In this document: in pieces, positions 1 through 64,000 of the stretch | Layout: every line of letters starts with the position of its first letter | Numbering within the stretch: position 1 is the first letter of the stretch | From: a virus | Taxonomy: Duplodnaviria > Heunggongvirae > Uroviricota > Caudoviricetes | IMG/VR virus record: IMGVR_UViG_2703718777_000015 | Strand: one strand, 5' to 3' | DNA: 64,000 nt | Translations under genes and position numbers: made by a program | The notes under the pieces: model-generated | The model's input: the letters and a program-made list of their open reading frames with translations, nothing else | What the model was told of the DNA's origin: nothing | Database searches by the model: none

Positions 1-441
1 GAGAACCTGGAAGCAACAAAAGAGCTAATGAAGCAGTACCCGGAGGATGAAAAATTCCGTATGCGTGTACACGGCTTTAGCGAAACAATGCTGCGCGTCC
101 ATTACATTTCCAGTAGCCCTAACTACAATGATGGTAAATCAGTTAGTTACCATGTGCCGCTGTGTGGTGTGTTTATCTGCGATGAAACTCTCCGTGATGG
201 AATCATCATCAACGGTGAATTCGAGAAAGCAAAATTTAGCCTTTATGACTCTATAGAACCGATCATCTGCGACCGCTGGCCGCAGGCAAAAATATATCGC
301 CTGGCAGATATTGAAAATGTAAAAAAACAAATTGCCATCACTCGCGAAGAGAAAAAGGTCAAATCAGCCGCATCAGTTACGCGCAGCCGTAAAACTAAGA
401 AGGGGCAGCCAGTAAACGACAACCCCGAAAGCGCGCAATAG
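1..441 (+). CDS. hypothetical protein, 5' end outside window (possibly C-terminal part of a C1-type immunity repressor; unverified)
   Basis: Frame is open from window edge to stop at 441; convergent with pacB; no recognisable motif. Confidence 0.5.
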   Translation, partial: ENLEATKELMKQYPEDEKFRMRVHGFSETMLRVHYISSSPNYNDGKSVSYHVPLCGVFICDETLRDGIIINGEFEKAKFSLYDSIEPIICDRWPQAKIYRLADIENVKKQIAITREEKKVKSAASVTRSRKTKKGQPVNDNPESAQ

Positions 442-465
442 TTTCTATCCGGCATGGTCAATGAG

Positions 466-1950
466 TTATTCATTAAGCCATGCCAGAGCTTCATCAACCT
501 GCGCTTCGTCTTCGACGCTAAGCACTTCATCCTGGGGAACATAATCCGCCAGCATAGCGAAACAATATGTATCCCAATGGTCTGGTGAGTGCAGGTTGAG
601 TTTTTTCTTCATATCCTCCTTACTCATCACCTTCCATTGACCTGCGGAGTTAATCCCTACAGGGATTTTCGACGCTTCCTCAATAGTTTCATTACCCTTA
701 TCCAGTCTCATACGACCAGATTTTACGGCCTCTGCGGCTTGAACGTTGGCATAAGCACGTTTATCAAAGTACAGGCTCTTATCTTCACGGCTATGCATCT
801 TTTTACCCCAGCGTATACGCTGTACGGTAATACCATAATACTCGTACATCAGATCCGCCGTTGCTTTACCCAGGCCATCGCCGTCTATCGCTATGGTGAT
901 ATTTGGGAATCGCTCAGGATTGCATTCTGCGAAAATTTTGGCGGCAAGCTGCGTTTCTGTAACGTCTGTGTATTCCAGCATTCGATAGTTGATTACACGG
1001 CGTTTATTTCGCTGGCCGGACACCATCATGATATTGATAACGGACTTATCCCGTCCCGTACCACCAGCAACGTCCACACATGCAAGCCAGCCCCATCCTT
1101 TGGCAATCTTGACTTTCCGCCGCGTTGCACGTTCAACCTCATCACGTCCAAGAAGGAAGCCATCCTGTGATTTAGGGAATAGGCCGCGTACCTTAATCAT
1201 GTACATAGGGTTATCACGCCCGCCGTACTCCGCCAGCTTCATTTTGATAAATGCTGGCGTTACCAGCGGTGATTCCTCACTGTTAAGCGTGATCGCCGTA
1301 TAAACGCCATCAGGGTTACCAGGACGCTTGGCCAGTTTATGGTGTGTATCGTAGAAATAGCCGCTTGGGCGTGTAGGCTGTGACAGTAATAAGATGCGGT
1401 TATCCTGTCCGGTAAGAGCACCGGTGATGATACCGAAAGCTCTATCACTGACACCGGAGGCTTCATCGATAATATACAGAAGATGATCTGCGTGTTCACC
1501 GGCGAGAGCTTCTTCACTTCCCAGACGAAAGCCCTTCGGTACTACAGTCCATACACCTTTACCAGTAACCTCATAGAAAGCGGTTTCTGTCAGAACAAAA
1601 TAATCAGCAAGCCATGGGAAACGGCTGGTGGCAGTAGCCCAGTTTATCTTGATGTACTTGAATATACCGGTCATTACCTGCTGAATTTTGTTCGCAACGA
1701 TAATGGCGCGGGCACCGGGATACATGATTATGAACAACATGATCATGATAGAAGTCATGTCTGATTTCCCGGTACCGTGACCAGACGAAACAGATGTCTT
1801 GCTACCCTGTTCCTGCACAGACTCAATAATCAGATCCTGCTGCCAGGTAGGTGTTTTGCCGAACAAAACATCAGCGGCAGCAATCCAGTCATAACGATAT
1901 AGCGCCACCAGCTCGCGCCAACGTGGATCCGTTACGCAACTTCTGGCCAT
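466..1950 (-). CDS. pacB: terminase/pacase large subunit (P1 PacB-like), 494 aa
   Basis: Walker-A-like GHGTGKS; 494 aa; start overlaps pacA stop (TAATG); follows pacA with pac site. Confidence 0.85.
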
Positions 1951-3143
1951 TAATCATCATCCCCGTATAGCTTGCGGGTAACTTCTTCGTCTTCCTCCTC
2001 GTCTTCGTCCAGGTCTTGTTCCAGCCATGGGTCGTTTGATACACCTTCAGTATCAACATCTCCATAACCGCCTGTATCAACGATATCGGCGATTTCTTCC
2101 CTACGCTGCTCAATCCACAATGCGGCATCGGCGCGGCGGTTGGCGGCCCGTTCTCGCGCAACTTTGTCCAGATCTTCAAGAGAAGGGCCACCGACGGCTG
2201 TTTGCCTTTCCTCATCATCGGTATTGGTCTTCGGAGCACGCAGATCGGCTTTGATTTGCTCCAGCATCAGGGGCGGCACTTTCCCGCCATGCGCCTCGAT
2301 GAATTCAGCTGCTTCCAGCACTGACCAGTTATTTTCACGCTTTCGTTCGTATGCCAGCTTAACAATGCCAGCTTGCCCCATAGACAAAGCGTGCTTTTCC
2401 GCCTCCCGGCTTTCTTTTCGATAGTTATTCCGGATGCTGTAAATGGTGTTGATCAGGCTGCTTATCTGCGCGGAACAGCTGTTTAGCATGCTCGCGATAC
2501 GGTATTCAGGCGGAGTACCTTCATCATCGTCCTTTTGCTGATCGCGCATTTCCTGCACCAGGCGAATACACGTATCCCTGGCGTTCTCCAGCATAAGGAG
2601 ATGAGAAAGAGACTTTTCAAGAAGAGTGGTTTCCAGAACATCGGCCCCGGACCGACGCAACATAGCGCGCGCGGCCTTCCGCGCTTCAACGTTATCTATC
2701 AGGTAATCGCCAGCTTCGAATTCAAAGCGTTCACCATCATCATCCAGGGTGTCGCGTTCCAGGCGATCACGTAAGGTCCGGTGGGCGCGGGTGATCACGT
2801 CATGATCATCTGAACGATCATTTATGCGCTTATTTTGGCGCTTCGCATTCTCGACTGCGGCACTGACAACGGCATTAACTCTCTGTTTTTCCGCTATTTC
2901 AGCCGCAATATGATCACCTGCATGTTGATCATTAGAGTGATCAATGATCATGCTTTTTAGTGGCTTCCTGACTGGCTTATTTGGCTTGCGGCTGTCCGCA
3001 GTCCTGGTGTCTTCTTTGAAGGCACGGAGATAACGACGTGCGGTATTAGGGTTAAGATTAAACTCGGCGGCATACTGTGCGATGGTGTAACCACCATCTC
3101 GCGCCAGGCGAGCAAAATTCTTTTTGTGATCGTCCCAGGTCAC
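1950..3143 (-). CDS. pacA: pacase small/DNA-recognition subunit (P1 PacA-like), 397 aa
   Basis: 397 aa; pac-like hexamer cluster lies inside its 5' portion; acidic C-terminus; coupled to pacB. Confidence 0.8.
2790..2950. promoter_or_regulatory. pac packaging site: two clusters of TGATCA/GATC hexamers (3 plus a CGATCA variant at 2792-2820; 4 at 2911-2950) about 90 bp apart
   Basis: Read directly: TGATCA at 2792, 2803, 2911, 2926, 2938, 2945; matches the described P1 pac layout inside pacA. Confidence 0.75.
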
Positions 3144-3228
3144 TTATGCTTCCTTTCGTAAAAACTCTTTTTGACGCGAGGGTAACGAAAGTCACATGTC
3201 AAAAGGCCCGGAACGGGCAAGCAATCAA

Positions 3229-3651
3229 TCAGATACGTGCGGATGTGGCATTACCGTAATGACGGTGCTGACGGGCCACCTTATTGAAAAGTTGACGCGC
3301 CATTACCCAAGGCTGGTGCTCCCGGCGTTCCTTTTCGTCCTGCGTCATATAGAGTTCGTTCTGGAGTTTTTCATCAAACCGGCGCGGAGCGCGGCTACGG
3401 CGAAAGAATTCAGGATTCAGAGAGTGGATCTGAAATCTACGTGGGCGTGTACTGTCATCAATCAAAACAGACGAATACTTAGACACAGCGATAGCCTTTA
3501 AGCGCAGATAAACATCGCGCTTATCGACATCCAGATGCGGGTATTCCTTTTCAAGAATTGCTGCGAGTTCTTTCGCTGATAGAAGAGATTTAGTGCGGAT
3601 CATGTAATCCGCAATCTCGTACGATGTTATTCGTGAGTGTTTTATTTCCAT
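3229..3651 (-). CDS. hypothetical protein; candidate late-gene activator (Lpa/gp10-like) by position upstream of pacA
   Basis: About 140 aa, basic; C1 operator about 100 bp upstream; assignment by synteny only. Confidence 0.45.
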   Translation of the reverse strand: MEIKHSRITSYEIADYMIRTKSLLSAKELAAILEKEYPHLDVDKRDVYLRLKAIAVSKYSSVLIDDSTRPRRFQIHSLNPEFFRRSRAPRRFDEKLQNELYMTQDEKERREHQPWVMARQLFNKVARQHRHYGNATSARI

Positions 3652-3751
3652 GAAGTGGCGTCCCTGCCAGTTAAGTAACATCCTGTCACCTACTGATTAG
3701 CCCATGTCAACTAATCAACGTGGAATATAATACCATCGATTAAAGAAATAG

Positions 3752-3768
3752 CAATACATTAGAGCAAT
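3752..3768 (-). promoter_or_regulatory. C1 repressor operator (15/17 match to ATTGCTCTAATAAATTT)
   Basis: Minus strand reads ATTGCTCTAATGTATTG upstream of the lpa-like gene. Confidence 0.6.
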
Positions 3769-3769
3769 T

Positions 3770-4813
3770 TTATCTAACACTCGACGAGTGACTTGTGATA
3801 GCGCCGACTCCAAGCGCGTAATCAAAGAACAATCGTTGATGCATCGCCAGCCTACCGTGCGTCTTCTCCCAATTATCGCGGTCACGCTCAATATCACGCT
3901 GGCATGACTGGCACAGAGGAATTGCGTAAATGTCATGCGCGCATAATCGACTATGACGAACGATATAAGGCGTAATGTGAGCGCCAGCTCCCGCCGCTCC
4001 ACACCCACAGCATGGACGGGAAGCAACAAAGTCCATGTACTCAGGTAATTTTAGCGATTGCAGTTTTGGTATTTTGAAATGCGCCATGCCAGGGTCGGAG
4101 TCAACATCCACAGAGCATACTTTTGCACGCATCGGCGCGGCGCGTTCTTCCATCATCTGAACATATGCTGTAGCGCGATCGTCATACGGGCGAATATCCG
4201 CCTCTTTCAGAGGTCCGCTATCCTGCGTTGCGGCTTTCATCTTATTTATTGATATACGGCAAACTTCTTCCGGCATCAGGTGCATCATGTTGCGCATGAA
4301 AGCCCACCAGCACAGTTCCTGAATACTTAAATCATGGCCATCTGAAAGCCCCATTTCCTGACGGGCGACATCCAGTATCCAGTTAACGCGATTATTATGC
4401 AGCGTTTCTTTCAGCTCATTAAAACCACGCATCCGGTAATGGTTATCGTGATGCCAGCACAACAACACCGCGCTATTGTCTCGTTCAGCGTGGACAATAT
4501 GGTTGTCACACCAACTACGATCTGCGGCCTGGCATTGACCCTCTTTCCTACGCAACCACGCCACCAGCGCGTCAATTCCACCAATACGGCGAAACAGTTC
4601 ATCGCTGTTAAAAAACGGCTGCAACGCCTCATTTGTTGCCATAGTTTGCTCGGAAACAACGAGGCCGTCGTCCATGTGCTCGATTAACTCACGCGGCACC
4701 GGCTCCATAATAAATTTACGGCCAGCCTCCACCAGCTTTCTGACTTCCTGATCCACTTTGAATGTGGCGACGCCAAGCTCTTTTTGTACAAAGGGAGTAA
4801 TTACGGCTTTCAC
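3770..4813 (-). CDS. hypothetical protein with Cys/His-rich C-terminal metal-binding region
   Basis: 347-aa ORF; C-terminal CCGCG...H...C.H...C..C cluster. Confidence 0.6.
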
Positions 4814-4840
4814 ATCACACCTTTCATCACTGATTGGGCT

Positions 4841-5020
4841 TTATCTGCTGCCCGGCATTCTCTGTTTAAGCACAACCATTTCCTGACGGCATAACACAGC
4901 AATAGCGGTCCTGGCACCAATTTGCTTACCAACCAGGTATTGCTTTACCTCGCGGCGACTCACGCCATCAAGAAGCATCTTTAACGCTCTACGGGACAAT
5001 TTGTTGTATTTACGTGCCAT
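4841..5020 (-). CDS. small basic hypothetical protein (59 aa)
   Basis: GGAG 9 nt upstream of ATG; immediately downstream of doc. Confidence 0.45.
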   Translation of the reverse strand: MARKYNKLSRRALKMLLDGVSRREVKQYLVGKQIGARTAIAVLCRQEMVVLKQRMPGSR

Positions 5021-5024
5021 TGAT

Positions 5025-5405
5025 CTACTCCGCAGAACCATACAATCTACGTAACGTGGCGGCGACAGTAGATACAGATATCTCTCCGGTCGCAGCCCCT
5101 ACGGTAAGGTCTACCAGTTCAGGGGAGTCAAATACCTGCACCCCGTTACGGCGTAGAAATAACAGCGCACTGTTTAGCGCGGTACGCTTATTGGCATCAT
5201 TGAATATATGCCCTCTCGCTGTAGCCACCAGGTAGGTGGCGGAGACTTCGAAAAGGTCGGTGATCTCTTCGTAGGCAACTCTGGCCTGAACTCTCCCGAT
5301 AATGGCCTCTGCCCTACCCGGATCTGACATTCCCGGCAGGCCGCCGTAGCGGTTTATATTCGCATCATGAAGCGCAATAAGTTCTTCCGGTGATATATGC
5401 CTCAT
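5025..5405 (-). CDS. doc: Doc toxin (death on curing, Fic-fold kinase)
   Basis: 126 aa; [11 protein letters not shown] Fic/Doc motif; coupled to phd. Confidence 0.9.
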
Positions 5406-5626
5406 TATCGGTTAACCAGTTCCTTGTTGGTGGAGTCCAGGGTGTCAAACAGGGATGCAAATTCAGCATCCAGCGCCGCTTTTTTGTAGGCTTCGAAAGT
5501 AGCCTTGCTGACAATTACTGCTGGCTCACGGCCTCTGCGGGTGATTTCAACCTCTTCCCCGGCTTCAACATTGTTGAGCACTTCAGAAAGGTTGCCGCGC
5601 GCGGTACGGAAGTTAATGGATCGCAT
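5405..5626 (-). CDS. phd: Phd antitoxin (prevent host death)
   Basis: 73 aa, [18 protein letters not shown]...; stop overlaps doc start. Confidence 0.9.
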
Positions 5627-5632
5627 AAACAC

Positions 5633-5698
5633 CTCGTGTACTCGTTATGTGTACACAATTATAAACTTCACAGGCATAAAGCACCAGCACTTTGCAGC
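5633..5698 (-). promoter_or_regulatory. phd-doc promoter/operator region with repeated GTGTAC palindromic half-sites
   Basis: tgtgtactcgttatgtgtacac just upstream of phd. Confidence 0.45.
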
Positions 5699-6088
5699 TT
5701 AAATCACCGGACAATCATCAAATTCCCCACTTCGGGCATCATTGATGACATGAGTGATCACACCAAAAACAGCATTACTGCCCGTGTATCCATCGTCATC
5801 TACTGGTAACGCCTCTTTCTTCCCGGTGCTTAAATCCTCCAGGTGCTGGCGCGGATACTTCCTGTATCTCTTTATGCGATATTCACCCTCCATAGCGCAC
5901 ACAAGCAGAGAACCATCAACCGGAGTAAGCGAGGAATCAACCACCAGCAAAGCACCCTGCAATATTCCCTCACGGTGATGGCTATCAGCTGCCCGCATGA
6001 AGTAGGTTGCTGATGGATGCCTGATTAGTTGCTGATCAAGAGAAATTCGGCTTTCAACATAATCCGCCGCAGGAGAAGGGAAGCCCAT
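5699..6088 (-). CDS. humD: UmuD'-like S24 peptidase-fold protein (P1 HumD-like)
   Basis: 129 aa; LexA/UmuD C-terminal-domain-like; directly upstream of phd-doc as in P1. Confidence 0.8.
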   Translation of the reverse strand: MGFPSPAADYVESRISLDQQLIRHPSATYFMRAADSHHREGILQGALLVVDSSLTPVDGSLLVCAMEGEYRIKRYRKYPRQHLEDLSTGKKEALPVDDDGYTGSNAVFGVITHVINDARSGEFDDCPVI

Positions 6089-6109
6089 AGCGTTTTCACC
6101 TCAATAATA

Positions 6110-6125
6110 CTGTTCATTTATACAG
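6110..6125. promoter_or_regulatory. LexA (SOS) box CTG-N10-CAG between divergent humD and the lxr-like gene
   Basis: CTGTTCATTTATACAG read directly. Confidence 0.65.
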
Positions 6126-6262
6126 TATACATTAAAGAGACACCTTTGGTGCAAACGCGTTACGTACATCAACAACCGCTGATGATTTTGTGCGCTTTGC
6201 TACTATTCATCACCAACGGATCAGCGTAACCTCGTTGCCAATCAGTTAATAAGGAATTAGCT

Positions 6263-6715
6263 ATGCCTAATGGCATTCCTCTCGATCCTGTATTGCCCAA
6301 AAATTTTGACTGCACTCCTAACGAGAAACGCTCTAAAGCTCAGCTGGACGCCTGGTGGGACCATCCCTATGGGGTTACAGAACATGACGGGAAAATTGTT
6401 GTTTATTGTCTGAATGGTGGCGCGTGGGACCGTCCATCCGTGCTTGGTTTGGCAAATAACTATGATGAAGCCTGTGAACTTGCCGAAAGACAGCAGGCTA
6501 GATGGGTGAAAACACGGTCACAGCCGACATTCATGTTTTCAAAAGAACCGCCATTTATACTGGCGAGGATGCCGCAGCGACCGGATCATCAACAAGAAAT
6601 TGTTGCTGAATTTTCCTCAAGGGATGAGATGAATCTCTTCTCATTAAAGCAGGAAGAAAGGGAGCGCGTCGAAGTGTCTCCAACTCTCGACCACAACCGG
6701 ATGAACCTGGCCTAA
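6263..6715 (+). CDS. hypothetical protein (position of P1 lxr, LexA-regulated)
   Basis: 150-aa ORF divergent from humD across the LexA box. Confidence 0.55.
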   Translation: MPNGIPLDPVLPKNFDCTPNEKRSKAQLDAWWDHPYGVTEHDGKIVVYCLNGGAWDRPSVLGLANNYDEACELAERQQARWVKTRSQPTFMFSKEPPFILARMPQRPDHQQEIVAEFSSRDEMNLFSLKQEERERVEVSPTLDHNRMNLA

Positions 6716-6841
6716 CTCGCCTGGTACAGCAAAGAATTAGAGATGTCTATTGCCCGACTTGAAAACGAAAAAGCCGCTATCCAAGCCCAGCATGAAGCTG
6801 TCATTGCCAGGATACGAGAAGTTCAAAACGGTTAACTACCG

Positions 6842-7105
6842 CTATTTCTTTACGGCATCATCTTTCTGATATGCCGGATCGCTCCCTTTTGGCAACTGGA
6901 GGCTTAACTGCCAGTAGTGCCGTAGCCGTTCCATGAAATAGGTGCGCAGATTCTCTGGTTGCTCGCGGGCTACCTGTTCAGCTATGACAGGTATGTTCAA
7001 TCGCTCTTTGTACGCCACACCGCTGGCAGCCAGATCAACGTTAACCTTATCCCGTTCTTCCTGACTTTTAGCTGCAATATTCCAATCGTACATATCAAAT
7101 CCCAT
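6842..7105 (-). CDS. hot: DNA polymerase III theta-subunit homolog (P1 Hot-like)
   Basis: [33 protein letters not shown] closely resembles HolE. Confidence 0.8.
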
Positions 7106-7542
7106 CCAGAATAATTGAGTAACGACTATTATTTAACCAGCAAAGTAACTTTTAATTTTTTTTCTTCTCCCATTGATTTTTGTGCACAGCTTATCTGCCT
7201 TGCCGTGCGCAGAATCAACTTTTTTCTTCCTGATTTATCCACAAAGTTATGCACTTGCAAGAGGGCCATTTTCTAAATATTGTGATGTTTCACAAATGAA
7301 ATGAATTTTGATTAATGAAGATAAGGAGAAAATTTGAGATGCAATCATGACGTTAATAGATAGGGTCTGCATTACAGACCCCACCCGCATCAAGGAATTA
7401 GCCGTTCCCTGATGTTGTTCCGAAAACATGTGCCGTAAGCTCACGTTAACGACTTTCTTTCACCGAATCCAACTATATAAGGGTTGGGTTTCTACGTCAA
7501 CGTGAGCAAGTGCTCCTTTACATTTGACAAGGAACCACCTTA

Positions 7543-7680
7543 ATGACTGCTTTTTTTCAGTTCCTGAGTGCATTTTTAGATGCGCCTGTTATTAGCCAGA
7601 TTCTGGCTATTATCCTCATCATCGTTTTGATTTTGCTTTTAAGGTCAGTAAAAAATGGAATTATGCACTGGCTTACTTAA
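7543..7680 (+). CDS. possible 45-aa hydrophobic membrane peptide
   Basis: MTAFFQFLSAFLDAPVISQILAIILIIVLILLLRSV...; lies in AT-rich 650-bp intergenic region; below ORF-track size cutoff. Confidence 0.25.
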   Translation: MTAFFQFLSAFLDAPVISQILAIILIIVLILLLRSVKNGIMHWLT

Positions 7681-7755
7681 TGTTTCAGTGAAACATTAAA
7701 ATCTCCTTGATGTGGAAACAATCATTTTCTGTATGTGCTGGTGGGTACCTGTAGT

Positions 7756-8118
7756 TCAGCTTTCGTTGGCATTTAACTTCGTCTTTGCTTTCTCCACCAG
7801 CAACTTCCAGATGCCTATTTCATTAGCAGCCGCCTTGATGGCGGCATAAAAAGCATCTTGCTGATCGTAACGCTGAATCTGTTTTTTCAGTTTTGCCTCC
7901 ACCAATTTAATTTCATTACGTGCTTTCTGAAGCCGCCGCGCCGCCCGGTTACGTCTGTTCTTGTATAGCGCGTTAATCTCTGACAATTGCTTTAATTTAC
8001 CAGCCTGACTGCGGATTATCGCCTCTCTGACTTCTGCCGTGCGTCTCATCTGATCTCTTAAGAGTTCACCGTTTTCGATAATTCTTTCAAGGTGTTTGAT
8101 GTGATCTGCAACTCTCAT
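7756..8118 (-). CDS. hypothetical coiled-coil protein (120 aa)
   Basis: Charged helical sequence; stop overlaps upstream gene. Confidence 0.55.
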   Translation of the reverse strand: MRVADHIKHLERIIENGELLRDQMRRTAEVREAIIRSQAGKLKQLSEINALYKNRRNRAARRLQKARNEIKLVEAKLKKQIQRYDQQDAFYAAIKAAANEIGIWKLLVEKAKTKLNANES

Positions 8119-9047
8119 ACTTCACCCTCGCTTGTATCGCCAGCATCCACCAACGGCAATAAAGCCATGGCCATCTTATGAACCAACAGAGCATCGATAA
8201 TGCCAAGCGTATGCCCCGGCTTAATGTTTAATGCCGCCTCAAGGTGACACCTTTCTAGGTCACTTTTCTCGGCTTGTTTATGATGATCTGGCGTAATAAC
8301 GTCGCCCAAAACACGGCTAATTCTTTCTCGTAATTGCTGGGTGCCAGCACACTTGACCGCTGTATCGTGGAGGCGGTTAACCAGTTCGCGATAAACATGC
8401 GGCTTAATTCGGATACGTTCACCGGGGACGCCCTTTCCTTTCGCTGGCACCGAACTATCCGGAATGTCCGGATAGTTGCCAGCCTCGTAAGCTACCCGCA
8501 GCCAGTGCATGAATGTTTCAGTGGACACACAACCACAGTCCACATCGATTTTCCCGCGTTGCTGTTCCAGCCATTGCCCAAAATCCAACCTGTAAGTCTT
8601 ACTTTCAAGTTCATCACCATTGAACTCGACTTTCTGCGACGCTATGAGAGCTGATTCGTATTGTTCGCGAGTGACAACTGACTGGTATTCATCGCTATCA
8701 AGGTCACCAATTGGAAGCTCAATCTCACAACAAAAATTGCGCCCAAAGAAAGTGTCTTTTTTGTGGTCTGAGCCAAAAGCAAAAGTCGCGCATGGTGCCA
8801 TTAAATTGACACTGGGTAGGTAACAATAACTCATTCCATCAGGCCACCCGCCGCACTTAGGCAGCTCCTTCACTAACAAGTCGATAAGCTTCATTTTTTT
8901 ATCATCTTTGCAAGCCGCCAAAGCCATTTGGGCAAGTGCCAATACTTCATCGGCCGTATATCCAGCACCGTGACCATACATTTCGATACGGGAAATAGTC
9001 TCTGATATACGCTCTTCAGTGATTCTGGTCATTTCTTTTTGCGCCAT
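8115..9047 (-). CDS. hypothetical protein (310 aa), no recognised domain
   Basis: Long ORF, translationally coupled to neighbours. Confidence 0.65.
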   Translation of the reverse strand: MAQKEMTRITEERISETISRIEMYGHGAGYTADEVLALAQMALAACKDDKKMKLIDLLVKELPKCGGWPDGMSYCYLPSVNLMAPCATFAFGSDHKKDTFFGRNFCCEIELPIGDLDSDEYQSVVTREQYESALIASQKVEFNGDELESKTYRLDFGQWLEQQRGKIDVDCGCVSTETFMHWLRVAYEAGNYPDIPDSSVPAKGKGVPGERIRIKPHVYRELVNRLHDTAVKCAGTQQLRERISRVLGDVITPDHHKQAEKSDLERCHLEAALNIKPGHTLGIIDALLVHKMAMALLPLVDAGDTSEGEV

Positions 9048-9403
9048 TTCTTTTCACATTCCTTAGTCCATTTTTCAATGTTCATTTTGGCAATATCAGT
9101 CATTCCATCACCTAAGAAATACTTTCTCCGGTATGTCTTGCACTTAAACCACACTACAACAGCCACCAGCCAGAAAATAAAAGGCCATACAGCAATACCA
9201 ACGACAGCCGCGATAAAGCCCAATATCCATAAATGAAGCTCTCCAACTTCTGTTTCCGGCAATATTCTTAAAGAATTAAACAGCAGGCTGAACGAATGGT
9301 CGTATGCATTGGCAGTATAAGACATGCAATCCATATAATTAAAGTCATAGCCTGCGGCTGCCGCCCATAATGGGCGGTCAAGAAAATGTTTTAGTGTCAT
9401 CAT
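9029..9403 (-). CDS. hypothetical membrane protein (124 aa) with lysine-rich C-terminus
   Basis: TM segment LWILGFIAAVVGIAVWPFIFWLVAVVVWF. Confidence 0.55.
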   Translation of the reverse strand: MMTLKHFLDRPLWAAAAGYDFNYMDCMSYTANAYDHSFSLLFNSLRILPETEVGELHLWILGFIAAVVGIAVWPFIFWLVAVVVWFKCKTYRRKYFLGDGMTDIAKMNIEKWTKECEKKWRKKK

Positions 9404-9409
9404 ATTAAT

Positions 9410-9799
9410 TTAAGGTTCAGACCAGTTATCTTCAATAGCAATGCTTAATCTTTGTAGCCATTCTGCTAATTTCAGCATTGCTTCTCTTTCGCTTAAACCA
9501 CGAGGAAAATCATCAAGCGATATTGTTGGCTTGAAGCCCCCGTAATTATCCATTTCAACGGTCAGATTTTGCTCCAGTACGGTATTCCTTACGCGGCTAT
9601 TGTGGCGAAGCAAATATACTGAACGTGATTTATTGGTTTTGTGGTCGAGCTGATATTCGGTAAGTATCATCTGGCTTTTGCCATGACTATTACCTCTCCA
9701 CATACTTACCTCACTTAATAAAACAACTCCATGCGTAGTTGATGATTTTTTCCCACGTAATATAAATCTGCACTCCGGCAGTAAAACCAAAGCCAACAA
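9410..9799 (-). CDS. hypothetical protein
   Basis: ORF only; start uncertain. Confidence 0.35.
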   Translation of the reverse strand: MLALVLLPECRFILRGKKSSTTHGVVLLSEVSMWRGNSHGKSQMILTEYQLDHKTNKSRSVYLLRHNSRVRNTVLEQNLTVEMDNYGGFKPTISLDDFPRGLSEREAMLKLAEWLQRLSIAIEDNWSEP

Positions 9800-10196
9800 T
9801 TGCTGAAAAAATCAAAACATTTACTTTTGACATTATAAATTTTCTCTCGGTGTCGTAGGTGATAGCACCATAATTGATAATTTAGTGAGTTAGCAGTTCC
9901 ATTTTTTGGATGATTTCCGCATGAGCATCATCGTTGTCAACACTTAACTCGTTTAATGCCTCTCGCACTACATCAACTTCTTCTGGTTGGAAGAAGTCAT
10001 CTCGGTTGTCACCAAATAGAACCGAAACAAGCCTTCCACCAGCAACATCAAGATTGGCGCTAACAGGTGGCTCTTTACCATCCTCAAATCGACTACAAAA
10101 GTTATTTTTCCCATCGTTACCACCAGCGACAAATTGAATACAAACCCAGTGCTGCCGCCATCACAATTCCTACCGTTGCGAATGCTTCAGGCCAGC

Positions 10197-11468
10197 TCAT
10201 TGACCTGCCTCCTGGGGAGGTTCTGGTAGCAGCATCCAGAACAAGGCGTTCCCTAACCACGATAAAGTGCCGTCGCTCAACTCCACGTATTCCCCTTGCA
10301 CCTGTCCTGCCATATACTCACTGTGCTTTGAATAAATTAAAATCCAATCATCTTGAGCGGGCATTCGCTCACTACAGCTTATCCAACCATCCGGAGTTAC
10401 CGGAGAATTGCCATTTACCAAGTCAGCTCGAACATATAGCGTGTCATCATGGTGCTGATTGTGGCTGCACCACGTTAATTCGCTTAACTCGCCATCTTCT
10501 GGCCATACTCCAGCTGTTTGCAGCCAGATATGGGCTGGCGCATCCTGGCAAGGTGTATTAACTGGAAACTTGTAAGTTTGGCTTACAGGTTGGATACCCT
10601 GAAGCATGGCAGCGTGGCAGGCATCCTCTACGCCCTTAACTGCATCTGCGCAGTAGTTATAGCGATTGCATTCCACTAACTTCTGCTTGAGATTTTCAAT
10701 TGCTTGCGCGACATCAGCCTGTATTTCCGGAACTGGCGGAACGGCTGTCTGCTGCTCTCGAACGTCATTAGTCGCTATCGGTTCTGCTGCCAACTGACTG
10801 GCATATTTGTTAATGGTAACGATAAGCTCTTGCTCAGCCTCATCCAGACAATCACCGATACCTCGCCTGTCACCGTCAAAATCATCGAAATCGGCACGAA
10901 CCCTGGCAACCTTCATAATTGCTGACAGCACCTCACCTGGAATTACCGGAGAGTTGCCAGCCAGTCTACGCAAAACAGCCTTAACAGCCTCAATACGGTC
11001 ATCATCAACTTTTTCTACAATATTGGAATTTAAATACTTCGAAGCCTTGCTATGCCAATCGCTGGTTTTAGGGTCTTGTCCATCCATCAAACGCCAAGCT
11101 TCAGCGATTAACTCATAGCCAGTAACAGTGGCTTCCTGCGCATCACCAATCAGTTGTGTGATCTCTCTTTCAAGCATGCTTAGAGCGTTAGGCATTGGTT
11201 TTTCTTCAGGTACTACTGGCACTGGAGGGGCGGCATAAACAGGAATAACGTCCGGTTGCTCTTTATTGCTTTCATCCGTTAAAGCCCAGAATAATTTCCC
11301 GGCCGGATGTTTGAAAATATAAGCAACTGGTTCTGCTTCCAGTGATGCCAGCGCGATTTTGTATACTTCCAGATCCATTTGTGCAGTTACTAAATCAGGA
11401 TAACGATCCATAACCGTTATATTGCGCTTAATTATCTCTATTAATTGTTCTTTAGTAAAAGTGGTCAT
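10197..11468 (-). CDS. hypothetical phage protein with DUF551-like C-terminal domain
   Basis: 423 aa; C-terminal WISCSERMPAQDDWILIY region. Confidence 0.6.
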   Translation of the reverse strand: MTTFTKEQLIEIIKRNITVMDRYPDLVTAQMDLEVYKIALASLEAEPVAYIFKHPAGKLFWALTDESNKEQPDVIPVYAAPPVPVVPEEKPMPNALSMLEREITQLIGDAQEATVTGYELIAEAWRLMDGQDPKTSDWHSKASKYLNSNIVEKVDDDRIEAVKAVLRRLAGNSPVIPGEVLSAIMKVARVRADFDDFDGDRRGIGDCLDEAEQELIVTINKYASQLAAEPIATNDVREQQTAVPPVPEIQADVAQAIENLKQKLVECNRYNYCADAVKGVEDACHAAMLQGIQPVSQTYKFPVNTPCQDAPAHIWLQTAGVWPEDGELSELTWCSHNQHHDDTLYVRADLVNGNSPVTPDGWISCSERMPAQDDWILIYSKHSEYMAGQVQGEYVELSDGTLSWLGNALFWMLLPEPPQEAGQ

Positions 11469-11478
11469 TCGTTATGCC

Positions 11479-11676
11479 TCAATACACAAAATCTGTTTTA
11501 AATTCATGGTTACATTCTGGGCAGCATGTTTCGTAATCTTTTATTTCTTCACATGCCTGTTTTGCTCCAGAAAATTCCCAGAAATCAGCATCGCAAAGCA
11601 GATCGAAATTGTGGCCGCATTTTGGGCATTCAGTATCAAGTGATAAACTCCAGTAAGCAGGTGTGTTTTTGTCCAT
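11479..11676 (-). CDS. small zinc-ribbon protein
   Basis: CPKCGH...CCPECNH pairs of Cys. Confidence 0.5.
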   Translation of the reverse strand: MDKNTPAYWSLSLDTECPKCGHNFDLLCDADFWEFSGAKQACEEIKDYETCCPECNHEFKTDFVY

Positions 11677-11677
11677 A

Positions 11678-12172
11678 TCACTCTCCTTTGATGCGAATGC
11701 CTGCGGCGCGTGGCACATTAACTTCCACGATGCGCACTGTTGGTTTGTACATCTCAATCGCTGTCAGCCAGTCAGCTCCTGTCATGCGCTTTTCCGCATC
11801 GCCATTAGTCCACTGAACCGGTACACCAATAGCCTTCATCGCGATTTCTATTTCCCCGGCAATGGCGCTTTTTCCGCAACCAGTAAAACCAGAAACAACG
11901 ACAAGAACTTCACCTTTGGCTGGTTTTATTTCCCGATCTTCCAGTTCTGCAATGCGCTTTTTGTCTGCTTCCCGTTCATCAAGTAGTGCCAGCACGGTTT
12001 CTGGTCCGGCCAGAAATTTGAAGGCGTTGAGCGCATCAATATCCACACCGTAATCTTTAAGTTCCTGTTCACTTAACAAATCATCATCAACTGGCAACAT
12101 TAACAGGCGTTCCATTGCTGGAGTTGCACGTTCTGCCGCCTCACGCAGTGCCTGGTAATTAATTTCGCTCAC
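11678..12172 (-). CDS. ead/Ea22-like family protein
   Basis: N-terminal INYQALREAAERATP signature. Confidence 0.65.
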   Translation of the reverse strand: MSEINYQALREAAERATPAMERLLMLPVDDDLLSEQELKDYGVDIDALNAFKFLAGPETVLALLDEREADKKRIAELEDREIKPAKGEVLVVVSGFTGCGKSAIAGEIEIAMKAIGVPVQWTNGDAEKRMTGADWLTAIEMYKPTVRIVEVNVPRAAGIRIKGE

Positions 12173-12858
12173 TGGTTGCCTCCTTTGCGAAGCTCAGCGG
12201 CGAAGGCTACTGCGTGATCATGATGTTCAAGTGTGTATGCACACTCCGCAAACATCTCCACGCCCTGCGCCCGTACTTCAGCCAGGCATTTGCGAAACTC
12301 GGAAACGTACTGTTCGACGCTCATTCCCCAGCTAAGTGGACATTCATTGAATGTTTCGCCTTCGTGCTCTTCATCAGGTAGCTCTTTGGTAAAGAACTCA
12401 CGCTCAATGGCGTGGAGTGTGTCAGCAAAACGACGTAAGTTACTCAAACCTACCGTAATGGAGAATTCAGGAGCATCACATCCGACGCCCATCTGCTGAT
12501 AAACGGCGGTTTTGAAGGCCTTAAGCCCCGCATTCTCCGCCACCAGCGCCGCGAGATTAGTCTCAAGCTCTGCAATTCGGCACATAGCATCAATATTTGT
12601 GTCCTCCAGGCGCTTAATTTCACCAAGCAGCTCCAGTGCAACCTTTGGGTTGAACGCGGCAACATAACGAGCGTTGTTCTCTGCATTTTTCTGTCCATCA
12701 AAGCCGGTCCATTTGATAACGTCTTCACATCGTTCATCACCGGGCGTGTGCACCGCATAAGTACCAGTATCCGTCGAAATAAATGCGACCCATTCGTCTG
12801 GTGTTGCCTTTTCTGCCGCCTCACGCAGTACCTGATAGTCAATTGTCATTCTCGCCAT
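12169..12858 (-). CDS. ead/Ea22-like family protein (paralog)
   Basis: N-terminal DYQVLREAAEKATPDEW signature; start region also similar to 10197..11468. Confidence 0.65.
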   Translation of the reverse strand: MARMTIDYQVLREAAEKATPDEWVAFISTDTGTYAVHTPGDERCEDVIKWTGFDGQKNAENNARYVAAFNPKVALELLGEIKRLEDTNIDAMCRIAELETNLAALVAENAGLKAFKTAVYQQMGVGCDAPEFSITVGLSNLRRFADTLHAIEREFFTKELPDEEHEGETFNECPLSWGMSVEQYVSEFRKCLAEVRAQGVEMFAECAYTLEHHDHAVAFAAELRKGGNQ

Positions 12859-13490
12859 CCTTCACAGTTGTAATCACTACAGCCTTCAAAATCATATGGG
12901 CTGTACTGCCAGGTTATTTTTCCGCAATGCGGACAATTCCAACGCACCTTCCCGCTTCGCGACTTCTTTCTTCTGTTCTGCTCTTTCAACCAGTCAGGCA
13001 TGACCAAACCTGCGCCCTGAACCATTGTTCTGCGGTTAAAGTTATTGATATTGAACGTCCGGCGCTTTGCTGCATCAGCAATGGAAAATGGCAACCAAAC
13101 TATTCCTGGTTCGTTTTTGTTGGCGACGCTAAAGATGGTCGCTTTACTGAAGTCATCTGTTGGCAATCCACCGTGTTGAAGCCAGTAAACATCGTTGCCG
13201 TTCCAGCTACCTTTTTTGTAGGCCACATACGCAGTGCAATCTGACTCAATCGGGCTTTCTGTAGGGATGTACTGGCAATCAACGTGCCACACAGCCATTG
13301 CATCCACACTATCGGCACAAACAGGCTGATCGATATCTCGCCCACAATTCCAGGCTTTTTGGGCTTCTTCCAGCGTGTAAACATGAGCGCGATCGATATC
13401 AGAACTGTAACCATTGCCGTTATGGCAATGGAATGAGGCGTTATTACCCACAGTTTCACGCAAGCACATCATGTAAAAACGGTTACTCAC
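12846..13490 (-). CDS. hypothetical protein with C-terminal zinc ribbon
   Basis: 214 aa; CPHCG...C..YNC. Confidence 0.55.
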   Translation of the reverse strand: MSNRFYMMCLRETVGNNASFHCHNGNGYSSDIDRAHVYTLEEAQKAWNCGRDIDQPVCADSVDAMAVWHVDCQYIPTESPIESDCTAYVAYKKGSWNGNDVYWLQHGGLPTDDFSKATIFSVANKNEPGIVWLPFSIADAAKRRTFNINNFNRRTMVQGAGLVMPDWLKEQNRRKKSRSGKVRWNCPHCGKITWQYSPYDFEGCSDYNCEGWRE

Positions 13491-13698
13491 TGGATGCCTC
13501 CCAGCAAATTTGTCTTATATAAGAACTGTTAACGCGCTTTACTTTCCCGTCGAACTCCAGTTTCTTTAGACGACGCAAAACGTATGCCGTTTTGAGTGTG
13601 CGATATTTATCCCTAAGCCAGTTGGTCACGACGTAAGTCATACAGCGCCCGTGTTCTTCCAACACCCGAACTATTTCTTCGTCGGTTGGCTTGCTCAT
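13483..13698 (-). CDS. small hypothetical protein (71 aa)
   Basis: ORF with coupled overlaps. Confidence 0.45.
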   Translation of the reverse strand: MSKPTDEEIVRVLEEHGRCMTYVVTNWLRDKYRTLKTAYVLRRLKKLEFDGKVKRVNSSYIRQICWEASSE

Positions 13699-13916
13699 TT
13701 TGTCGCTCCTTCAGCTTTCTCTACTTTCGCTGCCATGATTTCCAGCTTTTGTGCTGCCGATGCCGCTAACCTGTGAAATTCTTCATCTGTTTCAACTGGA
13801 ATTGGTACAAACCTGACACCAATTTGAGCAAGGCTATGCGCCATTTCGAGACTTGCTCTTAACTCTGCTGGGGATGCTTTATTCAGGCCGACTTCCTCAC
13901 AAATAACAGATTGCAT
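13695..13916 (-). CDS. small hypothetical protein (73 aa)
   Basis: ORF with coupled overlaps. Confidence 0.45.
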   Translation of the reverse strand: MQSVICEEVGLNKASPAELRASLEMAHSLAQIGVRFVPIPVETDEEFHRLAASAAQKLEIMAAKVEKAEGATK

Positions 13917-13925
13917 ACGCTCGCC

Positions 13926-14651
13926 CTACTGAATACGCTCAAACTCGATTACCCACACCCAGGGATTAGCGTTCCAGCTTTCTTCACCATAGATGGATTC
14001 CCACAGGCGCTGGAACGCAACCTTGGCCATTGCGAAATCCCCCTTGGGAGTAAGGAATGTTCCCGGGTGATCAGGAAGCAAACTTCCAGCAGGCGGAACG
14101 CCCTCATCCCTTGCATCGCATTCGCTGATATTGTTCAACCGCTCAACGCGCACGTTGGTAATTTCCAACAGGATGCGTGATGCCCATCGCGGCATGTGAA
14201 TTGATGGACGCCACCCACCATCAAACTTTTCATTCACAGTGTGAGGTTTCCAGTCGGCATCATCGGGTATCGACCATAAACCGTAATCACCAGGCTTTTG
14301 CTCACAACTGGCCCGATAAATCCTTGCTGCGTTCTTCTCATCGCCACGACAAAGGTTGTCGTTCCAGTCCACACTGCAACCATCTTCATTGCCTAATATC
14401 GCCCATGTTTCACGAACCCAAATTCGATCGCCGACGATACCAAAGGGGCAATTGAAAACACTGCTTACACCATCAGCCCCGTACCACTGAAAACCTGCAC
14501 CAATTTCCCTAACCATCACTGGTGCTTCTGGACCAACTTCCGCAGGCTGATTTTTCATTATCCGCCGCGTCTGCGTTTTCCTTCCTTCGAGGATGGCTCG
14601 GACCATCTCATCGTTGAAAATCATGCCGCGCTCTTTCACTTCGCCTTTCAT
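13926..14651 (-). CDS. ASCH (PUA-like) domain protein
   Basis: N-terminal FNDEMVRAILEGRKTQTRR matches ASCH GxKxxxxR signature. Confidence 0.5.
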   Translation of the reverse strand: MKGEVKERGMIFNDEMVRAILEGRKTQTRRIMKNQPAEVGPEAPVMVREIGAGFQWYGADGVSSVFNCPFGIVGDRIWVRETWAILGNEDGCSVDWNDNLCRGDEKNAARIYRASCEQKPGDYGLWSIPDDADWKPHTVNEKFDGGWRPSIHMPRWASRILLEITNVRVERLNNISECDARDEGVPPAGSLLPDHPGTFLTPKGDFAMAKVAFQRLWESIYGEESWNANPWVWVIEFERIQ

Positions 14652-14660
14652 GCATCCCCC

Positions 14661-14746
14661 TTACCCATGCGCGACGATGCCGCCAAAAGTGATAGAGAAC
14701 AGCCAGAAATAGATCGCGGCCATAATGATTTTGAATGCCGTGTTCA
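14661..14746 (-). CDS. possible 28-aa hydrophobic peptide
   Basis: MNTAFKIIMAAIYFWLFSITFGGIVAHG with GGAG upstream; first ORF after a C1 operator. Confidence 0.25.
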
Positions 14747-14829
14747 TATTTTCAGCTCCTGTGATTGATTGGATACATGCCGCGCCTTGCGGCATGTTTT
14801 TATTTTCACTTTCTCTGTTTTAAAAATCA

Positions 14830-14846
14830 AGATTTATTAGAGCAAT
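14830..14846 (-). promoter_or_regulatory. C1 repressor operator (16/17)
   Basis: Minus strand ATTGCTCTAATAAATCT. Confidence 0.65.
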
Positions 14847-15352
14847 TACTGTTGATGGAGAAGCGCGTTTTCATACTCCCTGACCATTAACGTAAGTACG
14901 CCGTGACTCCTGAAAACACGCGCCACTTCAATCTTATCTTCCAGCGCGAACGCGATTTTACTTAGACCAATTTTCTTAAGGAGAGCAATCTTTGCTGGGC
15001 CGTCATTTCTGTCATCGGTGGCAGGACGCATAGATAGCAAAGGCTCAGCCCCGTTTGTTACGTGCTTACGCAACCAGGCTCGTGTTTTATCCCTGGCTAT
15101 CTCACAGCGCCCGGTTACAAACCAGACCGTGTAAACGTTAAATAACTGGCGCACCATATCAATAACTGGAGTGATGGGAGCATCAGTGTCACAGGCAAGG
15201 TTAAACTCGTTCCAGTGCTCTGTTAATGCACCTTTGCCAGGTGGTGGAAGCAAATGCAGCCTGTCTTCCGTTGCCTCTGATATCGTCCCATCAATATCGA
15301 CTATGACGATATACGGACGTTCCTGGTGTGCGTGTTTATTGAAAATACTCAA
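14846..15352 (-). CDS. HAD-superfamily phosphatase-like protein
   Basis: IVIVDIDGTISE (DxDGT motif I) near N-terminus. Confidence 0.55.
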   Translation of the reverse strand: MSIFNKHAHQERPYIVIVDIDGTISEATEDRLHLLPPPGKGALTEHWNEFNLACDTDAPITPVIDMVRQLFNVYTVWFVTGRCEIARDKTRAWLRKHVTNGAEPLLSMRPATDDRNDGPAKIALLKKIGLSKIAFALEDKIEVARVFRSHGVLTLMVREYENALLHQQ

Positions 15353-15425
15353 ATGCCCTCCTCATTGGACGAAAAAAATGCTGGTGGGACGCACTCCACC
15401 AGCATTAAAAGTGACACTGTAACTA

Positions 15426-16688
15426 TCAGCGAACGTAAATAGTGCCGCCGTTCTCTTTTTCCCATGCATCGCTACGTGCATAGCAAACATCGAGAAGTCT
15501 TCTTGCCGCTGTTTCCTCTAAACCCAATTCGACAACCAACTGCTCATGACGGCGGGTAACCACATCAAACAGGGTATGCAGCCCTTTATTGGCCAGTTCA
15601 TCAATGAATTCCGGTTCGAACGGTAGCTCTGCATCTGCCAACATAACCTCTTGCGCCCACTCGACACGGCGGACCAGTTCCGGGCGGCGGCTTTCCATCT
15701 CTTTACAGATCATTTCATGGAAGAACTCTACCCAACCTTCCGGCTGGAACTCGCGGAAAATGGCCAACGGCTGGAAGTTTGGCATCAACCATTCGTTGAT
15801 ACGTATATCAATGGCATAGCCCATGTCGCAGCAGAACTGATAAGCAAAGTCCAGCTTAGAAACGATATAAGGACGCTCGTTATTGAACTCTTTAGGCGAT
15901 GAGATCCCATAAGCCAGGAGGCGCGGGAAGAATGAGATTTGCCCTAACGTCGGATGGAGTTTGCTTGCAGGGAAACGGCGCTCAGTAATGCCATACATTT
16001 CCTTCTTGAGCGTCGCAAATTTGGCGTTTTCATTAACCAGCTCGGTAACCTCTGCTTTTTTATTAGCAAATGCCACGCGCGCCTCGCTTGCATCTTTAAT
16101 AGCCTTTTTGAGCTGTTGGTTAAGGTCGACAATCTGCTTACGCAGTTCCTGTCGCTCGCTTTTGGCTTTGTTATAGCGTTTCTCAAGGTTAAAAGGATCA
16201 AGTTTCATGATCTCTTTATATTGAGATTTTAGAGTTGAAATCTGTGAGTTCCGCAGCACAACCATCGCGGTCATTTCATTGAGTTTTGTTTCCAGCTCAA
16301 TGCTTATACGTTCGGCATTATCAGCACGCTGGTTGGCGTCATGCGTCGCATCTTCGATCGCGTCCTGTTGCTGGCGTTTCAAATGTTCAATTTCCAGCTG
16401 AAGCTCTTCAATTTCTTTACCCTTCAGACCGAGATCCAACTGCATATTTTCAGCTGCATCTACCAGGGAGTTATGGCTATCAGCTTCTGCGTTATAAACA
16501 TCAATAAGCTGTGCGTGAAGCATCTCCGCTGACTGAACCGCATTATCAAAAAAACGCGCTGTGAGGTCATCACAACTAACGCGGCGTTGCGCGGCTCGGA
16601 TGTTCTGGATAATGGCCGGGATACCGGCATTCAGGACATCAGGGATAGAAACATTTTCGATTGATTGGTTTTGTGCTGAAGTGCTCAT
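15426..16688 (-). CDS. hypothetical coiled-coil protein (420 aa)
   Basis: Central heptad-rich region; no recognised catalytic motif. Confidence 0.6.
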   Translation of the reverse strand: MSTSAQNQSIENVSIPDVLNAGIPAIIQNIRAAQRRVSCDDLTARFFDNAVQSAEMLHAQLIDVYNAEADSHNSLVDAAENMQLDLGLKGKEIEELQLEIEHLKRQQQDAIEDATHDANQRADNAERISIELETKLNEMTAMVVLRNSQISTLKSQYKEIMKLDPFNLEKRYNKAKSERQELRKQIVDLNQQLKKAIKDASEARVAFANKKAEVTELVNENAKFATLKKEMYGITERRFPASKLHPTLGQISFFPRLLAYGISSPKEFNNERPYIVSKLDFAYQFCCDMGYAIDIRINEWLMPNFQPLAIFREFQPEGWVEFFHEMICKEMESRRPELVRRVEWAQEVMLADAELPFEPEFIDELANKGLHTLFDVVTRRHEQLVVELGLEETAARRLLDVCYARSDAWEKENGGTIYVR

Positions 16689-16689
16689 T

Positions 16690-16908
16690 TCAAAGTTCCG
16701 TATTAGCTTGTGCTTCGGTCATTTTTCCTAAGTATGAAGGTGGAAGGACTACGCAATTTGTATCCAGTCCCTCACCTATGGCAGCCTGTAAAATTCTGGC
16801 TAAGGTGAGTCTCTTGTTGCGATACCTGGTGATGACATGCCTGATACCGCCGGTCGGCGTAACAAAGGCGATCAGCCAGTAGTGATATTTCCGTCGGAAT
16901 GGCCACAT
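16690..16908 (-). CDS. small hypothetical protein (72 aa)
   Basis: ORF 62 bp downstream of an operator; coupled to the 420-aa gene. Confidence 0.45.
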   Translation of the reverse strand: MWPFRRKYHYWLIAFVTPTGGIRHVITRYRNKRLTLARILQAAIGEGLDTNCVVLPPSYLGKMTEAQANTEL

Positions 16909-16916
16909 AGTGCACC

Positions 16917-16933
16917 TTATAGATTGCTCTAAT
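16917..16933 (+). promoter_or_regulatory. C1 operator-like site (14/17), plus orientation
   Basis: ATTGCTCTAATAAAAAA; may be part of the terminator A/T tract. Confidence 0.35.
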
Positions 16934-16958
16934 AAAAAACGTGATGAGTGTACATCAC
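16928..16958. terminator. bidirectional intrinsic terminator hairpin
   Basis: aaaacgtgatg-agtgtac-atcacgtttt flanked by A/T runs. Confidence 0.55.
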
Positions 16959-16965
16959 GTTTTAA

Positions 16966-16982
16966 AAATATGGAATTATTAG
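16966..16982 (-). promoter_or_regulatory. C1 operator-like site (14/17)
   Basis: Minus strand ATTGCTCTAATAATTCC. Confidence 0.5.
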
Positions 16983-16989
16983 AGCAATA

Positions 16990-17691
16990 TTATTCTGATT
17001 CTCGCTCAAAAAACGAGCTAATGAGGGGAAGCCAATCCTCTGACACTTCGCGAGGCCGCGGTTTGCCGTGGAAAAAGATTATTCGGCAGTCCTTTGGTAA
17101 TGCCCCATTCCCCCTGGAGTAACGCGCGCTCGCATATTTTGAACCAGGTTCCACAACATCGGCCTTGTAACTTACAAACCATCCTGGATACAGATCCTGA
17201 AATGCTGGTGTATCATCGCCCATAACCTTCCGTAAGAACCCCTGATCACCCCAGCACTCAGTAGTGACACAACGAGCAATCCAACCTTCCGGATCTTGCC
17301 AGAATGAACTCCAGATATGTGCTTTTACACTATTTGGTATCCACAGGGCACCGCTACCACGATATTGTGGATGGTAAAAATCCCTAAGCATGGTGAAGCA
17401 GGTTGGTGGATTCTCAAGGATTGGGCGTATATCACCGGCAATAACCGTGTCCAAATCCAGATAGAACAGATCATCGGTTATATCCGGTCGGAACAACTCG
17501 ATTTTCGCCCACCAGCCACGGCACTTTTGCCACTGGTTGATCAATGGGACAACTTTGACGCCAGGTACATGTAAACGCTTCAGGTCTGTCAGGCAAATAA
17601 TTTCATAGCCTTTTGGCAGTTGATTAACCAGCCACTGCACATCGGAAGCGTTATAGTCACCACCAGAGCGAAGAACTAAAGCAATCTTCAT
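16990..17691 (-). CDS. putative glycosyltransferase-like protein (GT-A-like DxD motif)
   Basis: [13 protein letters not shown] hydrophobic-DxD pattern; weak. Confidence 0.4.
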
Positions 17692-18380
17692 GCTGCACCA
17701 TCACCTTTCACTTTCATCAATGTCAGGTTTCCGCAAAATACGGCACCAGTGTCGATATACTGCTGATTCCAGAATGTCTTCGGGCTTTTCACCGGAGTGT
17801 GACCAAAGATAAAACGATCTGCGCCCGAAATTTCGCCACCAATATCATCCATCGAATCACTGATACGCTCGCGCGCCCAGACAACGTTGAAAAGCGGCAC
17901 CTCCTTACCGAATTGGTATTCATTATCCGGATAGTCGGCATGGGCTATAACGATAGTTTCTTGCCCGGTGTTCAACTCAATGATATAGGGCAGACGCTTT
18001 ACCAGCTCCACCAGCGCCCTGGCTAATATTTCCTGATCAGTGTCCAGCATGAAGAACCATTGTCCGCCATTCATTAGCCAGTTATTCACGTTGCCATCAG
18101 GACTTAACGCATCAATCATCAGCCGCTCATGGTTCCCCATCACTGCCCTGAACCAAGGCATCTGCAATAGTTCCAGACATTCGACATTTTCAGTACCGCG
18201 ATCGATAAGGTCGCCGACCGATATCAGTAAATCCTGCGCTGGGTCAAAATCCACACGATGGAGTTCGGACATCAGTCTGGTGTAGCAACCATGCAGATCA
18301 CCAACAACCCAGATATTCCTGTATTTGGTACCGTCGATACGGTGATAAATTGTTGGTGCCATCATGTATTCTTCAGCCAT
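17688..18380 (-). CDS. Ser/Thr protein phosphatase (lambda PPase-type metallophosphoesterase)
   Basis: GDLHG, GDLIDRG, GNHE motifs. Confidence 0.85.
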
Positions 18381-18988
18381 TCTTTAAGAGTCATCTGCGG
18401 AATACCTCCCATTTTCCCGCATGAAACAACGTCAATCCGTTCACGCGCAGACTGGAATAACAAAGGCAGGTGACTTAGATTTTTTGGCGTGCCGCCGGAG
18501 TGAACGCGTGGTTCTTGTGTAGCGTCAACGCCCACCAGGGCGACATGTTTGAATCCGATATGGAAAGCCAGGTTCAGAGCACCATATGCACTATTGCCGC
18601 TGGCAATTTCATTCTCATCTTCGCAAAGTCCGAAATGTGCGGACCAGCGCCACGCCCACCACTCGGGAGAATTCGTATTTTTTGGCTCCATGCCACGTTC
18701 AGCCACACGACGGAAGCACAGAACGCCGTCTCTGACTTCACGTTCTTTAACATCGGGTAGTGCCATGCAATAACAAACACCACGGCGACGGCGGCCACGA
18801 CCAACGCGCCGCATATTGTCTGGCGATGGATCAAGTGTGAAAAAATAAGAAGCGCGGTTCAGCCAGTCGATGGCCCCATTGACCGCTATAATCGGCACTC
18901 CGCGCGGCGCAACAAAGTTTGCGGCGCTTGGGCCACTGCCGACGATAATAACGCGATCACTGCCTCTAAATTTATTCTTGGGAAACAT
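18362..18988 (-). CDS. MptE/DUF115-like Rossmann protein (paralog A)
   Basis: N-terminal IIVGSGPS...[10 protein letters not shown] as in Maf/MptE-like proteins. Confidence 0.5.
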
Positions 18989-19548
18989 TGAATTGCACTG
19001 CTCCTACTTGCATTCAAAATATGTAAATCTGCGTGTTTTTTGCGGGTATCCAGGAACTGCTGTTGCCATTTTGAAATAGACACCTGCGTTGGATTCCGTA
19101 GGGCTTGAGGGTGCGCGCCATGCCAATGAAGGCCGTTTTGCAGAGAACAGTCATAGCCGACTAATACCACTACTTCAGCCCCTGATTCAGCAGCCAGACT
19201 GATAGCCTGCGCGCCGCTATTTACCCCTTCCGCCGGTCCACAATATCGCCTGTACTCCAACGAAAATGATTTCGCCGCCGCCAGGTTGGCTGTCACTTTG
19301 CGGAATCTCCCTCCCGGTATGGTGGATCCGTATTGCTTCCACCATGACAAATCACCGGCGTATAAGGCATAAATGTCATCGAACATCTGCCAGGAATTGT
19401 TAACCGCGATGATTGAACAGCCAGTTTTTTCTATAGCAGCACAGTCCTCACGAGTGAGTGACGGACCGCTACCGACACAAAAAACAGTCCTAGTCGCCCT
19501 GCGTGGTATGTTCATTCTCAGCTGCAAATTCAGCCTCCAGGCGAGCAT
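18886..19548 (-). CDS. MptE/DUF115-like Rossmann protein (paralog B)
   Basis: FCVGSGPSL...IIAVNNSW; same architecture as paralog A; 3' end overlaps it by about 100 nt. Confidence 0.5.
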   Translation of the reverse strand: MLAWRLNLQLRMNIPRRATRTVFCVGSGPSLTREDCAAIEKTGCSIIAVNNSWQMFDDIYALYAGDLSWWKQYGSTIPGGRFRKVTANLAAAKSFSLEYRRYCGPAEGVNSGAQAISLAAESGAEVVVLVGYDCSLQNGLHWHGAHPQALRNPTQVSISKWQQQFLDTRKKHADLHILNASRSSAIQCFPRINLEAVIALLSSAVAQAPQTLLRRAECRL

Positions 19549-19711
19549 TCATTTCAGCGATTACAGGGTCCACTACAGCATCTGTTTCCTGTTCATTACG
19601 CGGCATGATCGATGCCAGCGATTCATAATTAGCCTTGGATGACACGATTATTCTCCCGATGTTAATGTGCGCTATATCAAATGGCGCATATGTACTAATT
19701 AATTTATTATT

Positions 19712-20290
19712 TTAAGCAGCATACAACCACTTGTCGCCGTTCAATACATGCTCAATAGCCTCACCCTTTTTAAGGCTTATGTATTCCAGGATGGCGGTTA
19801 TCGCTTGTTCTGCACCATACGCAAGAACGACGTAGTAACCTTCCTCTCTAAGCCTGCGCATCCAGGCGATCTGCTCTTTCGTCGGGGCTTTACCATTTGG
19901 TTCTTTAAGCTCAATTCGCATGCCGTGATAAATACCGCATGCTTTATCGAGACTCATGTCCGGATAACCTTTTTTCTGCCCTTCAGCCTTCATTTTCCCG
20001 GCGGTTGCTTTTGAACGTTTCCCTCCGTTAGGCGTTGCATGCAACAGCTCATAGATGTCAGGGTGCTTGCGTTCGAAGTAATCAAAAATGAAAACCTGCT
20101 CGAAGTGCTCGCAATTTCCGTCGCGCAGGTCTGGGTTCTTTGCAAGTGCTGCAAGTGCCTTCGCATGTGGAGAAACTTCTTTTACCGGCGCAAGCGATAA
20201 GAATGGATCCTTTTTGGTTTTTGGCCTGGACCGCCCCTTATTTCGACGCTCACTAAAAGCCTGAAACTCTTCCTCAGTAAAGCGCAACAC
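19712..20290 (-). CDS. VRR-NUC domain nuclease (PD-(D/E)xK)
   Basis: HATPNGGKRS...KGYPD...IELK motifs. Confidence 0.8.
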   Translation of the reverse strand: MLRFTEEEFQAFSERRNKGRSRPKTKKDPFLSLAPVKEVSPHAKALAALAKNPDLRDGNCEHFEQVFIFDYFERKHPDIYELLHATPNGGKRSKATAGKMKAEGQKKGYPDMSLDKACGIYHGMRIELKEPNGKAPTKEQIAWMRRLREEGYYVVLAYGAEQAITAILEYISLKKGEAIEHVLNGDKWLYAA

Positions 20291-20292
20291 AA

Positions 20293-33477: not shown

Positions 33478-33754
33478 GTTGTAACCCTTGAATATCAACC
33501 ACAGAAAGCTCGTCTTTGTAGAAAAAGGCCAGGTTGTGGCACCCCCTCGTTTGAGCGTATGAGCTGGGACCAATTTCGTTCTTCCAGACAAATGGCTTCA
33601 AATCCGTACGGCGAAGCATAAAAACGCGATTTGTTCCGCTCTGATTCCCAATGAGGCAAAAGCCTTCTTTCACCTTGATAGCCTGCAAGTTGTCGAGTTC
33701 ACCGCTGGTTACACGGCTATCGAACTCCTTGCGGCTTATTAGCTCCATCTGCAT
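33470..33754 (-). CDS. hypothetical protein (94 aa), first gene of the rdgC-dmt operon
   Basis: GGAG 8 nt upstream of ATG at 33754; longer ORF to 33826 rejected because operator overlaps it. Confidence 0.5.
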
Positions 33755-33825
33755 CTGACGACTCCAAACAAATGCCCATTGAAGGGCGATGGCTGAATGG
33801 TACCGAAAACACGACATAAAAAACA

Positions 33826-33842
33826 ATATTTATTAGAGCAAT
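33826..33842 (-). promoter_or_regulatory. C1 repressor operator (16/17)
   Basis: Minus strand ATTGCTCTAATAAATAT. Confidence 0.65.
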
Positions 33843-33923
33843 TTTGCAATAAGTAAACGCCATACAGACCACAAATAAACTAAGTTAAAATAACGAAAAT
33901 CAGAGCAAATCATTGGTGATGAC

Positions 33924-34208
33924 GTGGCAAGTATTGCAACAAAAGACAGCATTTGTTCGGGGCACGGAGGATTCCCATCCAGGCCTCCCGTAGAGAGCGA
34001 ACCACTACTTAAAGTCAACGGAGTCGAAGTGTTAGTTGATGGTAAGCAATATGCACAGCATACCGATGGGAACAGCACGCACGGCGGGCAAGCTATATCA
34101 ACCAGGGCATGGTTTACCGTCAACAGGAAAGGGATCGTATGCGTTGGTGATCCTGTTTCATGCGGCTCTACCGTTGCAGCCGGAGACGGCCTGGTTCAGG
34201 TAAGTTAG
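33924..34208 (+). CDS. PAAR-like repeat protein (spike-tip candidate), GTG start
   Basis: 94 aa, Gly/Cys/His-rich (GHGG, THGG, GDPVSCGSTVAAGDG). Confidence 0.45.
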   Translation: MASIATKDSICSGHGGFPSRPPVESEPLLKVNGVEVLVDGKQYAQHTDGNSTHGGQAISTRAWFTVNRKGIVCVGDPVSCGSTVAAGDGLVQVS

Positions 34209-34216
34209 GAGATATC

Positions 34217-35005
34217 ATGCTGGAAAAAGACTACCAGTTATCCGCATATAAAAAATTGGCCGCCGCCGGTGGGATGAAAACACCTGGTGCCATAACATCG
34301 GCACGAAACAGTGCTAACACAGCAAAACTGTTTGCAGAAGAATTGACCGGATTAATTCTGGATACAATTGTCTATCCCGACACTATTACCAGCTATGTTT
34401 CAACGATCAGAACAACCGCAACCGGTTTAACGAATATTGGAGGGCTGGCAACTCAGCACGCGGACCTGTTGGCTGGTTATGCTGATCTGTCAATGCTCCT
34501 TCAACTCGATATTGGTTGGGATGTTTACTGTCGTGCTAATGAGCGAGAAGTTTCAGAACTGCCGATCTCTATTGCCATTGGTGATGTGACTATTACTAAA
34601 TCGCTTGAGGACGCTGTAAACGCGCTTAATACATCAAGTTTAGTCGCTGCTATGGGGGAGATTAACCAGACCCTTAACACTGGCTCAGGAAGCTCGTCAG
34701 GCTCTGGTTCAGGCGGCGGCACTGCCACTCCCCCACCAGCACTAACAGAAGAGCAAATTGAATCTCTGAAAGTAGCAACTGAACAGTTTGGGGTTGTTTT
34801 CAACCAGACAACAGCACCCACAACTGCGTTACAACAGCAGTATGAACGAGCGAATGAAAGCGCCAACGTAGCCATAACTGCTTATAACCATGCTATCGGT
34901 ACCGCGCTTGCGGAAGCATCAGCAAATAAGGCCAGCACAGCCAGCGCAGTCGCCGCTTTGGTTCCTGATTCTGTTCTTGATGAATTAAACAAAGCGGCAC
35001 GGTAA
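34217..35005 (+). CDS. hypothetical late protein with Gly/Ser linker
   Basis: AGGAGAT upstream of ATG; GSGSSSGSGSGGG linker. Confidence 0.55.
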   Translation: MLEKDYQLSAYKKLAAAGGMKTPGAITSARNSANTAKLFAEELTGLILDTIVYPDTITSYVSTIRTTATGLTNIGGLATQHADLLAGYADLSMLLQLDIGWDVYCRANEREVSELPISIAIGDVTITKSLEDAVNALNTSSLVAAMGEINQTLNTGSGSSSGSGSGGGTATPPPALTEEQIESLKVATEQFGVVFNQTTAPTTALQQQYERANESANVAITAYNHAIGTALAEASANKASTASAVAALVPDSVLDELNKAAR

Positions 35006-35044
35006 CAAAGGACTTCATTGATAATTTTTCTTCAGGAGGAAGAC

Positions 35045-35467
35045 ATGTCATTCTTTTCTACGTTAAAAACAGCTTTGTCTTTGAAGGAGAAACTTGCTGC
35101 TACTGGTGTTCTTGTTCTGATTTGCGCACTTGTTGGTGCTGGGTTTGCGTGGGAACGTCATCAGCTAAAGCAAGCCATGGAGAAAATTGGCAGTCTTGAT
35201 CAGGCTGTTAAGGAACGTGATAAGTCAATAATGGATCTTAACCAGACCATTGAGACGATGAACAAAGCAGAGCAACATTTTCACAGCCAGGAAGTGAAAA
35301 ATGAATCAGAACAAGCCAAGTATGCTGACAGGCAAATGGAACGAAAAGCTGAAGTTCAGAAACAACTTGTTGCGGCGGGTAATGTTCGCCAGCGTATTCC
35401 TGCTGACACTCAGCGGTTGCTCCGGGAGTCGATCAGCGAATTTAACGCCGACGCCGACAAAGGTTAA
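35045..35467 (+). CDS. Rz-like inner-membrane spanin (i-spanin)
   Basis: N-terminal TM then coiled coil; AGGAGGAAGAC upstream; overlapping lipoprotein ORF in another frame. Confidence 0.6.
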   Translation: MSFFSTLKTALSLKEKLAATGVLVLICALVGAGFAWERHQLKQAMEKIGSLDQAVKERDKSIMDLNQTIETMNKAEQHFHSQEVKNESEQAKYADRQMERKAEVQKQLVAAGNVRQRIPADTQRLLRESISEFNADADKG

Positions 35468-35633
35468 CCACCCTGCCCCAAAAAGTGCATTTATGTGCAG
35501 GATGCCAGAGTTTAGCAGTGAATATTTTGATGATCTGCCAGCGTATATCCTCGATACAGAAACGATGCTGATGGGGATTAACAGGAAGAATCGCAACGTT
35601 AATGATTACAACCGCGCTATCAGCGGTAACTAA
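35382..35633 (+). CDS. Rz1-like outer-membrane lipoprotein spanin (o-spanin), overlapping Rz-like gene out of frame
   Basis: Lipobox LTLSGC; Pro-rich mature region. Confidence 0.5.
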   Translation: MFASVFLLTLSGCSGSRSANLTPTPTKVNHPAPKSAFMCRMPEFSSEYFDDLPAYILDTETMLMGINRKNRNVNDYNRAISGN

Positions 35634-35644
35634 AAGGGATTTTT

Positions 35645-36037
35645 ATGTCTGATAAAGTAACAGTAAAGCAAACTATCAACAAAGCGACTTCAATCTACAA
35701 AATTGAGCACATCACTGTTGGCAAGCCAGGATCTGAACAATACCGTCATGCTTTCGAGCTTGCCGATCAGCTTGGTTTAAAACACCCGGATTGCATCGAG
35801 CATGTATTTCCGACCTATGCTGATGAGCAATGTACTCATGTTCTTACCGAAGAGGATTTTTTCAGCACTGAAGAACGAGAAGGCGTTGATCGTTGCATTG
35901 GTGTGATTTGCTCTTCAGTGAGTTATGAGTTATTCCCTAATGTCCATGAAAATGGTGGTATTGGATACCAATTTCTGTACGAAGGCGATGAGCTTAAATG
36001 TTATGAACATGGTCTTCTTATCGAGAGCGTAGAATAA
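35645..36037 (+). CDS. hypothetical protein (130 aa)
   Basis: ORF only. Confidence 0.5.
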   Translation: MSDKVTVKQTINKATSIYKIEHITVGKPGSEQYRHAFELADQLGLKHPDCIEHVFPTYADEQCTHVLTEEDFFSTEEREGVDRCIGVICSSVSYELFPNVHENGGIGYQFLYEGDELKCYEHGLLIESVE

Positions 36038-36189
36038 TACGGCTTCCTTCCAACCGGCTTTATTGGCCGGTTTATTCAACTTATCCACAGCATAGATCCA
36101 ATAAACAGATCCTAAAGAGAACCTAGGAAGATCCAAAGAAGATCCCGGATCGCTGTAAGCCGCGCCATTTCTGGCCTGAAATGGGATCA

Positions 36190-36316
36190 ACATTGACTAT
36201 ACGCGATTTTATGTTGACTGTGCACGATTTATTGTTGACTGCACGCGATTTATTGTTGACTATACGCGACAGAAACATTGACTGTACGCGATTTTAGAGC
36301 CTGACTATTCACAGTT
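36190..36316. repeat. replication origin iteron array: 5-6 direct copies of TTGACT(A/G)(T/C)(A/G)C(A/G)CGAT at about 21-22 bp spacing
   Basis: Copies at 36193, 36215, 36235, 36256, 36279 (plus degenerate at 36301), immediately upstream of repA. Confidence 0.8.
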
Positions 36317-36371
36317 GTTGATAACTGCAATCCAGATGACGCCAGGCCGCGCCACATATGGAGAAACCACG

Positions 36372-37256
36372 ATGCCGGAAGAAAATAAAGGCTTCCTTAG
36401 CGTTGAAGAAGTTGCAGGAAATACAGGAGAAATCCACAGCCTGAAACCCAATAACAATAGCACTATACAACCCATCGCTTTGTTGCGCTTAGGTGTGTTT
36501 GTGCCAACCTTAAAATCTACCAATGTGGCACTACGTCGCGGATCGTCAGTTACTACAAACACAACGAACGCAACCGAAGAACTATCAAGCCTCAAAATTG
36601 TTGAGCAGGAAGGCTATGAGGGAATTGAAATACATGGTCCACGCCTGGATATGGATACTGATTTTAAGGTGTGGGTGGGCATAACCTCCGCGTTGTTTGA
36701 CTACGCACCTGATGATGACGGCATAATCACCCTGCCATTCTCCGAGTTTGCCGATCGATGCGGCTATCCACGTAAGCGCCTTTCAAAGGCGTTCCGTAAA
36801 AGTATTGATGACTCTCTGACACGCATTCAGCAGACAGTTGTCAAATTCCGCTTCCCGGCGGCAAAAGGTCATCTCAATAACATTAACGTCAACTTGTTGG
36901 CATATAGCAGCCTGAATACCGAGCTTGATGTTATCGAGATCCAGCCGCAGAAACAGCTATCTGAACTTTACTATGTTGACTATAAGCGAATCCTGAAGCT
37001 GAAGATGCTGGATAAGCTCGGGCGCAAAGAGACGGCCAAGGTGCTGTATACATTCTTTGAGGCTCTACCCGCCAACCCGGCACCTGTCAGCATTGAGCGC
37101 CTTAGAGCAAGGCTTAATCTCAAATCATCCGTTAGCGTGCAAAATAGCGTTATCAGAAAAGCTATGAAAGATTTGGAAGCTATTGAATATCTTAAATTTT
37201 CAGAGATAAAAAACGGCAGGAAAATCGGCTTCCAGATCCATAAGCGCAATCCATAA
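36372..37256 (+). CDS. repA: iteron-binding replication initiator RepA
   Basis: 294 aa between two iteron arrays; GGAG 8 nt upstream. Confidence 0.75.
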   Translation: MPEENKGFLSVEEVAGNTGEIHSLKPNNNSTIQPIALLRLGVFVPTLKSTNVALRRGSSVTTNTTNATEELSSLKIVEQEGYEGIEIHGPRLDMDTDFKVWVGITSALFDYAPDDDGIITLPFSEFADRCGYPRKRLSKAFRKSIDDSLTRIQQTVVKFRFPAAKGHLNNINVNLLAYSSLNTELDVIEIQPQKQLSELYYVDYKRILKLKMLDKLGRKETAKVLYTFFEALPANPAPVSIERLRARLNLKSSVSVQNSVIRKAMKDLEAIEYLKFSEIKNGRKIGFQIHKRNP

Positions 37257-37257
37257 T

Positions 37258-37530
37258 ATTGACTATATGCGATAGCGAGAAGTTGACTATAGGCGACATT
37301 CGTTGACGCTGGTGGATTTTTGCTGGCGTCAATATTCTGCAAGTCGCTATTGAGATGGCTTTTAGGGTCATTTCATCGCGTATAGTCAACGTTTCTCCCG
37401 ACAATATCTTACATAGTCGATTTTTGGTGGAGTTAAATCGACTACAGTCAACTTTTGACTGTAGTCACATCGCGCATAGTCAACTATTCACATTAACTTT
37501 CGCGCATAGTCAACATTTGCGCGGTTCTCA
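37258..37530. repeat. copy-control iteron array (incA-like): about 9 copies of the same iteron in both orientations
   Basis: ttgactatatgcgat, ttgactataggcgac, cgcgtatagtcaa, tcgactacagtcaa, ttgactgtagtcaca, cgcgcatagtcaa (x2) and others. Confidence 0.8.
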
Positions 37531-37548
37531 TCAAGCAGTGGTATTGAT

Positions 37549-38358
37549 ATGCAAGAAGAGAAACAACACTACCTCTACGTTCTGGTGCCGGAGAACGGAG
37601 ATACTTTTAAAATCGGCATTTCATGTGGTCCATTGGCACGGTTTAAAGGGCTACAAGTGAGTCCCGATTTTGCGCTTTCACGGGTCTATCGTGGTACGCG
37701 TTTGGCAATGGTTAATCTTGAGCGGGCTTTACACGCAACCTTTTTCCCCTGGAATGCGCCGTGGGAGAAAAGCGCCGGTGGCGGGCATACTGAATGGTTT
37801 ACACGAGAGTGTCTTGATAAGGTTTTGGCTCATATCGAATACCTAAATGATATGTGGGGAGGGATTCTTGAGCGGATTAAGTCGAATGATTTACTTCAGC
37901 GTCCAGTAGATGCTGCTCGCTCTTTCGAAAAAGAACTGGATGTTACTTCTATCGTGACTTTCAAAGATGACGCAGGAATGAGGGATGTGGCTTATGTCTC
38001 CATATCTGGCTATGAACCTGACGCGATCCGCGCTCAATGTGAATTGCTGAAAGCGATGTTTACGCTTCGGACTAAATATCCCTGGGAGACAGGGCGGGTG
38101 TGCTTCCCTATGGAAGAGTTAACCGCCATCATTGATTCCCAGCTTTACCACGATAATCCAGAGAAGTTTTTTAGCCTTTTAGCTGGTAATGGGCTTAACT
38201 GTGTGTCCGGACTGGGGCGAAGTAGAATCCAACATGCCTCGCTCTTCGGTCCCTTCTTTTACGATCGAAACGGGTGCTTTGAGGCTGAACTTCCGGCGCT
38301 AACGCGTGCTATAGATACTATCGATTTCGAACGATTATTCGCAGCTCTTAACAAATAA
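37549..38358 (+). CDS. GIY-YIG-like / T5orf172-type domain protein with unknown C-terminal domain (269 aa)
   Basis: N-terminal HYLYVLVPENGDTFKIGIS...R...EWF pattern; own terminator; inserted between iterons and parA. Confidence 0.5.
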   Translation: MQEEKQHYLYVLVPENGDTFKIGISCGPLARFKGLQVSPDFALSRVYRGTRLAMVNLERALHATFFPWNAPWEKSAGGGHTEWFTRECLDKVLAHIEYLNDMWGGILERIKSNDLLQRPVDAARSFEKELDVTSIVTFKDDAGMRDVAYVSISGYEPDAIRAQCELLKAMFTLRTKYPWETGRVCFPMEELTAIIDSQLYHDNPEKFFSLLAGNGLNCVSGLGRSRIQHASLFGPFFYDRNGCFEAELPALTRAIDTIDFERLFAALNK

Positions 38359-38365
38359 CACTGAT

Positions 38366-38387
38366 GCCCCTGAACGGGGCTTTTTTG
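38366..38387 (+). terminator. intrinsic terminator after the T5orf172-like gene
   Basis: gcccc-tgaac-ggggc followed by TTTTTT. Confidence 0.7.
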
Positions 38388-38526
38388 TGCCCTCCTTGCA
38401 ACTCTCTATCGTGCAAAATGAACCAAACATGCAGAGAATGCTATGTACAAGCATCTACGCATACATTATTATTTTATGCAGCATTTTTAATTAAATTCAA
38501 AAATACAGCATAAAGGATGACTTTCG

Positions 38527-39723
38527 ATGAGTGATTCCAGCCAGCTTCACAAGGTTGCTCAAAGAGCAAACAGAATGCTCAATGTTCTGACTGAACAAGT
38601 ACAGTTGCAAAAGGATGAGCTACACGCGAACGAGTTTTACCAGGTCTATGCGAAAGCGGCACTGGCAAAATTGCCTCTACTGACTCGAGCGAACGTTGAC
38701 TATGCCGTAAGTGAAATGGAAGAAAAGGGTTATGTTTTCGATAAACGCCCTGCTGGCTCTTCAATGAAATATGCGATGTCAATTCAGAACATCATTGACA
38801 TATATGAACATCGCGGAGTGCCAAAATACCGGGATCGCTACAGCGAAGCGTATGTGATTTTCATCTCCAATCTTAAAGGCGGTGTGTCAAAAACTGTATC
38901 GACGGTTTCTCTGGCGCATGCAATGCGTGCCCACCCTCATCTTCTGATGGAAGATTTAAGAATTCTGGTTATTGACCTTGATCCGCAATCTTCAGCAACG
39001 ATGTTTTTAAGCCATAAACACTCTATTGGTATCGTAAACGCAACATCTGCACAGGCTATGTTGCAGAATGTAAGCCGTGAAGAGCTGTTAGAGGAGTTTA
39101 TTGTTCCTTCTGTTGTACCTGGGGTTGACGTTATGCCTGCGTCGATTGACGATGCCTTTATTGCATCCGATTGGAGAGAGCTGTGCAATGAGCATCTACC
39201 GGGTCAGAACATCCATGCAGTCCTGAAAGAAAATGTGATTGATAAGCTGAAGAGCGATTATGACTTTATCCTCGTTGATAGTGGTCCTCACCTTGACGCC
39301 TTCCTGAAAAATGCTTTGGCCTCGGCCAATATACTGTTTACACCTCTGCCGCCTGCAACGGTTGATTTCCACTCATCGCTTAAATACGTTGCCCGCCTTC
39401 CTGAGTTGGTGAAACTCATTTCGGATGAAGGCTGCGAGTGCCAGCTTGCGACTAACATTGGTTTTATGTCCAAGTTGAGTAACAAGGCAGATCATAAGTA
39501 TTGCCATAGCCTGGCTAAAGAAGTGTTCGGTGGGGATATGCTCGATGTCGTCCTCCCTCGCCTTGACGGTTTTGAACGTTGCGGCGAGTCTTTTGACACT
39601 GTTATTTCAGCTAACCCGGCAACGTATGTTGGTAGTGCTGATGCATTGAAGAACGCGCGAATTGCCGCGGAAGATTTTGCTAAAGCAGTTTTTGACCGTA
39701 TTGAATTTATCAGATCTAACTGA
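38527..39723 (+). CDS. parA: partition ATPase ParA (type Ia, with N-terminal HTH extension)
   Basis: 398 aa; deviant Walker A KGGVSKT. Confidence 0.85.
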   Translation: MSDSSQLHKVAQRANRMLNVLTEQVQLQKDELHANEFYQVYAKAALAKLPLLTRANVDYAVSEMEEKGYVFDKRPAGSSMKYAMSIQNIIDIYEHRGVPKYRDRYSEAYVIFISNLKGGVSKTVSTVSLAHAMRAHPHLLMEDLRILVIDLDPQSSATMFLSHKHSIGIVNATSAQAMLQNVSREELLEEFIVPSVVPGVDVMPASIDDAFIASDWRELCNEHLPGQNIHAVLKENVIDKLKSDYDFILVDSGPHLDAFLKNALASANILFTPLPPATVDFHSSLKYVARLPELVKLISDEGCECQLATNIGFMSKLSNKADHKYCHSLAKEVFGGDMLDVVLPRLDGFERCGESFDTVISANPATYVGSADALKNARIAAEDFAKAVFDRIEFIRSN

Positions 39724-39739
39724 GGAGTAAGAAACCCCC

Positions 39740-40741
39740 ATGTCAAAGAAAAACAGACCAACAATTGGGCGAACCCTTAATCCTTCAATATTAAGCGGAT
39801 TTGATAGTTCTTCAGCCTCTGGCGATCGAGTCGAGCAGGTATTCAAGTTATCAACTGGTCGCCAGGCCACATTTATTGAAGAGGTAATACCTCCGAACCA
39901 GGTAGAAAGCGATACCTTTGTTGATCAGCATAACAACGGGCGTGACCAGGCATCTCTTACGCCAAAATCATTAAAAAGTATCCGAAGCACTATTAAGCAT
40001 CAGCAATTTTACCCTGCAATAGGTGTTAGACGGGCTACAGGGAAAATTGAAATTTTGGATGGTTCCCGGCGTCGAGCTTCTGCCATCTTAGAGAACGTAG
40101 GGTTGCGGGTTTTAGTCACGGACCAGGAGATCAGCGTTCAGGAAGCGCAAAATTTAGCGAAAGACGTTCAGACAGCATTGCAGCACAGCATTCGAGAAAT
40201 AGGTCTGCGTTTGATGCGAATGAAAAATGATGGGATGAGTCAGAAGGATATTGCAGCCAAAGAAGGGCTGTCTCAGGCGAAGGTCACGCGTGCTCTCCAG
40301 GCAGCGAGTGCTCCGGAAGAATTAGTCGCCCTTTTCCCTGTGCAGTCGGAATTAACCTTTTCGGACTACAAAACGCTTTGTGCTGTTGGCGACGAAATGG
40401 GGAACAAGAATTTAGAGTTTGATCAGCTTATTCAAAACATATCCCCGGAAATAAACGACATCTTATCCATTGAAGAAATGGCCGAAGATGAAGTTAAAAA
40501 TAAAATCCTGCGCTTGATAACAAAGGAAGCCTCACTACTCACGGATAAAGGTTCTAAAGATAAGTCCGTAGTTACTGAATTATGGAAATTTGAGGACAAG
40601 GATCGCTTTGCAAGGAAGCGCGTGAAAGGCCGTGCATTTTCTTATGAGTTTAATCGACTCTCAAAAGAGTTACAGGAAGAACTCGACAGGATGATTGGGC
40701 ATATCCTTAGAAAGAGCCTCGATAAAAAGCCGAAGCCTTAA
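39740..40741 (+). CDS. parB: partition protein ParB (centromere-binding)
   Basis: 333 aa; ParB/Spo0J-type GSRRRAS arginine motif; followed by parS. Confidence 0.85.
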   Translation: MSKKNRPTIGRTLNPSILSGFDSSSASGDRVEQVFKLSTGRQATFIEEVIPPNQVESDTFVDQHNNGRDQASLTPKSLKSIRSTIKHQQFYPAIGVRRATGKIEILDGSRRRASAILENVGLRVLVTDQEISVQEAQNLAKDVQTALQHSIREIGLRLMRMKNDGMSQKDIAAKEGLSQAKVTRALQAASAPEELVALFPVQSELTFSDYKTLCAVGDEMGNKNLEFDQLIQNISPEINDILSIEEMAEDEVKNKILRLITKEASLLTDKGSKDKSVVTELWKFEDKDRFARKRVKGRAFSYEFNRLSKELQEELDRMIGHILRKSLDKKPKP

Positions 40742-40742
40742 A

Positions 40743-40833
40743 CTTTCGCCATTCAAATTTCACTATTAACTGACTGTTTTTAAAGTAAATTACTCTAAAA
40801 TTTCAAGGTGAAATCGCCACGATTTCACCTTGG
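40743..40833. promoter_or_regulatory. parS centromere: box A heptamers (ATTTCAC), box B hexamers (TCGCCA) and a central IHF-like site
   Basis: ttcgccattcaaatttcac...aactgactgtttttaaag...aaggtgaaatcgccacgatttcacctt (perfect palindrome at 40805-40831). Confidence 0.8.
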
Positions 40834-40966
40834 ATTTTACCTTCCTCCCCTCCTCCCGAAAAAAATCAAAAAATTGCTTGTCACGAGAAAGTCAACAAGT
40901 GACTTTCAATAAAATCTCTTCCGAAAAGGGATTCACACAAGTGCCTTGTGTTTAAGGAAGAGTAAA

Positions 40967-42673
40967 TTGAGTAACTTACGCGAATACCAGAATCGTATTG
41001 CAGATATCGCAAAACGCTCTAAAGCTGTGCTTGGCTGGGCAAGCACTGCGCAGTTCGGTACTGATAACCAATTCATTAAAGATGATGCCGCGCGTGCCGC
41101 ATCTATCCTTGAAGCTGCACGTAAAGACCCGGTTTTTGCGGGTATCTCTGATAATGCCACCGCTCAAATCGCTACAGCGTGGGCAAGTGCACTGGCTGAC
41201 TACGCCGCAGCACATAAATCTATGCCGCGTCCGGAAATTCTGGCCTCCTGCCACCAGACGCTGGAAAACTGCCTGATAGAGTCCACCCGCAATAGCATGG
41301 ATGCCACTAATAAAGCGATGCTGGAATCCGTCGCAGCAGAGATGATGAGCGTTTCTGACGGTGTTATGCGTCTGCCTTTATTCCTCGCGATGATCCTGCC
41401 TGTTCAGTTGGGGGCAGCTACCGCTGATGCGTGTACCTTCATTCCGGTTACGCGTGACCAGTCCGACATCTATGAAGTCTTTAACGTGGCAGGTTCCTCT
41501 TTTGGTTCTTATGCTGCTGGTGATGTTCTGGACATGCAATCCGTCGGTGTGTACAGCCAGTTACGTCGCCGCTATGTGCTGGTGGCAAGCTCCGATGGCA
41601 CCAGCAAAACCGCAACCTTCAAGATGGAAGACTTCGAAGGCCAGAATGTACCAATCCGAAAAGGTCGCACTAACATCTACGTTAACCGTATTAAGTCTGT
41701 TGTTGATAACGGTTCCGGCAGCCTACTTCACTCGTTTACTAATGCTGCTGGTGAGCAAATCACTGTTACCTGCTCTCTGAACTACAACATTGGTCAGATT
41801 GCCCTGTCGTTCTCCAAAGCGCCGGATAAAGGCACTGAGATCGCAATTGAGACGGAAATCAATATTGAAGCCGCTCCTGAGCTGATCCCGCTGATCAACC
41901 ACGAAATGAAGAAATACACCCTGTTCCCAAGCCAGTTCGTTATCGCGGCTGAGCACACGGTACAGGCGGCGTATGAAGCACAGCGTGAATTTGGTCTGGA
42001 CCTGGGTTCCCTACAGTTCCGCACCCTGAAAGAATACCTGTCCCATGAACAGGATATGTTGCGTCTCCGCATCATGATCTGGCGTACTCTTGCGAACGAC
42101 ACCTTTGACATCGCTCTGCCGGTTAACCAGTCCTTTGATGTATGGGCAACCATCATTCGTGGCAAATTCCAGACTGTATATCGCGACATTATTGAGCGCG
42201 TTAAATCTTCTGGTGCGATGGGGATGTTTGCTGGTGCTGATGCAGCATCTTTCTTCAAACAGTTGCCGAAGGATTTCTTCCAGCCAGCCGAAGACTATAT
42301 CCAGACTCCGTATGTTCACTACATCGGTACCCTGTTCGGTAACGTGAAAGTGTACGAAGTACCTGCTGGTATTTGTAAGAACTTAACGACAGAGAACATT
42401 CAGTTCAGCTCGATGGATGTGCTGTGCTACGTCCGTGATGAAAATCCGGGTAAAGCAGGCTTCGTGACTGGTGATGCTGTCCCGGCCATCCCGTTCCAGC
42501 ATCCGACCACTCCGGCGCTGGTCAACCGTACCACGCTGTGGGGTTCGGCTATCAACGATATGCACCCACGCAACGGCGCTGATTACTTCACTCGTGTAAC
42601 GCTGACAATGGCCAAAAAAGGCGGGCTTAACTTCATAAGCGGCGACACGATTGATGCCGGTGACTCTGAGTAA
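40967..42673 (+). CDS. large structural protein, candidate major head protein (gp23-like by position next to parB); TTG start
   Basis: 568 aa; AAGGAAG 6 nt upstream of TTG; identity by synteny only. Confidence 0.45.
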   Translation: MSNLREYQNRIADIAKRSKAVLGWASTAQFGTDNQFIKDDAARAASILEAARKDPVFAGISDNATAQIATAWASALADYAAAHKSMPRPEILASCHQTLENCLIESTRNSMDATNKAMLESVAAEMMSVSDGVMRLPLFLAMILPVQLGAATADACTFIPVTRDQSDIYEVFNVAGSSFGSYAAGDVLDMQSVGVYSQLRRRYVLVASSDGTSKTATFKMEDFEGQNVPIRKGRTNIYVNRIKSVVDNGSGSLLHSFTNAAGEQITVTCSLNYNIGQIALSFSKAPDKGTEIAIETEINIEAAPELIPLINHEMKKYTLFPSQFVIAAEHTVQAAYEAQREFGLDLGSLQFRTLKEYLSHEQDMLRLRIMIWRTLANDTFDIALPVNQSFDVWATIIRGKFQTVYRDIIERVKSSGAMGMFAGADAASFFKQLPKDFFQPAEDYIQTPYVHYIGTLFGNVKVYEVPAGICKNLTTENIQFSSMDVLCYVRDENPGKAGFVTGDAVPAIPFQHPTTPALVNRTTLWGSAINDMHPRNGADYFTRVTLTMAKKGGLNFISGDTIDAGDSE

Positions 42674-42733
42674 TCAGGGGAAGTTCTCCGTTTAACATAG
42701 CGCCCCCGTGCGGGGCGCATAACAGGGAAAGTT

Positions 42734-44323
42734 ATGTCTCAATATTCAATTCAACAGTCATTAGGTAATGCATCCGGCGTCGCGGTTAGCCCGATCAATG
42801 CCGATGCGACGTTATCTACCGGTGTTGCATTAAATAGCAGCTTGTGGGCTGGTATTGGCGTATTTGCGCGTGGCAAGCCGTTTACTGTTCTGGCGGTTAC
42901 TGAGTCCAATTACGAAGATGTTCTCGGCGAACCGCTGAAGCCGTCTTCCGGCTCACAGTTCGAACCAATTCGTCATGTGTACGAAGCTATTCAGCAAACG
43001 TCTGGTTATGTTGTTCGTGCTGTTCCGGATGATGCGAAGTTCCCGATTATTATGTTCGATGAATCAGGCGAACCAGCTTACAGTGCGTTGCCATACGGTT
43101 CTGAAATTGAACTTGATAGCGGCGAAGCCTTTGCTATCTACGTTGATGATGGTGATCCGTGTATTTCACCTACCCGTGAGTTAACCATCGAAACGGCAAC
43201 AGCGGACAGCGCAGGTAATGAACGCTTCCTCTTAAAACTGACCCAGACGACTTCGCTCGGTGTGGTAACGACCCTGGAGACACACACTGTGTCTTTGGCG
43301 GAAGAAGCGAAAGATGACATGGGCCGCTTGTGTTATCTGCCTACGGCTCTGGAAGCCCGTTCTAAATATCTGCGCGCGGTTGTTAATGAAGAGCTGATTT
43401 CGACCGCGAAAGTAACAAATAAAAAATCACTGGCGTTCACTGGCGGTACCAACGGCGATCAGTCGAAAATCTCCACCGAAGCCTACCTACGTGCGGTTAA
43501 AGTGCTGAATAATGCGCCGTACATGTACACCGCTGTTCTTGGCCTGGGCTGCTATGACAATGCGGCTATCACCGCATTAGGTAAAATCTGTGCAGATCGC
43601 CTGATTGATGGCTTCTTTGATGTCAAACCGACATTGACGTACACGGAAGCGATCTCTGCTGTTGAAGATACCGGTTTACTTGGTACCGATTATGTAAGCT
43701 GTGCTGTCTATCACTTCCCGTTCTCCTGCAAAGACAAATGGACCCAATCCCGTGTGGTCTTCGGTCTGTCTGGCGCGGCGTATGCGGCGAAAGCTCGCGG
43801 CGTCAAGAAAAACTCTGATGTCGGCGGTTGGCATTACTCACCGGCTGGTGAAGAACGTGCCGTCATTGCTCGTGCGTCAATTCAACCGCTGTATCCGGAA
43901 GATACCCCGGACGAAGAAGCAATGGTCAAGGGCCGTCTCAATAAAGTATCTGTTGGCACCTCTGGCCAGATGATCATCGACGATGCTTTAACTTGCTGCA
44001 CGCAGGATAACTATCTGCACTTCCAGCACGTCCCATCCCTGATGAATGCAATCAGCCGTTTCTTTGTCCAGTTAGCCCGCCAGATGAAGCATAGCCCTGA
44101 CGGTATTACTGCCGCTGGTCTGACTAAAGGGATGACCAAACTTTTGGATCGCTTTGTCGCCTCCGGCGCTCTGGTGGCTCCTCGTGATCCTGATGCTGAC
44201 GGTACAGAACCGTATGTGCTGAAAGTTACGCAGGCGGAATTCGATAAATGGGAAGTAGTCTGGGCCTGCTGCCCGACTGGCGTAGCCCGTCGTATCCAGG
44301 GCGTACCGCTGCTTATTAAGTAA
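42734..44323 (+). CDS. contractile tail sheath protein
   Basis: 529 aa; GGWHYSPAGEERA resembles the conserved sheath W(M)SPAG motif of T4 gp18. Confidence 0.65.
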   Translation: MSQYSIQQSLGNASGVAVSPINADATLSTGVALNSSLWAGIGVFARGKPFTVLAVTESNYEDVLGEPLKPSSGSQFEPIRHVYEAIQQTSGYVVRAVPDDAKFPIIMFDESGEPAYSALPYGSEIELDSGEAFAIYVDDGDPCISPTRELTIETATADSAGNERFLLKLTQTTSLGVVTTLETHTVSLAEEAKDDMGRLCYLPTALEARSKYLRAVVNEELISTAKVTNKKSLAFTGGTNGDQSKISTEAYLRAVKVLNNAPYMYTAVLGLGCYDNAAITALGKICADRLIDGFFDVKPTLTYTEAISAVEDTGLLGTDYVSCAVYHFPFSCKDKWTQSRVVFGLSGAAYAAKARGVKKNSDVGGWHYSPAGEERAVIARASIQPLYPEDTPDEEAMVKGRLNKVSVGTSGQMIIDDALTCCTQDNYLHFQHVPSLMNAISRFFVQLARQMKHSPDGITAAGLTKGMTKLLDRFVASGALVAPRDPDADGTEPYVLKVTQAEFDKWEVVWACCPTGVARRIQGVPLLIK

Positions 44324-44332
44324 GGGAATACA

Positions 44333-45148
44333 ATGAGCAAAAACTTTTTTCAATCCGGGGCATTTTTGGGGAATGGACTGTCTCGTTTCGCTTTGAACTC
44401 TGATCCTGTGCAGTTGATGGAGTCTGCCCGAGCAAGCGCCGAACCGACAACAGATCCGGTTATTAATAATAATCCGGAACCGGCGGCACAGACTAACGAT
44501 AACGTTCCATCTGCCACGGCTCCTGAGCAAATCCTGGAAGGGAAAGACGGTAAAGAATGGACCGTCGAACAGGCGCACCAGATGATTCTGGAAGCTGCAA
44601 ATCGAAGTGCTATGCAGAATGCGTTGAGTGATGCGGCCGACGCCGTTTTCGCCTGGGCTGATAGCGGTGATCTGACTTTCGACTCCCTTGATGGTTTCGT
44701 TCAGGCTATCGCTGGTATCTCTGATGACGACGACTCCGAAGTTACAGAAGAACAGGACGATGCCTATAACGAAGCATGGGCAAATGTTGCTGACTTCCTC
44801 GCAGCATGCGGTGTAGATGATGATCTGATCGAAGCACTGGCTGACGATGAAGACGACGACGCAGCTGCTGATGTTGGTGCCTCTATCGCTGGTTTAGATA
44901 GCGACGACCGCGACGAACTGGAAGCGGCGTTTGTTGTTGCTGGCACTTCTGATGAAATGCTGACTGAAGCATTTAAGAAGGTTGTTCGTAACGGTGAGAT
45001 CAAACTCATCCGTAAACGCCTGCGTAAAAAACGTCTGACTGCGGCTCAAAAATCGGCGCTGAAAAAAGCGCGTCGAAAAGCCCAGACCGGCGCGGCAAAA
45101 CTTGCCCGCAAAAAGTCAATGAAACTGCGCCGTAAGCGCCTTGGCTAA
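44333..45148 (+). CDS. hypothetical protein: acidic Asp/Glu-rich body with poly-Lys/Arg C-terminal tail
   Basis: DDDDSEVTEEQDD...ADDEDDDAAAD then RKRLRKKRL...KLRRKRLG. Confidence 0.6.
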   Translation: MSKNFFQSGAFLGNGLSRFALNSDPVQLMESARASAEPTTDPVINNNPEPAAQTNDNVPSATAPEQILEGKDGKEWTVEQAHQMILEAANRSAMQNALSDAADAVFAWADSGDLTFDSLDGFVQAIAGISDDDDSEVTEEQDDAYNEAWANVADFLAACGVDDDLIEALADDEDDDAAADVGASIAGLDSDDRDELEAAFVVAGTSDEMLTEAFKKVVRNGEIKLIRKRLRKKRLTAAQKSALKKARRKAQTGAAKLARKKSMKLRRKRLG

Positions 45149-45183
45149 AGGAGGAGGCCGGAGAACTCCGGCCTTTAACTTGA

Positions 45184-45765
45184 ATGGCTCCTATAGCTTA
45201 TGGGGTTTACAGCCAGGCTGACGGTGTATCGCCATATCTGAAAGTTACTTTAACGAACTCTCAGTACCAGGTTACCGGATATATCAGCCAGGGGGCAGCA
45301 ATGAACATGGCCCAGAATTGGGAAGCGCCGTTTACCGGTATGTCCATGGGGTCTGTTTCTGGTGCTCTGGGTGGTTTTGTGCAAGTAGGTACTGAAACAA
45401 CGTCGGTTGCCCGTTGGAATAGCTTAATGGTTTGGGAAGGGGGGACACCGCCGACGTTCACGCTGCCCGTAACTTTCATTGCTTTGAACAATCCATTCAT
45501 TGAAGTTTCAGGCGCTATCGCCGCGTTGACAGCCATGATTAGCCCGGAACTAAAAGCGGCCAATGTTGGTGGTCGAATCCCGGAGCGTGTGACGCTAAAC
45601 ATTGGTCGCCGGATCAACATCACCGATGTCGCTATCCAGGACTTAAGTTTTGATCTCGATGCGCCAAGGGACAGTAATGGATATTTCCTGAAAAACACCG
45701 TCAACCTCCAGTTGACCGGTTCTTCGATATATAACAGCTCCGATATTGTTCGGGCGTTCCAGTAA
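45184..45765 (+). CDS. hypothetical tail structural protein (193 aa)
   Basis: Between sheath and tube-like genes. Confidence 0.5.
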   Translation: MAPIAYGVYSQADGVSPYLKVTLTNSQYQVTGYISQGAAMNMAQNWEAPFTGMSMGSVSGALGGFVQVGTETTSVARWNSLMVWEGGTPPTFTLPVTFIALNNPFIEVSGAIAALTAMISPELKAANVGGRIPERVTLNIGRRINITDVAIQDLSFDLDAPRDSNGYFLKNTVNLQLTGSSIYNSSDIVRAFQ

Positions 45766-45776
45766 AAGGATTTTAT

Positions 45777-46286
45777 ATGGGGCACAATAACACTAAGGGA
45801 AACCGTAAATTTATTAAGGGCCGCTATACTGCCAACGCGGCCAAAGGCGAACGACTGGTATCTTCTGAATTCCAGCTCACTTTTGCAGGCCATGAAGATA
45901 TCAGCGTACTGGTTCGCACGTCGCAAATCCCTGAAATGACTCGCGAGGATGTGGAAGACTATGGTCCGAATGGTGTGAAGTTCAACCAGCACGGACCAAT
46001 TCGAAACTCTGGGGAAATCCAGGTCCAGTGCGTGGAGACTATCGAAGGCGATATTCTTCAGTTCATCAAGGATCGCATTGCGGCGAAGGACTATGTTGAT
46101 ATCACGATGGCTGCTACCCCTGAATCCAAATCTTCCGGGGTTAACGCTGTGACAAAAGCTGCTACAACAATTGAAATGTTGGACTGCAAAATCTACAGTG
46201 ATGCAATCGACTTTAGTACCGAAGATGTGACTGCCGCTGTGCGTCCGTCACTTCGTATCGTCTACAACTGGATTGAGTGGGATTAA
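45777..46286 (+). CDS. candidate tail tube protein (T4 gp19-like)
   Basis: 169 aa; C-terminal ...IVYNWIEWD loosely resembles gp19 ...LALDYWE; followed by strong terminator. Confidence 0.4.
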   Translation: MGHNNTKGNRKFIKGRYTANAAKGERLVSSEFQLTFAGHEDISVLVRTSQIPEMTREDVEDYGPNGVKFNQHGPIRNSGEIQVQCVETIEGDILQFIKDRIAAKDYVDITMAATPESKSSGVNAVTKAATTIEMLDCKIYSDAIDFSTEDVTAAVRPSLRIVYNWIEWD

Positions 46287-46305
46287 GAGTCATCCCTTGT
46301 ATTTT

Positions 46306-46330
46306 AAAGCTCCTTCGGGAGCTTTTTTTA
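46306..46330 (+). terminator. intrinsic terminator
   Basis: aaagctcc-ttcg-ggagcttt then TTTTT. Confidence 0.75.
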
Positions 46331-46457
46331 TAACTATTTTATATAAACATGCATCGATAACATTGTCTGGAGTTTTATGCTAGATTATTAATGTTCTAAT
46401 AAACTACAAGTATTGAGGTAGATGTTTGTGCCTGTACTGTTAAAGGGGGACTCTAAA

Positions 46458-47054
46458 ATGGCTGTGATTCCAATGTCGTACTCCCCGGGTACTGTCGCTC
46501 GTCGATTTTCGATCCTGGACGGCGTTACCATCCAGGGTGTGCTTTACCAGGTTATATGGGATTCCAAAACCCCATTTGCAGCTGTAATAGAGGCTGCGCC
46601 TTCTGTTATCGATGGTGATATGCGGCATAAGGTTGTCGCTACTCTTGAACTTCAACGTCGCCCGCAGCTTGAAGGCGTACTTGTAAGGAAGTTCTGGGAG
46701 GATAGCGATGTTGCCCAGATTGAAGGTATCGTGGTTGATGGAATCGTCCGGGATGTCGGTTTAGCCACTTTTGTTTACGAAACCGTAGCCTCAAAAGCTG
46801 GTGTTGTTTTGCTCAGTGATAATGAGCAATACGAAGGTGGAAAAGCTCTTTGGCAACACATCGCCCGTCGCTCATCCGAGCTAAAAGTGTTTATCCTCGA
46901 CACCGATGCCGCTCAGTATTACCCGTTTGACGGCGAACGTGTTTGCTATGACGGGGTAAGTATTCCTGAATCCGAGATATGGAGTGAACACCCAGATCGA
47001 AGTAAGCATGGGGTTGTTCTGGTTGCTGAATCCATAACTGGAAAGGCGGCATAG
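46458..47054 (+). CDS. hypothetical protein (198 aa)
   Basis: AAGGGGG upstream of ATG. Confidence 0.5.
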   Translation: MAVIPMSYSPGTVARRFSILDGVTIQGVLYQVIWDSKTPFAAVIEAAPSVIDGDMRHKVVATLELQRRPQLEGVLVRKFWEDSDVAQIEGIVVDGIVRDVGLATFVYETVASKAGVVLLSDNEQYEGGKALWQHIARRSSELKVFILDTDAAQYYPFDGERVCYDGVSIPESEIWSEHPDRSKHGVVLVAESITGKAA

Positions 47055-47236
47055 CAGTAAAAAATTCCTTGCTCCTTGACAGAGGAGAGGATTAATCTAA
47101 GTACGCTAAGCATAGGTATGGCCCCGGTTAATGTTAAGCGTTGTGCGGGACGCATAATGTTTACTGGGGCTTTCTTCTATCTGCTTTTCGGGTAATACCT
47201 GAAGCTGATAGCCCCAAGCACACCGCAGCGGGTGTA

Positions 47237-47482
47237 TCAATGTCTGGTTTTTTTTCTATAGAAATCACCTGGAAGGGTGAATATCCACATCAGAAGAAAT
47301 GTTGCAGCAAACATGATCCCTAATGGCCAGACCGCGCCAAAGAAAATCCATACTAAGATCTCCTCTGCTTGTTCTTTGCGGTCGATATCGACAAGCATTT
47401 TTCGGCTGATCATGTATACACAGAAGCCAATACAAACATATCCTGCAAAAGCGATCGCTAACTGTAAAAAATCAGATTGCAT
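47237..47482 (-). CDS. small two-TM membrane protein (81 aa)
   Basis: GAGG upstream; hydrophobic helices; half C1-operator-like site 47518-47531 upstream. Confidence 0.45.
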   Translation of the reverse strand: MQSDFLQLAIAFAGYVCIGFCVYMISRKMLVDIDRKEQAEEILVWIFFGAVWPLGIMFAATFLLMWIFTLPGDFYRKKTRH

Positions 47483-47532
47483 CTCCGACCTCAAACTGAA
47501 AACGCCAGGTGACTCCAGATTAGAGCAATCTA

Positions 47533-48378
47533 TCACCCTCTGAATCCTGCAGGTATACCCCATTGTTCGTTATCTTTATTTTTGGCTAAAACCGCATTAA
47601 GAGCTTCGTTTACCGTCATGCAATGCGGCAGATTATCGAAGTTTGATACCCCGCCAATATCAGGTGAACGCTTGTTCTTCAGGTAAGCATATTTCCGCGC
47701 TGCCGCCTCTACTTTCTGCTTGAACTCATGTTTTTGAGCGCGTTTTTTGGATAACCGCAGATTGTCAGCCTTTGCTTTTGCCTCAGCGATCCATGAAGTC
47801 AATTTTTTGAGTCTGGTCGTTCCGGCACCGCCGGAAACTGATCTTTTTGTTTTTTTAACTTGTGACTTCTTATTCTTTATTACCACGTCATCCTGACAGG
47901 GGGAGGGGGTATCATTTTGACATGGGGGTGTGGATAAAAAATTAAATAAAGCCAATGTCTTAGCGAGAACAGCTTTAACCTTGGTTGCCGCTGAAGAGAT
48001 CTTTAATTTGCTTTCAATCAGCGCATTTTTGGCTTGTTGTGCGAAGGCCAAAAAGGATGGCGTAAACCGGTACAGGTTAGCGCGACGTTCACGGTGATCG
48101 CCGATAACAATCTCTACAGACAGAATTCCTTTGTTTACAGCTTCACGGAATGCACGAACGACGGTTGATTGGCTATAACCAGTTTCTGCCGCGATCAGGC
48201 GGTGAGGCTTGTGAATGAAGTATTCACTGGTTGTTGCCGCGAGATTTGCACATTGCGACAGGATATGCCCGGCGCTACGGGATAGACCGGAGTGTGTTAC
48301 AAAGCAGGCCAATTCATAGCCAGAAAAAGTAAAATCGCTCATCGTTATACAGCTCAGGAAAGTGACTTTAGCCAGCAT
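47533..48378 (-). CDS. repL: lytic replication initiator (P1 RepL-like)
   Basis: 281 aa directly downstream of kilA under a C1 operator. Confidence 0.6.
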   Translation of the reverse strand: MLAKVTFLSCITMSDFTFSGYELACFVTHSGLSRSAGHILSQCANLAATTSEYFIHKPHRLIAAETGYSQSTVVRAFREAVNKGILSVEIVIGDHRERRANLYRFTPSFLAFAQQAKNALIESKLKISSAATKVKAVLAKTLALFNFLSTPPCQNDTPSPCQDDVVIKNKKSQVKKTKRSVSGGAGTTRLKKLTSWIAEAKAKADNLRLSKKRAQKHEFKQKVEAAARKYAYLKNKRSPDIGGVSNFDNLPHCMTVNEALNAVLAKNKDNEQWGIPAGFRG

Positions 48379-48407
48379 TACAATGCTGGTGGTTCTTACT
48401 ACGTCTG

Positions 48408-49208
48408 TTAGCGCGTTGCCGCGACAGGTACCAGCACACCAGCATCAAGCAATCGCTTCATCAGCCACTGCTGACCTTTGCCGGTTATACGAGTCGTGAA
48501 AGAAATCCTGCTTCCATTGCTTGTATCGATCACGGTTTCTTTAAGGGTGAAATACCCACGGGATATGTATTCTTGTTTGGGGACGTTCCTGCGTTCACCG
48601 GTTGCGATCAGAATTCCGTTATCACGCAACCAGGTGAAGAGATAGTTTTGGCCCAGGCCGAGCACTTTGGCATAGTTGCCGATTAGAACTCCGCTGGCGG
48701 TAGCAACGCGTTCGGCGAATTCGACTTTAGGTGCATCCATAAGCATTTTTTGCTCCAGCCGTTGCTTTTGCTCTGCCAGGTCGGCAGCCAAACGGAGAGC
48801 TTCAGGGAGACTCTGCGGAATAGCAGGTTGTAATCTTCCGGCTCGATAGTCGATAAATGTCTGGTTTACCTTCAGCCGAAACGCGGGAGAAATCCAGCCT
48901 GCGTACTCCACAGCGAGCAATTCATGGGCAAAAGTGCCGCCGCCACGGCCTTCGAAAGAAACTATGCAATTCTGCATAGTTTCTTTTTCAAGCTCTTCGA
49001 TGAGCTGTTTGGCTGACAGCGTTCTTAGCCATTGAGCTGGCGCTTTATGGGCACCGAGTCCGCTCGCTCTGTGTAGAGCATTAAGGTTGTAACGGCCAGC
49101 GCGGTCGGTCGTAATTTCAACACCACAAATAACAGGCAGAGTGGTTGAAGGATCGACATTTTGATGAAGGTTTGATATATTCATATCCGCATTGAATGTT
49201 TGTTGCAT
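48408..49208 (-). CDS. kilA: KilA (KilA-N domain with C-terminal antirepressor/KilAC domain)
   Basis: 266 aa; C-terminal domain shared with neighbouring antirepressor (LPEALRLAA.LAEQK...GKGQQWL). Confidence 0.75.
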   Translation of the reverse strand: MQQTFNADMNISNLHQNVDPSTTLPVICGVEITTDRAGRYNLNALHRASGLGAHKAPAQWLRTLSAKQLIEELEKETMQNCIVSFEGRGGGTFAHELLAVEYAGWISPAFRLKVNQTFIDYRAGRLQPAIPQSLPEALRLAADLAEQKQRLEQKMLMDAPKVEFAERVATASGVLIGNYAKVLGLGQNYLFTWLRDNGILIATGERRNVPKQEYISRGYFTLKETVIDTSNGSRISFTTRITGKGQQWLMKRLLDAGVLVPVAATR

Positions 49209-49277
49209 TTTTTCTCCAAATTTGCATCAACCTTCAATCACCAGCTCGAAATGGTGATTCTTTGCACTTAGAAAACG

Positions 49278-49294
49278 AAATTTATTAGAGCAAA
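49278..49294 (-). promoter_or_regulatory. C1 repressor operator (16/17) controlling kilA-repL
   Basis: Minus strand TTTGCTCTAATAAATTT about 75 bp upstream of kilA. Confidence 0.7.
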
Positions 49295-49371
49295 TTTTTC
49301 TGGCCCGATCCAGATCGGGTTGGTCGATCTGCTCAGAAACCTGCCAGTTTGCTGGCAGGTTTTTTCTTTTG

Positions 49372-50415
49372 TTAACCTATTGCTACTGGTTTTAACAAAC
49401 CAGCATCAAGTAGCTTGCGAGTTAACCACTGCTGGCCTTTACCCGTTAATTGGGGCGTCAGCCGTATCTGGTAGCCATTTTCATCATCCAGCACCACTTC
49501 TTTCACCGTGAAATACCCGGCGTTAATGTACTGCTGGCGCGGTACGTTTTTGCGCGCACCAAAAGCCATGAGAATGCCGTTCTGGCGCAACCATGAGAAA
49601 AGGGCGTTTTGCTTAAGTCCAACGACCTTTGCAAAGTTCCCGATCAGGATTCCATTAGCCACTGATACCCGGTCGGCAAAATCGACTTTAGGGGCTGCGG
49701 CCACCAGCTGTTGTTCCAGCTGCATTTTCTGTTCTGCCAACTCGGCAGCCAGGCGTAGAGCTTCTGGTAATGTTTGGGGGATCGATGGGGCAGGGGAGTT
49801 TGCCTGCTGCAATTCTTCCAGTTTGTCGATCAGCGAACGGCGGACCGCTTTCGATTCGCGAGCAGCAACGCGCAGGGCTTGTTTGTAGGTCATGGTTATG
49901 ACCTCAAAAGAGCGCCCAGCCCTTGTGCCATGGGATTTTACGAAAGTTTCGTAAAATTCCCCATCAAGTTCATCCTTAATTCTATTGAGAAAATCGTTAT
50001 TACGGATCTCATTTTCCCCACATAGCTTGCGCGCCTCATTAACCATCTTTAACAGCGTCTGGCTGTCGATTGTGTCTCCAGTGTTGGAGATAACATTCAC
50101 AGCTGGTGATGGCGTAGCTGAAGCAACAGATTCTGGTTTTTTAACATTCAAATTATTACTGGTCATTCTATGTGCCTCCTTTCTCATTTCTGCTGCCACC
50201 GTTGCGTAACGTAGACGTCCTTGTTCAATCAAATAATCCCTGATCTCGGCTATCAGTAGCTTGTTGATCACAGCCTTATCTGTTCGGGTATAAAAACGTC
50301 TGGTTATCATGAAATAGTTGGCAATTGTGCCGGGGATCTCCCGTGTCGGCATACAGATTGTATGCAAGGCGATCGCTTCGGCTATTTCATTACGGGTGAC
50401 GAGAGGTGTTTTCAT
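49372..50415 (-). CDS. antirepressor (Ant-like, C-terminal KilAC/Bro-C domain)
   Basis: 347 aa; C-terminal domain paralogous to KilA C-terminus; preceded by icd-like ORF and c4-like RNA. Confidence 0.7.
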   Translation of the reverse strand: MKTPLVTRNEIAEAIALHTICMPTREIPGTIANYFMITRRFYTRTDKAVINKLLIAEIRDYLIEQGRLRYATVAAEMRKEAHRMTSNNLNVKKPESVASATPSPAVNVISNTGDTIDSQTLLKMVNEARKLCGENEIRNNDFLNRIKDELDGEFYETFVKSHGTRAGRSFEVITMTYKQALRVAARESKAVRRSLIDKLEELQQANSPAPSIPQTLPEALRLAAELAEQKMQLEQQLVAAAPKVDFADRVSVANGILIGNFAKVVGLKQNALFSWLRQNGILMAFGARKNVPRQQYINAGYFTVKEVVLDDENGYQIRLTPQLTGKGQQWLTRKLLDAGLLKPVAIG

Positions 50416-50633
50416 AACCCCCCCTGAACGTCGGCAGAGAAGGGGAGGTTCCAGTAACTAAGTGAATTGCGCGAGTTAGTAGAAAAACGGGCAGTAAAAA
50501 TGCAGGGACCATCAGGCAATTGAGAGCGTGCTTCGTCTTCAGTTGCTGCGATAACGAAGTGATAGTGGTGTTTTTTACAGGAATAGAAACGCCAGATGAA
50601 TTCTGGGCGTGCGCAAGGATTGGCATTAACCAT
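50412..50633 (-). CDS. icd: Icd-like small protein overlapping the antirepressor start
   Basis: 73 aa; ATGA overlap with ant; RBS embedded in antisense target a2. Confidence 0.55.
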   Translation of the reverse strand: MVNANPCARPEFIWRFYSCKKHHYHFVIAATEDEARSQLPDGPCIFTARFSTNSRNSLSYWNLPFSADVQGGL

Positions 50634-50689
50634 AGTTACGGCCTCACAATCAGGTTTAACAACCTGCTACCCGCTGTCAAACAGGTGGC

Positions 50690-50768
50690 AGGACGTGACA
50701 GGGTTGACAGACTGGCGATTGTGAAACCAGCAGGCCGAAGCCTCCCCATCACGCCCCACCATAATTTG
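50690..50768 (-). ncRNA. c4: c4-type antisense repressor RNA (boundaries approximate)
   Basis: Transcript carries a' CACAATC and b' CTGTCAAC, complementary to GATTGTG / GTTTGACAG copies upstream (50829-50851) and at the icd RBS (50645-50681). Confidence 0.55.
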
Positions 50769-50947
50769 GGCGTAACGCGGTTTAACGGACACAAAAATAC
50801 CGCAATATCGGAAATCTGCGGTTGTCCGCACAATCATTCAGGCTGTCAAACCTGGTCGCAGAATTTGCTACGACGGCAGAACTATAAGCCTGAACGATTA
50901 AAAGGTCAATATGATGCGAAAAGATAGCATTCGTGACTTAAAAATAC

Positions 50948-50964
50948 AAATTTATTAGAGCATT
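50948..50964 (-). promoter_or_regulatory. C1 repressor operator (16/17) heading the c4-icd-ant immunity operon
   Basis: Minus strand AATGCTCTAATAAATTT. Confidence 0.65.
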
Positions 50965-51060
50965 GCTTGTTTAATAAATGCACAATTGGATCTAATAACC
51001 TCTTTTTTTTAAAGGCGAAAATATGTACCCTAAATGAGTTATAAGGCAGGTGAGGTTATA

Positions 51061-51699
51061 ATGAGAAAACTATTACTACCGTTATTATTTATGGCTGGGA
51101 CTGTTAATGCTGCATCAAGTGTAAAGGAGATTTGTACCGACTACACGAAATACCTTGGGCACGTTTACGGTTTCACTGTCAGTCAAGACGGCAAGATGAA
51201 AAAAGCTCTCCAGAATGATATGACGCGCTTAAGTTTGTCTGAAGCAATGGTTCAGCAAGAAATGTATAAGGTTGCGACAGATGATGCTGCAAAAATGTAT
51301 TATTCGAAATTTCTTAATCCTAATCTTAATGAATATAACCGTTCGGCTTTTAATCAGATGGTAGCGTATTGTGAAACTGCACCAGATATGATGATTCCTA
51401 GTTGGGCTGTATTAGTGGCTAATGGAAAAATTCGCAAAGAAGACCAAGGAAAATCTTTAAGTAGCTATATAAATAGCGAACAATTTCTGAATGCGCGTGG
51501 CATGCGCACTCAAAATACTCAAGGTGCGCTTGAGCGGAGGGCTTTAGGGACCGTTGATGCAAATGATACTGATAATTTGCCCCCTGGAATAAAAAAATGT
51601 GTTGAAACTAAGTTAACTCTGATGAAGCGGGACAGCCCTAACATTCCTGTTTCACAACTTACCGCTACGGCAACTAGTCTCTGCAAAGACGGGCTTTAA
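51061..51699 (+). CDS. secreted hypothetical protein (signal peptide), AT-rich island gene 1
   Basis: MRKLLLPLLFMAGTVNAASS signal peptide; visibly AT-rich codons. Confidence 0.6.
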   Translation: MRKLLLPLLFMAGTVNAASSVKEICTDYTKYLGHVYGFTVSQDGKMKKALQNDMTRLSLSEAMVQQEMYKVATDDAAKMYYSKFLNPNLNEYNRSAFNQMVAYCETAPDMMIPSWAVLVANGKIRKEDQGKSLSSYINSEQFLNARGMRTQNTQGALERRALGTVDANDTDNLPPGIKKCVETKLTLMKRDSPNIPVSQLTATATSLCKDGL

Positions 51700-51763
51700 A
51701 TGTAAAGATATTCGAAGAAATGTTATTTTAAGGCGTTTTATCTGTGACTGGAGATAGTTAATC

Positions 51764-52114
51764 ATGTCATCTGAACATGTTCGTAAAGGTGTAACAAATG
51801 CGAAATTCAATGAAGAGCAATCTAATATTCTCTTTATTGAAATAGGAATTCTGTCAATACTGATAGGTTTAATGTCTAAATCATGGTGGGCCTTTGGCGG
51901 TTCTTTTCTTGGACTGATTTTTAGTTTAAGAATAAAATTTCTGGCAATACCATTGATGATTGTCTTTAGCTTAGTATGGGGAGCTATTGGCTATAGTATT
52001 GGTACTTTGTTTGAATCAACAGCAGCAAGTATTGTTTTGGGGGTAATTGCTTTCCTGAGTGGCTTGGGTACTCATTTTGCTGCCGTGCAATGGGCAAATG
52101 ATATTGCAGAATAA
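51764..52114 (+). CDS. small integral membrane protein (3 TM), island gene 2
   Basis: Three hydrophobic helices. Confidence 0.6.
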   Translation: MSSEHVRKGVTNAKFNEEQSNILFIEIGILSILIGLMSKSWWAFGGSFLGLIFSLRIKFLAIPLMIVFSLVWGAIGYSIGTLFESTAASIVLGVIAFLSGLGTHFAAVQWANDIAE

Positions 52115-52136
52115 TTACAGATAAGAAGCGAAAAGA

Positions 52137-52613
52137 ATGAATATGAGATGGTTTTTATTATTTGTATCGTTAGTTTCAGCAGGATCATTTGCAAAAATTG
52201 ATCCTCTACAATGGAATGTAATTGAAGAGAGAGGGGGAAGAGAATATACAATCCATAATCATAATGGTGATAAGATAAGTTTTTTATGTGATATGGGATT
52301 CATGTATGGTTCACCAGATAGTGCAGGTAGTTTAGGCTTGTTGCTAAGTTCGTCGAATAATAAAAAGGAGTATAATGCTGACAAGAATAAAATAGTATTA
52401 ACTATAGATGGTGAGCAATATCCTTTTAGCAATCTTGGGTCAATGGTTGGAGATTCTTGGTGGTATGCCTTTTGGCAAGATGCAGCAGATTCAAATGCTA
52501 ATATGATTGATGCTTATGTTGACAATGAAAAAATTGCTACATTCCCTCTTTCTGGGCTAAGTAAGTTGTATCAACAAGCCAAAATGGATGGATGTATTAA
52601 ACGAGGCAAATGA
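52137..52613 (+). CDS. secreted hypothetical protein (signal peptide), island gene 3
   Basis: MNMRWFLLFVSLVSAGSFA signal peptide. Confidence 0.6.
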   Translation: MNMRWFLLFVSLVSAGSFAKIDPLQWNVIEERGGREYTIHNHNGDKISFLCDMGFMYGSPDSAGSLGLLLSSSNNKKEYNADKNKIVLTIDGEQYPFSNLGSMVGDSWWYAFWQDAADSNANMIDAYVDNEKIATFPLSGLSKLYQQAKMDGCIKRGK

Positions 52614-52687
52614 TCTTTCTGTGTTAAAGACTAACGCAACCAATAAAACATTGGTTGCGTAATATTCTATTATATAGATGGAATAAT

Positions 52688-62616: not shown

Positions 62617-64000
62617 ATGAATGACGTTACAGTTGTTACATCAGTTACTTACCCATCGCCCGAGTCACTGGCTCTGGTGGCTGATGTGCAATACCACGAA
62701 CCATATCTGTCAGCCGCGCTAAACCGAAAATTCAGGGGAATTGTTGACTCTGGATTTTATGCAGGTTTCCTGCCGAAGCCTGGCGGTGGGATGAACCTGT
62801 TAATCACCTCAGTGGATGGTGATAAAACTGCTGGCGCTGCGTCAGTGGATATTGGTGAATTCTACCAGGTAACTATTCAGCACCGTAAGGATATTTCTCT
62901 TGCACTTAGTGCAGGCAAGAAATATGCAATTGTGCTGAAGGGAAGATACCTCCTTGGAGAGGATACCTATCAGGTTAATACCGCGTCACATATTCATGCG
63001 GCTGAATTTGTTGCCAGAACCTATACCGATTCATATCAGTTAGGAGATGGGGAGCTGCTTGTTTGTACGGTGAATATCCCTGCTGGCGTATCAGCCATTA
63101 CCCAGGAGATGATTGATACATCCGAGCGTATTAACCGCACGATCGGCATTGATATTTCAGACTCTGTAACCAGTAGCAGAAGTGATGTTGCGGCAAGTTC
63201 GCTGGCAGTTAAAAAAGCCTACGATCTGGCGAAAAGTAAGTATACGGCGCAGGATGCAAGCACAACGCAAAAGGGATTAGTTCAGCTCAGTAGCGAAACT
63301 AACAGCGACAGCGAAACAATGGCTGCTACCCCTAAAGCAGTTAAGTCTGTAAAAGATCTTGCTGATACCAAAGCGCCAATAGAAAGCCCGAGTCTGACAG
63401 GAACGCCAACCGCGCCGACGGCAGCGCAAGGTACAAATAGCACGCAGATCGCAAATACAGCCTTTGTTAAGGCAGCTATAACGGCACTTATCAACGGCGC
63501 ACCTGGCACACTGGATACGCTTAAAGAAATAGCTGCTGCGATCAATAACGACCCGAATTTCAGCACAACTATCAACAATGCTCTGGCTCTTAAAGCTCCT
63601 TTAGCAAGTCCTGCATTAACGGGAATACCTACTGCGCCTACCGCTGCACAGGGTACGAATAACACGCAGATTGCTACGACCGCTTATGTAAGAGCTGCCA
63701 TATCCGCATTGGTTGGTTCATCACCAGAAGCTCTTGATACCCTGAATGAGCTTGCCGCAGCACTTGGTAATGACCCTAACTTTGCGACAACAATGACAAA
63801 TGCGCTGGCAGGCAAACAGCCTCTGGATGCAACTTTAACCGCGCTTGCTGGTCTTGCTACAGGCGCAAATAAATTGCCGTACTTTACCGGTACAGACACT
63901 GTTTCTCAGACTGACTTAACGTCAGTCGGTCGCGATATTCTGGCCAAAACAAGCGTCCTTGCTGTTATCCAATACCTTGGTTTAAGAGAACTCGGTACCA
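62617..64000 (+). CDS. tail fibre protein, N-terminal part (3' end outside window)
   Basis: Open to window end; repeated PTAPTAAQGTN(S/N)TQIA(N/T)TA(F/Y)V and LDTL.E(I/L)AAA.(N/G)NDPNF motifs. Confidence 0.8.
   Translation, partial: MNDVTVVTSVTYPSPESLALVADVQYHEPYLSAALNRKFRGIVDSGFYAGFLPKPGGGMNLLITSVDGDKTAGAASVDIGEFYQVTIQHRKDISLALSAGKKYAIVLKGRYLLGEDTYQVNTASHIHAAEFVARTYTDSYQLGDGELLVCTVNIPAGVSAITQEMIDTSERINRTIGIDISDSVTSSRSDVAASSLAVKKAYDLAKSKYTAQDASTTQKGLVQLSSETNSDSETMAATPKAVKSVKDLADTKAPIESPSLTGTPTAPTAAQGTNSTQIANTAFVKAAITALINGAPGTLDTLKEIAAAINNDPNFSTTINNALALKAPLASPALTGIPTAPTAAQGTNNTQIATTAYVRAAISALVGSSPEALDTLNELAAALGNDPNFATTMTNALAGKQPLDATLTALAGLATGANKLPYFTGTDTVSQTDLTSVGRDILAKTSVLAVIQYLGLRELGT

Follow-up and report, generated by a model that had tools for sequence, protein, structure and literature searches.

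A 17-bp asymmetric sequence, ATTGCTCTAATAAATTT, recurs ahead of several operons in the 64,000-nucleotide stretch of Caudoviricetes DNA analysed here (hereafter, the window). The copies could mark the operators of a prophage repressor; alternatively, they could belong to late promoters or reflect base composition. An earlier note on this DNA had listed nine copies, matching the consensus at 14 to 16 of 17 positions, and read them as operators of the P1 immunity repressor C1 that define the regulon of this element. To evaluate these possibilities, we examined the frequency of the motif, its placement relative to the annotated operators of P1, and its occurrence in a divergent relative.

Frequency of the 17-bp motif

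A search of the whole window for ATTGCTCTAATAAATTT with at most 3 mismatches returned 10 matches, compared with 0.40 expected from dinucleotide-preserving shuffles, and 10 or more copies were reached in none of 100 shuffles. The motif is thus far more frequent than in shuffled sequence. All 10 strong sites, namely every operator in Table 1 except the Oppp counterpart and the Orlf remnant, differ from the consensus at one to three positions, as had been described. The count of nine captured a real repeat, yet the overlapping partner at 30539 in the ban operator had been missed; likewise, the sites placed at 16966 and 16917 exist but start 6 nt away, at 16972 and 16923.

A weight matrix derived only from the annotated operators of P1 led to the same number. 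In the window, 10 sites score at least 15 bits, while first-order Markov random sequences contain a mean of 0.9 and a maximum of 3. These sites score 19.1 to 26.3 bits, and a clear gap follows, from 19.1 to 13.8 bits. Three further candidates in non-P1 DNA, at 26475+ (13.8 bits), 46390+ (13.7 bits), and 57734- (13.6 bits), are within the random range (about 2.5 matches of at least 12 bits per window) and are not claimed as operators. The left core of the motif, ATTGCTCTAAT, 11 bases long, is present six times in the window in exact form and 11 times with at most one mismatch, against 1.64 expected.

Identity of the element and its repressor

The window is approximately 96 to 98% identical to P1, P7, SJ46, and RCS47, and it is reversed relative to the P1 reference record (AF234172/NC_005856). 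SJ46, RCS47, P7, JL22, and hundreds of Escherichia coli plasmids are 96 to 99% identical to it over most of its length. It matches 850 plasmid records; the whole window is covered by no single phage record, and the best plasmid match for the 44- to 56-kb portion is NZ_CP033848.1 (100% coverage, 97.3% identity). Judged by this similarity, the window covers most of a P1-like plasmid prophage of the genus Punavirus, which continues past both ends.

A cognate repressor gene is carried on the same element. The very start of the window encodes the last 146 residues of C1, of which 145 are identical to P1 C1.100 (99%), so the C1 homolog that the operator reading calls for is present. The counterpart of c1 in SJ46 is annotated as “primary repressor of lytic function.” With regard to the tripartite immunity system of P1, the immI module is present here, comprising Oc4 at 50948, the C4 RNA with its a1b1 targets, icd, and ant1/ant2; a collinear plasmid carries annotated Icd-like and KilAC antirepressor genes. 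From immC and immT, the 3′ half of c1 alone falls within the window; the part encoding the N-terminal half of C1 lies beyond its ends, as do coi, lxc, and the Op99 (Op99a-e), Op2, and Op21 operators. An Rfam match to “sok” was dismissed, as no Hok-like open reading frame follows it.

Orthology with the annotated P1 operators

We mapped each site to P1 through its flanking sequence (317 nt, 95 to 99.7% identity), onto the protein_bind features annotated “phage repressor C1.” Between 36.4 and 93.7 kb of P1, all 12 annotated C1 operators have counterparts in the window: nine are identical, one differs by one base, and two are degraded (Table 1). In other words, 9 of the 10 strong sites are the same as in P1 base for base. 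The P1 operators concerned (Op51, 53, 55, 68, 72ab, 82, 83, 86ab, 88, and 94) share the consensus, positions, orientation, and promoter overlap of the sites described here.

This comparison bears out the assignment of the motif to C1, as well as the genes that had been placed behind the sites: lpa, pmgR-pmgS, gene 26 and the tail genes, the tRNA/ban operon, uhr-hrdC(rdgC)-dmt, kilA-repL, and c4-icd-ant. The proposed half-site near 47518 is also real and corresponds to the left 11 bases of Orlf/Op55, with the last 6 mismatched. A twelfth site, the Op83 counterpart, was absent from the earlier list. The label “ASCH” for the first large gene behind Op88 has no Pfam support; the 241-amino-acid product has no Pfam match even at E values up to 5 and matches only phrog_874, a family of unknown function. 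Finally, the nine listed sites do belong to the C1 regulon, yet to say that they define it is an understatement: in the P1 record segment examined, five more operators surround c1/coi, and the consensus ATTGCTCTAATAAATTT had already been published together with a total of 22 dispersed operators in P1 (PMC8546580).

Table 1. C1 operators and associated immunity features in the window
Feature	Position	Strand	Remarks
c1, 3′ part (residues 138-283 and stop codon)	1..441	+	gene start outside the window
Olpa (former Op94)	3752..3768	-	overlaps Plpa -35 box; identical to P1 89904-89920
OpmgT (former Op88)	14830..14846	-	contains P2pmgT -35 box; identical to P1 84293-84309
OpmgRb (former Op86b)	16923..16939	+	identical to P1 82201-82217
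OpmgRa (former Op86a)	16972..16988	-	contains PpmgR -35 box; identical to P1 82152-82168
Oppp (former Op83) counterpart, degraded: TATGTACTAATTAATTT	19689..19705	+	2 changes from P1, 5 mismatches to consensus
O26 (former Op82)	20596..20612	+	identical to P1 78528-78544
Obanb (former Op72b)	30539..30555	+	overlapping opposed half of bivalent ban operator; identical to P1 68678-68694
Obana (former Op72a)	30550..30566	-	one half of bivalent ban operator; T6 to C compared with P1
Odmt (former Op68)	33826..33842	-	abuts Pdmt -35 box, upstream of uhr-hrdC-dmt; identical to P1 65145-65161
Orlf (former Op55) remnant: ATTGCTCTAATCTGGAG	47513..47529	-	left 11 bases intact, right 6 replaced
OrepL (former Op53)	49278..49294	-	contains PkilA -10 box, upstream of kilA-repL (lytic replication); identical to P1 49810-49826
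C4 antisense RNA gene (immI region)	50681..50766	-	Rfam RF01695 (68.4 bits) and RF03163 (55.5 bits), both above gathering scores
C4 a1/b1 target region	50835-50887		Rfam
Oc4 (former Op51)	50948..50964	-	overlaps P2c4 -35 box, upstream of c4-icd-ant1/2; identical to P1 48140-48156

The promoters are preserved along with the operators. The -35 and -10 hexamers are conserved at the overlapped sites (Plpa, P1/P2pmgT, PpmgR, P1/P2ban, Pdmt, PkilA, and P2c4), and the orientation of the operator agrees with the direction of the downstream operon at eight of eight promoters; in the P1 record, PpmgT, PpmgR, PpmgL, and PpmgN are “predicted” promoters only. Olpa, which has 3 mismatches to the consensus, is located 71 nt before the start codon of lpa (3679-3681), and the -35 box, -10 box, and ATG are all conserved. 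OpmgT heads a long leftward operon that extends here from about 14795 down to 7756. Downstream of OpmgRa are pmgR (16690-16908, 72 amino acids) and pmgS (15426-16688, 420 amino acids), and OpmgRb is its opposed partner, 32 nt downstream within the pmgR leader. The DNA between these two operators folds into a strong hairpin, and a terminator scan of the same interval found no terminator. O26 is located between the divergent pmgL and gene 26, upstream of the late promoter LP26; on the opposite strand, it shares bases with the predicted -35 box of P1pmgL. The substitution in Obana also changes the P1ban -35 box from TTGCTC to TTGCCC. The flanks of Odmt are 99.7% identical to P1.

Conservation in a divergent relative

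Conservation among close relatives says little by itself, since the window is 97 to 98% identical to P1; the comparison with Cronobacter phage JK004 (MZ188976) therefore carries the weight. The DNA of this phage is largely unalignable with the window (257 nt of a 701-nt probe matched, at about 74% identity), and operators are unannotated in its record. It contains 18 operator sites of at least 15 bits, compared with 0.4 in random sequence. These are located before the uhr-hrdC-dmt and ban orthologues, after pap, around c1/coi, and, as an opposed pair, before the pmgR-pmgS orthologues; the copy ahead of lpa scores lower (14.6 bits). This arrangement indicates that conservation of the operators extends beyond close relatives.

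Alternative explanations

The repeated sequence is very probably the operator of the primary immunity repressor C1, given the excess of the motif, the orthology with P1 sites, the promoter overlap, the 99% identity of the available half of C1, and the synteny in JK004. The author of the earlier note had initially taken the motif for part of the Lpa-dependent late promoters, and it is indeed AT-rich, intergenic, and ahead of operons, with the copy at 20596 only 25 nt from a late promoter. However, the annotated late promoters of P1 carry a different 9-bp -22 box, such as TAGTCATTT at 20637-20645 for LP26, and LPpac, LPhot, LPsit, and LPs are at positions other than the motif sites, which coincide instead with annotated C1 sites and head early operons and lpa itself. 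We consider this origin extremely improbable. Nor is there any realistic chance that the copies are a compositional repeat, such as a promoter-like AT-rich word shared without a dedicated binding protein. Several copies do hold a TTGCTC -35-like hexamer, and promoter selection alone could favor part of the word. Yet it would have to produce the entire 17-bp word 10 times where 0.4 are expected, with the exact 11-mer recurring six times, and to place it at syntenic positions in JK004, where the flanks have diverged; moreover, the cognate repressor gene is present.

Accepting the motif as the C1 operator, one may ask whether all 12 sites work. Replacement of the downstream DNA (rlfAB in P1) has left Op55 with only its left 11 bases; the remnant follows the repL stop codon by 3 nt, similarity to P1 breaks off at 47519, and the site scores below 9 bits. 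This form is common, as about 300 of 645 plasmid records share the arrangement of the window. The Op83 counterpart has two more mismatches than its P1 equivalent; its C at position 5, a near-invariant base, is gone, and its score of 12.9 bits is inside the random range. Hence, these two weakest sites may be non-functional here. On the other hand, a perfect 11-base core right after the repL stop codon is unlikely to arise by chance, and Op55 and Op83 of P1 are annotated operators despite being the poorest matches to the consensus there (17.9 and 18.3 bits). In addition, the corepressor Lxc increases operator affinity (PMC8546580). The odds seem evenly split on whether only the 10 strong sites work, with the genes behind the other two having escaped direct C1 control.

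Regulation by C1

For P1 itself, specific C1 binding and in vivo repression are established (PMC8546580, PMC4713147). C1 represses repL and lpa (PMC8546580), and when it is inactivated, dmt, kilA, ban, ssb, and ref are expressed at higher levels (PMC4713147). We infer C1 binding and repression at each site here, as well as what Lxc, Coi, and Ant do, from this literature. In the lysogen, C1 would occupy each site; every one of them overlaps or abuts a -35 or -10 box belonging to a sigma-70 promoter, or is located just downstream of such a promoter. Occupied sites would block lpa (the late-gene activator), kilA-repL, the tRNA/ban operon (helicase), uhr-hrdC-dmt, the upstream promoter of c4-icd-ant (antirepressor), pmgR-pmgS, the gene 26/pmgL region, and the operon behind Op88. 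Inactivation of C1 by Coi or Ant would then cause all of the blocked operons to fire together.

In phage lambda, as in P1, a prophage repressor (CI, acting at OR and OL) blocks early promoters through sites that overlap their -35 and -10 boxes. The lambda sites are palindromic, clustered at two operators, and bound by dimers, whereas P1-type sites are asymmetric and scattered over many operons. Eliason and Sternberg reportedly described them in 1987 as “multiple asymmetric sites.”

The sites, the consensus, and the dispersed regulon are thus already known and restate the immunity regulon of P1; only the cargo of some operators differs. The finding is correct but ordinary, since the motif has long been known as the C1 site and occupies the same places as in P1. 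It carries little weight as a discovery, as the sites, consensus, and regulon of P1 have been mapped for decades and form part of the reference genome annotation. Its value is as a reliable annotation marker for P1-like phage-plasmids, which often carry resistance genes in E. coli, and the operator set predicts which variable cargo genes should stay off in the lysogen and be induced along with the lytic cycle.

Variable cargo behind the operators

Three of five large differences from P1 fall inside operator-headed operons. The operon behind Op88 exceeds its P1 counterpart by 5.5 kb, and the extra DNA contains lambdoid-type genes (DUF1382, Ead/Ea22 twice, and DUF551). The slot occupied by tciABC in the ban operon of P1 holds an SPFH/Band-7 gene, and rlfAB gives way to other DNA directly at Op55. 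The sim region, a fourth difference, starts about 205 nt upstream of Op51. The variable regions of the window are those listed for 77 P1-like elements: simABC, rlfAB-pmgF, repA, tciABC, and pmgT..humD (PMC9603915). One speculative and rather doubtful interpretation is that C1 operator-promoter units serve as fixed “sockets” for cargo exchange, so that inserts would stay off in the lysogen and be turned on by induction.

The similarity to P1 stops within Op55, and in several relatives it breaks off at the edge of Op51. The idea that operators act as recombination junctions is weak: among 60 records sampled across the 645 matching plasmids, the junctions near repL were at five different places, with only one class at the operator.

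The 241- and 310-amino-acid genes that flank the additional 5.5 kb were considered as pmgT-like paralogues and rejected, as they are unrelated. The pmgT gene of the P1 reference seems to have arisen as a deletion fusion between two unrelated genes; because the two flanking genes are unrelated, the short form in P1 would reflect such a fusion rather than homologous recombination between paralogues.

C1 operators in the window correspond one by one to those of P1

The earlier note had proposed that nine copies of the 17-bp C1 operator define the immunity regulon of this element and place accessory operons under C1 control. All nine copies are real, but the tally was short: searching the 64-kb window for ATTGCTCTAATAAATTT with at most three mismatches gave 10 sites, the operators with a strand in the table, against an expectation of 0.40, and none of 100 dinucleotide-preserving shuffles reached 10. 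The motif therefore repeats well beyond chance. The omitted site, Obanb, overlaps Obana in the opposite orientation. Two starts, 16966 and 16917, were each 6 nt too low, the correct ones being 16972 and 16923, while the reported half-site at 47518 is an exact copy (47519-47529, minus strand) of the 11-base left core, ATTGCTCTAAT, which occurs six times in the window. A weight matrix built from P1 operators alone also set the ten strong sites apart, with scores of 19.1 to 26.3 bits against at most 13.8 bits for everything else; about 0.9 matches of at least 15 bits are expected in random sequence.

The window is 96 to 98% identical across most of its length to P1, P7, SJ46, RCS47, and other Punavirus genomes, and 850 plasmid records, the majority from E. 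coli, also match it. It runs in reverse of the P1 reference, from the equivalent of P1 coordinate ~93671 down to 36458. A C1 homolog is present, as the window starts within c1: positions 1-441 encode C1 residues 138-283, identical to P1 C1.100 at 145 of 146 positions. In the P1 record (AF234172), every C1 operator has its own protein_bind feature. Twelve monovalent sites fall in the segment corresponding to the window, and we mapped each of them through its 150-nt flanks. This site-by-site match supports the reading of the repeats as C1 operators of the immunity regulon. Obana departs from P1 at position 6 (window 30561), a T-to-C change in an otherwise perfect consensus operator.

C1 operators (current/former names per AF234172) and other features of the window
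Feature	Position	Strand	Remarks
Olpa/Op94	3752-3768	-	same as P1
DNA extra to P1, behind Op88	8490-13957		
OpmgT/Op88	14830-14846	-	same as P1
OpmgRb/Op86b	16923-16939	+	same as P1
Hairpin in pmgR leader	16938-16963	(minus)	identical in P1
OpmgRa/Op86a	16972-16988	-	same as P1
Oppp/Op83	19689-19705		two extra changes vs P1; 5 mismatches to consensus
O26/Op82	20596-20612	+	same as P1
SPFH/Band-7 gene	28234-29061	(minus)	in tciABC slot
Obanb/Op72b	30539-30555	+	same as P1
Obana/Op72a	30550-30566	-	one change vs P1, T6 to C
Odmt/Op68	33826-33842	-	same as P1
repA/oriR region	36175-38428		no alignment with P1
sok match (RF01794)	47050-47223	(minus)	
Orlf/Op55	47513-47529		left 11 bases only; P1 similarity ends at 47519
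OrepL/Op53	49278-49294	-	same as P1
C4 antisense RNA	50681-50766		
a1/b1 targets of C4 RNA	50835-50887		
Oc4/Op51	50948-50964	-	same as P1
sim side of Oc4	50962-53800		unlike most relatives

Overlap of operators with promoters

Promoters annotated in P1 were transferred to the window by alignment. The -35 and -10 hexamers are all conserved except the P1ban -35 box, where the difference is the operator's own T-to-C change; this change weakens the box from TTGCTC to TTGCCC. The operator contains the -35 box of PpmgR, P2pmgT, and P1ban, overlaps or abuts that of Plpa, Pdmt, and P2c4, and contains the -10 box of PkilA. The asymmetric site is oriented with the downstream operon at each of the eight promoters, and the ban and pmgR operators are opposed pairs, overlapping in the former and spaced in the latter. 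A strong hairpin with an 11-bp stem (-13.4 kcal/mol; z-score, -5.8) and a trailing U run sits exactly between Op86a and Op86b, just after pmgQ; a consensus terminator scan did not pick it up.

In P1, C1 is produced upon infection, binds about 22 dispersed operators, and keeps repL, lpa, and further early functions repressed; Lxc makes it bind more strongly, and Coi and Ant1/2 inactivate it (PMC8546580). Its inactivation induces dmt, kilA, ban, ssb, and ref, genes behind C1 operators (PMC4713147). This picture fits the sites and promoters of the window, where C1 would likewise bind and repress. Among the immI partners, the C4 RNA and its targets are present, and a plasmid collinear with the window has annotated Icd-like and antirepressor genes. 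What emerges is the C1 immunity regulon already known from P1, here carried by a P1-like plasmid prophage of a very common kind, and it is of low interest.

Operator placement in a divergent relative

Conservation among close relatives says little, since their sequences are too similar. Cronobacter phage JK004 is more divergent: a probe of 701 nt spanning Odmt aligns with it over just 257 nt, at 74% identity, and the match excludes the operator. Yet JK004 has 18 sites of at least 15 bits with the P1-derived matrix, against 0.4 in random sequence. They fall upstream of the orthologues of uhr-hrdC-dmt and of ban (two sites), upstream of pmgR-pmgS in the form of an opposed pair, 3' of a pap-like gene, heading a long operon of small genes, and around c1/coi; lpa is preceded by a weaker site (14.6 bits). 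Selection therefore acts, throughout the P1-like group, on both the operator word and where it is placed.

Differences from P1 in cargo

The differences from P1 are in cargo, not operators. In P1, the whole of the extra 5.5 kb behind Op88 corresponds to one point within pmgT, coordinate 85182; it carries lambdoid-type accessory genes (DUF1382, two Ead/Ea22, DUF551); SJ46 and JK004 share this long form. The 241-aa gene on one flank and the 310-aa gene on the other are not related, which suggests that P1 pmgT is a fusion created by deletion and that P1 pmgU is what remains of the C-terminal part of the 310-aa gene. The ban operon retains the three tRNA genes, and the P1 tciABC slot within this operon, which would be under C1 control, holds a 275-aa SPFH/Band-7 protein (Pfam E = 1e-30). 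In place of rlfAB, the window has an 81-aa ORF and a convergent 210-aa gene 3' of repL, with the function-unknown families phrog_7522 and phrog_3772 involved. These three places coincide with variable regions catalogued for P1-like phage-plasmids, where operators are not mentioned (PMC9603915).

The DNA replacing rlfAB also contains a match to Rfam sok (62.3 bits; threshold, 59) that abuts the 210-aa gene, and no Hok-like toxin ORF was found after it. The case for operators as junction points is weak: in 60 records taken from across the 645 plasmid matches, the junctions close to repL lie at five different positions, with only one class at the operator. On the sim side of Oc4, the RCS47, SJ46, P7, and JL22 alignments end at ~50962, the operator edge, while that of P1 runs on to 51169. 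The next ~2.6 kb are low in G+C (0.36-0.42) and are annotated in the best-matching plasmid as a "simA domain protein," hypothetical proteins, and an SH3-domain protein. P1-like phage-plasmids carry alternative replicon types, IncY and p0111 (PMC9603915), and the nonaligning repA/oriR region is consistent with such an alternative.

Follow-up and report, generated by a model that had tools for sequence, protein, structure and literature searches.

An Ead/Ea22 and DUF551 gene array between pap and humD, very probably part of a standard accessory operon of P1-family phage-plasmids

The gene array at 10197-13916 of the window (the whole 64,000-nucleotide stretch of DNA analysed here) is very probably part of the standard accessory-gene operon that P1-family phage-plasmids carry in the slot from pap to hot/humD. 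The backbone is of the P1 type, as the first-pass annotation had recognised, with 24.6 kb at 98.4% identity to P1-like phages and ten C1-operator-like sites where 0.4 would be expected, and the array is flanked by P1 pap on one side and by pmgV/hot/humD on the other. The genes originally delimited as 10197-13916 are real, but they are only part of a tightly coupled minus-strand unit running from about 14747 to 7756, within which the segment absent from P1 occupies 8491-13956. In this operon the minus-strand genes abut or overlap, and a C1 operator and promoter region stand at the head: start codons overlap stops, ribosome-binding sites sit within preceding genes, and 12 of the 13 ORFs are undisrupted, each with a coupled start and a ribosome-binding site. 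A promoter and terminator scan found no excess of internal signals in the operon, an Rfam search of 5600-15400 gave no match, and an NCBIfam search of the array proteins returned only sub-threshold noise. The features, from the operon head onwards, are:

14830..14846, minus strand: P1 C1 operator, ATTGCTCTAATAAATCT, one mismatch to consensus; adjoins the stop codon of pap; marks where regulation of the operon starts
14661..14747, minus strand: 28-aa hydrophobic ORF (MNTAFKIIMAAIYFWLFSITFGGIVAHG), GGAG ahead of the start
13926..14651, minus strand: 241-aa protein, first long gene; phrog_874 over residues 1-241, no Pfam match
13695..13916, minus strand: 73-aa DUF1382 protein, lambda Orf63 homologue; PF07131, 100.5 bits, cut-off 27
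13483..13698, minus strand: 71-aa protein; phrog_9799
12846..13490, minus strand: 214-aa protein with C-terminal four-Cys zinc ribbon; P7 Upf87.6; phrog_2457
12169..12858, minus strand: Ead/Ea22-like protein, 229 aa; PF13935, 71.0 bits, cut-off 27; starts MARMTIDYQVLREAAEKATP
11678..12172, minus strand: Ead/Ea22-like protein, 164 aa; PF13935, 74.4 bits, cut-off 27; starts MSEINYQALREAAERATP
11479..11676, minus strand: 65-aa zinc ribbon, CPKC...CPEC; phrog_4173
10197..11468, minus strand: 423-aa mosaic protein with C-terminal DUF551; PF04448, 39.3 bits, cut-off 22
9882..10114, minus strand: 78-aa gene, disrupted by a 1-nt deletion near 10088
9410..9703, minus strand: 97-aa protein
9029..9403, minus strand: 124-aa protein with a hydrophobic stretch, probably membrane-spanning; phrog_2638
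8115..9047, minus strand: 310-aa protein; residues 200-310 correspond to P1 PmgU
7756..8118, minus strand: pmgV homologue, 120 aa, 120/121 identical to P1 PmgV; last gene of the packed run
8491..13956, no strand: segment missing from canonical P1, 5.47 kb, with endpoints within the 310-aa and 241-aa genes
10388..10413, no strand: 26-nt repeat encoding GNSPVTPDG, directly ahead of DUF551

Arrays of ea22 and DUF551 genes in the pap-humD slot are already known from P7, D6, hundreds of public records and the literature. P7 carries its array at the same position, with a GenBank note that already cites P22 Ead, in D6 (a diverged P1 relative) an Ead array precedes hot-humD, and the plasmids p15648-1 and pNORD58_2 have theirs in the same slot. 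Most P1-like plasmids, in hundreds of records, are annotated there as 'ead/Ea22-like (x2), DUF551, DUF1382'. The interval pmgT-humD has been described as variable region 8, in which a cluster that includes Ea22 stands where pmgT would be in JL22 (PMC9603915). No record in three collections holds at least 80% of 10197-13916 in one piece, the best reaching 76% at 95.2% identity. Since arrays at this slot are so widely annotated, the observation of a lambdoid array in a P1 backbone, as first stated, matters little in itself.

At the operon head, the spacer from pap to the first gene shows about 98% identity to its counterparts in P1 and P7, in both of which an operator and promoters are annotated; the operator corresponds to P1 Op88/OpmgT and P7 Op(hea). 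The 28-aa ORF is kept in P1 and P7, and is missing from the P1 annotation. A sequence search of the PDB with the 241-aa protein returned nothing significant, an ASCH-domain match (E = 0.84) included. Residues 11-69 of the DUF1382 protein match PDB 8DSB (E = 1.6e-23), and lambda orf63 is itself annotated DUF1382; 8DSB, whose chain is named 'Xis (Excision72)', we take to be the published lambda Orf63 NMR structure. The 71-aa protein has no match in Pfam, NCBIfam or the PDB. In the 214-aa protein the cysteines of the ribbon are conserved across 41 homologues, C186, C189 and C204 invariantly and C209 nearly so. This protein served as the probe for collecting relatives and is nearly invariant among those collected, the 80 best-matching contigs among 195 from IMG/VR showing 96-99% amino-acid identity; its gene has 98% nucleotide identity to P7 upf87.6, and a dN/dS of about 0.11 points to purifying selection. 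Its AF2 model (pLDDT 91.8) has no fold match, and nothing significant was found in the PDB by sequence.

The Ead/Ea22-like family had been correctly recognised, although the first-pass annotation counted three proteins with an INYQALREAAE-type N-terminus where only the two listed above are found, both by a motif search in all six frames of the full 64-kb window and by Pfam PF13935. The other eight Pfam-scanned proteins (the products of seven adjacent genes of the operon, plus an alternative reading that overlaps) do not match PF13935, and a third paralogue was rejected. BLASTP detects no similarity between the 423-aa and 310-aa proteins. Aligned with lambda Ea22 and P22 EaD, both proteins show the architecture of the family, which comprises an I-D/N-x-Q-A-L-R-E N-terminus, a central coiled coil, a variable C-terminal domain and a C-terminal (K/R)GE. 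The 229-aa protein ends in RKGGNQ, a type of ending that is a common variant (7 of 42 distinct junctions); its last codons double as the ribosome-binding site (AAGGAGG) for the gene downstream, whose GTG start overlaps the stop of the 229-aa gene. The 164-aa protein, identical copies of which occur in 45 contigs in public data, is the shortest coiled-coil variant seen, has a C-terminal domain containing GFTGCGKS and ends in AGIRIKGE. A P-loop reading of GFTGCGKS is unsupported, the matches to kinases and ArsA being weak (E 0.007-0.5). The poor AF2 model of this protein (pLDDT 54.6), which has helices at 6-78 and then a C-terminal domain of alpha/beta type, is a weak indication at best. PDB searches with either protein did not return the solved lambda Ea22 C-terminal domain, from which, judged by sequence, both C-terminal domains differ, and the 229-aa protein gave nothing significant at all. 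The significance of the '(K/R)GE' ending of Ea22 is stated as unknown in PMC7093339; its codons, AAA-GGA-GAG-TGA, constitute a ribosome-binding site for any following gene, within a conserved joint.

The small zinc-ribbon proteins reported earlier are borne out by the 65-aa protein and by the ribbon that ends the 214-aa protein; in the P22-like phage 611R6 the same 65-aa gene follows Ea22. The DUF551 assignment also holds, the match covering the whole model at residues 361-419 of the 423-aa protein (its last 60 or so residues). This protein consists of at least four modules, seen as at least four PHROG segments joined at GNSPV(I/T)P linkers, which match different sources (P7, phiV10, IME10 and pNORD58_2); a PDB sequence search with it gave nothing significant. 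The 78-aa gene, intact in p15648-1 and pNORD58_2, is in the window either a pseudogene or a sequencing error.

Lambdoid, P22-like and Stx phages draw on the same gene pool for their ea/exo-xis regions as the operon does. Pieces matching at 90-99% identity occur in 440 phage records, most of them from Stx-converting phages, P22-like phages and Salmonella phages, with pieces 90-98% identical in DNA to Stx, P22-like and phiV10-like phages. Among 5426 complete E. coli genomes, 2966 carry such pieces in the chromosome, at 5362 places in all. The gene order agrees with 611R6 and lambda, the relative order Orf63-like protein, 214-aa protein, Ead/Ea22, zinc ribbon and DUF551 protein being common to both kinds of region. 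The lambdoid kinship proposed at first sight therefore stands for DNA, families and gene order, but not as an unusual insertion into a P1 backbone, P7, D6 and the plasmids being alike in this respect.

The region is a patchwork whose alignment breakpoints pile up at short conserved patches, namely where the Ead genes begin (the stretch coding for LREAAEKATP), where the coiled coil gives way to the C-terminal domain, at the GNSPV(I/T)P linker and at the joint AGIRIKGE-stop-ATG. Further copies of the 26-nt repeat lie at 10934-10959 and 8456-8481, all copies being at or near module junctions. The pile-ups, with 75 alignment ends at 10350-10424 and 30 at 10925-10974, are counted from mutually related loci and hence are not independent events; any short conserved patches are expected to give such clustering, which is no proof of recombination there. 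The modules may have been exchanged by homologous recombination at these patches during co-residence with prophages. Dating 'the transfer' by nucleotide identity, as had been suggested, is ill-posed, because the closest relative differs module by module and no single transfer is datable. The map of joints indicates that the same accessory modules travel among P1-like, lambdoid, P22-like and epsilon15-like phages; together with the reading of the (K/R)GE ending and the pmgT/pmgU scars described below, it is a by-product that may serve specialists.

The operon would be silent in the plasmid prophage and transcribed early after loss of C1. It is presumably dispensable for lytic growth, because canonical P1 is a natural 5.47-kb deletion of it and the remaining pmgT/U/V are non-essential in CRISPRi screens, as are lambda ea22 and orf63 (PMC10695390). 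Its products may act on host rather than phage targets, as argued from the service of the same modules in phages with unrelated regulatory circuits. In lambda and Stx phages, Ea22 is pro-lysogenic, Orf63 pro-lytic and the exo-xis region dispensable (PMC10834534, PMC7093339, PMC10869804), the tetrameric and pro-lysogenic nature of Ea22 being known only through experiments in lambda and phi24B (PMC10834534, PMC7093339), and over-expression of the DUF551 protein YfdS with YfdQ and YfdR inhibits initiation at oriC (PMC4776307). By analogy with these systems, the operon probably tunes the choice between lysis and lysogeny, the survival of the host, or its replication and cell cycle. The lysis-lysogeny circuit of P1 (C1, Coi, Lxc, Ant) is unrelated to that of lambda, and lambda phenotypes may therefore not carry over to the P1-type operon.

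There is a small chance that the lost operon gives wild P1-like phage-plasmids a capacity for host manipulation or counter-defence that laboratory P1 is without, a candidate being the 214-aa zinc-ribbon protein with the Ead gene after it, a pair found repeatedly among P1-like, P22-like, Stx and other phages. Nearly all work on P1 biology was done with a natural deletion mutant. The broader proposal that the array is chiefly an island of hypervariable genes blocking bacterial immunity early in infection, which would be compatible with a standard accessory operon, appears improbable. The early, repressor-controlled position, the extreme modular variability with exchange across unrelated phages, the lack of assigned function for most products (the 214-aa protein having no known fold) and the location in a recognised variable hot spot (PMC9603915) are all in keeping with it. 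However, nothing supports the anti-defence role that had been suggested: PADLOC gave no match among the array proteins, a weak negative in that its models describe defence rather than anti-defence, and the characterised homologues (Ea22, Orf63, YfdS) have developmental or replication phenotypes only. Nor is laboratory P1, which is without the array, known to be conspicuously restricted in host range.

That laboratory P1 is without the array is due to a deletion. Alignments to P1 cover 5699-8490 at 99.5% and 13957-15352 at 97.6%, and the same P1 base ends both; from canonical P1, 5.47 kb of the operon has been lost. This brought the first gene and the penultimate gene together in different reading frames, creating pmgT, and left a truncated remnant, pmgU. 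The 241-aa protein is identical to residues 1-232 of PmgT at 229 of 232 positions and is the full-length form of this part, and P7 Upf86.8 has the same ...NPWVWVIEFERIQ stretch shortly ahead of its end. The last 78 residues of PmgT come from reading the pmgU-type module in another frame. That module makes up residues 200-310 of the 310-aa protein (112/112 aligned positions identical to PmgU, i.e. 111 residues and the stop) and forms the C-terminus of a 432-aa protein in P7 and a 360-aa protein in D6, both of which retain the longer forms. The contiguous P1 junction was found only in the three canonical P1 phage records and in 5 of 351 matching plasmids. P1 pmgT and pmgU, named 'putative morphogenetic', are thus deletion scars, and their names and any function deduced from them are unsafe. 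No statement to this effect was found in the literature searched, which excluded the P1 genome and D6 papers.

The opposite polarity, in which a lambdoid early-gene cassette was recently inserted and canonical P1 is the ancestral state, is very improbable and already largely refuted. Absence of the array from canonical P1, its identity to lambdoid DNA and the near-identity of the flanks to P1 would suit it, and it formally remains that presence of the same array in P1, which was to speak against lambdoid exchange, is not observed. However, an insertion would have to bring with it both the native end of the 241-aa protein, likewise present in Upf86.8, and an in-frame 199-residue N-terminus for PmgU, and it is at odds with the out-of-frame end of PmgT, the rarity of the P1 junction and the Ead arrays in the slot of P7 and the outgroup D6. 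That the array is decaying hitch-hiker DNA without function for the phage-plasmid is hardly credible, for although P1 lives without these genes and one is frameshifted in the window copy, the other ORFs are intact and translationally coupled, the 214-aa gene is under purifying selection, and most natural P1-like plasmids keep the array.

Among known systems to compare with the standard accessory operon is yfdQRST of the cryptic E. coli prophage CPS-53, an accessory cluster that affects host oriC initiation and oxidative-stress tolerance. YfdS has DUF551, but only this module of about 60 residues is common to both, and homologues of YfdQ and YfdR were not identified in the operon. Another is the exo-xis region of lambda and Stx phages (orf60a, orf63, orf61, orf73, ea22), with the ea region of P22-like phages; like the operon it is early, repressor-controlled and dispensable, and in both an Orf63/DUF1382 homologue precedes genes of the Ea22 type. 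The two Ead proteins have the N-terminal motif and the coiled coil in common with lambda Ea22, as well as a variable C-terminal domain, the 164-aa protein also the KGE ending, and the order 214-aa protein, Ea22, 65-aa ribbon and DUF551 is identical in 611R6. Of the exo-xis gene set, Orf63 and Ea22 homologues are present in the window, and none of ten region proteins has a Pfam match to orf60a (DUF1317). In contrast to the lambdoid region, defined as lying between exo and xis and transcribed from pL, the P1-type operon lacks the exo, bet, xis and int flank and pL/N control, and is controlled by P1 C1 instead. The counterparts in the P1 family are P7 upf86.8-upf90.8, JL22 'region 6' and D6 orf99-orf104. 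The window shares with this variable region of the P1 family the slot, the orientation and the C1 operator at the head, followed by Ead/Ea22 genes, a large mosaic protein and, at the end, the pmgU-type module and pmgV. It differs from P7 in having two Ead genes rather than one, separate 423-aa DUF551 and 310-aa proteins where P7 has the single hybrid Upf89.5, and a DUF1382 gene that P7 does not carry.

The real genes between 7756 and 14747 all lie on the minus strand, and those of the ead/Ea22-like, DUF551 and zinc-ribbon array (10197-13916) are given here with their neighbours.

Genes of the array and its neighbours in transcription order (coordinates, strand, product)
14661-14747, minus, 28-aa hydrophobic ORF, first in transcription order
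13926-14651, minus, 241-aa protein
13695-13916, minus, 73-aa DUF1382 protein (Pfam 100.5 bits, cut-off 27)
13483-13698, minus, 71-aa protein
12846-13490, minus, 214-aa protein with C-terminal zinc ribbon
12169-12858, minus, 229-aa Ead/Ea22-like protein (Pfam Ead_Ea22 71.0 bits, curated cut-off 27)
11678-12172, minus, 164-aa Ead/Ea22-like protein (Pfam Ead_Ea22 74.4 bits, curated cut-off 27)
11479-11676, minus, 65-aa zinc ribbon
10197-11468, minus, 423-aa protein with DUF551 at its end (Pfam 39.3 bits, cut-off 22)
9882-10114, minus, 78-aa gene, frameshifted
9410-9703, minus, 97-aa protein
9029-9403, minus, 124-aa protein with a hydrophobic stretch
8115-9047, minus, 310-aa protein
7756-8118, minus, pmgV

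The DUF1382 protein also matches PDB entry 8DSB (E = 1.6e-23), which we take to be the published structure of lambda Orf63 although the PDB chain is named 'Xis (Excision72)'. The first-pass annotation had counted three Ead-type proteins; such paralogues are present, but the motif (Y/F)x(A/V)LREAAE occurs in only two proteins of the whole window, and the number is therefore two. The small zinc ribbons it described are found in the 65-aa protein and at the C-terminus of the 214-aa protein. The 78-aa gene is broken by a 1-nt deletion near 10088, which is either a true pseudogene mutation or a sequencing error; intact copies are carried by p15648-1 and pNORD58_2.

The array had been regarded as a lambdoid intrusion into a P1-type backbone, a view not borne out by comparison with P1 relatives. 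In P7, upf86.8 to upf90.8 occupy the same slot, the variable region between pap and hot/humD, and the GenBank note on upf88.3 reads 'similar to Ead protein of lambdoid bacteriophage P22'. In the diverged P1 relative D6, hot-humD is likewise preceded by an Ead/Ea22 array, with the pmgU-type module carried by a 360-aa protein, and in most P1-like plasmids the slot is annotated 'ead/Ea22-like (x2), DUF551, DUF1382'. The pmgT-humD interval has been described as one of eight variable regions, with an Ea22-containing cluster in place of pmgT in JL22 (PMC9603915). The array is thus normal and already known content of this slot in the P1 family, and we hold its identity and evolutionary account, as set out here, to be very probably correct.

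It is canonical P1 that departs from this arrangement. P1 aligns to 5699-8490 (99.5% identity) and to 13957-15352 (97.6%), and both alignments stop at a single P1 base within pmgT, with a junction microhomology of about 1 nt. Residues 1-232 of PmgT correspond to the 241-aa protein (229/232 identical); beyond them, the 3' part of the 310-aa gene is read out of frame. PmgU, in turn, coincides with positions 200-310 of the 310-aa product (identical at 112/112 aligned sites, stop included), and its gene is a truncated remnant. The same ...NPWVWVIEFERIQ stretch is found shortly before the end of P7 Upf86.8, which identifies it as the natural C-terminus of the 241-aa protein. Only three phage records, all of canonical P1, and 5 of the 351 matching PLSDB plasmids have the P1 junction in contiguous form. 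Taken together, the PmgT fusion, the PmgU remnant, the P7 C-terminus and the rarity of the junction indicate, from sequence comparison, that P1 has lost 8491-13956 (5.47 kb; junctions 8490/8491 and 13956/13957). The opposite event, a gain of the array by the plasmid in the window, is largely excluded by the same junction, PmgT/PmgU and Upf86.8 evidence. The deletion was not found described in the literature searched, a search to which the P1 and D6 genome papers did not belong.

Variation within the slot was followed using the 214-aa gene as probe, keeping the best 80 of the 195 IMG/VR contigs matched (36 P1-like, 44 other); its near-universal presence in these loci results from their selection by that gene. 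Among these 80, the 214-aa protein is nearly invariant (96-99% amino acid identity), and its gene, with a dN/dS of about 0.11, is under purifying selection. The protein shows strong conservation in phages of the P1-like, P22-like and Stx groups, and 41 homologues keep the four cysteines of its ribbon. Structure prediction gave a high-confidence model (pLDDT 91.8) that has no match among solved or viral predicted folds. Directly downstream of the gene, DNA matching the start of the 229-aa Ead gene is present in more than 90% of the probe-collected loci. For the two Ead genes, the 5' half is shared by 53-72% of P1-like and 26-33% of other loci, and the Ead C-terminal domains are common to only 5-17% of loci (both for the best 80 of 195). 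Ead variants range from 164 to about 256 aa through coiled-coil indels, and their C-terminal domains are swapped. Alignment endpoints, binned at 25 nt with a mean of about two per bin, pile up at a few places; because the loci are related, the counts are not independent events.

Pile-ups of alignment endpoints (coordinates, count, position)
13500-13524, 67, gene boundary
12800-12824, 43, directly past the LREAAEKATP codons
12500-12549, 35, border of coiled coil and C-terminal domain in the 229-aa Ead protein
11950-11974, 38, border of coiled coil and C-terminal domain in the 164-aa Ead protein
10925-10974, 30, copy of a 26-nt repeat
10350-10424, 75, copy of a 26-nt repeat

The repeat, present at 8456-8481, 10388-10413 and 10934-10959, codes for a GN(S/Y)P(V/D)(I/T)P linker, GNSPV(I/T)P in the 423-aa protein, and the strong mosaic breakpoints within the 423-aa gene coincide with two of its copies. 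The copy at 8456-8481 is separated by 9 nt from the endpoint of the P1 deletion. P7 Upf89.5 (5513-6811 of the P7 locus) joins the N-terminal two-thirds of the 423-aa protein to the C-terminal half of the 310-aa protein; the DUF551 module and the intervening genes are consequently absent from P7.

All Ea22 proteins have been reported to end in (K/R)GE, with unknown significance (PMC7093339). Where the two Ead genes end (11678-11701 and 12169-12190), two forms are seen: the KGE codons AAA GGA GAG TGA constitute a Shine-Dalgarno sequence, AAGGAG, placed about 8-9 nt ahead of the ATG of the next gene, and in the RKGGNQ type a terminal AAGGAGG precedes the overlapping GTG start of a second Ead gene. 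Ead-motif ORFs of the probe-collected loci (L012-L091) show 42 different 3' junctions, and in 37 of these a Shine-Dalgarno-like sequence lies within the last 15 nt. In the KGE type, 20 of 21 junctions place an ATG 1-5 nt past the stop, lambda being the exception, and they lead into many different downstream genes. These ribosome-binding sites and nearby starts suggest that the motif may be a joint at the nucleotide level, acting as both ribosome-binding site and homology patch. The 164-aa protein itself is poorly modelled (pLDDT 54.6); its GFTGCGKS (11867-11890, minus strand) weakly matches P-loop kinases and ArsA, in a domain of about 80 residues.

The surrounding backbone is of P1 type, with 98.4% identity to P1-like phages along the whole of 15353-40000 and ten C1-operator-like sites in the window (0.4 expected). 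One operator (14830-14846) abuts the pap stop codon. Between pap and the first gene, the entire spacer shares about 98% identity with P1 and with P7, where this operator (Op88/OpmgT in P1, Op(hea) in P7) and its promoters are annotated. Gene starts overlap or abut preceding stops in two stretches that make up most of the array, DUF1382 gene to 423-aa gene and 97-aa gene to pmgV; several ribosome-binding sites are located within preceding genes, and internal promoters and terminators show no excess. We infer that the array would form a single C1-repressed operon, expressed early upon derepression. The 28-aa ORF (14661-14747), between the operator and the first long gene, has a good ribosome-binding site and is kept in P1 and P7, although missing from the P1 annotation. 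Also kept in both is a strong plus-strand hairpin with a T-run behind it (14775-14797) in the pap-to-operon spacer, which resembles a terminator for plus-strand transcription opposing the operon. Elsewhere, 51000-54000 has a GC content of 0.35-0.37 (about 0.48 in the remainder) and adjoins a C1 operator at 50948-50964; its ORFs have no Pfam match save a sub-threshold SH3_3, and it is probably a further P1 variable region.

Studies on lambda and phi24B describe lysogeny and host survival as favoured by Ea22 and lysis by Orf63, the entire exo-xis region being dispensable (PMC10834534, PMC7093339, PMC10869804). CRISPRi screens found P1 pmgT/U/V and lambda ea22/orf63 non-essential (PMC10695390). 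DUF551 forms the C-terminal domain of certain Stx Ea22 variants, and over-expression of the DUF551 protein YfdS with YfdQ and YfdR inhibits initiation at oriC (PMC4776307). Defence-related models, which cover defence and not anti-defence proteins, gave no match to the array. Since lambda, P22, phiV10 and P1 use unrelated switches yet share these modules, it is perhaps as likely as not that the array products have host-directed targets and tune development or host physiology.

The proposed kinship with lambdoid ea/exo-xis regions is real, as indicated by both DNA matches and gene order. Pieces of 10197-13916 match 440 phage records at 90-99% identity, chiefly Stx-converting, P22-like and Salmonella phages, as well as 650 plasmids and 2966 of 5426 complete E. 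coli genomes (5362 chromosomal places); no record in the phage, plasmid or E. coli genome collections holds at least 80% of the region in one piece. The P22-like phage 611R6 has the order 214 aa, Ea22, 65 aa, DUF551 and then xis, an order common to the array, and in lambda orf63 (DUF1382) lies upstream of ea22, as it does here.

Follow-up and report, generated by a model that had tools for sequence, protein, structure and literature searches.

A probable early C1-repressed pmgR-pmgS operon in a P1-type phage-plasmid and its compact intergenic control region

Results

We analyzed two adjacent genes and their flanking sites within a 64,000-nt stretch of viral DNA (IMG/VR record IMGVR_UViG_2703718777_000015; hereafter the window). 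On sequence grounds, the gene pair and three operators near it are already catalogued features of phage P1, and the DNA is that of a phage P1-type plasmid prophage. Positions 14700-17300 share 97.4% DNA identity with P1 over 2.6 kb and about 97.3-97.4% with P7. The features considered here are:

14830-14846, minus strand: Op88 (OpmgT), C1 consensus match; annotated in P1, pmgT promoters
15370-15406, minus strand: predicted strong intrinsic terminator of pmgR-pmgS, 11-bp stem with 6 G-C pairs, then U7
15426-16688, minus strand: pmgS (P7 shtB), 420 aa
16690-16908, minus strand: pmgR (P7 shtA), 72 aa; annotated in P1; PHROG 3177
16923-16939, plus strand: Op86b (OpmgRb), ATTGCTCTAATAAAAAA; C1 consensus match, annotated in P1
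16936-16963, minus strand: hairpin, 11-bp stem pairing 16936-16946 with 16953-16963, loop 16947-16952; putative terminator or 3'-end hairpin of pmgQ transcripts
16947-16952, minus strand: candidate -10, TACACT, coinciding with the hairpin loop; predicted start at about 16940, proposed from relatives
16970-16975, minus strand: candidate -35, TTCCAT, 17-nt spacer; 4-nt overlap with Op86a
16959-16987, minus strand: PpmgR as predicted in the P1 record, TTGCTC-17-TAAAAC
16972-16988, minus strand: Op86a (OpmgRa), ATTGCTCTAATAATTCC; C1 consensus match, control site of pmgR and pmgS in the P1 annotation

The sequence-only reading had called both open reading frames correctly at these coordinates, and its statement that neither protein carries a catalytic motif agrees with our searches, which found no catalytic family match in Pfam, NCBIfam or PADLOC. 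The P1 GenBank record (AF234172 / NC_005856) annotates pmgS, pmgR, Op86a, Op86b and Op88, and the gene order pmgQ-pmgR-pmgS-pap-pmgT is shared with P1. All genes lie on the minus strand for several kb, and no annotated or plausible plus-strand gene was found at the pmgQ/pmgR spacer in the open reading frame list or the P1 annotation. The pmgR stop and pmgS start codons are one base apart (TGAaATG), and pmgS is probably translationally coupled to pmgR. In P7 the same genes and operators are named shtA-shtB, Op(sht[a]) and Op(sht[b]); these names imply sheath functions, for which we found no experimental support and which conflict with the P1 knockout data described below.

The whole window was searched for the 17-bp asymmetric C1 consensus ATTGCTCTAATAAATTT, allowing up to three mismatches, and gave 10 matches against 0.4 expected, including an overlapping pair at 30539-30566. 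Op86a, Op86b and Op88 show 1, 3 and 3 departures from the consensus among them, and the window sites align to those of AF234172 and to their P7 equivalents. Being identical to P1 Op86a, Op86b and Op88, the three sites are, as judged from sequence, genuine C1 operators, as the earlier reading had proposed. Its further statement that the gene pair is bracketed by operators does not hold: Op88 serves the downstream pmgT promoters, and the unit ends earlier at the strong terminator, which together with pap separates pmgS from Op88. The literature searched contained no relevant match for Op86.

The two Op86 sites form a tight module. A 13-nt core, ATTGCTCTAATAA, is perfect in both, and the two cores make a perfect 13-nt inverted repeat. 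Op86a starts one base past the pmgQ stop codon (16990-16992), and the A-run of Op86b, read on the minus strand, gives the hairpin its U-tract. With centres 49 bp apart, the module spans 66 bp (16923-16988); the sites that had been placed at 16966 and within 16917-16982 thus exist, although those coordinates are off by a few bases. The core motifs TCTAAT and ATTAGA stand exactly 44 nt apart in 8 of 8 P1-like lineages. In a more distant lineage, with 28% PmgS identity, the operator sequence differs, yet a perfect inverted pair is again present upstream of the pmgR homologue; there the spacer is only 17 nt and has no hairpin.

The perfect hairpin reported between the operators was confirmed. Its 11-bp stem, with 4 of 11 pairs G-C, closes a 6-nt loop (-13.4 kcal/mol, z = -5.9), and it belongs to a set of nine perfect hairpins with stems of 11 bp or more in the window, against about 0.1 expected. 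On the minus strand U6 comes next (16939 down to 16934), and four of these residues can pair; our terminator scan makes no call here because the maximal stem absorbs the U-run. The hairpin is kept in 8/8 P1-like lineages, with compensatory changes in 5 of the 11 pairs and 96.8% of alignment cells paired. None of 500 shuffles equalled this pairing, a control that overstates significance for a set of eight mutually related lineages, and slid controls were 34-66% paired. By this covariation the hairpin is real and under selection.

The pairing is also biased towards one strand. Seventeen alignment cells are G.U; such pairs form in the sense RNA but would be mismatches in antisense RNA and in DNA. 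Across the seven non-P1 lineages, folding energies are -11.4 to -16.4 kcal/mol on the sense strand and -5.8 to -10.8 kcal/mol on the antisense strand, whose much weaker fold is due to the G.U pairs of the stem; the tail on the antisense side is rich in A. The sense U-tract is U6 in five lineages, the P1-type among them, and U5 in L006 (six of eight lineages with U5-U6). In L003 and L090 it has degraded to CUUGAUU while the hairpin is kept, and therefore termination is not the sole reason for keeping the hairpin. Because of the sense-only stability in relatives and the A-rich antisense tail, the element probably acts on pmgQ transcripts in one direction only, as a terminator or a 3'-end hairpin.

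The same loop position carries good -10 hexamers in relatives (TATCAT or TATTAT), and the positional homologue of the -35 is TTTACT or TTGATT with a 16-nt spacer. A promoter scan of these relatives returned TTTACT-16-TATCAT, TTTACT-16-TATTAT and TTGATT-16-TATTAT, each time with the -10 in the loop, as the sole promoter-like site on the gene strand and with a score of 9/12. In the window and in P1, TTCCAT-17-TACACT is weak and below the scan threshold, as is TTGCTC-17-TAAAAC, the promoter of the P1 record. The annotated -10 (TAAAAC) is not conserved in JK004, L006 or L003, the sequence there in relatives being TGAAGC or similar, and comparison with relatives suggests that the -10 of PpmgR in the P1 record is probably misplaced. 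A transcript start had been expected at 16966-16982, a stretch that is instead occupied by the operator and the -35 region; the start is predicted at about 16940, or at about 16952 with the annotated promoter. The literature searched yielded no transcription-start map of P1. A late (Lpa-type) pmgR promoter was considered and is unlikely, as no -22 box resembling AAGTTACTT occurs within 2 kb upstream of pmgR.

The two proteins differ in their knockout phenotypes. A pmgR knockout is non-viable, with heads and tails left unjoined, and is complemented in trans (PMC9024508); on the basis of this published knockout, PmgR is essential for head-tail joining. PmgR homologues occur only in P1-like elements, always directly upstream of pmgS. 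An in-frame pmgS deletion gives infectious phage and PmgS is missing from the virion LC-MS/MS list (PMC9024508), so these data do not mark it as a virion or morphogenetic protein. CRISPRi likewise found pmgS non-essential (PMC10695390), and in a set of 77 P1-like plasmids pmgS belongs to the 21 genes that are extremely conserved (PMC9603915).

PmgS matches the PHROG 1660 profile over residues 1-420 (E = 1.1e-192). It has a conserved N-terminal motif, helices at 41-157 and 166-232 (the break falls at Pro165, which hardly varies), an alpha/beta domain at about 233-345 with the conserved motif RINEWL.P, and a C-terminal (HhH)2 domain at about 353-412. This last is a five-helix domain with two helix-hairpin-helix motifs (Pfam HHH_5) of the RAD51-N / RNA polymerase alpha-CTD type, although the P1 protein lacks the canonical GIG hairpin motif (it has ELGLEE) and falls under Pfam thresholds. 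Some (HhH)2 domains, for example NusA AR2, bind proteins rather than DNA without sequence specificity. No structural match was found for the middle domain. An AF1548 match and the XPF-like layout, in which a nuclease precedes (HhH)2, had raised the idea of a PD-(D/E)XK nuclease there; this candidate was rejected, as the match aligns over the HhH part alone and a conserved D...(D/E)xK is missing. The ABC ATPase head with Walker A/B motifs of SMC / Rad50 proteins is absent, as is any Pfam ATPase domain, and the weak matches to SMC / Rad50 involve only the coiled-coil region (about 16 bits against cut-offs of 567-729). Hits to LmuB, JetC and SMC in PADLOC and NCBIfam (13-17 bits) were set aside as coiled-coil noise.

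Alignment of PmgS against viral and genome contigs gave almost only 97-98% identical copies, and the diversity of the family came from a search of encoding contigs together with phage and plasmid collections. Distant relatives occur without pmgR, and PmgS relatives adjoin RecT/Gp157, DarB-like, VRR-NUC and methylase genes. No part of the alignment of distant members was conserved enough for scanning, and the protein from a Pseudomonas phage had no relatives among viral contigs. In L097 pmgS looks like a pseudogene, but the genes around it are also split, so this is probably an assembly artefact.

Discussion

Our preferred reading, to which we assign a probability of roughly 0.7, is that this locus is an early C1-repressed pmgR-pmgS operon of a P1-type phage-plasmid, in which the 81-nt pmgQ/pmgR spacer would serve as a control region with four functions in 66 bp. 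Op86a, directly past the pmgQ stop, would overlap the -35 region; the sense RNA hairpin and its U-tract would end or stabilise transcripts of the pmgN-pmgQ operon; and the hairpin loop would act as the -10 of the pmgR promoter. With the -10 in the loop, pmgR mRNA would start in or just after the 3' arm, at about 16940, and would therefore exclude the hairpin. Op86b would lie over about +2 to +18, its A-run doubling as the U-tract. From the 44-nt core spacing and the position of the -10, we infer that in a lysogen two C1 monomers, at a fixed centre distance of 49 bp, would sit over the -35 flank and about +2 to +18 and obstruct RNA polymerase from either side of the promoter. Once C1 is inactivated, the operon would be transcribed up to the strong terminator at 15377-15406.

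Several known systems resemble parts of this arrangement. P1 itself differs in nothing material: its operator and hairpin sequences are identical to those of the window, with one base differing further on in the spacer, but its record marks no terminator at this spot and assigns the -10 to TAAAAC, not to the loop. Other multi-site C1 control regions of P1 include operators that are bivalent and overlap, and at the operators of the c1 gene C1 mediates looping. As in those other regions, two inverted C1 sites would act on one promoter; here, however, they are separate 17-mers with centres 49 bp apart, placed around a promoter and a hairpin. The sense stem-loop followed by a U-tract right after a stop codon recalls intrinsic (Rho-independent) terminators, from which it differs in its low G-C content (4/11 pairs), in a U-tract that is common to an operator and missing in two lineages, and in a loop that doubles as a -10-like hexamer.

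The hairpin and the promoter could be read in other ways. The sequence-only reading took the hairpin for a bidirectional terminator between operator-like sites, acting both ways as an insulator or attenuator. In the P1-type sequence the stem is fully Watson-Crick, so that both strands fold equally (-13.4 kcal/mol), and the plus strand has UUUU, only four residues, after a 7-bp core stem. We nevertheless regard this proposal as highly improbable: the antisense fold loses 5-8 kcal/mol in the seven non-P1 lineages and has an A-rich tail, and all neighbouring genes lie on the minus strand. "Insulator" is fair only as a separation of pmgN-pmgQ from pmgR-pmgS, and no sign of an attenuator was found, neither a leader peptide nor an alternative pairing of the usual kind. 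The hairpin might instead be kept mainly for DNA geometry, setting a rigid 44-nt spacing and a symmetry suited to two C1 monomers or forming a cruciform that presents the -10, with termination incidental. The invariant spacing in eight lineages, the loss of the U-tract but not the hairpin in L003 and L090, and the -10-like hexamer that always falls exactly in the loop would all fit, but the 17 G.U cells preserve pairing in sense RNA at the cost of mismatches in DNA, spacing alone does not demand compensatory stem changes, and the 28% lineage has its operator pair with a 17-nt spacer and no hairpin; we consider this explanation improbable. Alternatively, TTGCTC-17-TAAAAC may be the real promoter, with a start at about 16952 and an irrelevant loop hexamer; it was annotated by the P1 genome authors, and its -35, matching at 3/6 positions, lies inside Op86a, a common arrangement. 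Its -10, however, lacks the final T, relatives have TGAAGC or similar there, which is not a -10, and our scan finds it in no lineage, and we think it unlikely.

For PmgS, the names in the P1 and P7 records ("putative morphogenetic function"; ShtB, "sheath contraction") would make it truly morphogenetic, working with PmgR in virion assembly. Its tight coupling to an essential assembly gene in all P1-like lineages and its place among the 21 extremely conserved genes (PMC9603915) are consistent with such a role. Set against them are the infectious in-frame deletion and the absence from the virion list (PMC9024508), the CRISPRi result (PMC10695390), the (HhH)2 domain, the distant relatives that lack pmgR and sit beside RecT, VRR-NUC and methylase genes, and an early C1-controlled promoter with no late box, so that a part for PmgS in assembly appears rather unlikely. 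The "morphogenetic" label is thus doubtful because of the (HhH)2 domain and the relatives among early DNA-metabolism genes, and the "head morphogenesis" label propagated by PHROGs and RefSeq is likely wrong for this protein. Most likely, PmgS would act early in lytic growth by binding DNA or a partner protein, and it does not form part of the virion. It shares an (HhH)2 domain with the RAD51/RadA N-terminus, the RNA polymerase alpha-CTD and NusA AR1/AR2, but unlike them joins it to a long helical hairpin and an alpha/beta domain, and it has no ATPase, polymerase or KH/S1 module. Compared with the (HhH)2 domains of known proteins, the second hairpin motif of P1 PmgS is degenerate.

In conclusion, both genes and the three operators were already part of the P1 genome record when it was deposited, and nothing was new in the locus as first stated. 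The analysis is useful to the annotation and engineering of P1-type phage-plasmids in that the -10 of PpmgR is probably misplaced, that the intergenic hairpin is better annotated as a conserved, probably one-way RNA element, and that PmgS has a DNA-repair-type (HhH)2 domain and in other phages sits with early DNA-metabolism genes. That PmgS is a non-morphogenetic early protein acting on DNA or a host partner, and at the same time the control region a fused terminator-promoter, is a tentative combination that we put somewhat below even odds. Such a fusion may use the loop of the upstream operon's terminator as the next promoter's -10, held between two repressor monomers whose spacing does not vary. 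PmgS may be the P1 member of a family of early proteins from phages and phage-plasmids (about 120 clusters, 50% identity), whose members may each have a long helical hairpin with a conserved L-x-P apex, an alpha/beta domain and a RAD51-N / alpha-CTD-type (HhH)2 domain. Its target is possibly DNA or a host partner such as RNA polymerase, NusA or RecA, with a role in counter-defence or in plasmid-prophage biology; if true, an early role of this kind would explain the strict conservation of PmgS despite its dispensability in the laboratory.

Identity and extent of the pmgR-pmgS unit

We found 19 phage records matching window 14700-17300 over its full length at 95-99% identity (P1 97.4%, P7 97.3%). 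Annotated on the corresponding P1 segment (AF234172) are pmgQ, pmgR (72 aa), pmgS (420 aa), pap and pmgT on a single strand, with a predicted sigma-70 promoter, PpmgR; in P7 the pair is annotated shtA and shtB, with operators Op(sht[a]) and Op(sht[b]).

Features of the region (window positions; operators are C1 consensus matches with at most 3 mismatches)
15426-16688, minus strand: pmgS
16690-16908, minus strand: pmgR
16972-16988, minus strand: Op86a, now OpmgRa; protein_bind, C1 repressor, in P1; record note "controls expression of pmgR and pmgS"
16923-16939, plus strand: Op86b, now OpmgRb; protein_bind, C1 repressor, in P1
14830-14846, minus strand: Op88, now OpmgT; protein_bind, C1 repressor, in P1
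15377-15406, minus strand: strong intrinsic terminator (11 pairs, 6 G-C, then U7)

Both reading frames lie at exactly the coordinates assigned in the sequence-only reading, and its C1 operators are real: they match named P1 operators, and the window holds 10 sites at this threshold against 0.4 expected. Catalogued in the P1 and P7 records, and all already annotated in P1, the flagged features are a rediscovery of a P1-type phage-plasmid's known features. The proposal that C1 operators bracket the pair was not borne out, since Op88 overlaps the promoters of pmgT, the next operon (P1 record), and both pap and the strong terminator separate it from pmgS. Given these intervening elements, the pmgR-pmgS unit extends from the Op86 module (16923-16988) to the terminator, with Op88 outside.

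In window 14846-15406 (minus strand), the terminator and its U7 lie directly 3' of pmgS. The pap gene begins at a TTG codon (15352), 18 nt past the U-run and behind a GAGGAGG Shine-Dalgarno sequence; no site resembling a promoter turned up. The leader of pmgT has, between that gene and Op88, a G-C-rich hairpin (14775-14797) whose T-run is on the plus strand, against all local genes. The P1 record gives this segment 96-98% identity to sequence downstream of hsdR in EcoDXXI and plasmid R124/3, pointing to an acquired terminator. The ORF at the pmgT position has 241 aa versus 309 aa in P1, and the 73- and 71-aa ORFs downstream differ in length from P1 pmgU and pmgV; a published survey places this area (13483-14651) in a variable region of P1-like plasmids. 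Elsewhere, two overlapping C1 operator matches in opposite orientations (30539-30566) form a bivalent operator, unlike the separated Op86 pair.

A conserved one-way hairpin

The cores of Op86a and Op86b form a perfect 13-nt inverted repeat. Between the operators, hairpin 16936-16963 has a perfect 11-bp stem and a 6-nt loop (-13.4 kcal/mol, z = -5.9); counting it, the window contains nine perfect hairpins with stems of 11 bp or more, against about 0.1 expected. Seven of the others (8453, 25436, 37440, 40804, 48956, 49337 and 52634) presumably serve the P1-type genome as terminators or in some other regulatory role.

We compared the pmgQ/pmgR spacer across eight lineages, with PmgS identities to the window's protein of 50-98%: the P1 type, Cronobacter phage JK004, and the related loci L096, L098, L099, L006, L003 and L090 (Pantoea). 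The operator cores, TCTAAT to ATTAGA, are exactly 44 nt apart in all eight, and each has a hairpin with an 11-bp stem and 6-nt loop. In the ungapped alignment both sides change in 5 of the 11 stem pairs, with 96.8% of cells paired; slid controls gave 34-66%, and none of 500 shuffles was as good, a generous control given just eight lineages related to each other. Even so, the independent compensatory changes (A-U to G-C, G-C to A-U and C-G to U-A) would be hard to explain other than by conserved pairing.

A bidirectional terminator had been proposed here, acting as an insulator or attenuator. Relatives use G.U pairs: folding energies there are -11.4 to -16.4 kcal/mol for the sense RNA and just -5.8 to -10.8 kcal/mol for the antisense RNA, whose tail is A-rich; the perfectly symmetric stem is confined to the P1 type. 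The use of G.U pairs makes the pairing specific to the sense strand, which, with the weak antisense fold, argues against a bidirectional terminator and a DNA cruciform alike. The pmgQ stop codon lies one base ahead of Op86a, and the sense-strand tail 3' of the hairpin is U6 in five lineages, U5 in L006 and CUUGAUU in L003 and L090. Hairpin and U5/U6 tail would fit an intrinsic terminator acting on transcripts from pmgQ; given their tail, termination may be weak in L003 and L090. The hairpin and a putative insulating function between two operons stand, and bidirectionality does not. In a further locus, L097 (GCA_045575315.1, 1-3213), pmgS, pmgQ and ppp are all fragmented and Op86b has a 1-nt insertion; the split genes most likely reflect an indel-rich assembly rather than gene decay.

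The pmgR promoter

A promoter scan found none in the window's pmgQ/pmgR spacer and, on the gene strand, one site each in JK004 (TTTACT-16-TATCAT), L006 (TTTACT-16-TATTAT) and L003 (TTGATT-16-TATTAT), in all three with the hairpin loop as the -10 hexamer. The homologous sequence is TTCCAT-17-TACACT in both the window and P1. The P1 record's -10, TAAAAC, is not conserved: relatives have TGAAGC-type sequence aligned with it. From these two observations, the working -10 is likely the loop (16952 down to 16947), displacing TAAAAC. Transcription of pmgR would start at about 16940, within the 3' arm or where the U-run begins, so that its mRNA would lack the hairpin; Op86a would span about -48 to -32, overlapping the -35, and Op86b about +2 to +18.

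In the more distant L005 (PmgS 28%, pmgR homologue 36% identical) the operator-like sequence differs, and a perfect inverted pair, AAGATACTAATTTAT-N17-ATAAATTAGTATCTT, lies upstream of the pmgR homologue; by this comparison, paired inverted operators are an old feature of the promoter. No Lpa-type late box was found near pmgR, which argues for early, C1-controlled expression.

PmgR and PmgS

Deletion of pmgR in P1 leaves <100 PFU/mL, with tails and incomplete heads in lysates, and is complemented in trans (PMC9024508). PmgR homologues are restricted to P1-like elements, invariably directly before pmgS, and both genes belong to a set of 21 that are extremely conserved across 77 P1-like plasmids (PMC9603915). 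Phage with an in-frame pmgS deletion are infectious and behave normally towards restriction, PmgS is absent from the virion LC-MS/MS list (PMC9024508), and CRISPRi scored pmgS as non-essential (PMC10695390).

PmgS itself matched no Pfam family at threshold. AlphaFold modelling (pLDDT 73 for the whole of PmgS and 79 for its C-terminal half) places helices at 41-157 and 166-232, broken at a nearly invariant proline, then a three-stranded alpha/beta domain and a five-helix C-terminal domain. A profile from 56 family members matched the RAD51 N-terminal domain (E = 7.5e-8) and alpha-CTD (9e-7); 17 of the 56 match Pfam HHH_5 at E <= 0.01, member P0029 alone passing the gathering score. An exhaustive search found 122 clusters (50% identity) sharing the architecture.

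Outside the P1 group, the gene follows RecT and Gp157 in Pseudomonas phage 15G, and DarB-like, olxA, VRR-NUC or cytosine-methylase genes on Citrobacter and E. coli plasmids of 85-92 kb and on metagenomic contigs. These neighbourhoods are all non-structural and lack pmgR. In several phage-plasmid families the PmgS-like gene is preceded, at a distance of a few genes, by a giant DarB-like methylase/helicase gene, olxA and, often, a gene for a VRR-NUC nuclease (L101 1-6179, L092 1-5302, L005 1-9287, L006 1-6263). This recurrent setting is an early or anti-restriction neighbourhood. Given the knockouts, the (HhH)2 domain and these contexts, PmgS is probably an early protein that binds DNA or a partner, and its 'morphogenetic' label is without evidential basis.

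In conclusion, our analysis adds to the P1 annotation a conserved one-way hairpin, a -10 likely relocated into its loop, invariant operator spacing, and for PmgS an (HhH)2 domain and a non-structural gene context.

Follow-up and report, generated by a model that had tools for sequence, protein, structure and literature searches.

The gene located between the copy-control iterons and the par operon of the DNA analysed herein, a stretch of 64,000 nucleotides hereafter referred to as the window, encodes a protein of the T5orf172/GIY-YIG nuclease superfamily, and comparison with related sequences points to this gene as the terminal member of a swappable replicon cassette. In addition to the cassette membership, three other points are new here: the recurrence of homologues in the same slot in four lineages with three iteron types, the presence of an orphan, fast-evolving C-terminal domain, predicted to be a winged helix, and a proposed mechanistic parallel with Odn of phage ICP1 and with islands of homing endonuclease genes (HEGs). 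As a tentative reading, the product may act on related elements that compete with its own.

Identification of the gene and its family

The features of the region are given below with their coordinates in the window, strand and basis.

36038-36180, plus strand: left margin of the cassette, diverged homologue (75% to P1) of the DnaA-box/GATC half of P1 oriR
36191-36291, plus strand: five direct RepA iterons, incC-like, with 21-22 bp spacing and the core TTGACTATACGCGA (repeat search)
36372-37256, plus strand: repA, Rep_3/RepFIB-like initiator (p0111 type) of 294 aa (Pfam; annotated as repA in RCS47)
37257-37519, plus strand: downstream incA-like iteron array (search for direct and inverted repeats)
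37549-38358, plus strand: flagged ORF of 269 aa, T5orf172/GIY-YIG nuclease with a predicted winged-helix C-terminal domain
37549-37863, plus strand: N-terminal catalytic domain, aa 1-105 (Pfam match aa 8-85; putative catalytic residues Y10, R31 and E82)
37864-37929, plus strand: inter-domain linker, aa 106-127 (AlphaFold2 model mf7abac1bb84f; pLDDT <50 at aa 118-125)
37930-38355, plus strand: C-terminal domain, aa 128-269, predicted winged helix, orphan at the sequence level and fast-evolving
38366-38386, plus strand: intrinsic terminator, GCCCC-TGAAC-GGGGC followed by T6, hairpin 8 nt past the ORF stop codon
38425-38428, no strand: right boundary of the cassette, where identity to canonical P1 (~99-100%) resumes
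38444-38472, plus strand: Ppar promoter, identical to that of P1 (promoter scan mapped onto the P1 annotation)
38527-40741, plus strand: parA-parB operon of P1 type, outside the cassette (ParA 99.7% and ParB 100% to P1)

The translation of the flagged ORF, which starts MQEEKQHYLYVLVPENGDTFKIGIS and contains HTEWF, agrees well with the preliminary description of this DNA, in which a 269-aa ORF with a GIY-YIG-like core and an EWF motif was proposed within the interval 37531-38390, beginning 18 nt 5' of the ATG and including the terminator. The profile search suggested there gave a match to Pfam T5orf172 (PF10544) at 27.5 bits, above the gathering cut-off of 20, with ORF residues 8-85 aligned to profile positions 2-87 of 101, and this places the product in the T5orf172/GIY-YIG superfamily; the MUG113 profile stayed under threshold. 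PHROG 2876, a family of unknown function, spans the ORF end to end (E=1e-190), and phrog_681, described as 'endonuclease', covers the nuclease end only (aa 4-100, E=5e-9); no match was obtained against NCBIfam. The family assignment is correct and is already in RefSeq, since the ORF in the RCS47 record is named 'GIY-YIG nuclease family protein' and one further record labels it 'T5orf172 domain-containing protein'. In the report on JL22, gp57 is called 'unknown protein-encoding gene' only (PMC9603915), and our literature search found no paper in which this gene was studied.

The ORF is not a chance reading frame, because its homologues are conserved with a dN/dS of about 0.15 and the approximately 400 plasmid copies are almost all intact. 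A foreign base composition was ruled out, the GC content of the gene (46-48%) being unremarkable beside those of repA (44-48%) and parA (43-48%). The gene does lie between the copy-control iterons and par and does have a terminator of its own, as described previously: the ATG lies 30 nt past the last iteron, and Ppar is located downstream. The terminator, described previously as strong, is real but moderate in strength, with a folding energy of -11.9 kcal/mol (z=-2.4; 5 of 200 shuffled sequences fold equally well).

The expression of the gene was examined from the sequence upstream of the ATG. The interval from the last iteron to the ATG yielded no σ70 promoter and leaves no room for one, no terminator-like site was found on the plus strand between repA and the ORF, and the Shine-Dalgarno sequences are weak. 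Given this arrangement, transcripts covering the ORF probably come from repA by read-through or begin inside the iteron array occupied by RepA.

Exchange of the whole replicon segment relative to P1

The window represents an SJ46/RCS47-type P1-like phage-plasmid, and the region under study is 98-99% identical to that of Salmonella phage SJ46, Escherichia phages JL22, RCS47 and phi456, and others. Canonical P1 matches the window region only from about 38425 onward. Identity to P1 is 96.4% in upfB-upfA, is not detectable over the iterons, repA, the second iterons and the ORF, and amounts to 99.1% over Ppar plus parA (38428-39723) and 100% in parB. In the flanks, P1 is as near to the window as other p0111-type elements are, and the difference therefore consists of a sharply bounded module on a shared backbone. 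Judging from these identities, the whole oriR-repA-incA segment of P1 is replaced by a p0111 (RepFIB-like) cassette, arranged in the order iterons, repA, iterons, nuclease gene and terminator.

This result modifies the initial picture of the locus. It is true that in P1 the par operon follows the copy-control iterons directly, since incA ends 190 bp before the -35 of Ppar and the gap carries no ORF, and in this sense the slot is empty in P1. The surrounding replicon is also exchanged, and the proposal of a single gene inserted into a P1 replicon had to be abandoned, because the entire iteron-repA-iteron segment differs and the ORF is the last gene of the incoming cassette, at its right edge.

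The cassette itself is well defined. Its left margin (36038-36180) is 96-97% identical to those of other p0111-type elements, and its right boundary lies 45 bp past the terminator and about 16 bp before the -35 of Ppar, at a breakpoint (positions 5998-6001 of P1, L002) that is common to roughly 400 plasmids. RepA of the window, which is 41% identical to P1 RepA, matches the Pfam profile Rep3_C at 27 bits and Rep3_N at 21.7 bits, the latter slightly below the cut-off. In the downstream incA-like array, the iteron is present twice in direct orientation (37257-37296) and four times in inverted orientation (37374-37519). Further downstream, the segment 38407-38422 agrees with an iteron at 12 of 16 positions when compared by eye, a possible chance similarity.

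Homologues in the slot between incA and Ppar

Few proteins belong to this family. A word-indexed protein search returned five clusters. When 1.84 billion representative proteins were scanned exhaustively with HMMER, 161 hits were obtained, and the only full-length homologues among the matches listed were P0004 (E=8e-154) and P0009 (E=1e-22), so that a wider family of full-length relatives was dismissed; the other hits, within the best 150 of the 161, were fragments of the same family or covered the N-terminal ~100 aa only. A scan of GTDB genomes gave 2 loci.

All the homologues from P1-like elements occupy an equivalent place. P0004, which is 44% identical to the window protein, is encoded in locus L004 between parA and a RepA 84% identical to that of the window; P0009, with 26-30% identity, is encoded in L005 and L006 between parA and a RepA 83% identical to the P1 IncY RepA; and P0011 is encoded in L007, where its neighbours are a RepA of a third type, with 41-48% identity to the others, and a par locus that is likewise of a third type. 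In the four P1-like lineages the gene starts 20-30 nt past the last iteron, and these lineages carry three RepA types and three unrelated iteron sequences, TTGACTATACGCGA, ATGTGTGCTGGAGGG and AAAGGCTACTGTATGCTAC, the iterons of L004 being of the same type as those of the window.

An exchange of the same extent is observed between L004 and L005, of which the backbones are 94-99% identical (ParA 99.7%, gp23 99.5%). Their similarity breaks exactly over the iterons, repA, the second iterons and the nuclease gene, and homology is back 63-84 bp past the stop codon. The location of the gene at the boundary of the exchanged segment was thus seen in two independent comparisons, window versus P1 and L004 versus L005.

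In addition to P1, the slot is empty in the Salmonella plasmid p21-SA00706-0 (L017), which carries iterons of the identical type and a RepA 90% identical to that of the occupied L005. The gene therefore shows presence/absence polymorphism at a fixed site (occupied in L005; empty in L017 and P1), as is known for HEGs; another property of HEGs, the occurrence of the same allele in otherwise different neighbourhoods, was not found. In L005, the segment made up of the spacer and the last iteron of the empty site is imperfectly duplicated so as to flank the insertion, and no convincing relic of the last iteron was found 3' of the gene in the window, L004 or L007.

The distant relatives that share only the N-domain are located on other mobile elements. 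No Rep gene was found beside these relatives outside P1-like elements in the contexts inspected, and a general link of the protein family to Rep genes beyond P1-like elements was left unsupported by these contexts.

Distribution of the gene among plasmids and genomes

The module was found in 404 plasmids of PLSDB, 392 of which carry at least 80% of its length. Among 5,426 complete E. coli genomes, 412 have the gene, which occurs 414 times on plasmids and 7 times on chromosomes. In order to classify the P1-like plasmids, PLSDB was probed with the P1 repA-incA-parA sequence, and the plasmids were split into three groups: 143 plasmids in which the P1 arrangement is complete; roughly 400 in which the match begins only at P1 5998-6001, corresponding to the p0111 cassette joined to a P1-type par; and roughly 220 in which the match stops at the end of incA, corresponding to IncY with another par type. 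The sizes of about 400 and about 220 were estimated from entries sampled at even intervals along the ranking.

The window-type allele was found in PLSDB only in combination with the p0111 repA (392 of 404 plasmids), and neither the window-type gene nor the P0009 type was detected in the IncY plasmids retrieved from PLSDB with this probe (143 having a P1-type par and, by estimate, ~220 having another par type). Initiators of the RepFIB family are carried by more than 5,000 plasmids, among which the gene is confined to the ~400 with the p0111 cassette and is absent from the other >4,600. Since the allele is found only with the p0111 repA and not in IncY, there is no direct sign of independent movement of the gene.

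The possibility raised at the outset, that the ORF is a replication accessory gene conserved in all relatives, applies within narrow limits. The gene is near-universal in p0111-type elements, and analogues exist in three other lineages, but it is not present wherever the replicon family occurs: its absence from P1, the IncY plasmids of PLSDB, p21-SA00706-0 and the large majority of RepFIB-family plasmids indicates that it is not a general replication accessory.

Domain organization and predicted structure of the protein

The structure was predicted by AlphaFold2 from an alignment of 12 sequences, with a mean pLDDT of 80.6, and consists of two domains connected by a linker that is disordered at residues 118-125. 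The N-domain has the GIY-YIG alpha/beta fold in the model and is SLX1-like. Residues Y10, K21, G23, R31, H62 and E82-W83-F84, including the core motif of the family, are invariant in the 12 homologues, and putative catalytic roles may be assigned to Y10, R31 and E82 after I-TevI and Odn (PMC8263062). A separate model of the C-terminal 151 residues (pLDDT 79.5, pTM 0.76) gave the same secondary structure, and a winged helix was confidently predicted for this part of the protein, for which modelling had been suggested in the preliminary description. The modelled protein combines a nuclease domain with a separate DNA-binding domain, as HEG products do.

At the sequence level, four C-domains gave no match in Pfam, and two profiles (A5 and A2) gave no meaningful match in the PDB. 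The structural neighbours of the C-domain are all winged-helix domains, supporting by model comparison its assignment as a winged-helix DNA-binding domain. Those aligned over the whole domain (100-106 of ~145 residues) are solely WH1 domains of iteron-binding initiators, the similarity being weak, with MSBI1.176 Rep, RepE, pPS10 RepA and RctB domains 2-3 at the top of the Foldseek list; the Rep-WH1-like nature of the modelled domain is only a lead. A recent chimera with RepA, as in the case of Odn, was rejected at the sequence level, because comparison of the C-domain with five cognate RepA proteins gave an hhalign probability of 0.2% and all the pairwise BLASTP searches were blank.

The WH1-like neighbours are also the point from which an involvement in replicon control may be considered. 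In this alternative, which we regard as unlikely, the protein would be a domesticated, possibly nicking nuclease, of which the winged helix binds iterons or RepA and tunes copy number, handcuffing or establishment. The strict linkage to repA and the iterons in about 400 plasmids, the conserved distance from the last iteron in four lineages, the probable co-transcription with repA and the intact state of the gene under purifying selection are all in agreement with such a role, and HEG-type DNA-binding domains are known to have been domesticated before (PMC10448857), CapR, a HEG-derived repressor, serving as the analogy. A reader of iterons or RepA should, however, be conserved together with them, and this is not the case: between the window and L004 the C-domains are only 31% identical in spite of the same iterons and a closely similar RepA, and the P0009/P0011 pair goes with two different types of iteron and RepA. 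Closely related IncY-type replicons work with the slot either occupied (L005) or empty (P1, L017), thousands of RepFIB-family replicons lack any homologue, and the catalytic residues are kept.

Evolutionary rates and the state of the gene

Comparison of the window with RCS47 gave an ω value of 0.15 for the ORF (0.09 for the N-domain and 0.16 for the C-domain) and 0.02 for repA, indicating at the sequence level that the gene is under purifying selection. Among p0111-type elements the gene is 97.2% identical, compared with 98.5-98.8% for repA and 99.0-99.3% for parA, and is the most divergent segment of the region. The divergence is concentrated in the C-terminal half: between the window and L004, with unchanged iterons, identity is 84% in RepA, 64% in the N-domain and 31% in the C-domain, and the window protein differs from the cluster representative P0001 at 8 amino acids, every one of them within residues 125-268. 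Rapid change in the DNA-binding domain of an otherwise conserved nuclease is as expected for shifting target specificity.

The same data bear on the possibility that the gene is a functionless passenger, once a homing endonuclease gene, which became fixed in the cassette and is carried along only on account of its place between two essential modules. Such an origin would account for the high divergence of the gene, for the occasional frameshifted or split copies (for instance in vB_EcoM-673R5), for the 14 plasmids in the 90-95% identity band, the listed example of which (H107) is a two-piece match, and for the variants P0007, P0008 and P0010 and the chimera P0005. We nevertheless consider it very improbable. 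In addition to the low ω, in particular that of the N-domain, about 97% of the plasmid copies (about 400 PLSDB plasmids) are full length and intact, the putative catalytic residues are invariant, and the ORF is intact across lineages at 26-44% identity. The short proteins in databases were rejected as evidence of decay, since many of these 'truncated' entries are contig-end artefacts; P0003 is one such short protein.

Possible role of the nuclease

Among the functions proposed for the gene, the selfish nuclease gave the best fit to the anatomy described above, though as a reading and not as a proof. We tentatively favour, with a likelihood for the whole mechanism somewhat short of even, a selfish or competitive sequence-directed nuclease whose targets would be related elements without its cassette, because the domains are arranged as in site-specific endonucleases of the GIY-YIG homing type and the setting resembles that of T5orf172 genes in phages, which are reported to lie where exchanged segments meet (Barth et al. 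2023, PMC10448857). The product would be a modular DNA endonuclease composed of a catalytic domain, a flexible linker and a winged-helix DNA-binding domain, synthesized in small amounts, either through transcription running on from repA or from a weak promoter situated within the iterons that RepA binds. The winged-helix domain would bind a specific site that is missing from its own element and present on a related co-resident element, either in the rival replicon or at the empty incA-Ppar junction. After cleavage at this site, the cut element would be lost or else repaired from the nuclease-bearing element, and either outcome would favour the cassette and put the gene at the boundary of recombinational exchange. 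For theta replication itself the gene would be dispensable; it is not a replication requirement, because P1 and L017 replicate without it and it occurs only with the p0111 cassette.

Purely parasitic HEGs usually decay. With about 97% intact copies, an ω of about 0.15 and synteny kept down to 26-30% identity, the gene described here looks less like such a parasite than like a gene from which its element benefits. The replicon may also be swappable merely because exchange relieves incompatibility, the nuclease gene hitch-hiking with it.

A more specific form of the favoured competitive nuclease may be called replicon drive, in which the nuclease of each cassette would be steered by its fast-evolving, Rep-WH1-like domain to the iterons or the incA-Ppar junction of the rival. 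We consider this version improbable. If true, a meeting of P1-like elements would end in destruction of the rival or conversion of its replicon, which would explain the clean swaps of whole replicons on near-identical backbones and would represent the plasmid-versus-plasmid counterpart of ICP1 Odn.

The suggestion that the gene is a defence or anti-defence effector gained no positive support, and no match at E <= 1 was obtained against 5,027 PADLOC defence models. According to this explanation, a single-gene cargo nuclease would cut incoming DNA or host defence loci through winged-helix recognition. Nucleases are common defence effectors, P1-like elements bear defence cargo in variable regions (bioRxiv 10.1101/2025.09.12.675607), and relatives of the N-domain are found in island-like or conjugative-plasmid contexts, beside Mrr/WYL (L008), relaxase and umuDC (L009) or ParB_N (L011); the maintenance of an intact gene under purifying selection and the fast evolution of the C-domain would also be compatible with an arms race. 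The gene is, however, not located in any known variable cargo region and is tied in four lineages to the replicon cassette, just past the iterons. It has no partner genes, and its product is a cytoplasmic two-domain protein without a sensor or membrane module. A role in defence or anti-defence is thus rather doubtful.

The gene is a constant companion of the p0111 replicon. If it encodes a replicon-linked nuclease acting on relatives, the clean exchange of replicon modules among P1-like elements would be explained, a nuclease-based layer would be added to plasmid incompatibility and competition, and the T5orf172 nucleases would gain a new member that is targeted by a winged-helix domain. If it is an ordinary fixed homing-type gene, the practical benefit would lie in improved annotation and in a cassette boundary defined well enough for typing.

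Comparison with known systems

The fold of the N-domain model is shared with the structure-specific GIY-YIG nucleases SLX1/At-HIGLE, with a sequence identity of only 11-18%, and the window protein differs from these in having neither a RING/PHD domain nor an SLX4 partner; the modelled similarity is one of fold, not of function.

I-TevI shows the same domain order as the window protein, i.e., catalytic domain, linker and DNA-binding domain. The gene in the window shares with those of the free-standing GIY-YIG homing endonucleases I-TevI and T4 Seg and with the ICP1 T5orf172 HEGs the intergenic site beside essential genes, the presence or absence among close relatives, the location at a boundary of recombinational exchange, and a DNA-binding domain more variable than the nuclease. 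It differs from these HEGs in that the product carries an orphan winged helix and no Zn-finger, CapR, DUF723 or HTH-type domain, that the gene shows no movement independent of the neighbouring replicon, that its copies are overwhelmingly intact and not decaying, and that it resides in the maintenance region of a plasmid prophage, not in a lytic phage genome.

By analogy, the closest functional precedent appears to be ICP1 Odn (Gp88), a T5orf172 nuclease with a RepA-like domain that cuts the iterons of the rival's origin (Barth et al. 2021, eLife, PMC8263062), the target in the PLE iterons having been shown experimentally (PMC8263062). In both cases a T5orf172 nuclease is fused to a DNA-binding domain, as predicted for the window protein, with the catalytic Arg and Glu retained, and the setting is one of conflict or competition between related mobile elements that exchange replicon modules. 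The DNA-binding domain of Odn is N-terminal and 42% identical to PLE RepA_N, whereas that of the window protein is C-terminal, with a weak WH1-like predicted fold and no sequence similarity to RepA; and Odn is encoded by the attacking phage, away from the replicon, whereas the gene described here lies inside the replicon cassette.

Exchange at the incA-Ppar spacer

The nuclease gene (window 37549-38358, +) lies at a site where, in P1-like plasmids, sequence identity repeatedly begins or ends. In about 220 plasmids of the IncY type, identity to P1 stops precisely at the end of incA and another par type starts there; in about 400 plasmids, identity to P1 starts at positions 5998-6001 of the P1 locus (L002). 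The short incA-Ppar spacer of P1 (L002 5826-6001, corresponding approximately to window 38425) is a recombination junction serving both adjacent modules. The published P1-like plasmid pSvP1 is described as having "2 orfs inserted between repA and parA" (PMC6906374).

Repeats flanking the nuclease gene

In the IncY-like lineage L005, which carries a T5orf172-family gene in the same slot, this gene has an imperfectly duplicated 'spacer plus last iteron' segment on its two sides; the segment is defined by the empty site of L017 (Salmonella p21-SA00706-0):

L005 7950-7976 and 8897-8922, flanking duplicate
L017 4963-4989, empty-site counterpart

The iteron is kept in the upstream copy, and the downstream copy keeps the spacer together with a corrupted iteron. 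This arrangement may be the footprint of the route by which the T5orf172-family gene entered the iteron array. In a third lineage with a homologue, L007, a 14-nt direct repeat (CCTTCCTGCCGCCA at 4867-4880 and CCTTCCTGCCGTCA at 6028-6041) encloses a block made up of the downstream iteron array and the nuclease gene. A C-rich motif of a comparable kind is located 3' of the window nuclease gene (38389-38398), and also upstream of Ppar in both L005 and L017.

An iteron-like copy within repA

The repeat search also detected an iteron-like copy, TGTTGACTATAAGCGA, inside the repA coding sequence (window 36974-36989), with a 94% match to the reference iteron. Within the diverged repA of L004, another P1-like lineage with a nuclease homologue, such a copy is kept at the equivalent place (9610-9630). 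The window copy may represent a binding site for RepA inside its own gene.

A chimeric relative and chromosomal copies

The ORF for the E. coli plasmid protein P0005 (197 aa) is a chimera that joins an unrelated N-terminus of about 80 aa to the winged-helix region of the window nuclease protein; the match is limited to residues 105-223, and the fusion point, at approximately residue 105, coincides with the domain boundary. Among the 421 places in complete E. coli genomes at which the nuclease gene was located, 7 are chromosomal. A preprint describes S. Agona chromosomes into which a plasmid has integrated; this plasmid bears the p0111 repA and lacks phage genes.

Comparison with P1

The window carries the following further features:

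28133-29884 (-), three tRNA genes (Met, Thr, Asn)
47050-47223 (-), sok antitoxin RNA (Rfam match, 62.3 bits against a gathering score of 59)
50681-50766 and 50835-50887 (-), C4 antisense RNA and its a1/b1 targets (ImmI region)

As expected, C4 with a1/b1 and the three tRNA genes are in line with a P1-like genome. Because of the sok match, a post-segregational killing locus of the hok/sok type is suggested for the window element; canonical P1, in contrast, depends on phd/doc.

Follow-up and report, generated by a model that had tools for sequence, protein, structure and literature searches.

The window analyzed here is a 64,000-nucleotide stretch of viral DNA from IMG/VR, and its minus strand carries a segment that is 96.6% identical to the immI region of phage P1 over 801 nt and 96.1% identical to that of P7. 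Features were transferred by aligning the window with the annotated P1 record NC_005856 and with P7 (NC_050152). Every annotated P1 feature maps to the window, including Oc4/Op51, P2c4, P1c4, a1, b1, the 77-nt c4, a2, b2, and icd. The features of the locus are listed below.

50948-50964, minus strand: C1 repressor operator (P1 Oc4 / Op51), AATGCTCTAATAAATTT, the same as the annotated P1 operator after alignment
50921-50950, minus strand: upstream C1-controlled promoter (P1 P2c4 = P51a), -35 at 50944-50950 and -10 at 50921-50926, hexamers equal to those of P1 NC_005856
50881-50909, minus strand: constitutive operon promoter (P1 P1c4 = P51b), -35 TTGACC at 50904-50909 and -10 TATAGT at 50881-50886, the same in P1 and P7
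50793-50874, minus strand: leader RNA containing a1 and b1, made of two hairpins, a linker, a hairpin ACCGCA/UGCGGU (50799-50822), and a U-run (50793-50797)
50843-50849, minus strand: a1 target UUGACAG (P1-type), in the loop of the second leader hairpin
50829-50835, minus strand: b1 target GAUUGUG (P7-type), in the leader linker
50684-50760, minus strand: mature C4 antisense RNA, 77 nt, size by homology with P1 (Rfam match 50681-50766)
50717-50723, minus strand: b' motif CACAAUC, in the 9-nt loop of the second C4 hairpin, unpaired in the minimum free energy (MFE) and centroid structures
50704-50710, minus strand: a' motif CUGUCAA, exactly the 7-nt single-stranded C4 junction, unpaired in the MFE and centroid structures
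50674-50680, minus strand: a2 target UUGACAG, placed by alignment with P1 and pattern search
50642-50651, minus strand: b2 target GAUUGUG (50645-50651) that continues into the icd Shine-Dalgarno sequence, GAUUGUGAGG, 8 nt ahead of the icd ATG
50412-50633, minus strand: icd, 73 aa, matching Icd of both P1 and P7 at 72 of 73 residues
49372-50415, minus strand: ant1, antirepressor, 347 aa, 92.5% identical to P1 Ant1, with a Pfam ANT/KilAC domain (1e-30)

The antisense RNA and its target both lie downstream of the same promoter, with the C1 operator upstream, and at the sequence level the hexamers and Op51 are those of P1. The P1c4 promoter was recovered independently by a promoter scan, with 10 of 12 matches. 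The window contains 10 operator-like 17-mers, Oc4/Op51 among them, where 0.4 would be expected. These 17-mers start at positions 3752, 14830, 16923, 16972, 20596, 30539, 30550, 33826, 49278, and 50948; the one at 49278-49294, before kilA, is Op53-like, and two at 30539-30566 overlap as an inverted pair. Downstream of the control region, the icd stop codon overlaps the ant1 start codon (ATGA), and kilA and repL follow ant1; in the Pfam search, no model exists for either Icd or RepL.

An E. coli plasmid matches 24 kb of the window at 97.8% identity, and 575 plasmids in PLSDB contain the control region, nearly all of them non-mobilizable and from Escherichia or Salmonella, which indicates that the window is part of a P1-like phage-plasmid. 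Host range is taken here from the PLSDB counts, as species-representative genomes gave two loci only. It is very probable that the segment represents the immI operon control region of a P1-like phage-plasmid of Escherichia.

The first-pass annotation, which was made from the sequence alone, had proposed a c4-type antisense switch on the basis of short repeats and their complements. A pattern search that read both strands recovers these elements. GATTGTG occurs twice on the minus-strand transcript, at 50829-50835 and 50645-50651, and GTTTGACAG likewise occurs twice on the minus strand, at 50843-50851 and 50674-50682. The second GATTGTG copy runs on as GATTGTGAGG (50651-50642), 8 nt ahead of the icd ATG at 50633. 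The intervening segment holds CACAATC and CTGTCAA (plus-strand 50717-50723 and 50704-50710) where the annotation had placed them. Its description of both as exact complements of the repeats needs a correction at one of the two sites: CACAATC is fully complementary to GATTGTG, whereas complementarity at the a site extends over 7 nt only (CUGUCAA with UUGACAG) and not over 8-9, as CTGTCAAC is complementary to GTTGACAG and not to GTTTGACAG.

Taken singly, the two 7-mers occur at chance level in the window (9 found where 10.9 are expected, and 11 where 9.0 are). The 9-mer GTTTGACAG is found three times against 0.54 expected, a count reached in none of 100 shuffles. The ordered pair of TTGACAG followed within 40 nt by GATTGTG also occurs three times, always at the c4 locus, where 300 block shuffles give an expectation of 0.02, and the full six-site architecture is present once in the window.

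Two Rfam models match at this position above their curated cut-offs when the whole window is scanned. The C4 antisense RNA family (RF01695) matches 50681-50766 on the minus strand over its full length (1-87) with 68.4 bits against a cut-off of 45, and the family described as the a1 and b1 targets of C4 (RF03163) matches 50835-50887 on the minus strand with 55.5 bits against 46.7. Together with the mapped P1 immI features, these matches bear out the proposed c4-type architecture. Folding, which the first-pass annotation had suggested alongside the covariance-model search, gives a stable 77-nt RNA with an MFE of -42.0 kcal/mol, compared with a shuffle mean of -27.3 (z -4.58; none of 200 shuffles folds as well). 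The predicted structure consists of a 17-bp closing stem, a hairpin capped by UUCG, a second hairpin with b' in its 9-nt loop, the junction formed by a', and a 3-nt 3' tail, ACC; both a' and b' are left unpaired. The pairing of a' and b' with a2 and b2, on which the proposed switch depends, is predicted at -10.2 kcal/mol for the C4 loop with GAUUGUGAGG at b2, over the Shine-Dalgarno sequence, and at -7.3 kcal/mol for the C4 junction with a2. By every feature testable here, the window RNA is a member of the C4 family. The assignment to the P1 family, which had been said to hold independently of protein similarity, does so on the RNA models, the 96.6% nucleotide identity, the mapped features, and the fold.

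The leader that precedes C4 resembles another RNA family, IsrK. Under permissive thresholds, Rfam isrK (RF01394) matches 50874-50793 over the whole model (1-77) with an E value of 3e-8 and a score of 43 bits, below the gathering threshold of 50, and the leader is therefore likened to IsrK rather than assigned as a member. The match begins 7 nt past the -10 hexamer and ends in a hairpin followed by five U residues. This terminal hairpin, ACCGCA/UGCGGU, is 95% paired in 41 relatives, with little variation by which to test the pairing. It was not called by the terminator scan because of its 12-nt loop. Short IsrK has been reported by Hershko-Shalev et al. to end at its own terminator and to activate translation of a downstream antirepressor in trans (PMC4825925). 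By homology, the window leader might be set free as a short RNA and compete for C4. The likeness itself is not new, since Barquist et al. had already stated the family relationship between IsrK/seqA and C4/CI, including P1, P7, and N15 (PMC3632133).

A long-range helix in the MFE fold of the whole 255-nt leader is not claimed here, as it exhibits no covariation beyond that of shuffles. In this helix, 50839-50854 would pair with 50652-50667 on the minus strand, joining the a1 hairpin over 16 bp to a hairpin between a2 and b2. In relatives its pairing stands at 94.9%, with the 3' half broken in the ACTTGTG and ACTTACG allele groups, and both a1 alleles (GA and AG) are able to pair with the same UU.

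Conservation of the pairing was surveyed using 143 loci from three exact-core scans of IMG/VR viral contigs, together with named phages, two genomes, and the window; 147 parsable c4 loci were counted and 41 distinct sequences were aligned. Both motifs have exact 7-nt complements at the upstream and downstream sites in 146 of the 147 loci. Across the 41 sequences, the a1:a' and b1:b' helices are paired in 100% of 574 cells, with 8 of 14 pairs changed on both sides, compared with 26-39% pairing in slid controls, in which the partner was moved by 1-3 columns. The corresponding values for b':b2 and a':a2 are 99.8% of cells, 8 of 14 pairs, and 27-52% in the slid controls. Considered helix by helix, b1:b' has 6 of 7 pairs changed on both sides and every cell paired, a1:a' is likewise fully paired with variation on both sides, b':b2 has 99.7% of cells paired and covariation in 6 of 7 pairs, and a':a2 is 100% paired. 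The surveyed loci are closely related, with a mean column identity of 90%, and concordant cells cannot be counted as separate events; what is independent as evidence is the set of seven b alleles and two a alleles. This covariation places the pairing beyond chance, and that of a1/b1 is kept as strictly as that of the functional a2/b2. The scheme that had been read from one sequence is the one that evolution has kept.

Two apparent exceptions to the matching rule were found. Phage 673R5 (L085, 535-770) has a 2-nt insertion inside b1. The other locus, L133 (4691-4926, minus strand), places a P1-type b2 beside a b' (CAUUCGU) and b1 of the 673R5 type. Because it lies at a contig end, and a P1-b module is present elsewhere in the same genome, its mismatch is probably an assembly join.

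These data bear on two other readings of the locus. The 7-mer repeats might be chance occurrences, or the remnant of a duplication, that have no pairing function, and their individual frequencies in the window would indeed suit chance. The ordered architecture, however, is present once where about 0.02 is expected for even one a-b pair, matched triplets accompany each of the 12 allele combinations found in the survey, and covariation as reverse complements would not arise from a duplication remnant. This explanation was rejected on the allele survey and the covariation at both target sets, and its probability is negligible. Hardly more credible is the idea that the region encodes a small protein repressor, which was the assumption for c4 before 1990. 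Minus-strand open reading frames of 56 aa (50667-50837) and 65 aa (50636-50833) do lie over c4, and database records contain a coding sequence there, which the JL22 and phi456 phage records call a hypothetical protein. Yet substitutions at the variable positions within c4 are matched by substitutions at non-coding sites roughly 110 nt upstream and 40-70 nt downstream, so that Watson-Crick pairing is kept, which points to constraint at the RNA level; the covariance-model match and the strongly stabilized fold also speak against a protein. Moreover, c4 reportedly acts as an RNA, a finding attributed to Citron and Schuster in 1990. The 56-aa frame is annotated at 427-597 in L086 and at 426-596 in L088 (the JL22 and phi456 records), where c4 is unannotated, and this hypothetical protein is probably a mis-annotation.

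With an RNA-level switch as the preferred reading, the recognition motifs of the window can be compared with those of the classical phages, which differ from each other by two bases in each motif.

P1 alleles: a TTGACAG / a' CUGUCAA; b GTTAGTG / b' CACUAAC
P7 alleles: a TTAGCAG / a' CUGCUAA; b GATTGTG / b' CACAAUC
Window alleles: a TTGACAG / a' CUGUCAA (P1 type); b GATTGTG / b' CACAAUC (P7 type)

The window combines the P1 a allele with the P7 b allele, and does so in all three copies. It does not fall into the P1 immI specificity class, in which its a allele fits while b1, b', and b2 are the P7 allele, nor into the P7 class, in which its b allele fits while a1, a', and a2 are the P1 allele. 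The window c4 differs from P1 c4 in b' only, with flanks and both ends the same as in P1, and polymorphisms flanking the locus are mosaic as well. Since the elements are arranged along the transcript in the order a1, b1, b', a', a2, b2, conversion of a P1 type to the window type by recombination with P7 would need three closely spaced exchanges.

The 147 surveyed loci contain two a' and seven b' alleles, and 12 of the 14 possible combinations occur. The b' alleles are CACAAUC, CACUAAC, CGUAAGU (SJ46, D6), CAUGUAC, CAUUCGU (673R5), CACAAGU, and CUUGAAC. The b alleles are pairwise at least 2 nt apart, with predicted duplexes of about -10 kcal/mol for cognate pairs and -7.0 or weaker for non-cognate pairs, and both motifs are unpaired in the predicted fold for every allele combination. 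The combination seen in the window is found in 15 of the 147 loci, including the isolated phage JL22 and Escherichia sp. MOD1-EC7003, and it is frequent among E. coli plasmids. The allele combination is new and the system is known. No description of mosaic or further c4 alleles was found in the full-text literature that could be searched, and an earlier description in the primary P1 papers or the D6/plasmid-prophage survey (Gilcrease & Casjens 2018) is possible. In 13 related genomes or contigs with two to four c4-icd modules, one of them a 97-kb IMG/VR contig (L029, L058, L123, and L150), each module has another a/b combination.

The proposed mechanism follows that of P1. One minus-strand transcript would start at about 50874 from the constitutive promoter, with the C1-repressible promoter upstream, and would carry, in order, the leader with a1 and b1, the 77-nt C4, a2 and b2, icd, and ant1/ant2. 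C4 would be excised from this transcript as a long stem with two hairpins, the 5' cut being made in P1 by RNase P, and in the folded RNA a loop would present b' (CACAAUC) and the junction a' (CUGUCAA). In P1 and P7, processing of C4 to a stable 77-nt RNA with a 5' end generated by RNase P is known. Pairing of C4 with a2 and b2 would block translation of icd, because b2 runs into the icd Shine-Dalgarno sequence. As ant expression depends on icd translation, no antirepressor would be made, and the C1 repressor would hold the prophage quiescent. A block of icd translation is also said, in work by Biere et al. in 1992 and Heinrich et al. in 1994, to terminate transcription before ant. Published work on the system indicates that C1 represses the upstream promoter and that full repression of ant requires C4 (PMC8198154), that C4 binding around the ribosome-binding site underlies P1/P7 heteroimmunity (PMC12197685), and that RNase P acts on the C4 precursor (PMC11143913). 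At the window locus, sequence and computation show which elements are present and in what order, how C4 folds, that motifs and targets are complementary and covary, and that b2 overlaps the icd ribosome-binding site and icd overlaps ant, while processing to 77 nt, repression of icd, and immI immunity would carry over from P1 and P7.

Because the code combines the P1 a allele with the P7 b allele, the immI specificity of the window is predicted to be neither fully that of P1 nor fully that of P7. Predicted duplex energies for the relevant combinations are as follows.

Window C4 on window targets (cognate): b -10.2, a -7.3 kcal/mol
Window C4 on P1 targets: b -5.2, a -7.3 kcal/mol
Window C4 on P7 targets: b -10.2, a -2.8 kcal/mol
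P1 C4 on P7 targets (known heteroimmune): b -4.9, a -2.8 kcal/mol

Whether the window element has a truly separate specificity is judged to be about evenly balanced. The main rival is cross-immunity, in which the same c4 switch operates and the mosaic is without consequence: one matched site would be enough, and the element would be cross-immune at immI with P1 (via a), with P7 (via b), or with both. This is a serious though somewhat improbable alternative. One site is fully complementary to each classical phage, and the summed duplexes against P1 or P7 targets, approximately -12.5 to -13.0 kcal/mol, lie between the cognate value of -17.5 and the heteroimmune P1-versus-P7 value of -7.7. Several observations argue against cross-immunity. 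Both sites are perfectly matched in 146 of 147 loci, which would be unexpected were one of them dispensable, and all alleles are at least 2 nt apart. In addition, none of the 31 module pairs in the 13 genomes or contigs with two to four c4 modules is alike at both alleles; two co-resident pairs differ in a only and several in b only, which fits a functional difference at a single site. This evidence from module pairs is suggestive only, as module type is also tied to genome position.

A broader proposal is offered tentatively and at somewhat less than even likelihood. The c4 system would constitute a combinatorial two-site RNA code in which at least two a and seven b alleles are freely reassorted, giving at least 12 lock-and-key combinations matched at three places. 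The window would then be heteroimmune to both P1 and P7, up to four orthogonal c4-icd-ant modules could be present in one element, and the IsrK-like leader would act as a cognate decoy and determine the threshold at which the antirepressor is released.

Among known systems, P1 immI (NC_005856) is like the window in its operator and promoters and in how its elements are ordered and spaced. Its C4 scaffold departs from that of the window in b' only, the a allele is the same, and Icd and Ant1 are 98.6% and 92.5% identical, respectively. P1 differs in having b alleles GTTAGTG / CACUAAC where the window has GATTGTG / CACAAUC in all three copies, and in its simABC genes, in place of which the window has different cargo beside the control region. 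The P7 immI c4 (NC_050152) agrees with the window in architecture and in the b allele (GATTGTG / CACAAUC), but differs in the a allele (TTAGCAG / CUGCUAA), in several flanking polymorphisms that are P1-like in the window, and in Ant1, which is only 88.8% identical. Another relative is Escherichia phage JL22 (ON018986.2), which has the same a/b combination and a 251-nt control region 99.6% identical to that of the window; unlike the locus described here, its record leaves c4 without annotation and places a 56-aa hypothetical protein over it. Among the 575 PLSDB plasmids, 44 have a control region at least 99% identical to that of the window, with the same a/b combination.

A more distant parallel is the isrK - STnc1160/'orf45' - anrP region of Salmonella prophage Gifsy-1 (PMC4825925; named the 'IsrK-C4 immunity system' in PMC3632133). 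Its layout corresponds to that of the window, with IsrK (a1/b1) followed by C4, then a2/b2 over the ribosome-binding site, and then the antirepressor. The Rfam models isrK, c4-a1b1, and C4 all match Gifsy-1 above their cut-offs and in the same order, in tandem on the minus strand of NC_010392 (L156) at 34076-34329, and the window leader fits the isrK model end to end, although its score lies below the gathering threshold that the Gifsy-1 sequence exceeds. Gifsy-1 also differs from the window in its low sequence identity, its motifs (UUGGCG / UCACCG), and its lack of icd. The published model for Gifsy-1 invokes alternative mRNA structures rather than C4 antisense control. In the published numbering of PMC4825925, the compensatory mutants G28A/C162U and G31A/C159U are exactly a1:a' pairs. 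The AUG codons of 'orf45' (A107, U120) lie inside the C4 RNA, with a2 and then b2 plus GGAGG just ahead of the anrP AUG. The Gifsy-1 data may therefore be re-readable as C4 antisense control with IsrK as a decoy.

The CI RNA of phage P4, with seqA/seqC, and the CB RNA of N15 are built on a similar plan. Both are processed small RNAs that lie between upstream and downstream complementary sites on the same transcript and control anti-immunity or replication genes. P4 CI differs in acting mainly through premature transcription termination, and its downstream genes are others. The family relationship of these RNAs is described in PMC3632133.

Several further features of the window lie outside the c4 switch. 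The stretch 51170-53822, which separates the c4 control region from the LPsit/pmgC region, represents a third cargo variant, with plus-strand open reading frames of 221, 116, 158, and 355 aa. This segment has no similarity to P1 simABC or to P7 upf50.0/50.5, and its first open reading frame has no Pfam match. The Rfam model for sok, the antitoxin of hok/sok, matches 47050-47223 on the minus strand downstream of repL, with 62.3 bits against a threshold of 59; no obvious Hok-like frame was seen in the list of open reading frames for the window. Three tRNA genes are located on the minus strand at 28135-28206, 29734-29806, and 29812-29884, as in P1-family genomes.

None of these results changes the known mechanism, and the system itself will be unsurprising to specialists; of mild interest are the combinatorial allele grid and how strictly a1/b1 is kept. 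For annotation, the 56-aa hypothetical protein in related phage records is in all probability the c4 RNA gene. The poorly understood a1/b1 copy is under a pairing constraint equal to that on the functional a2/b2. The alleles surveyed amount to a natural collection of short RNA-RNA recognition pairs that share one scaffold and appear to be orthogonal. In E. coli and Salmonella, P1-like phage-plasmids commonly carry resistance genes, and the a/b combination is predicted to indicate which of them can superinfect or co-reside.
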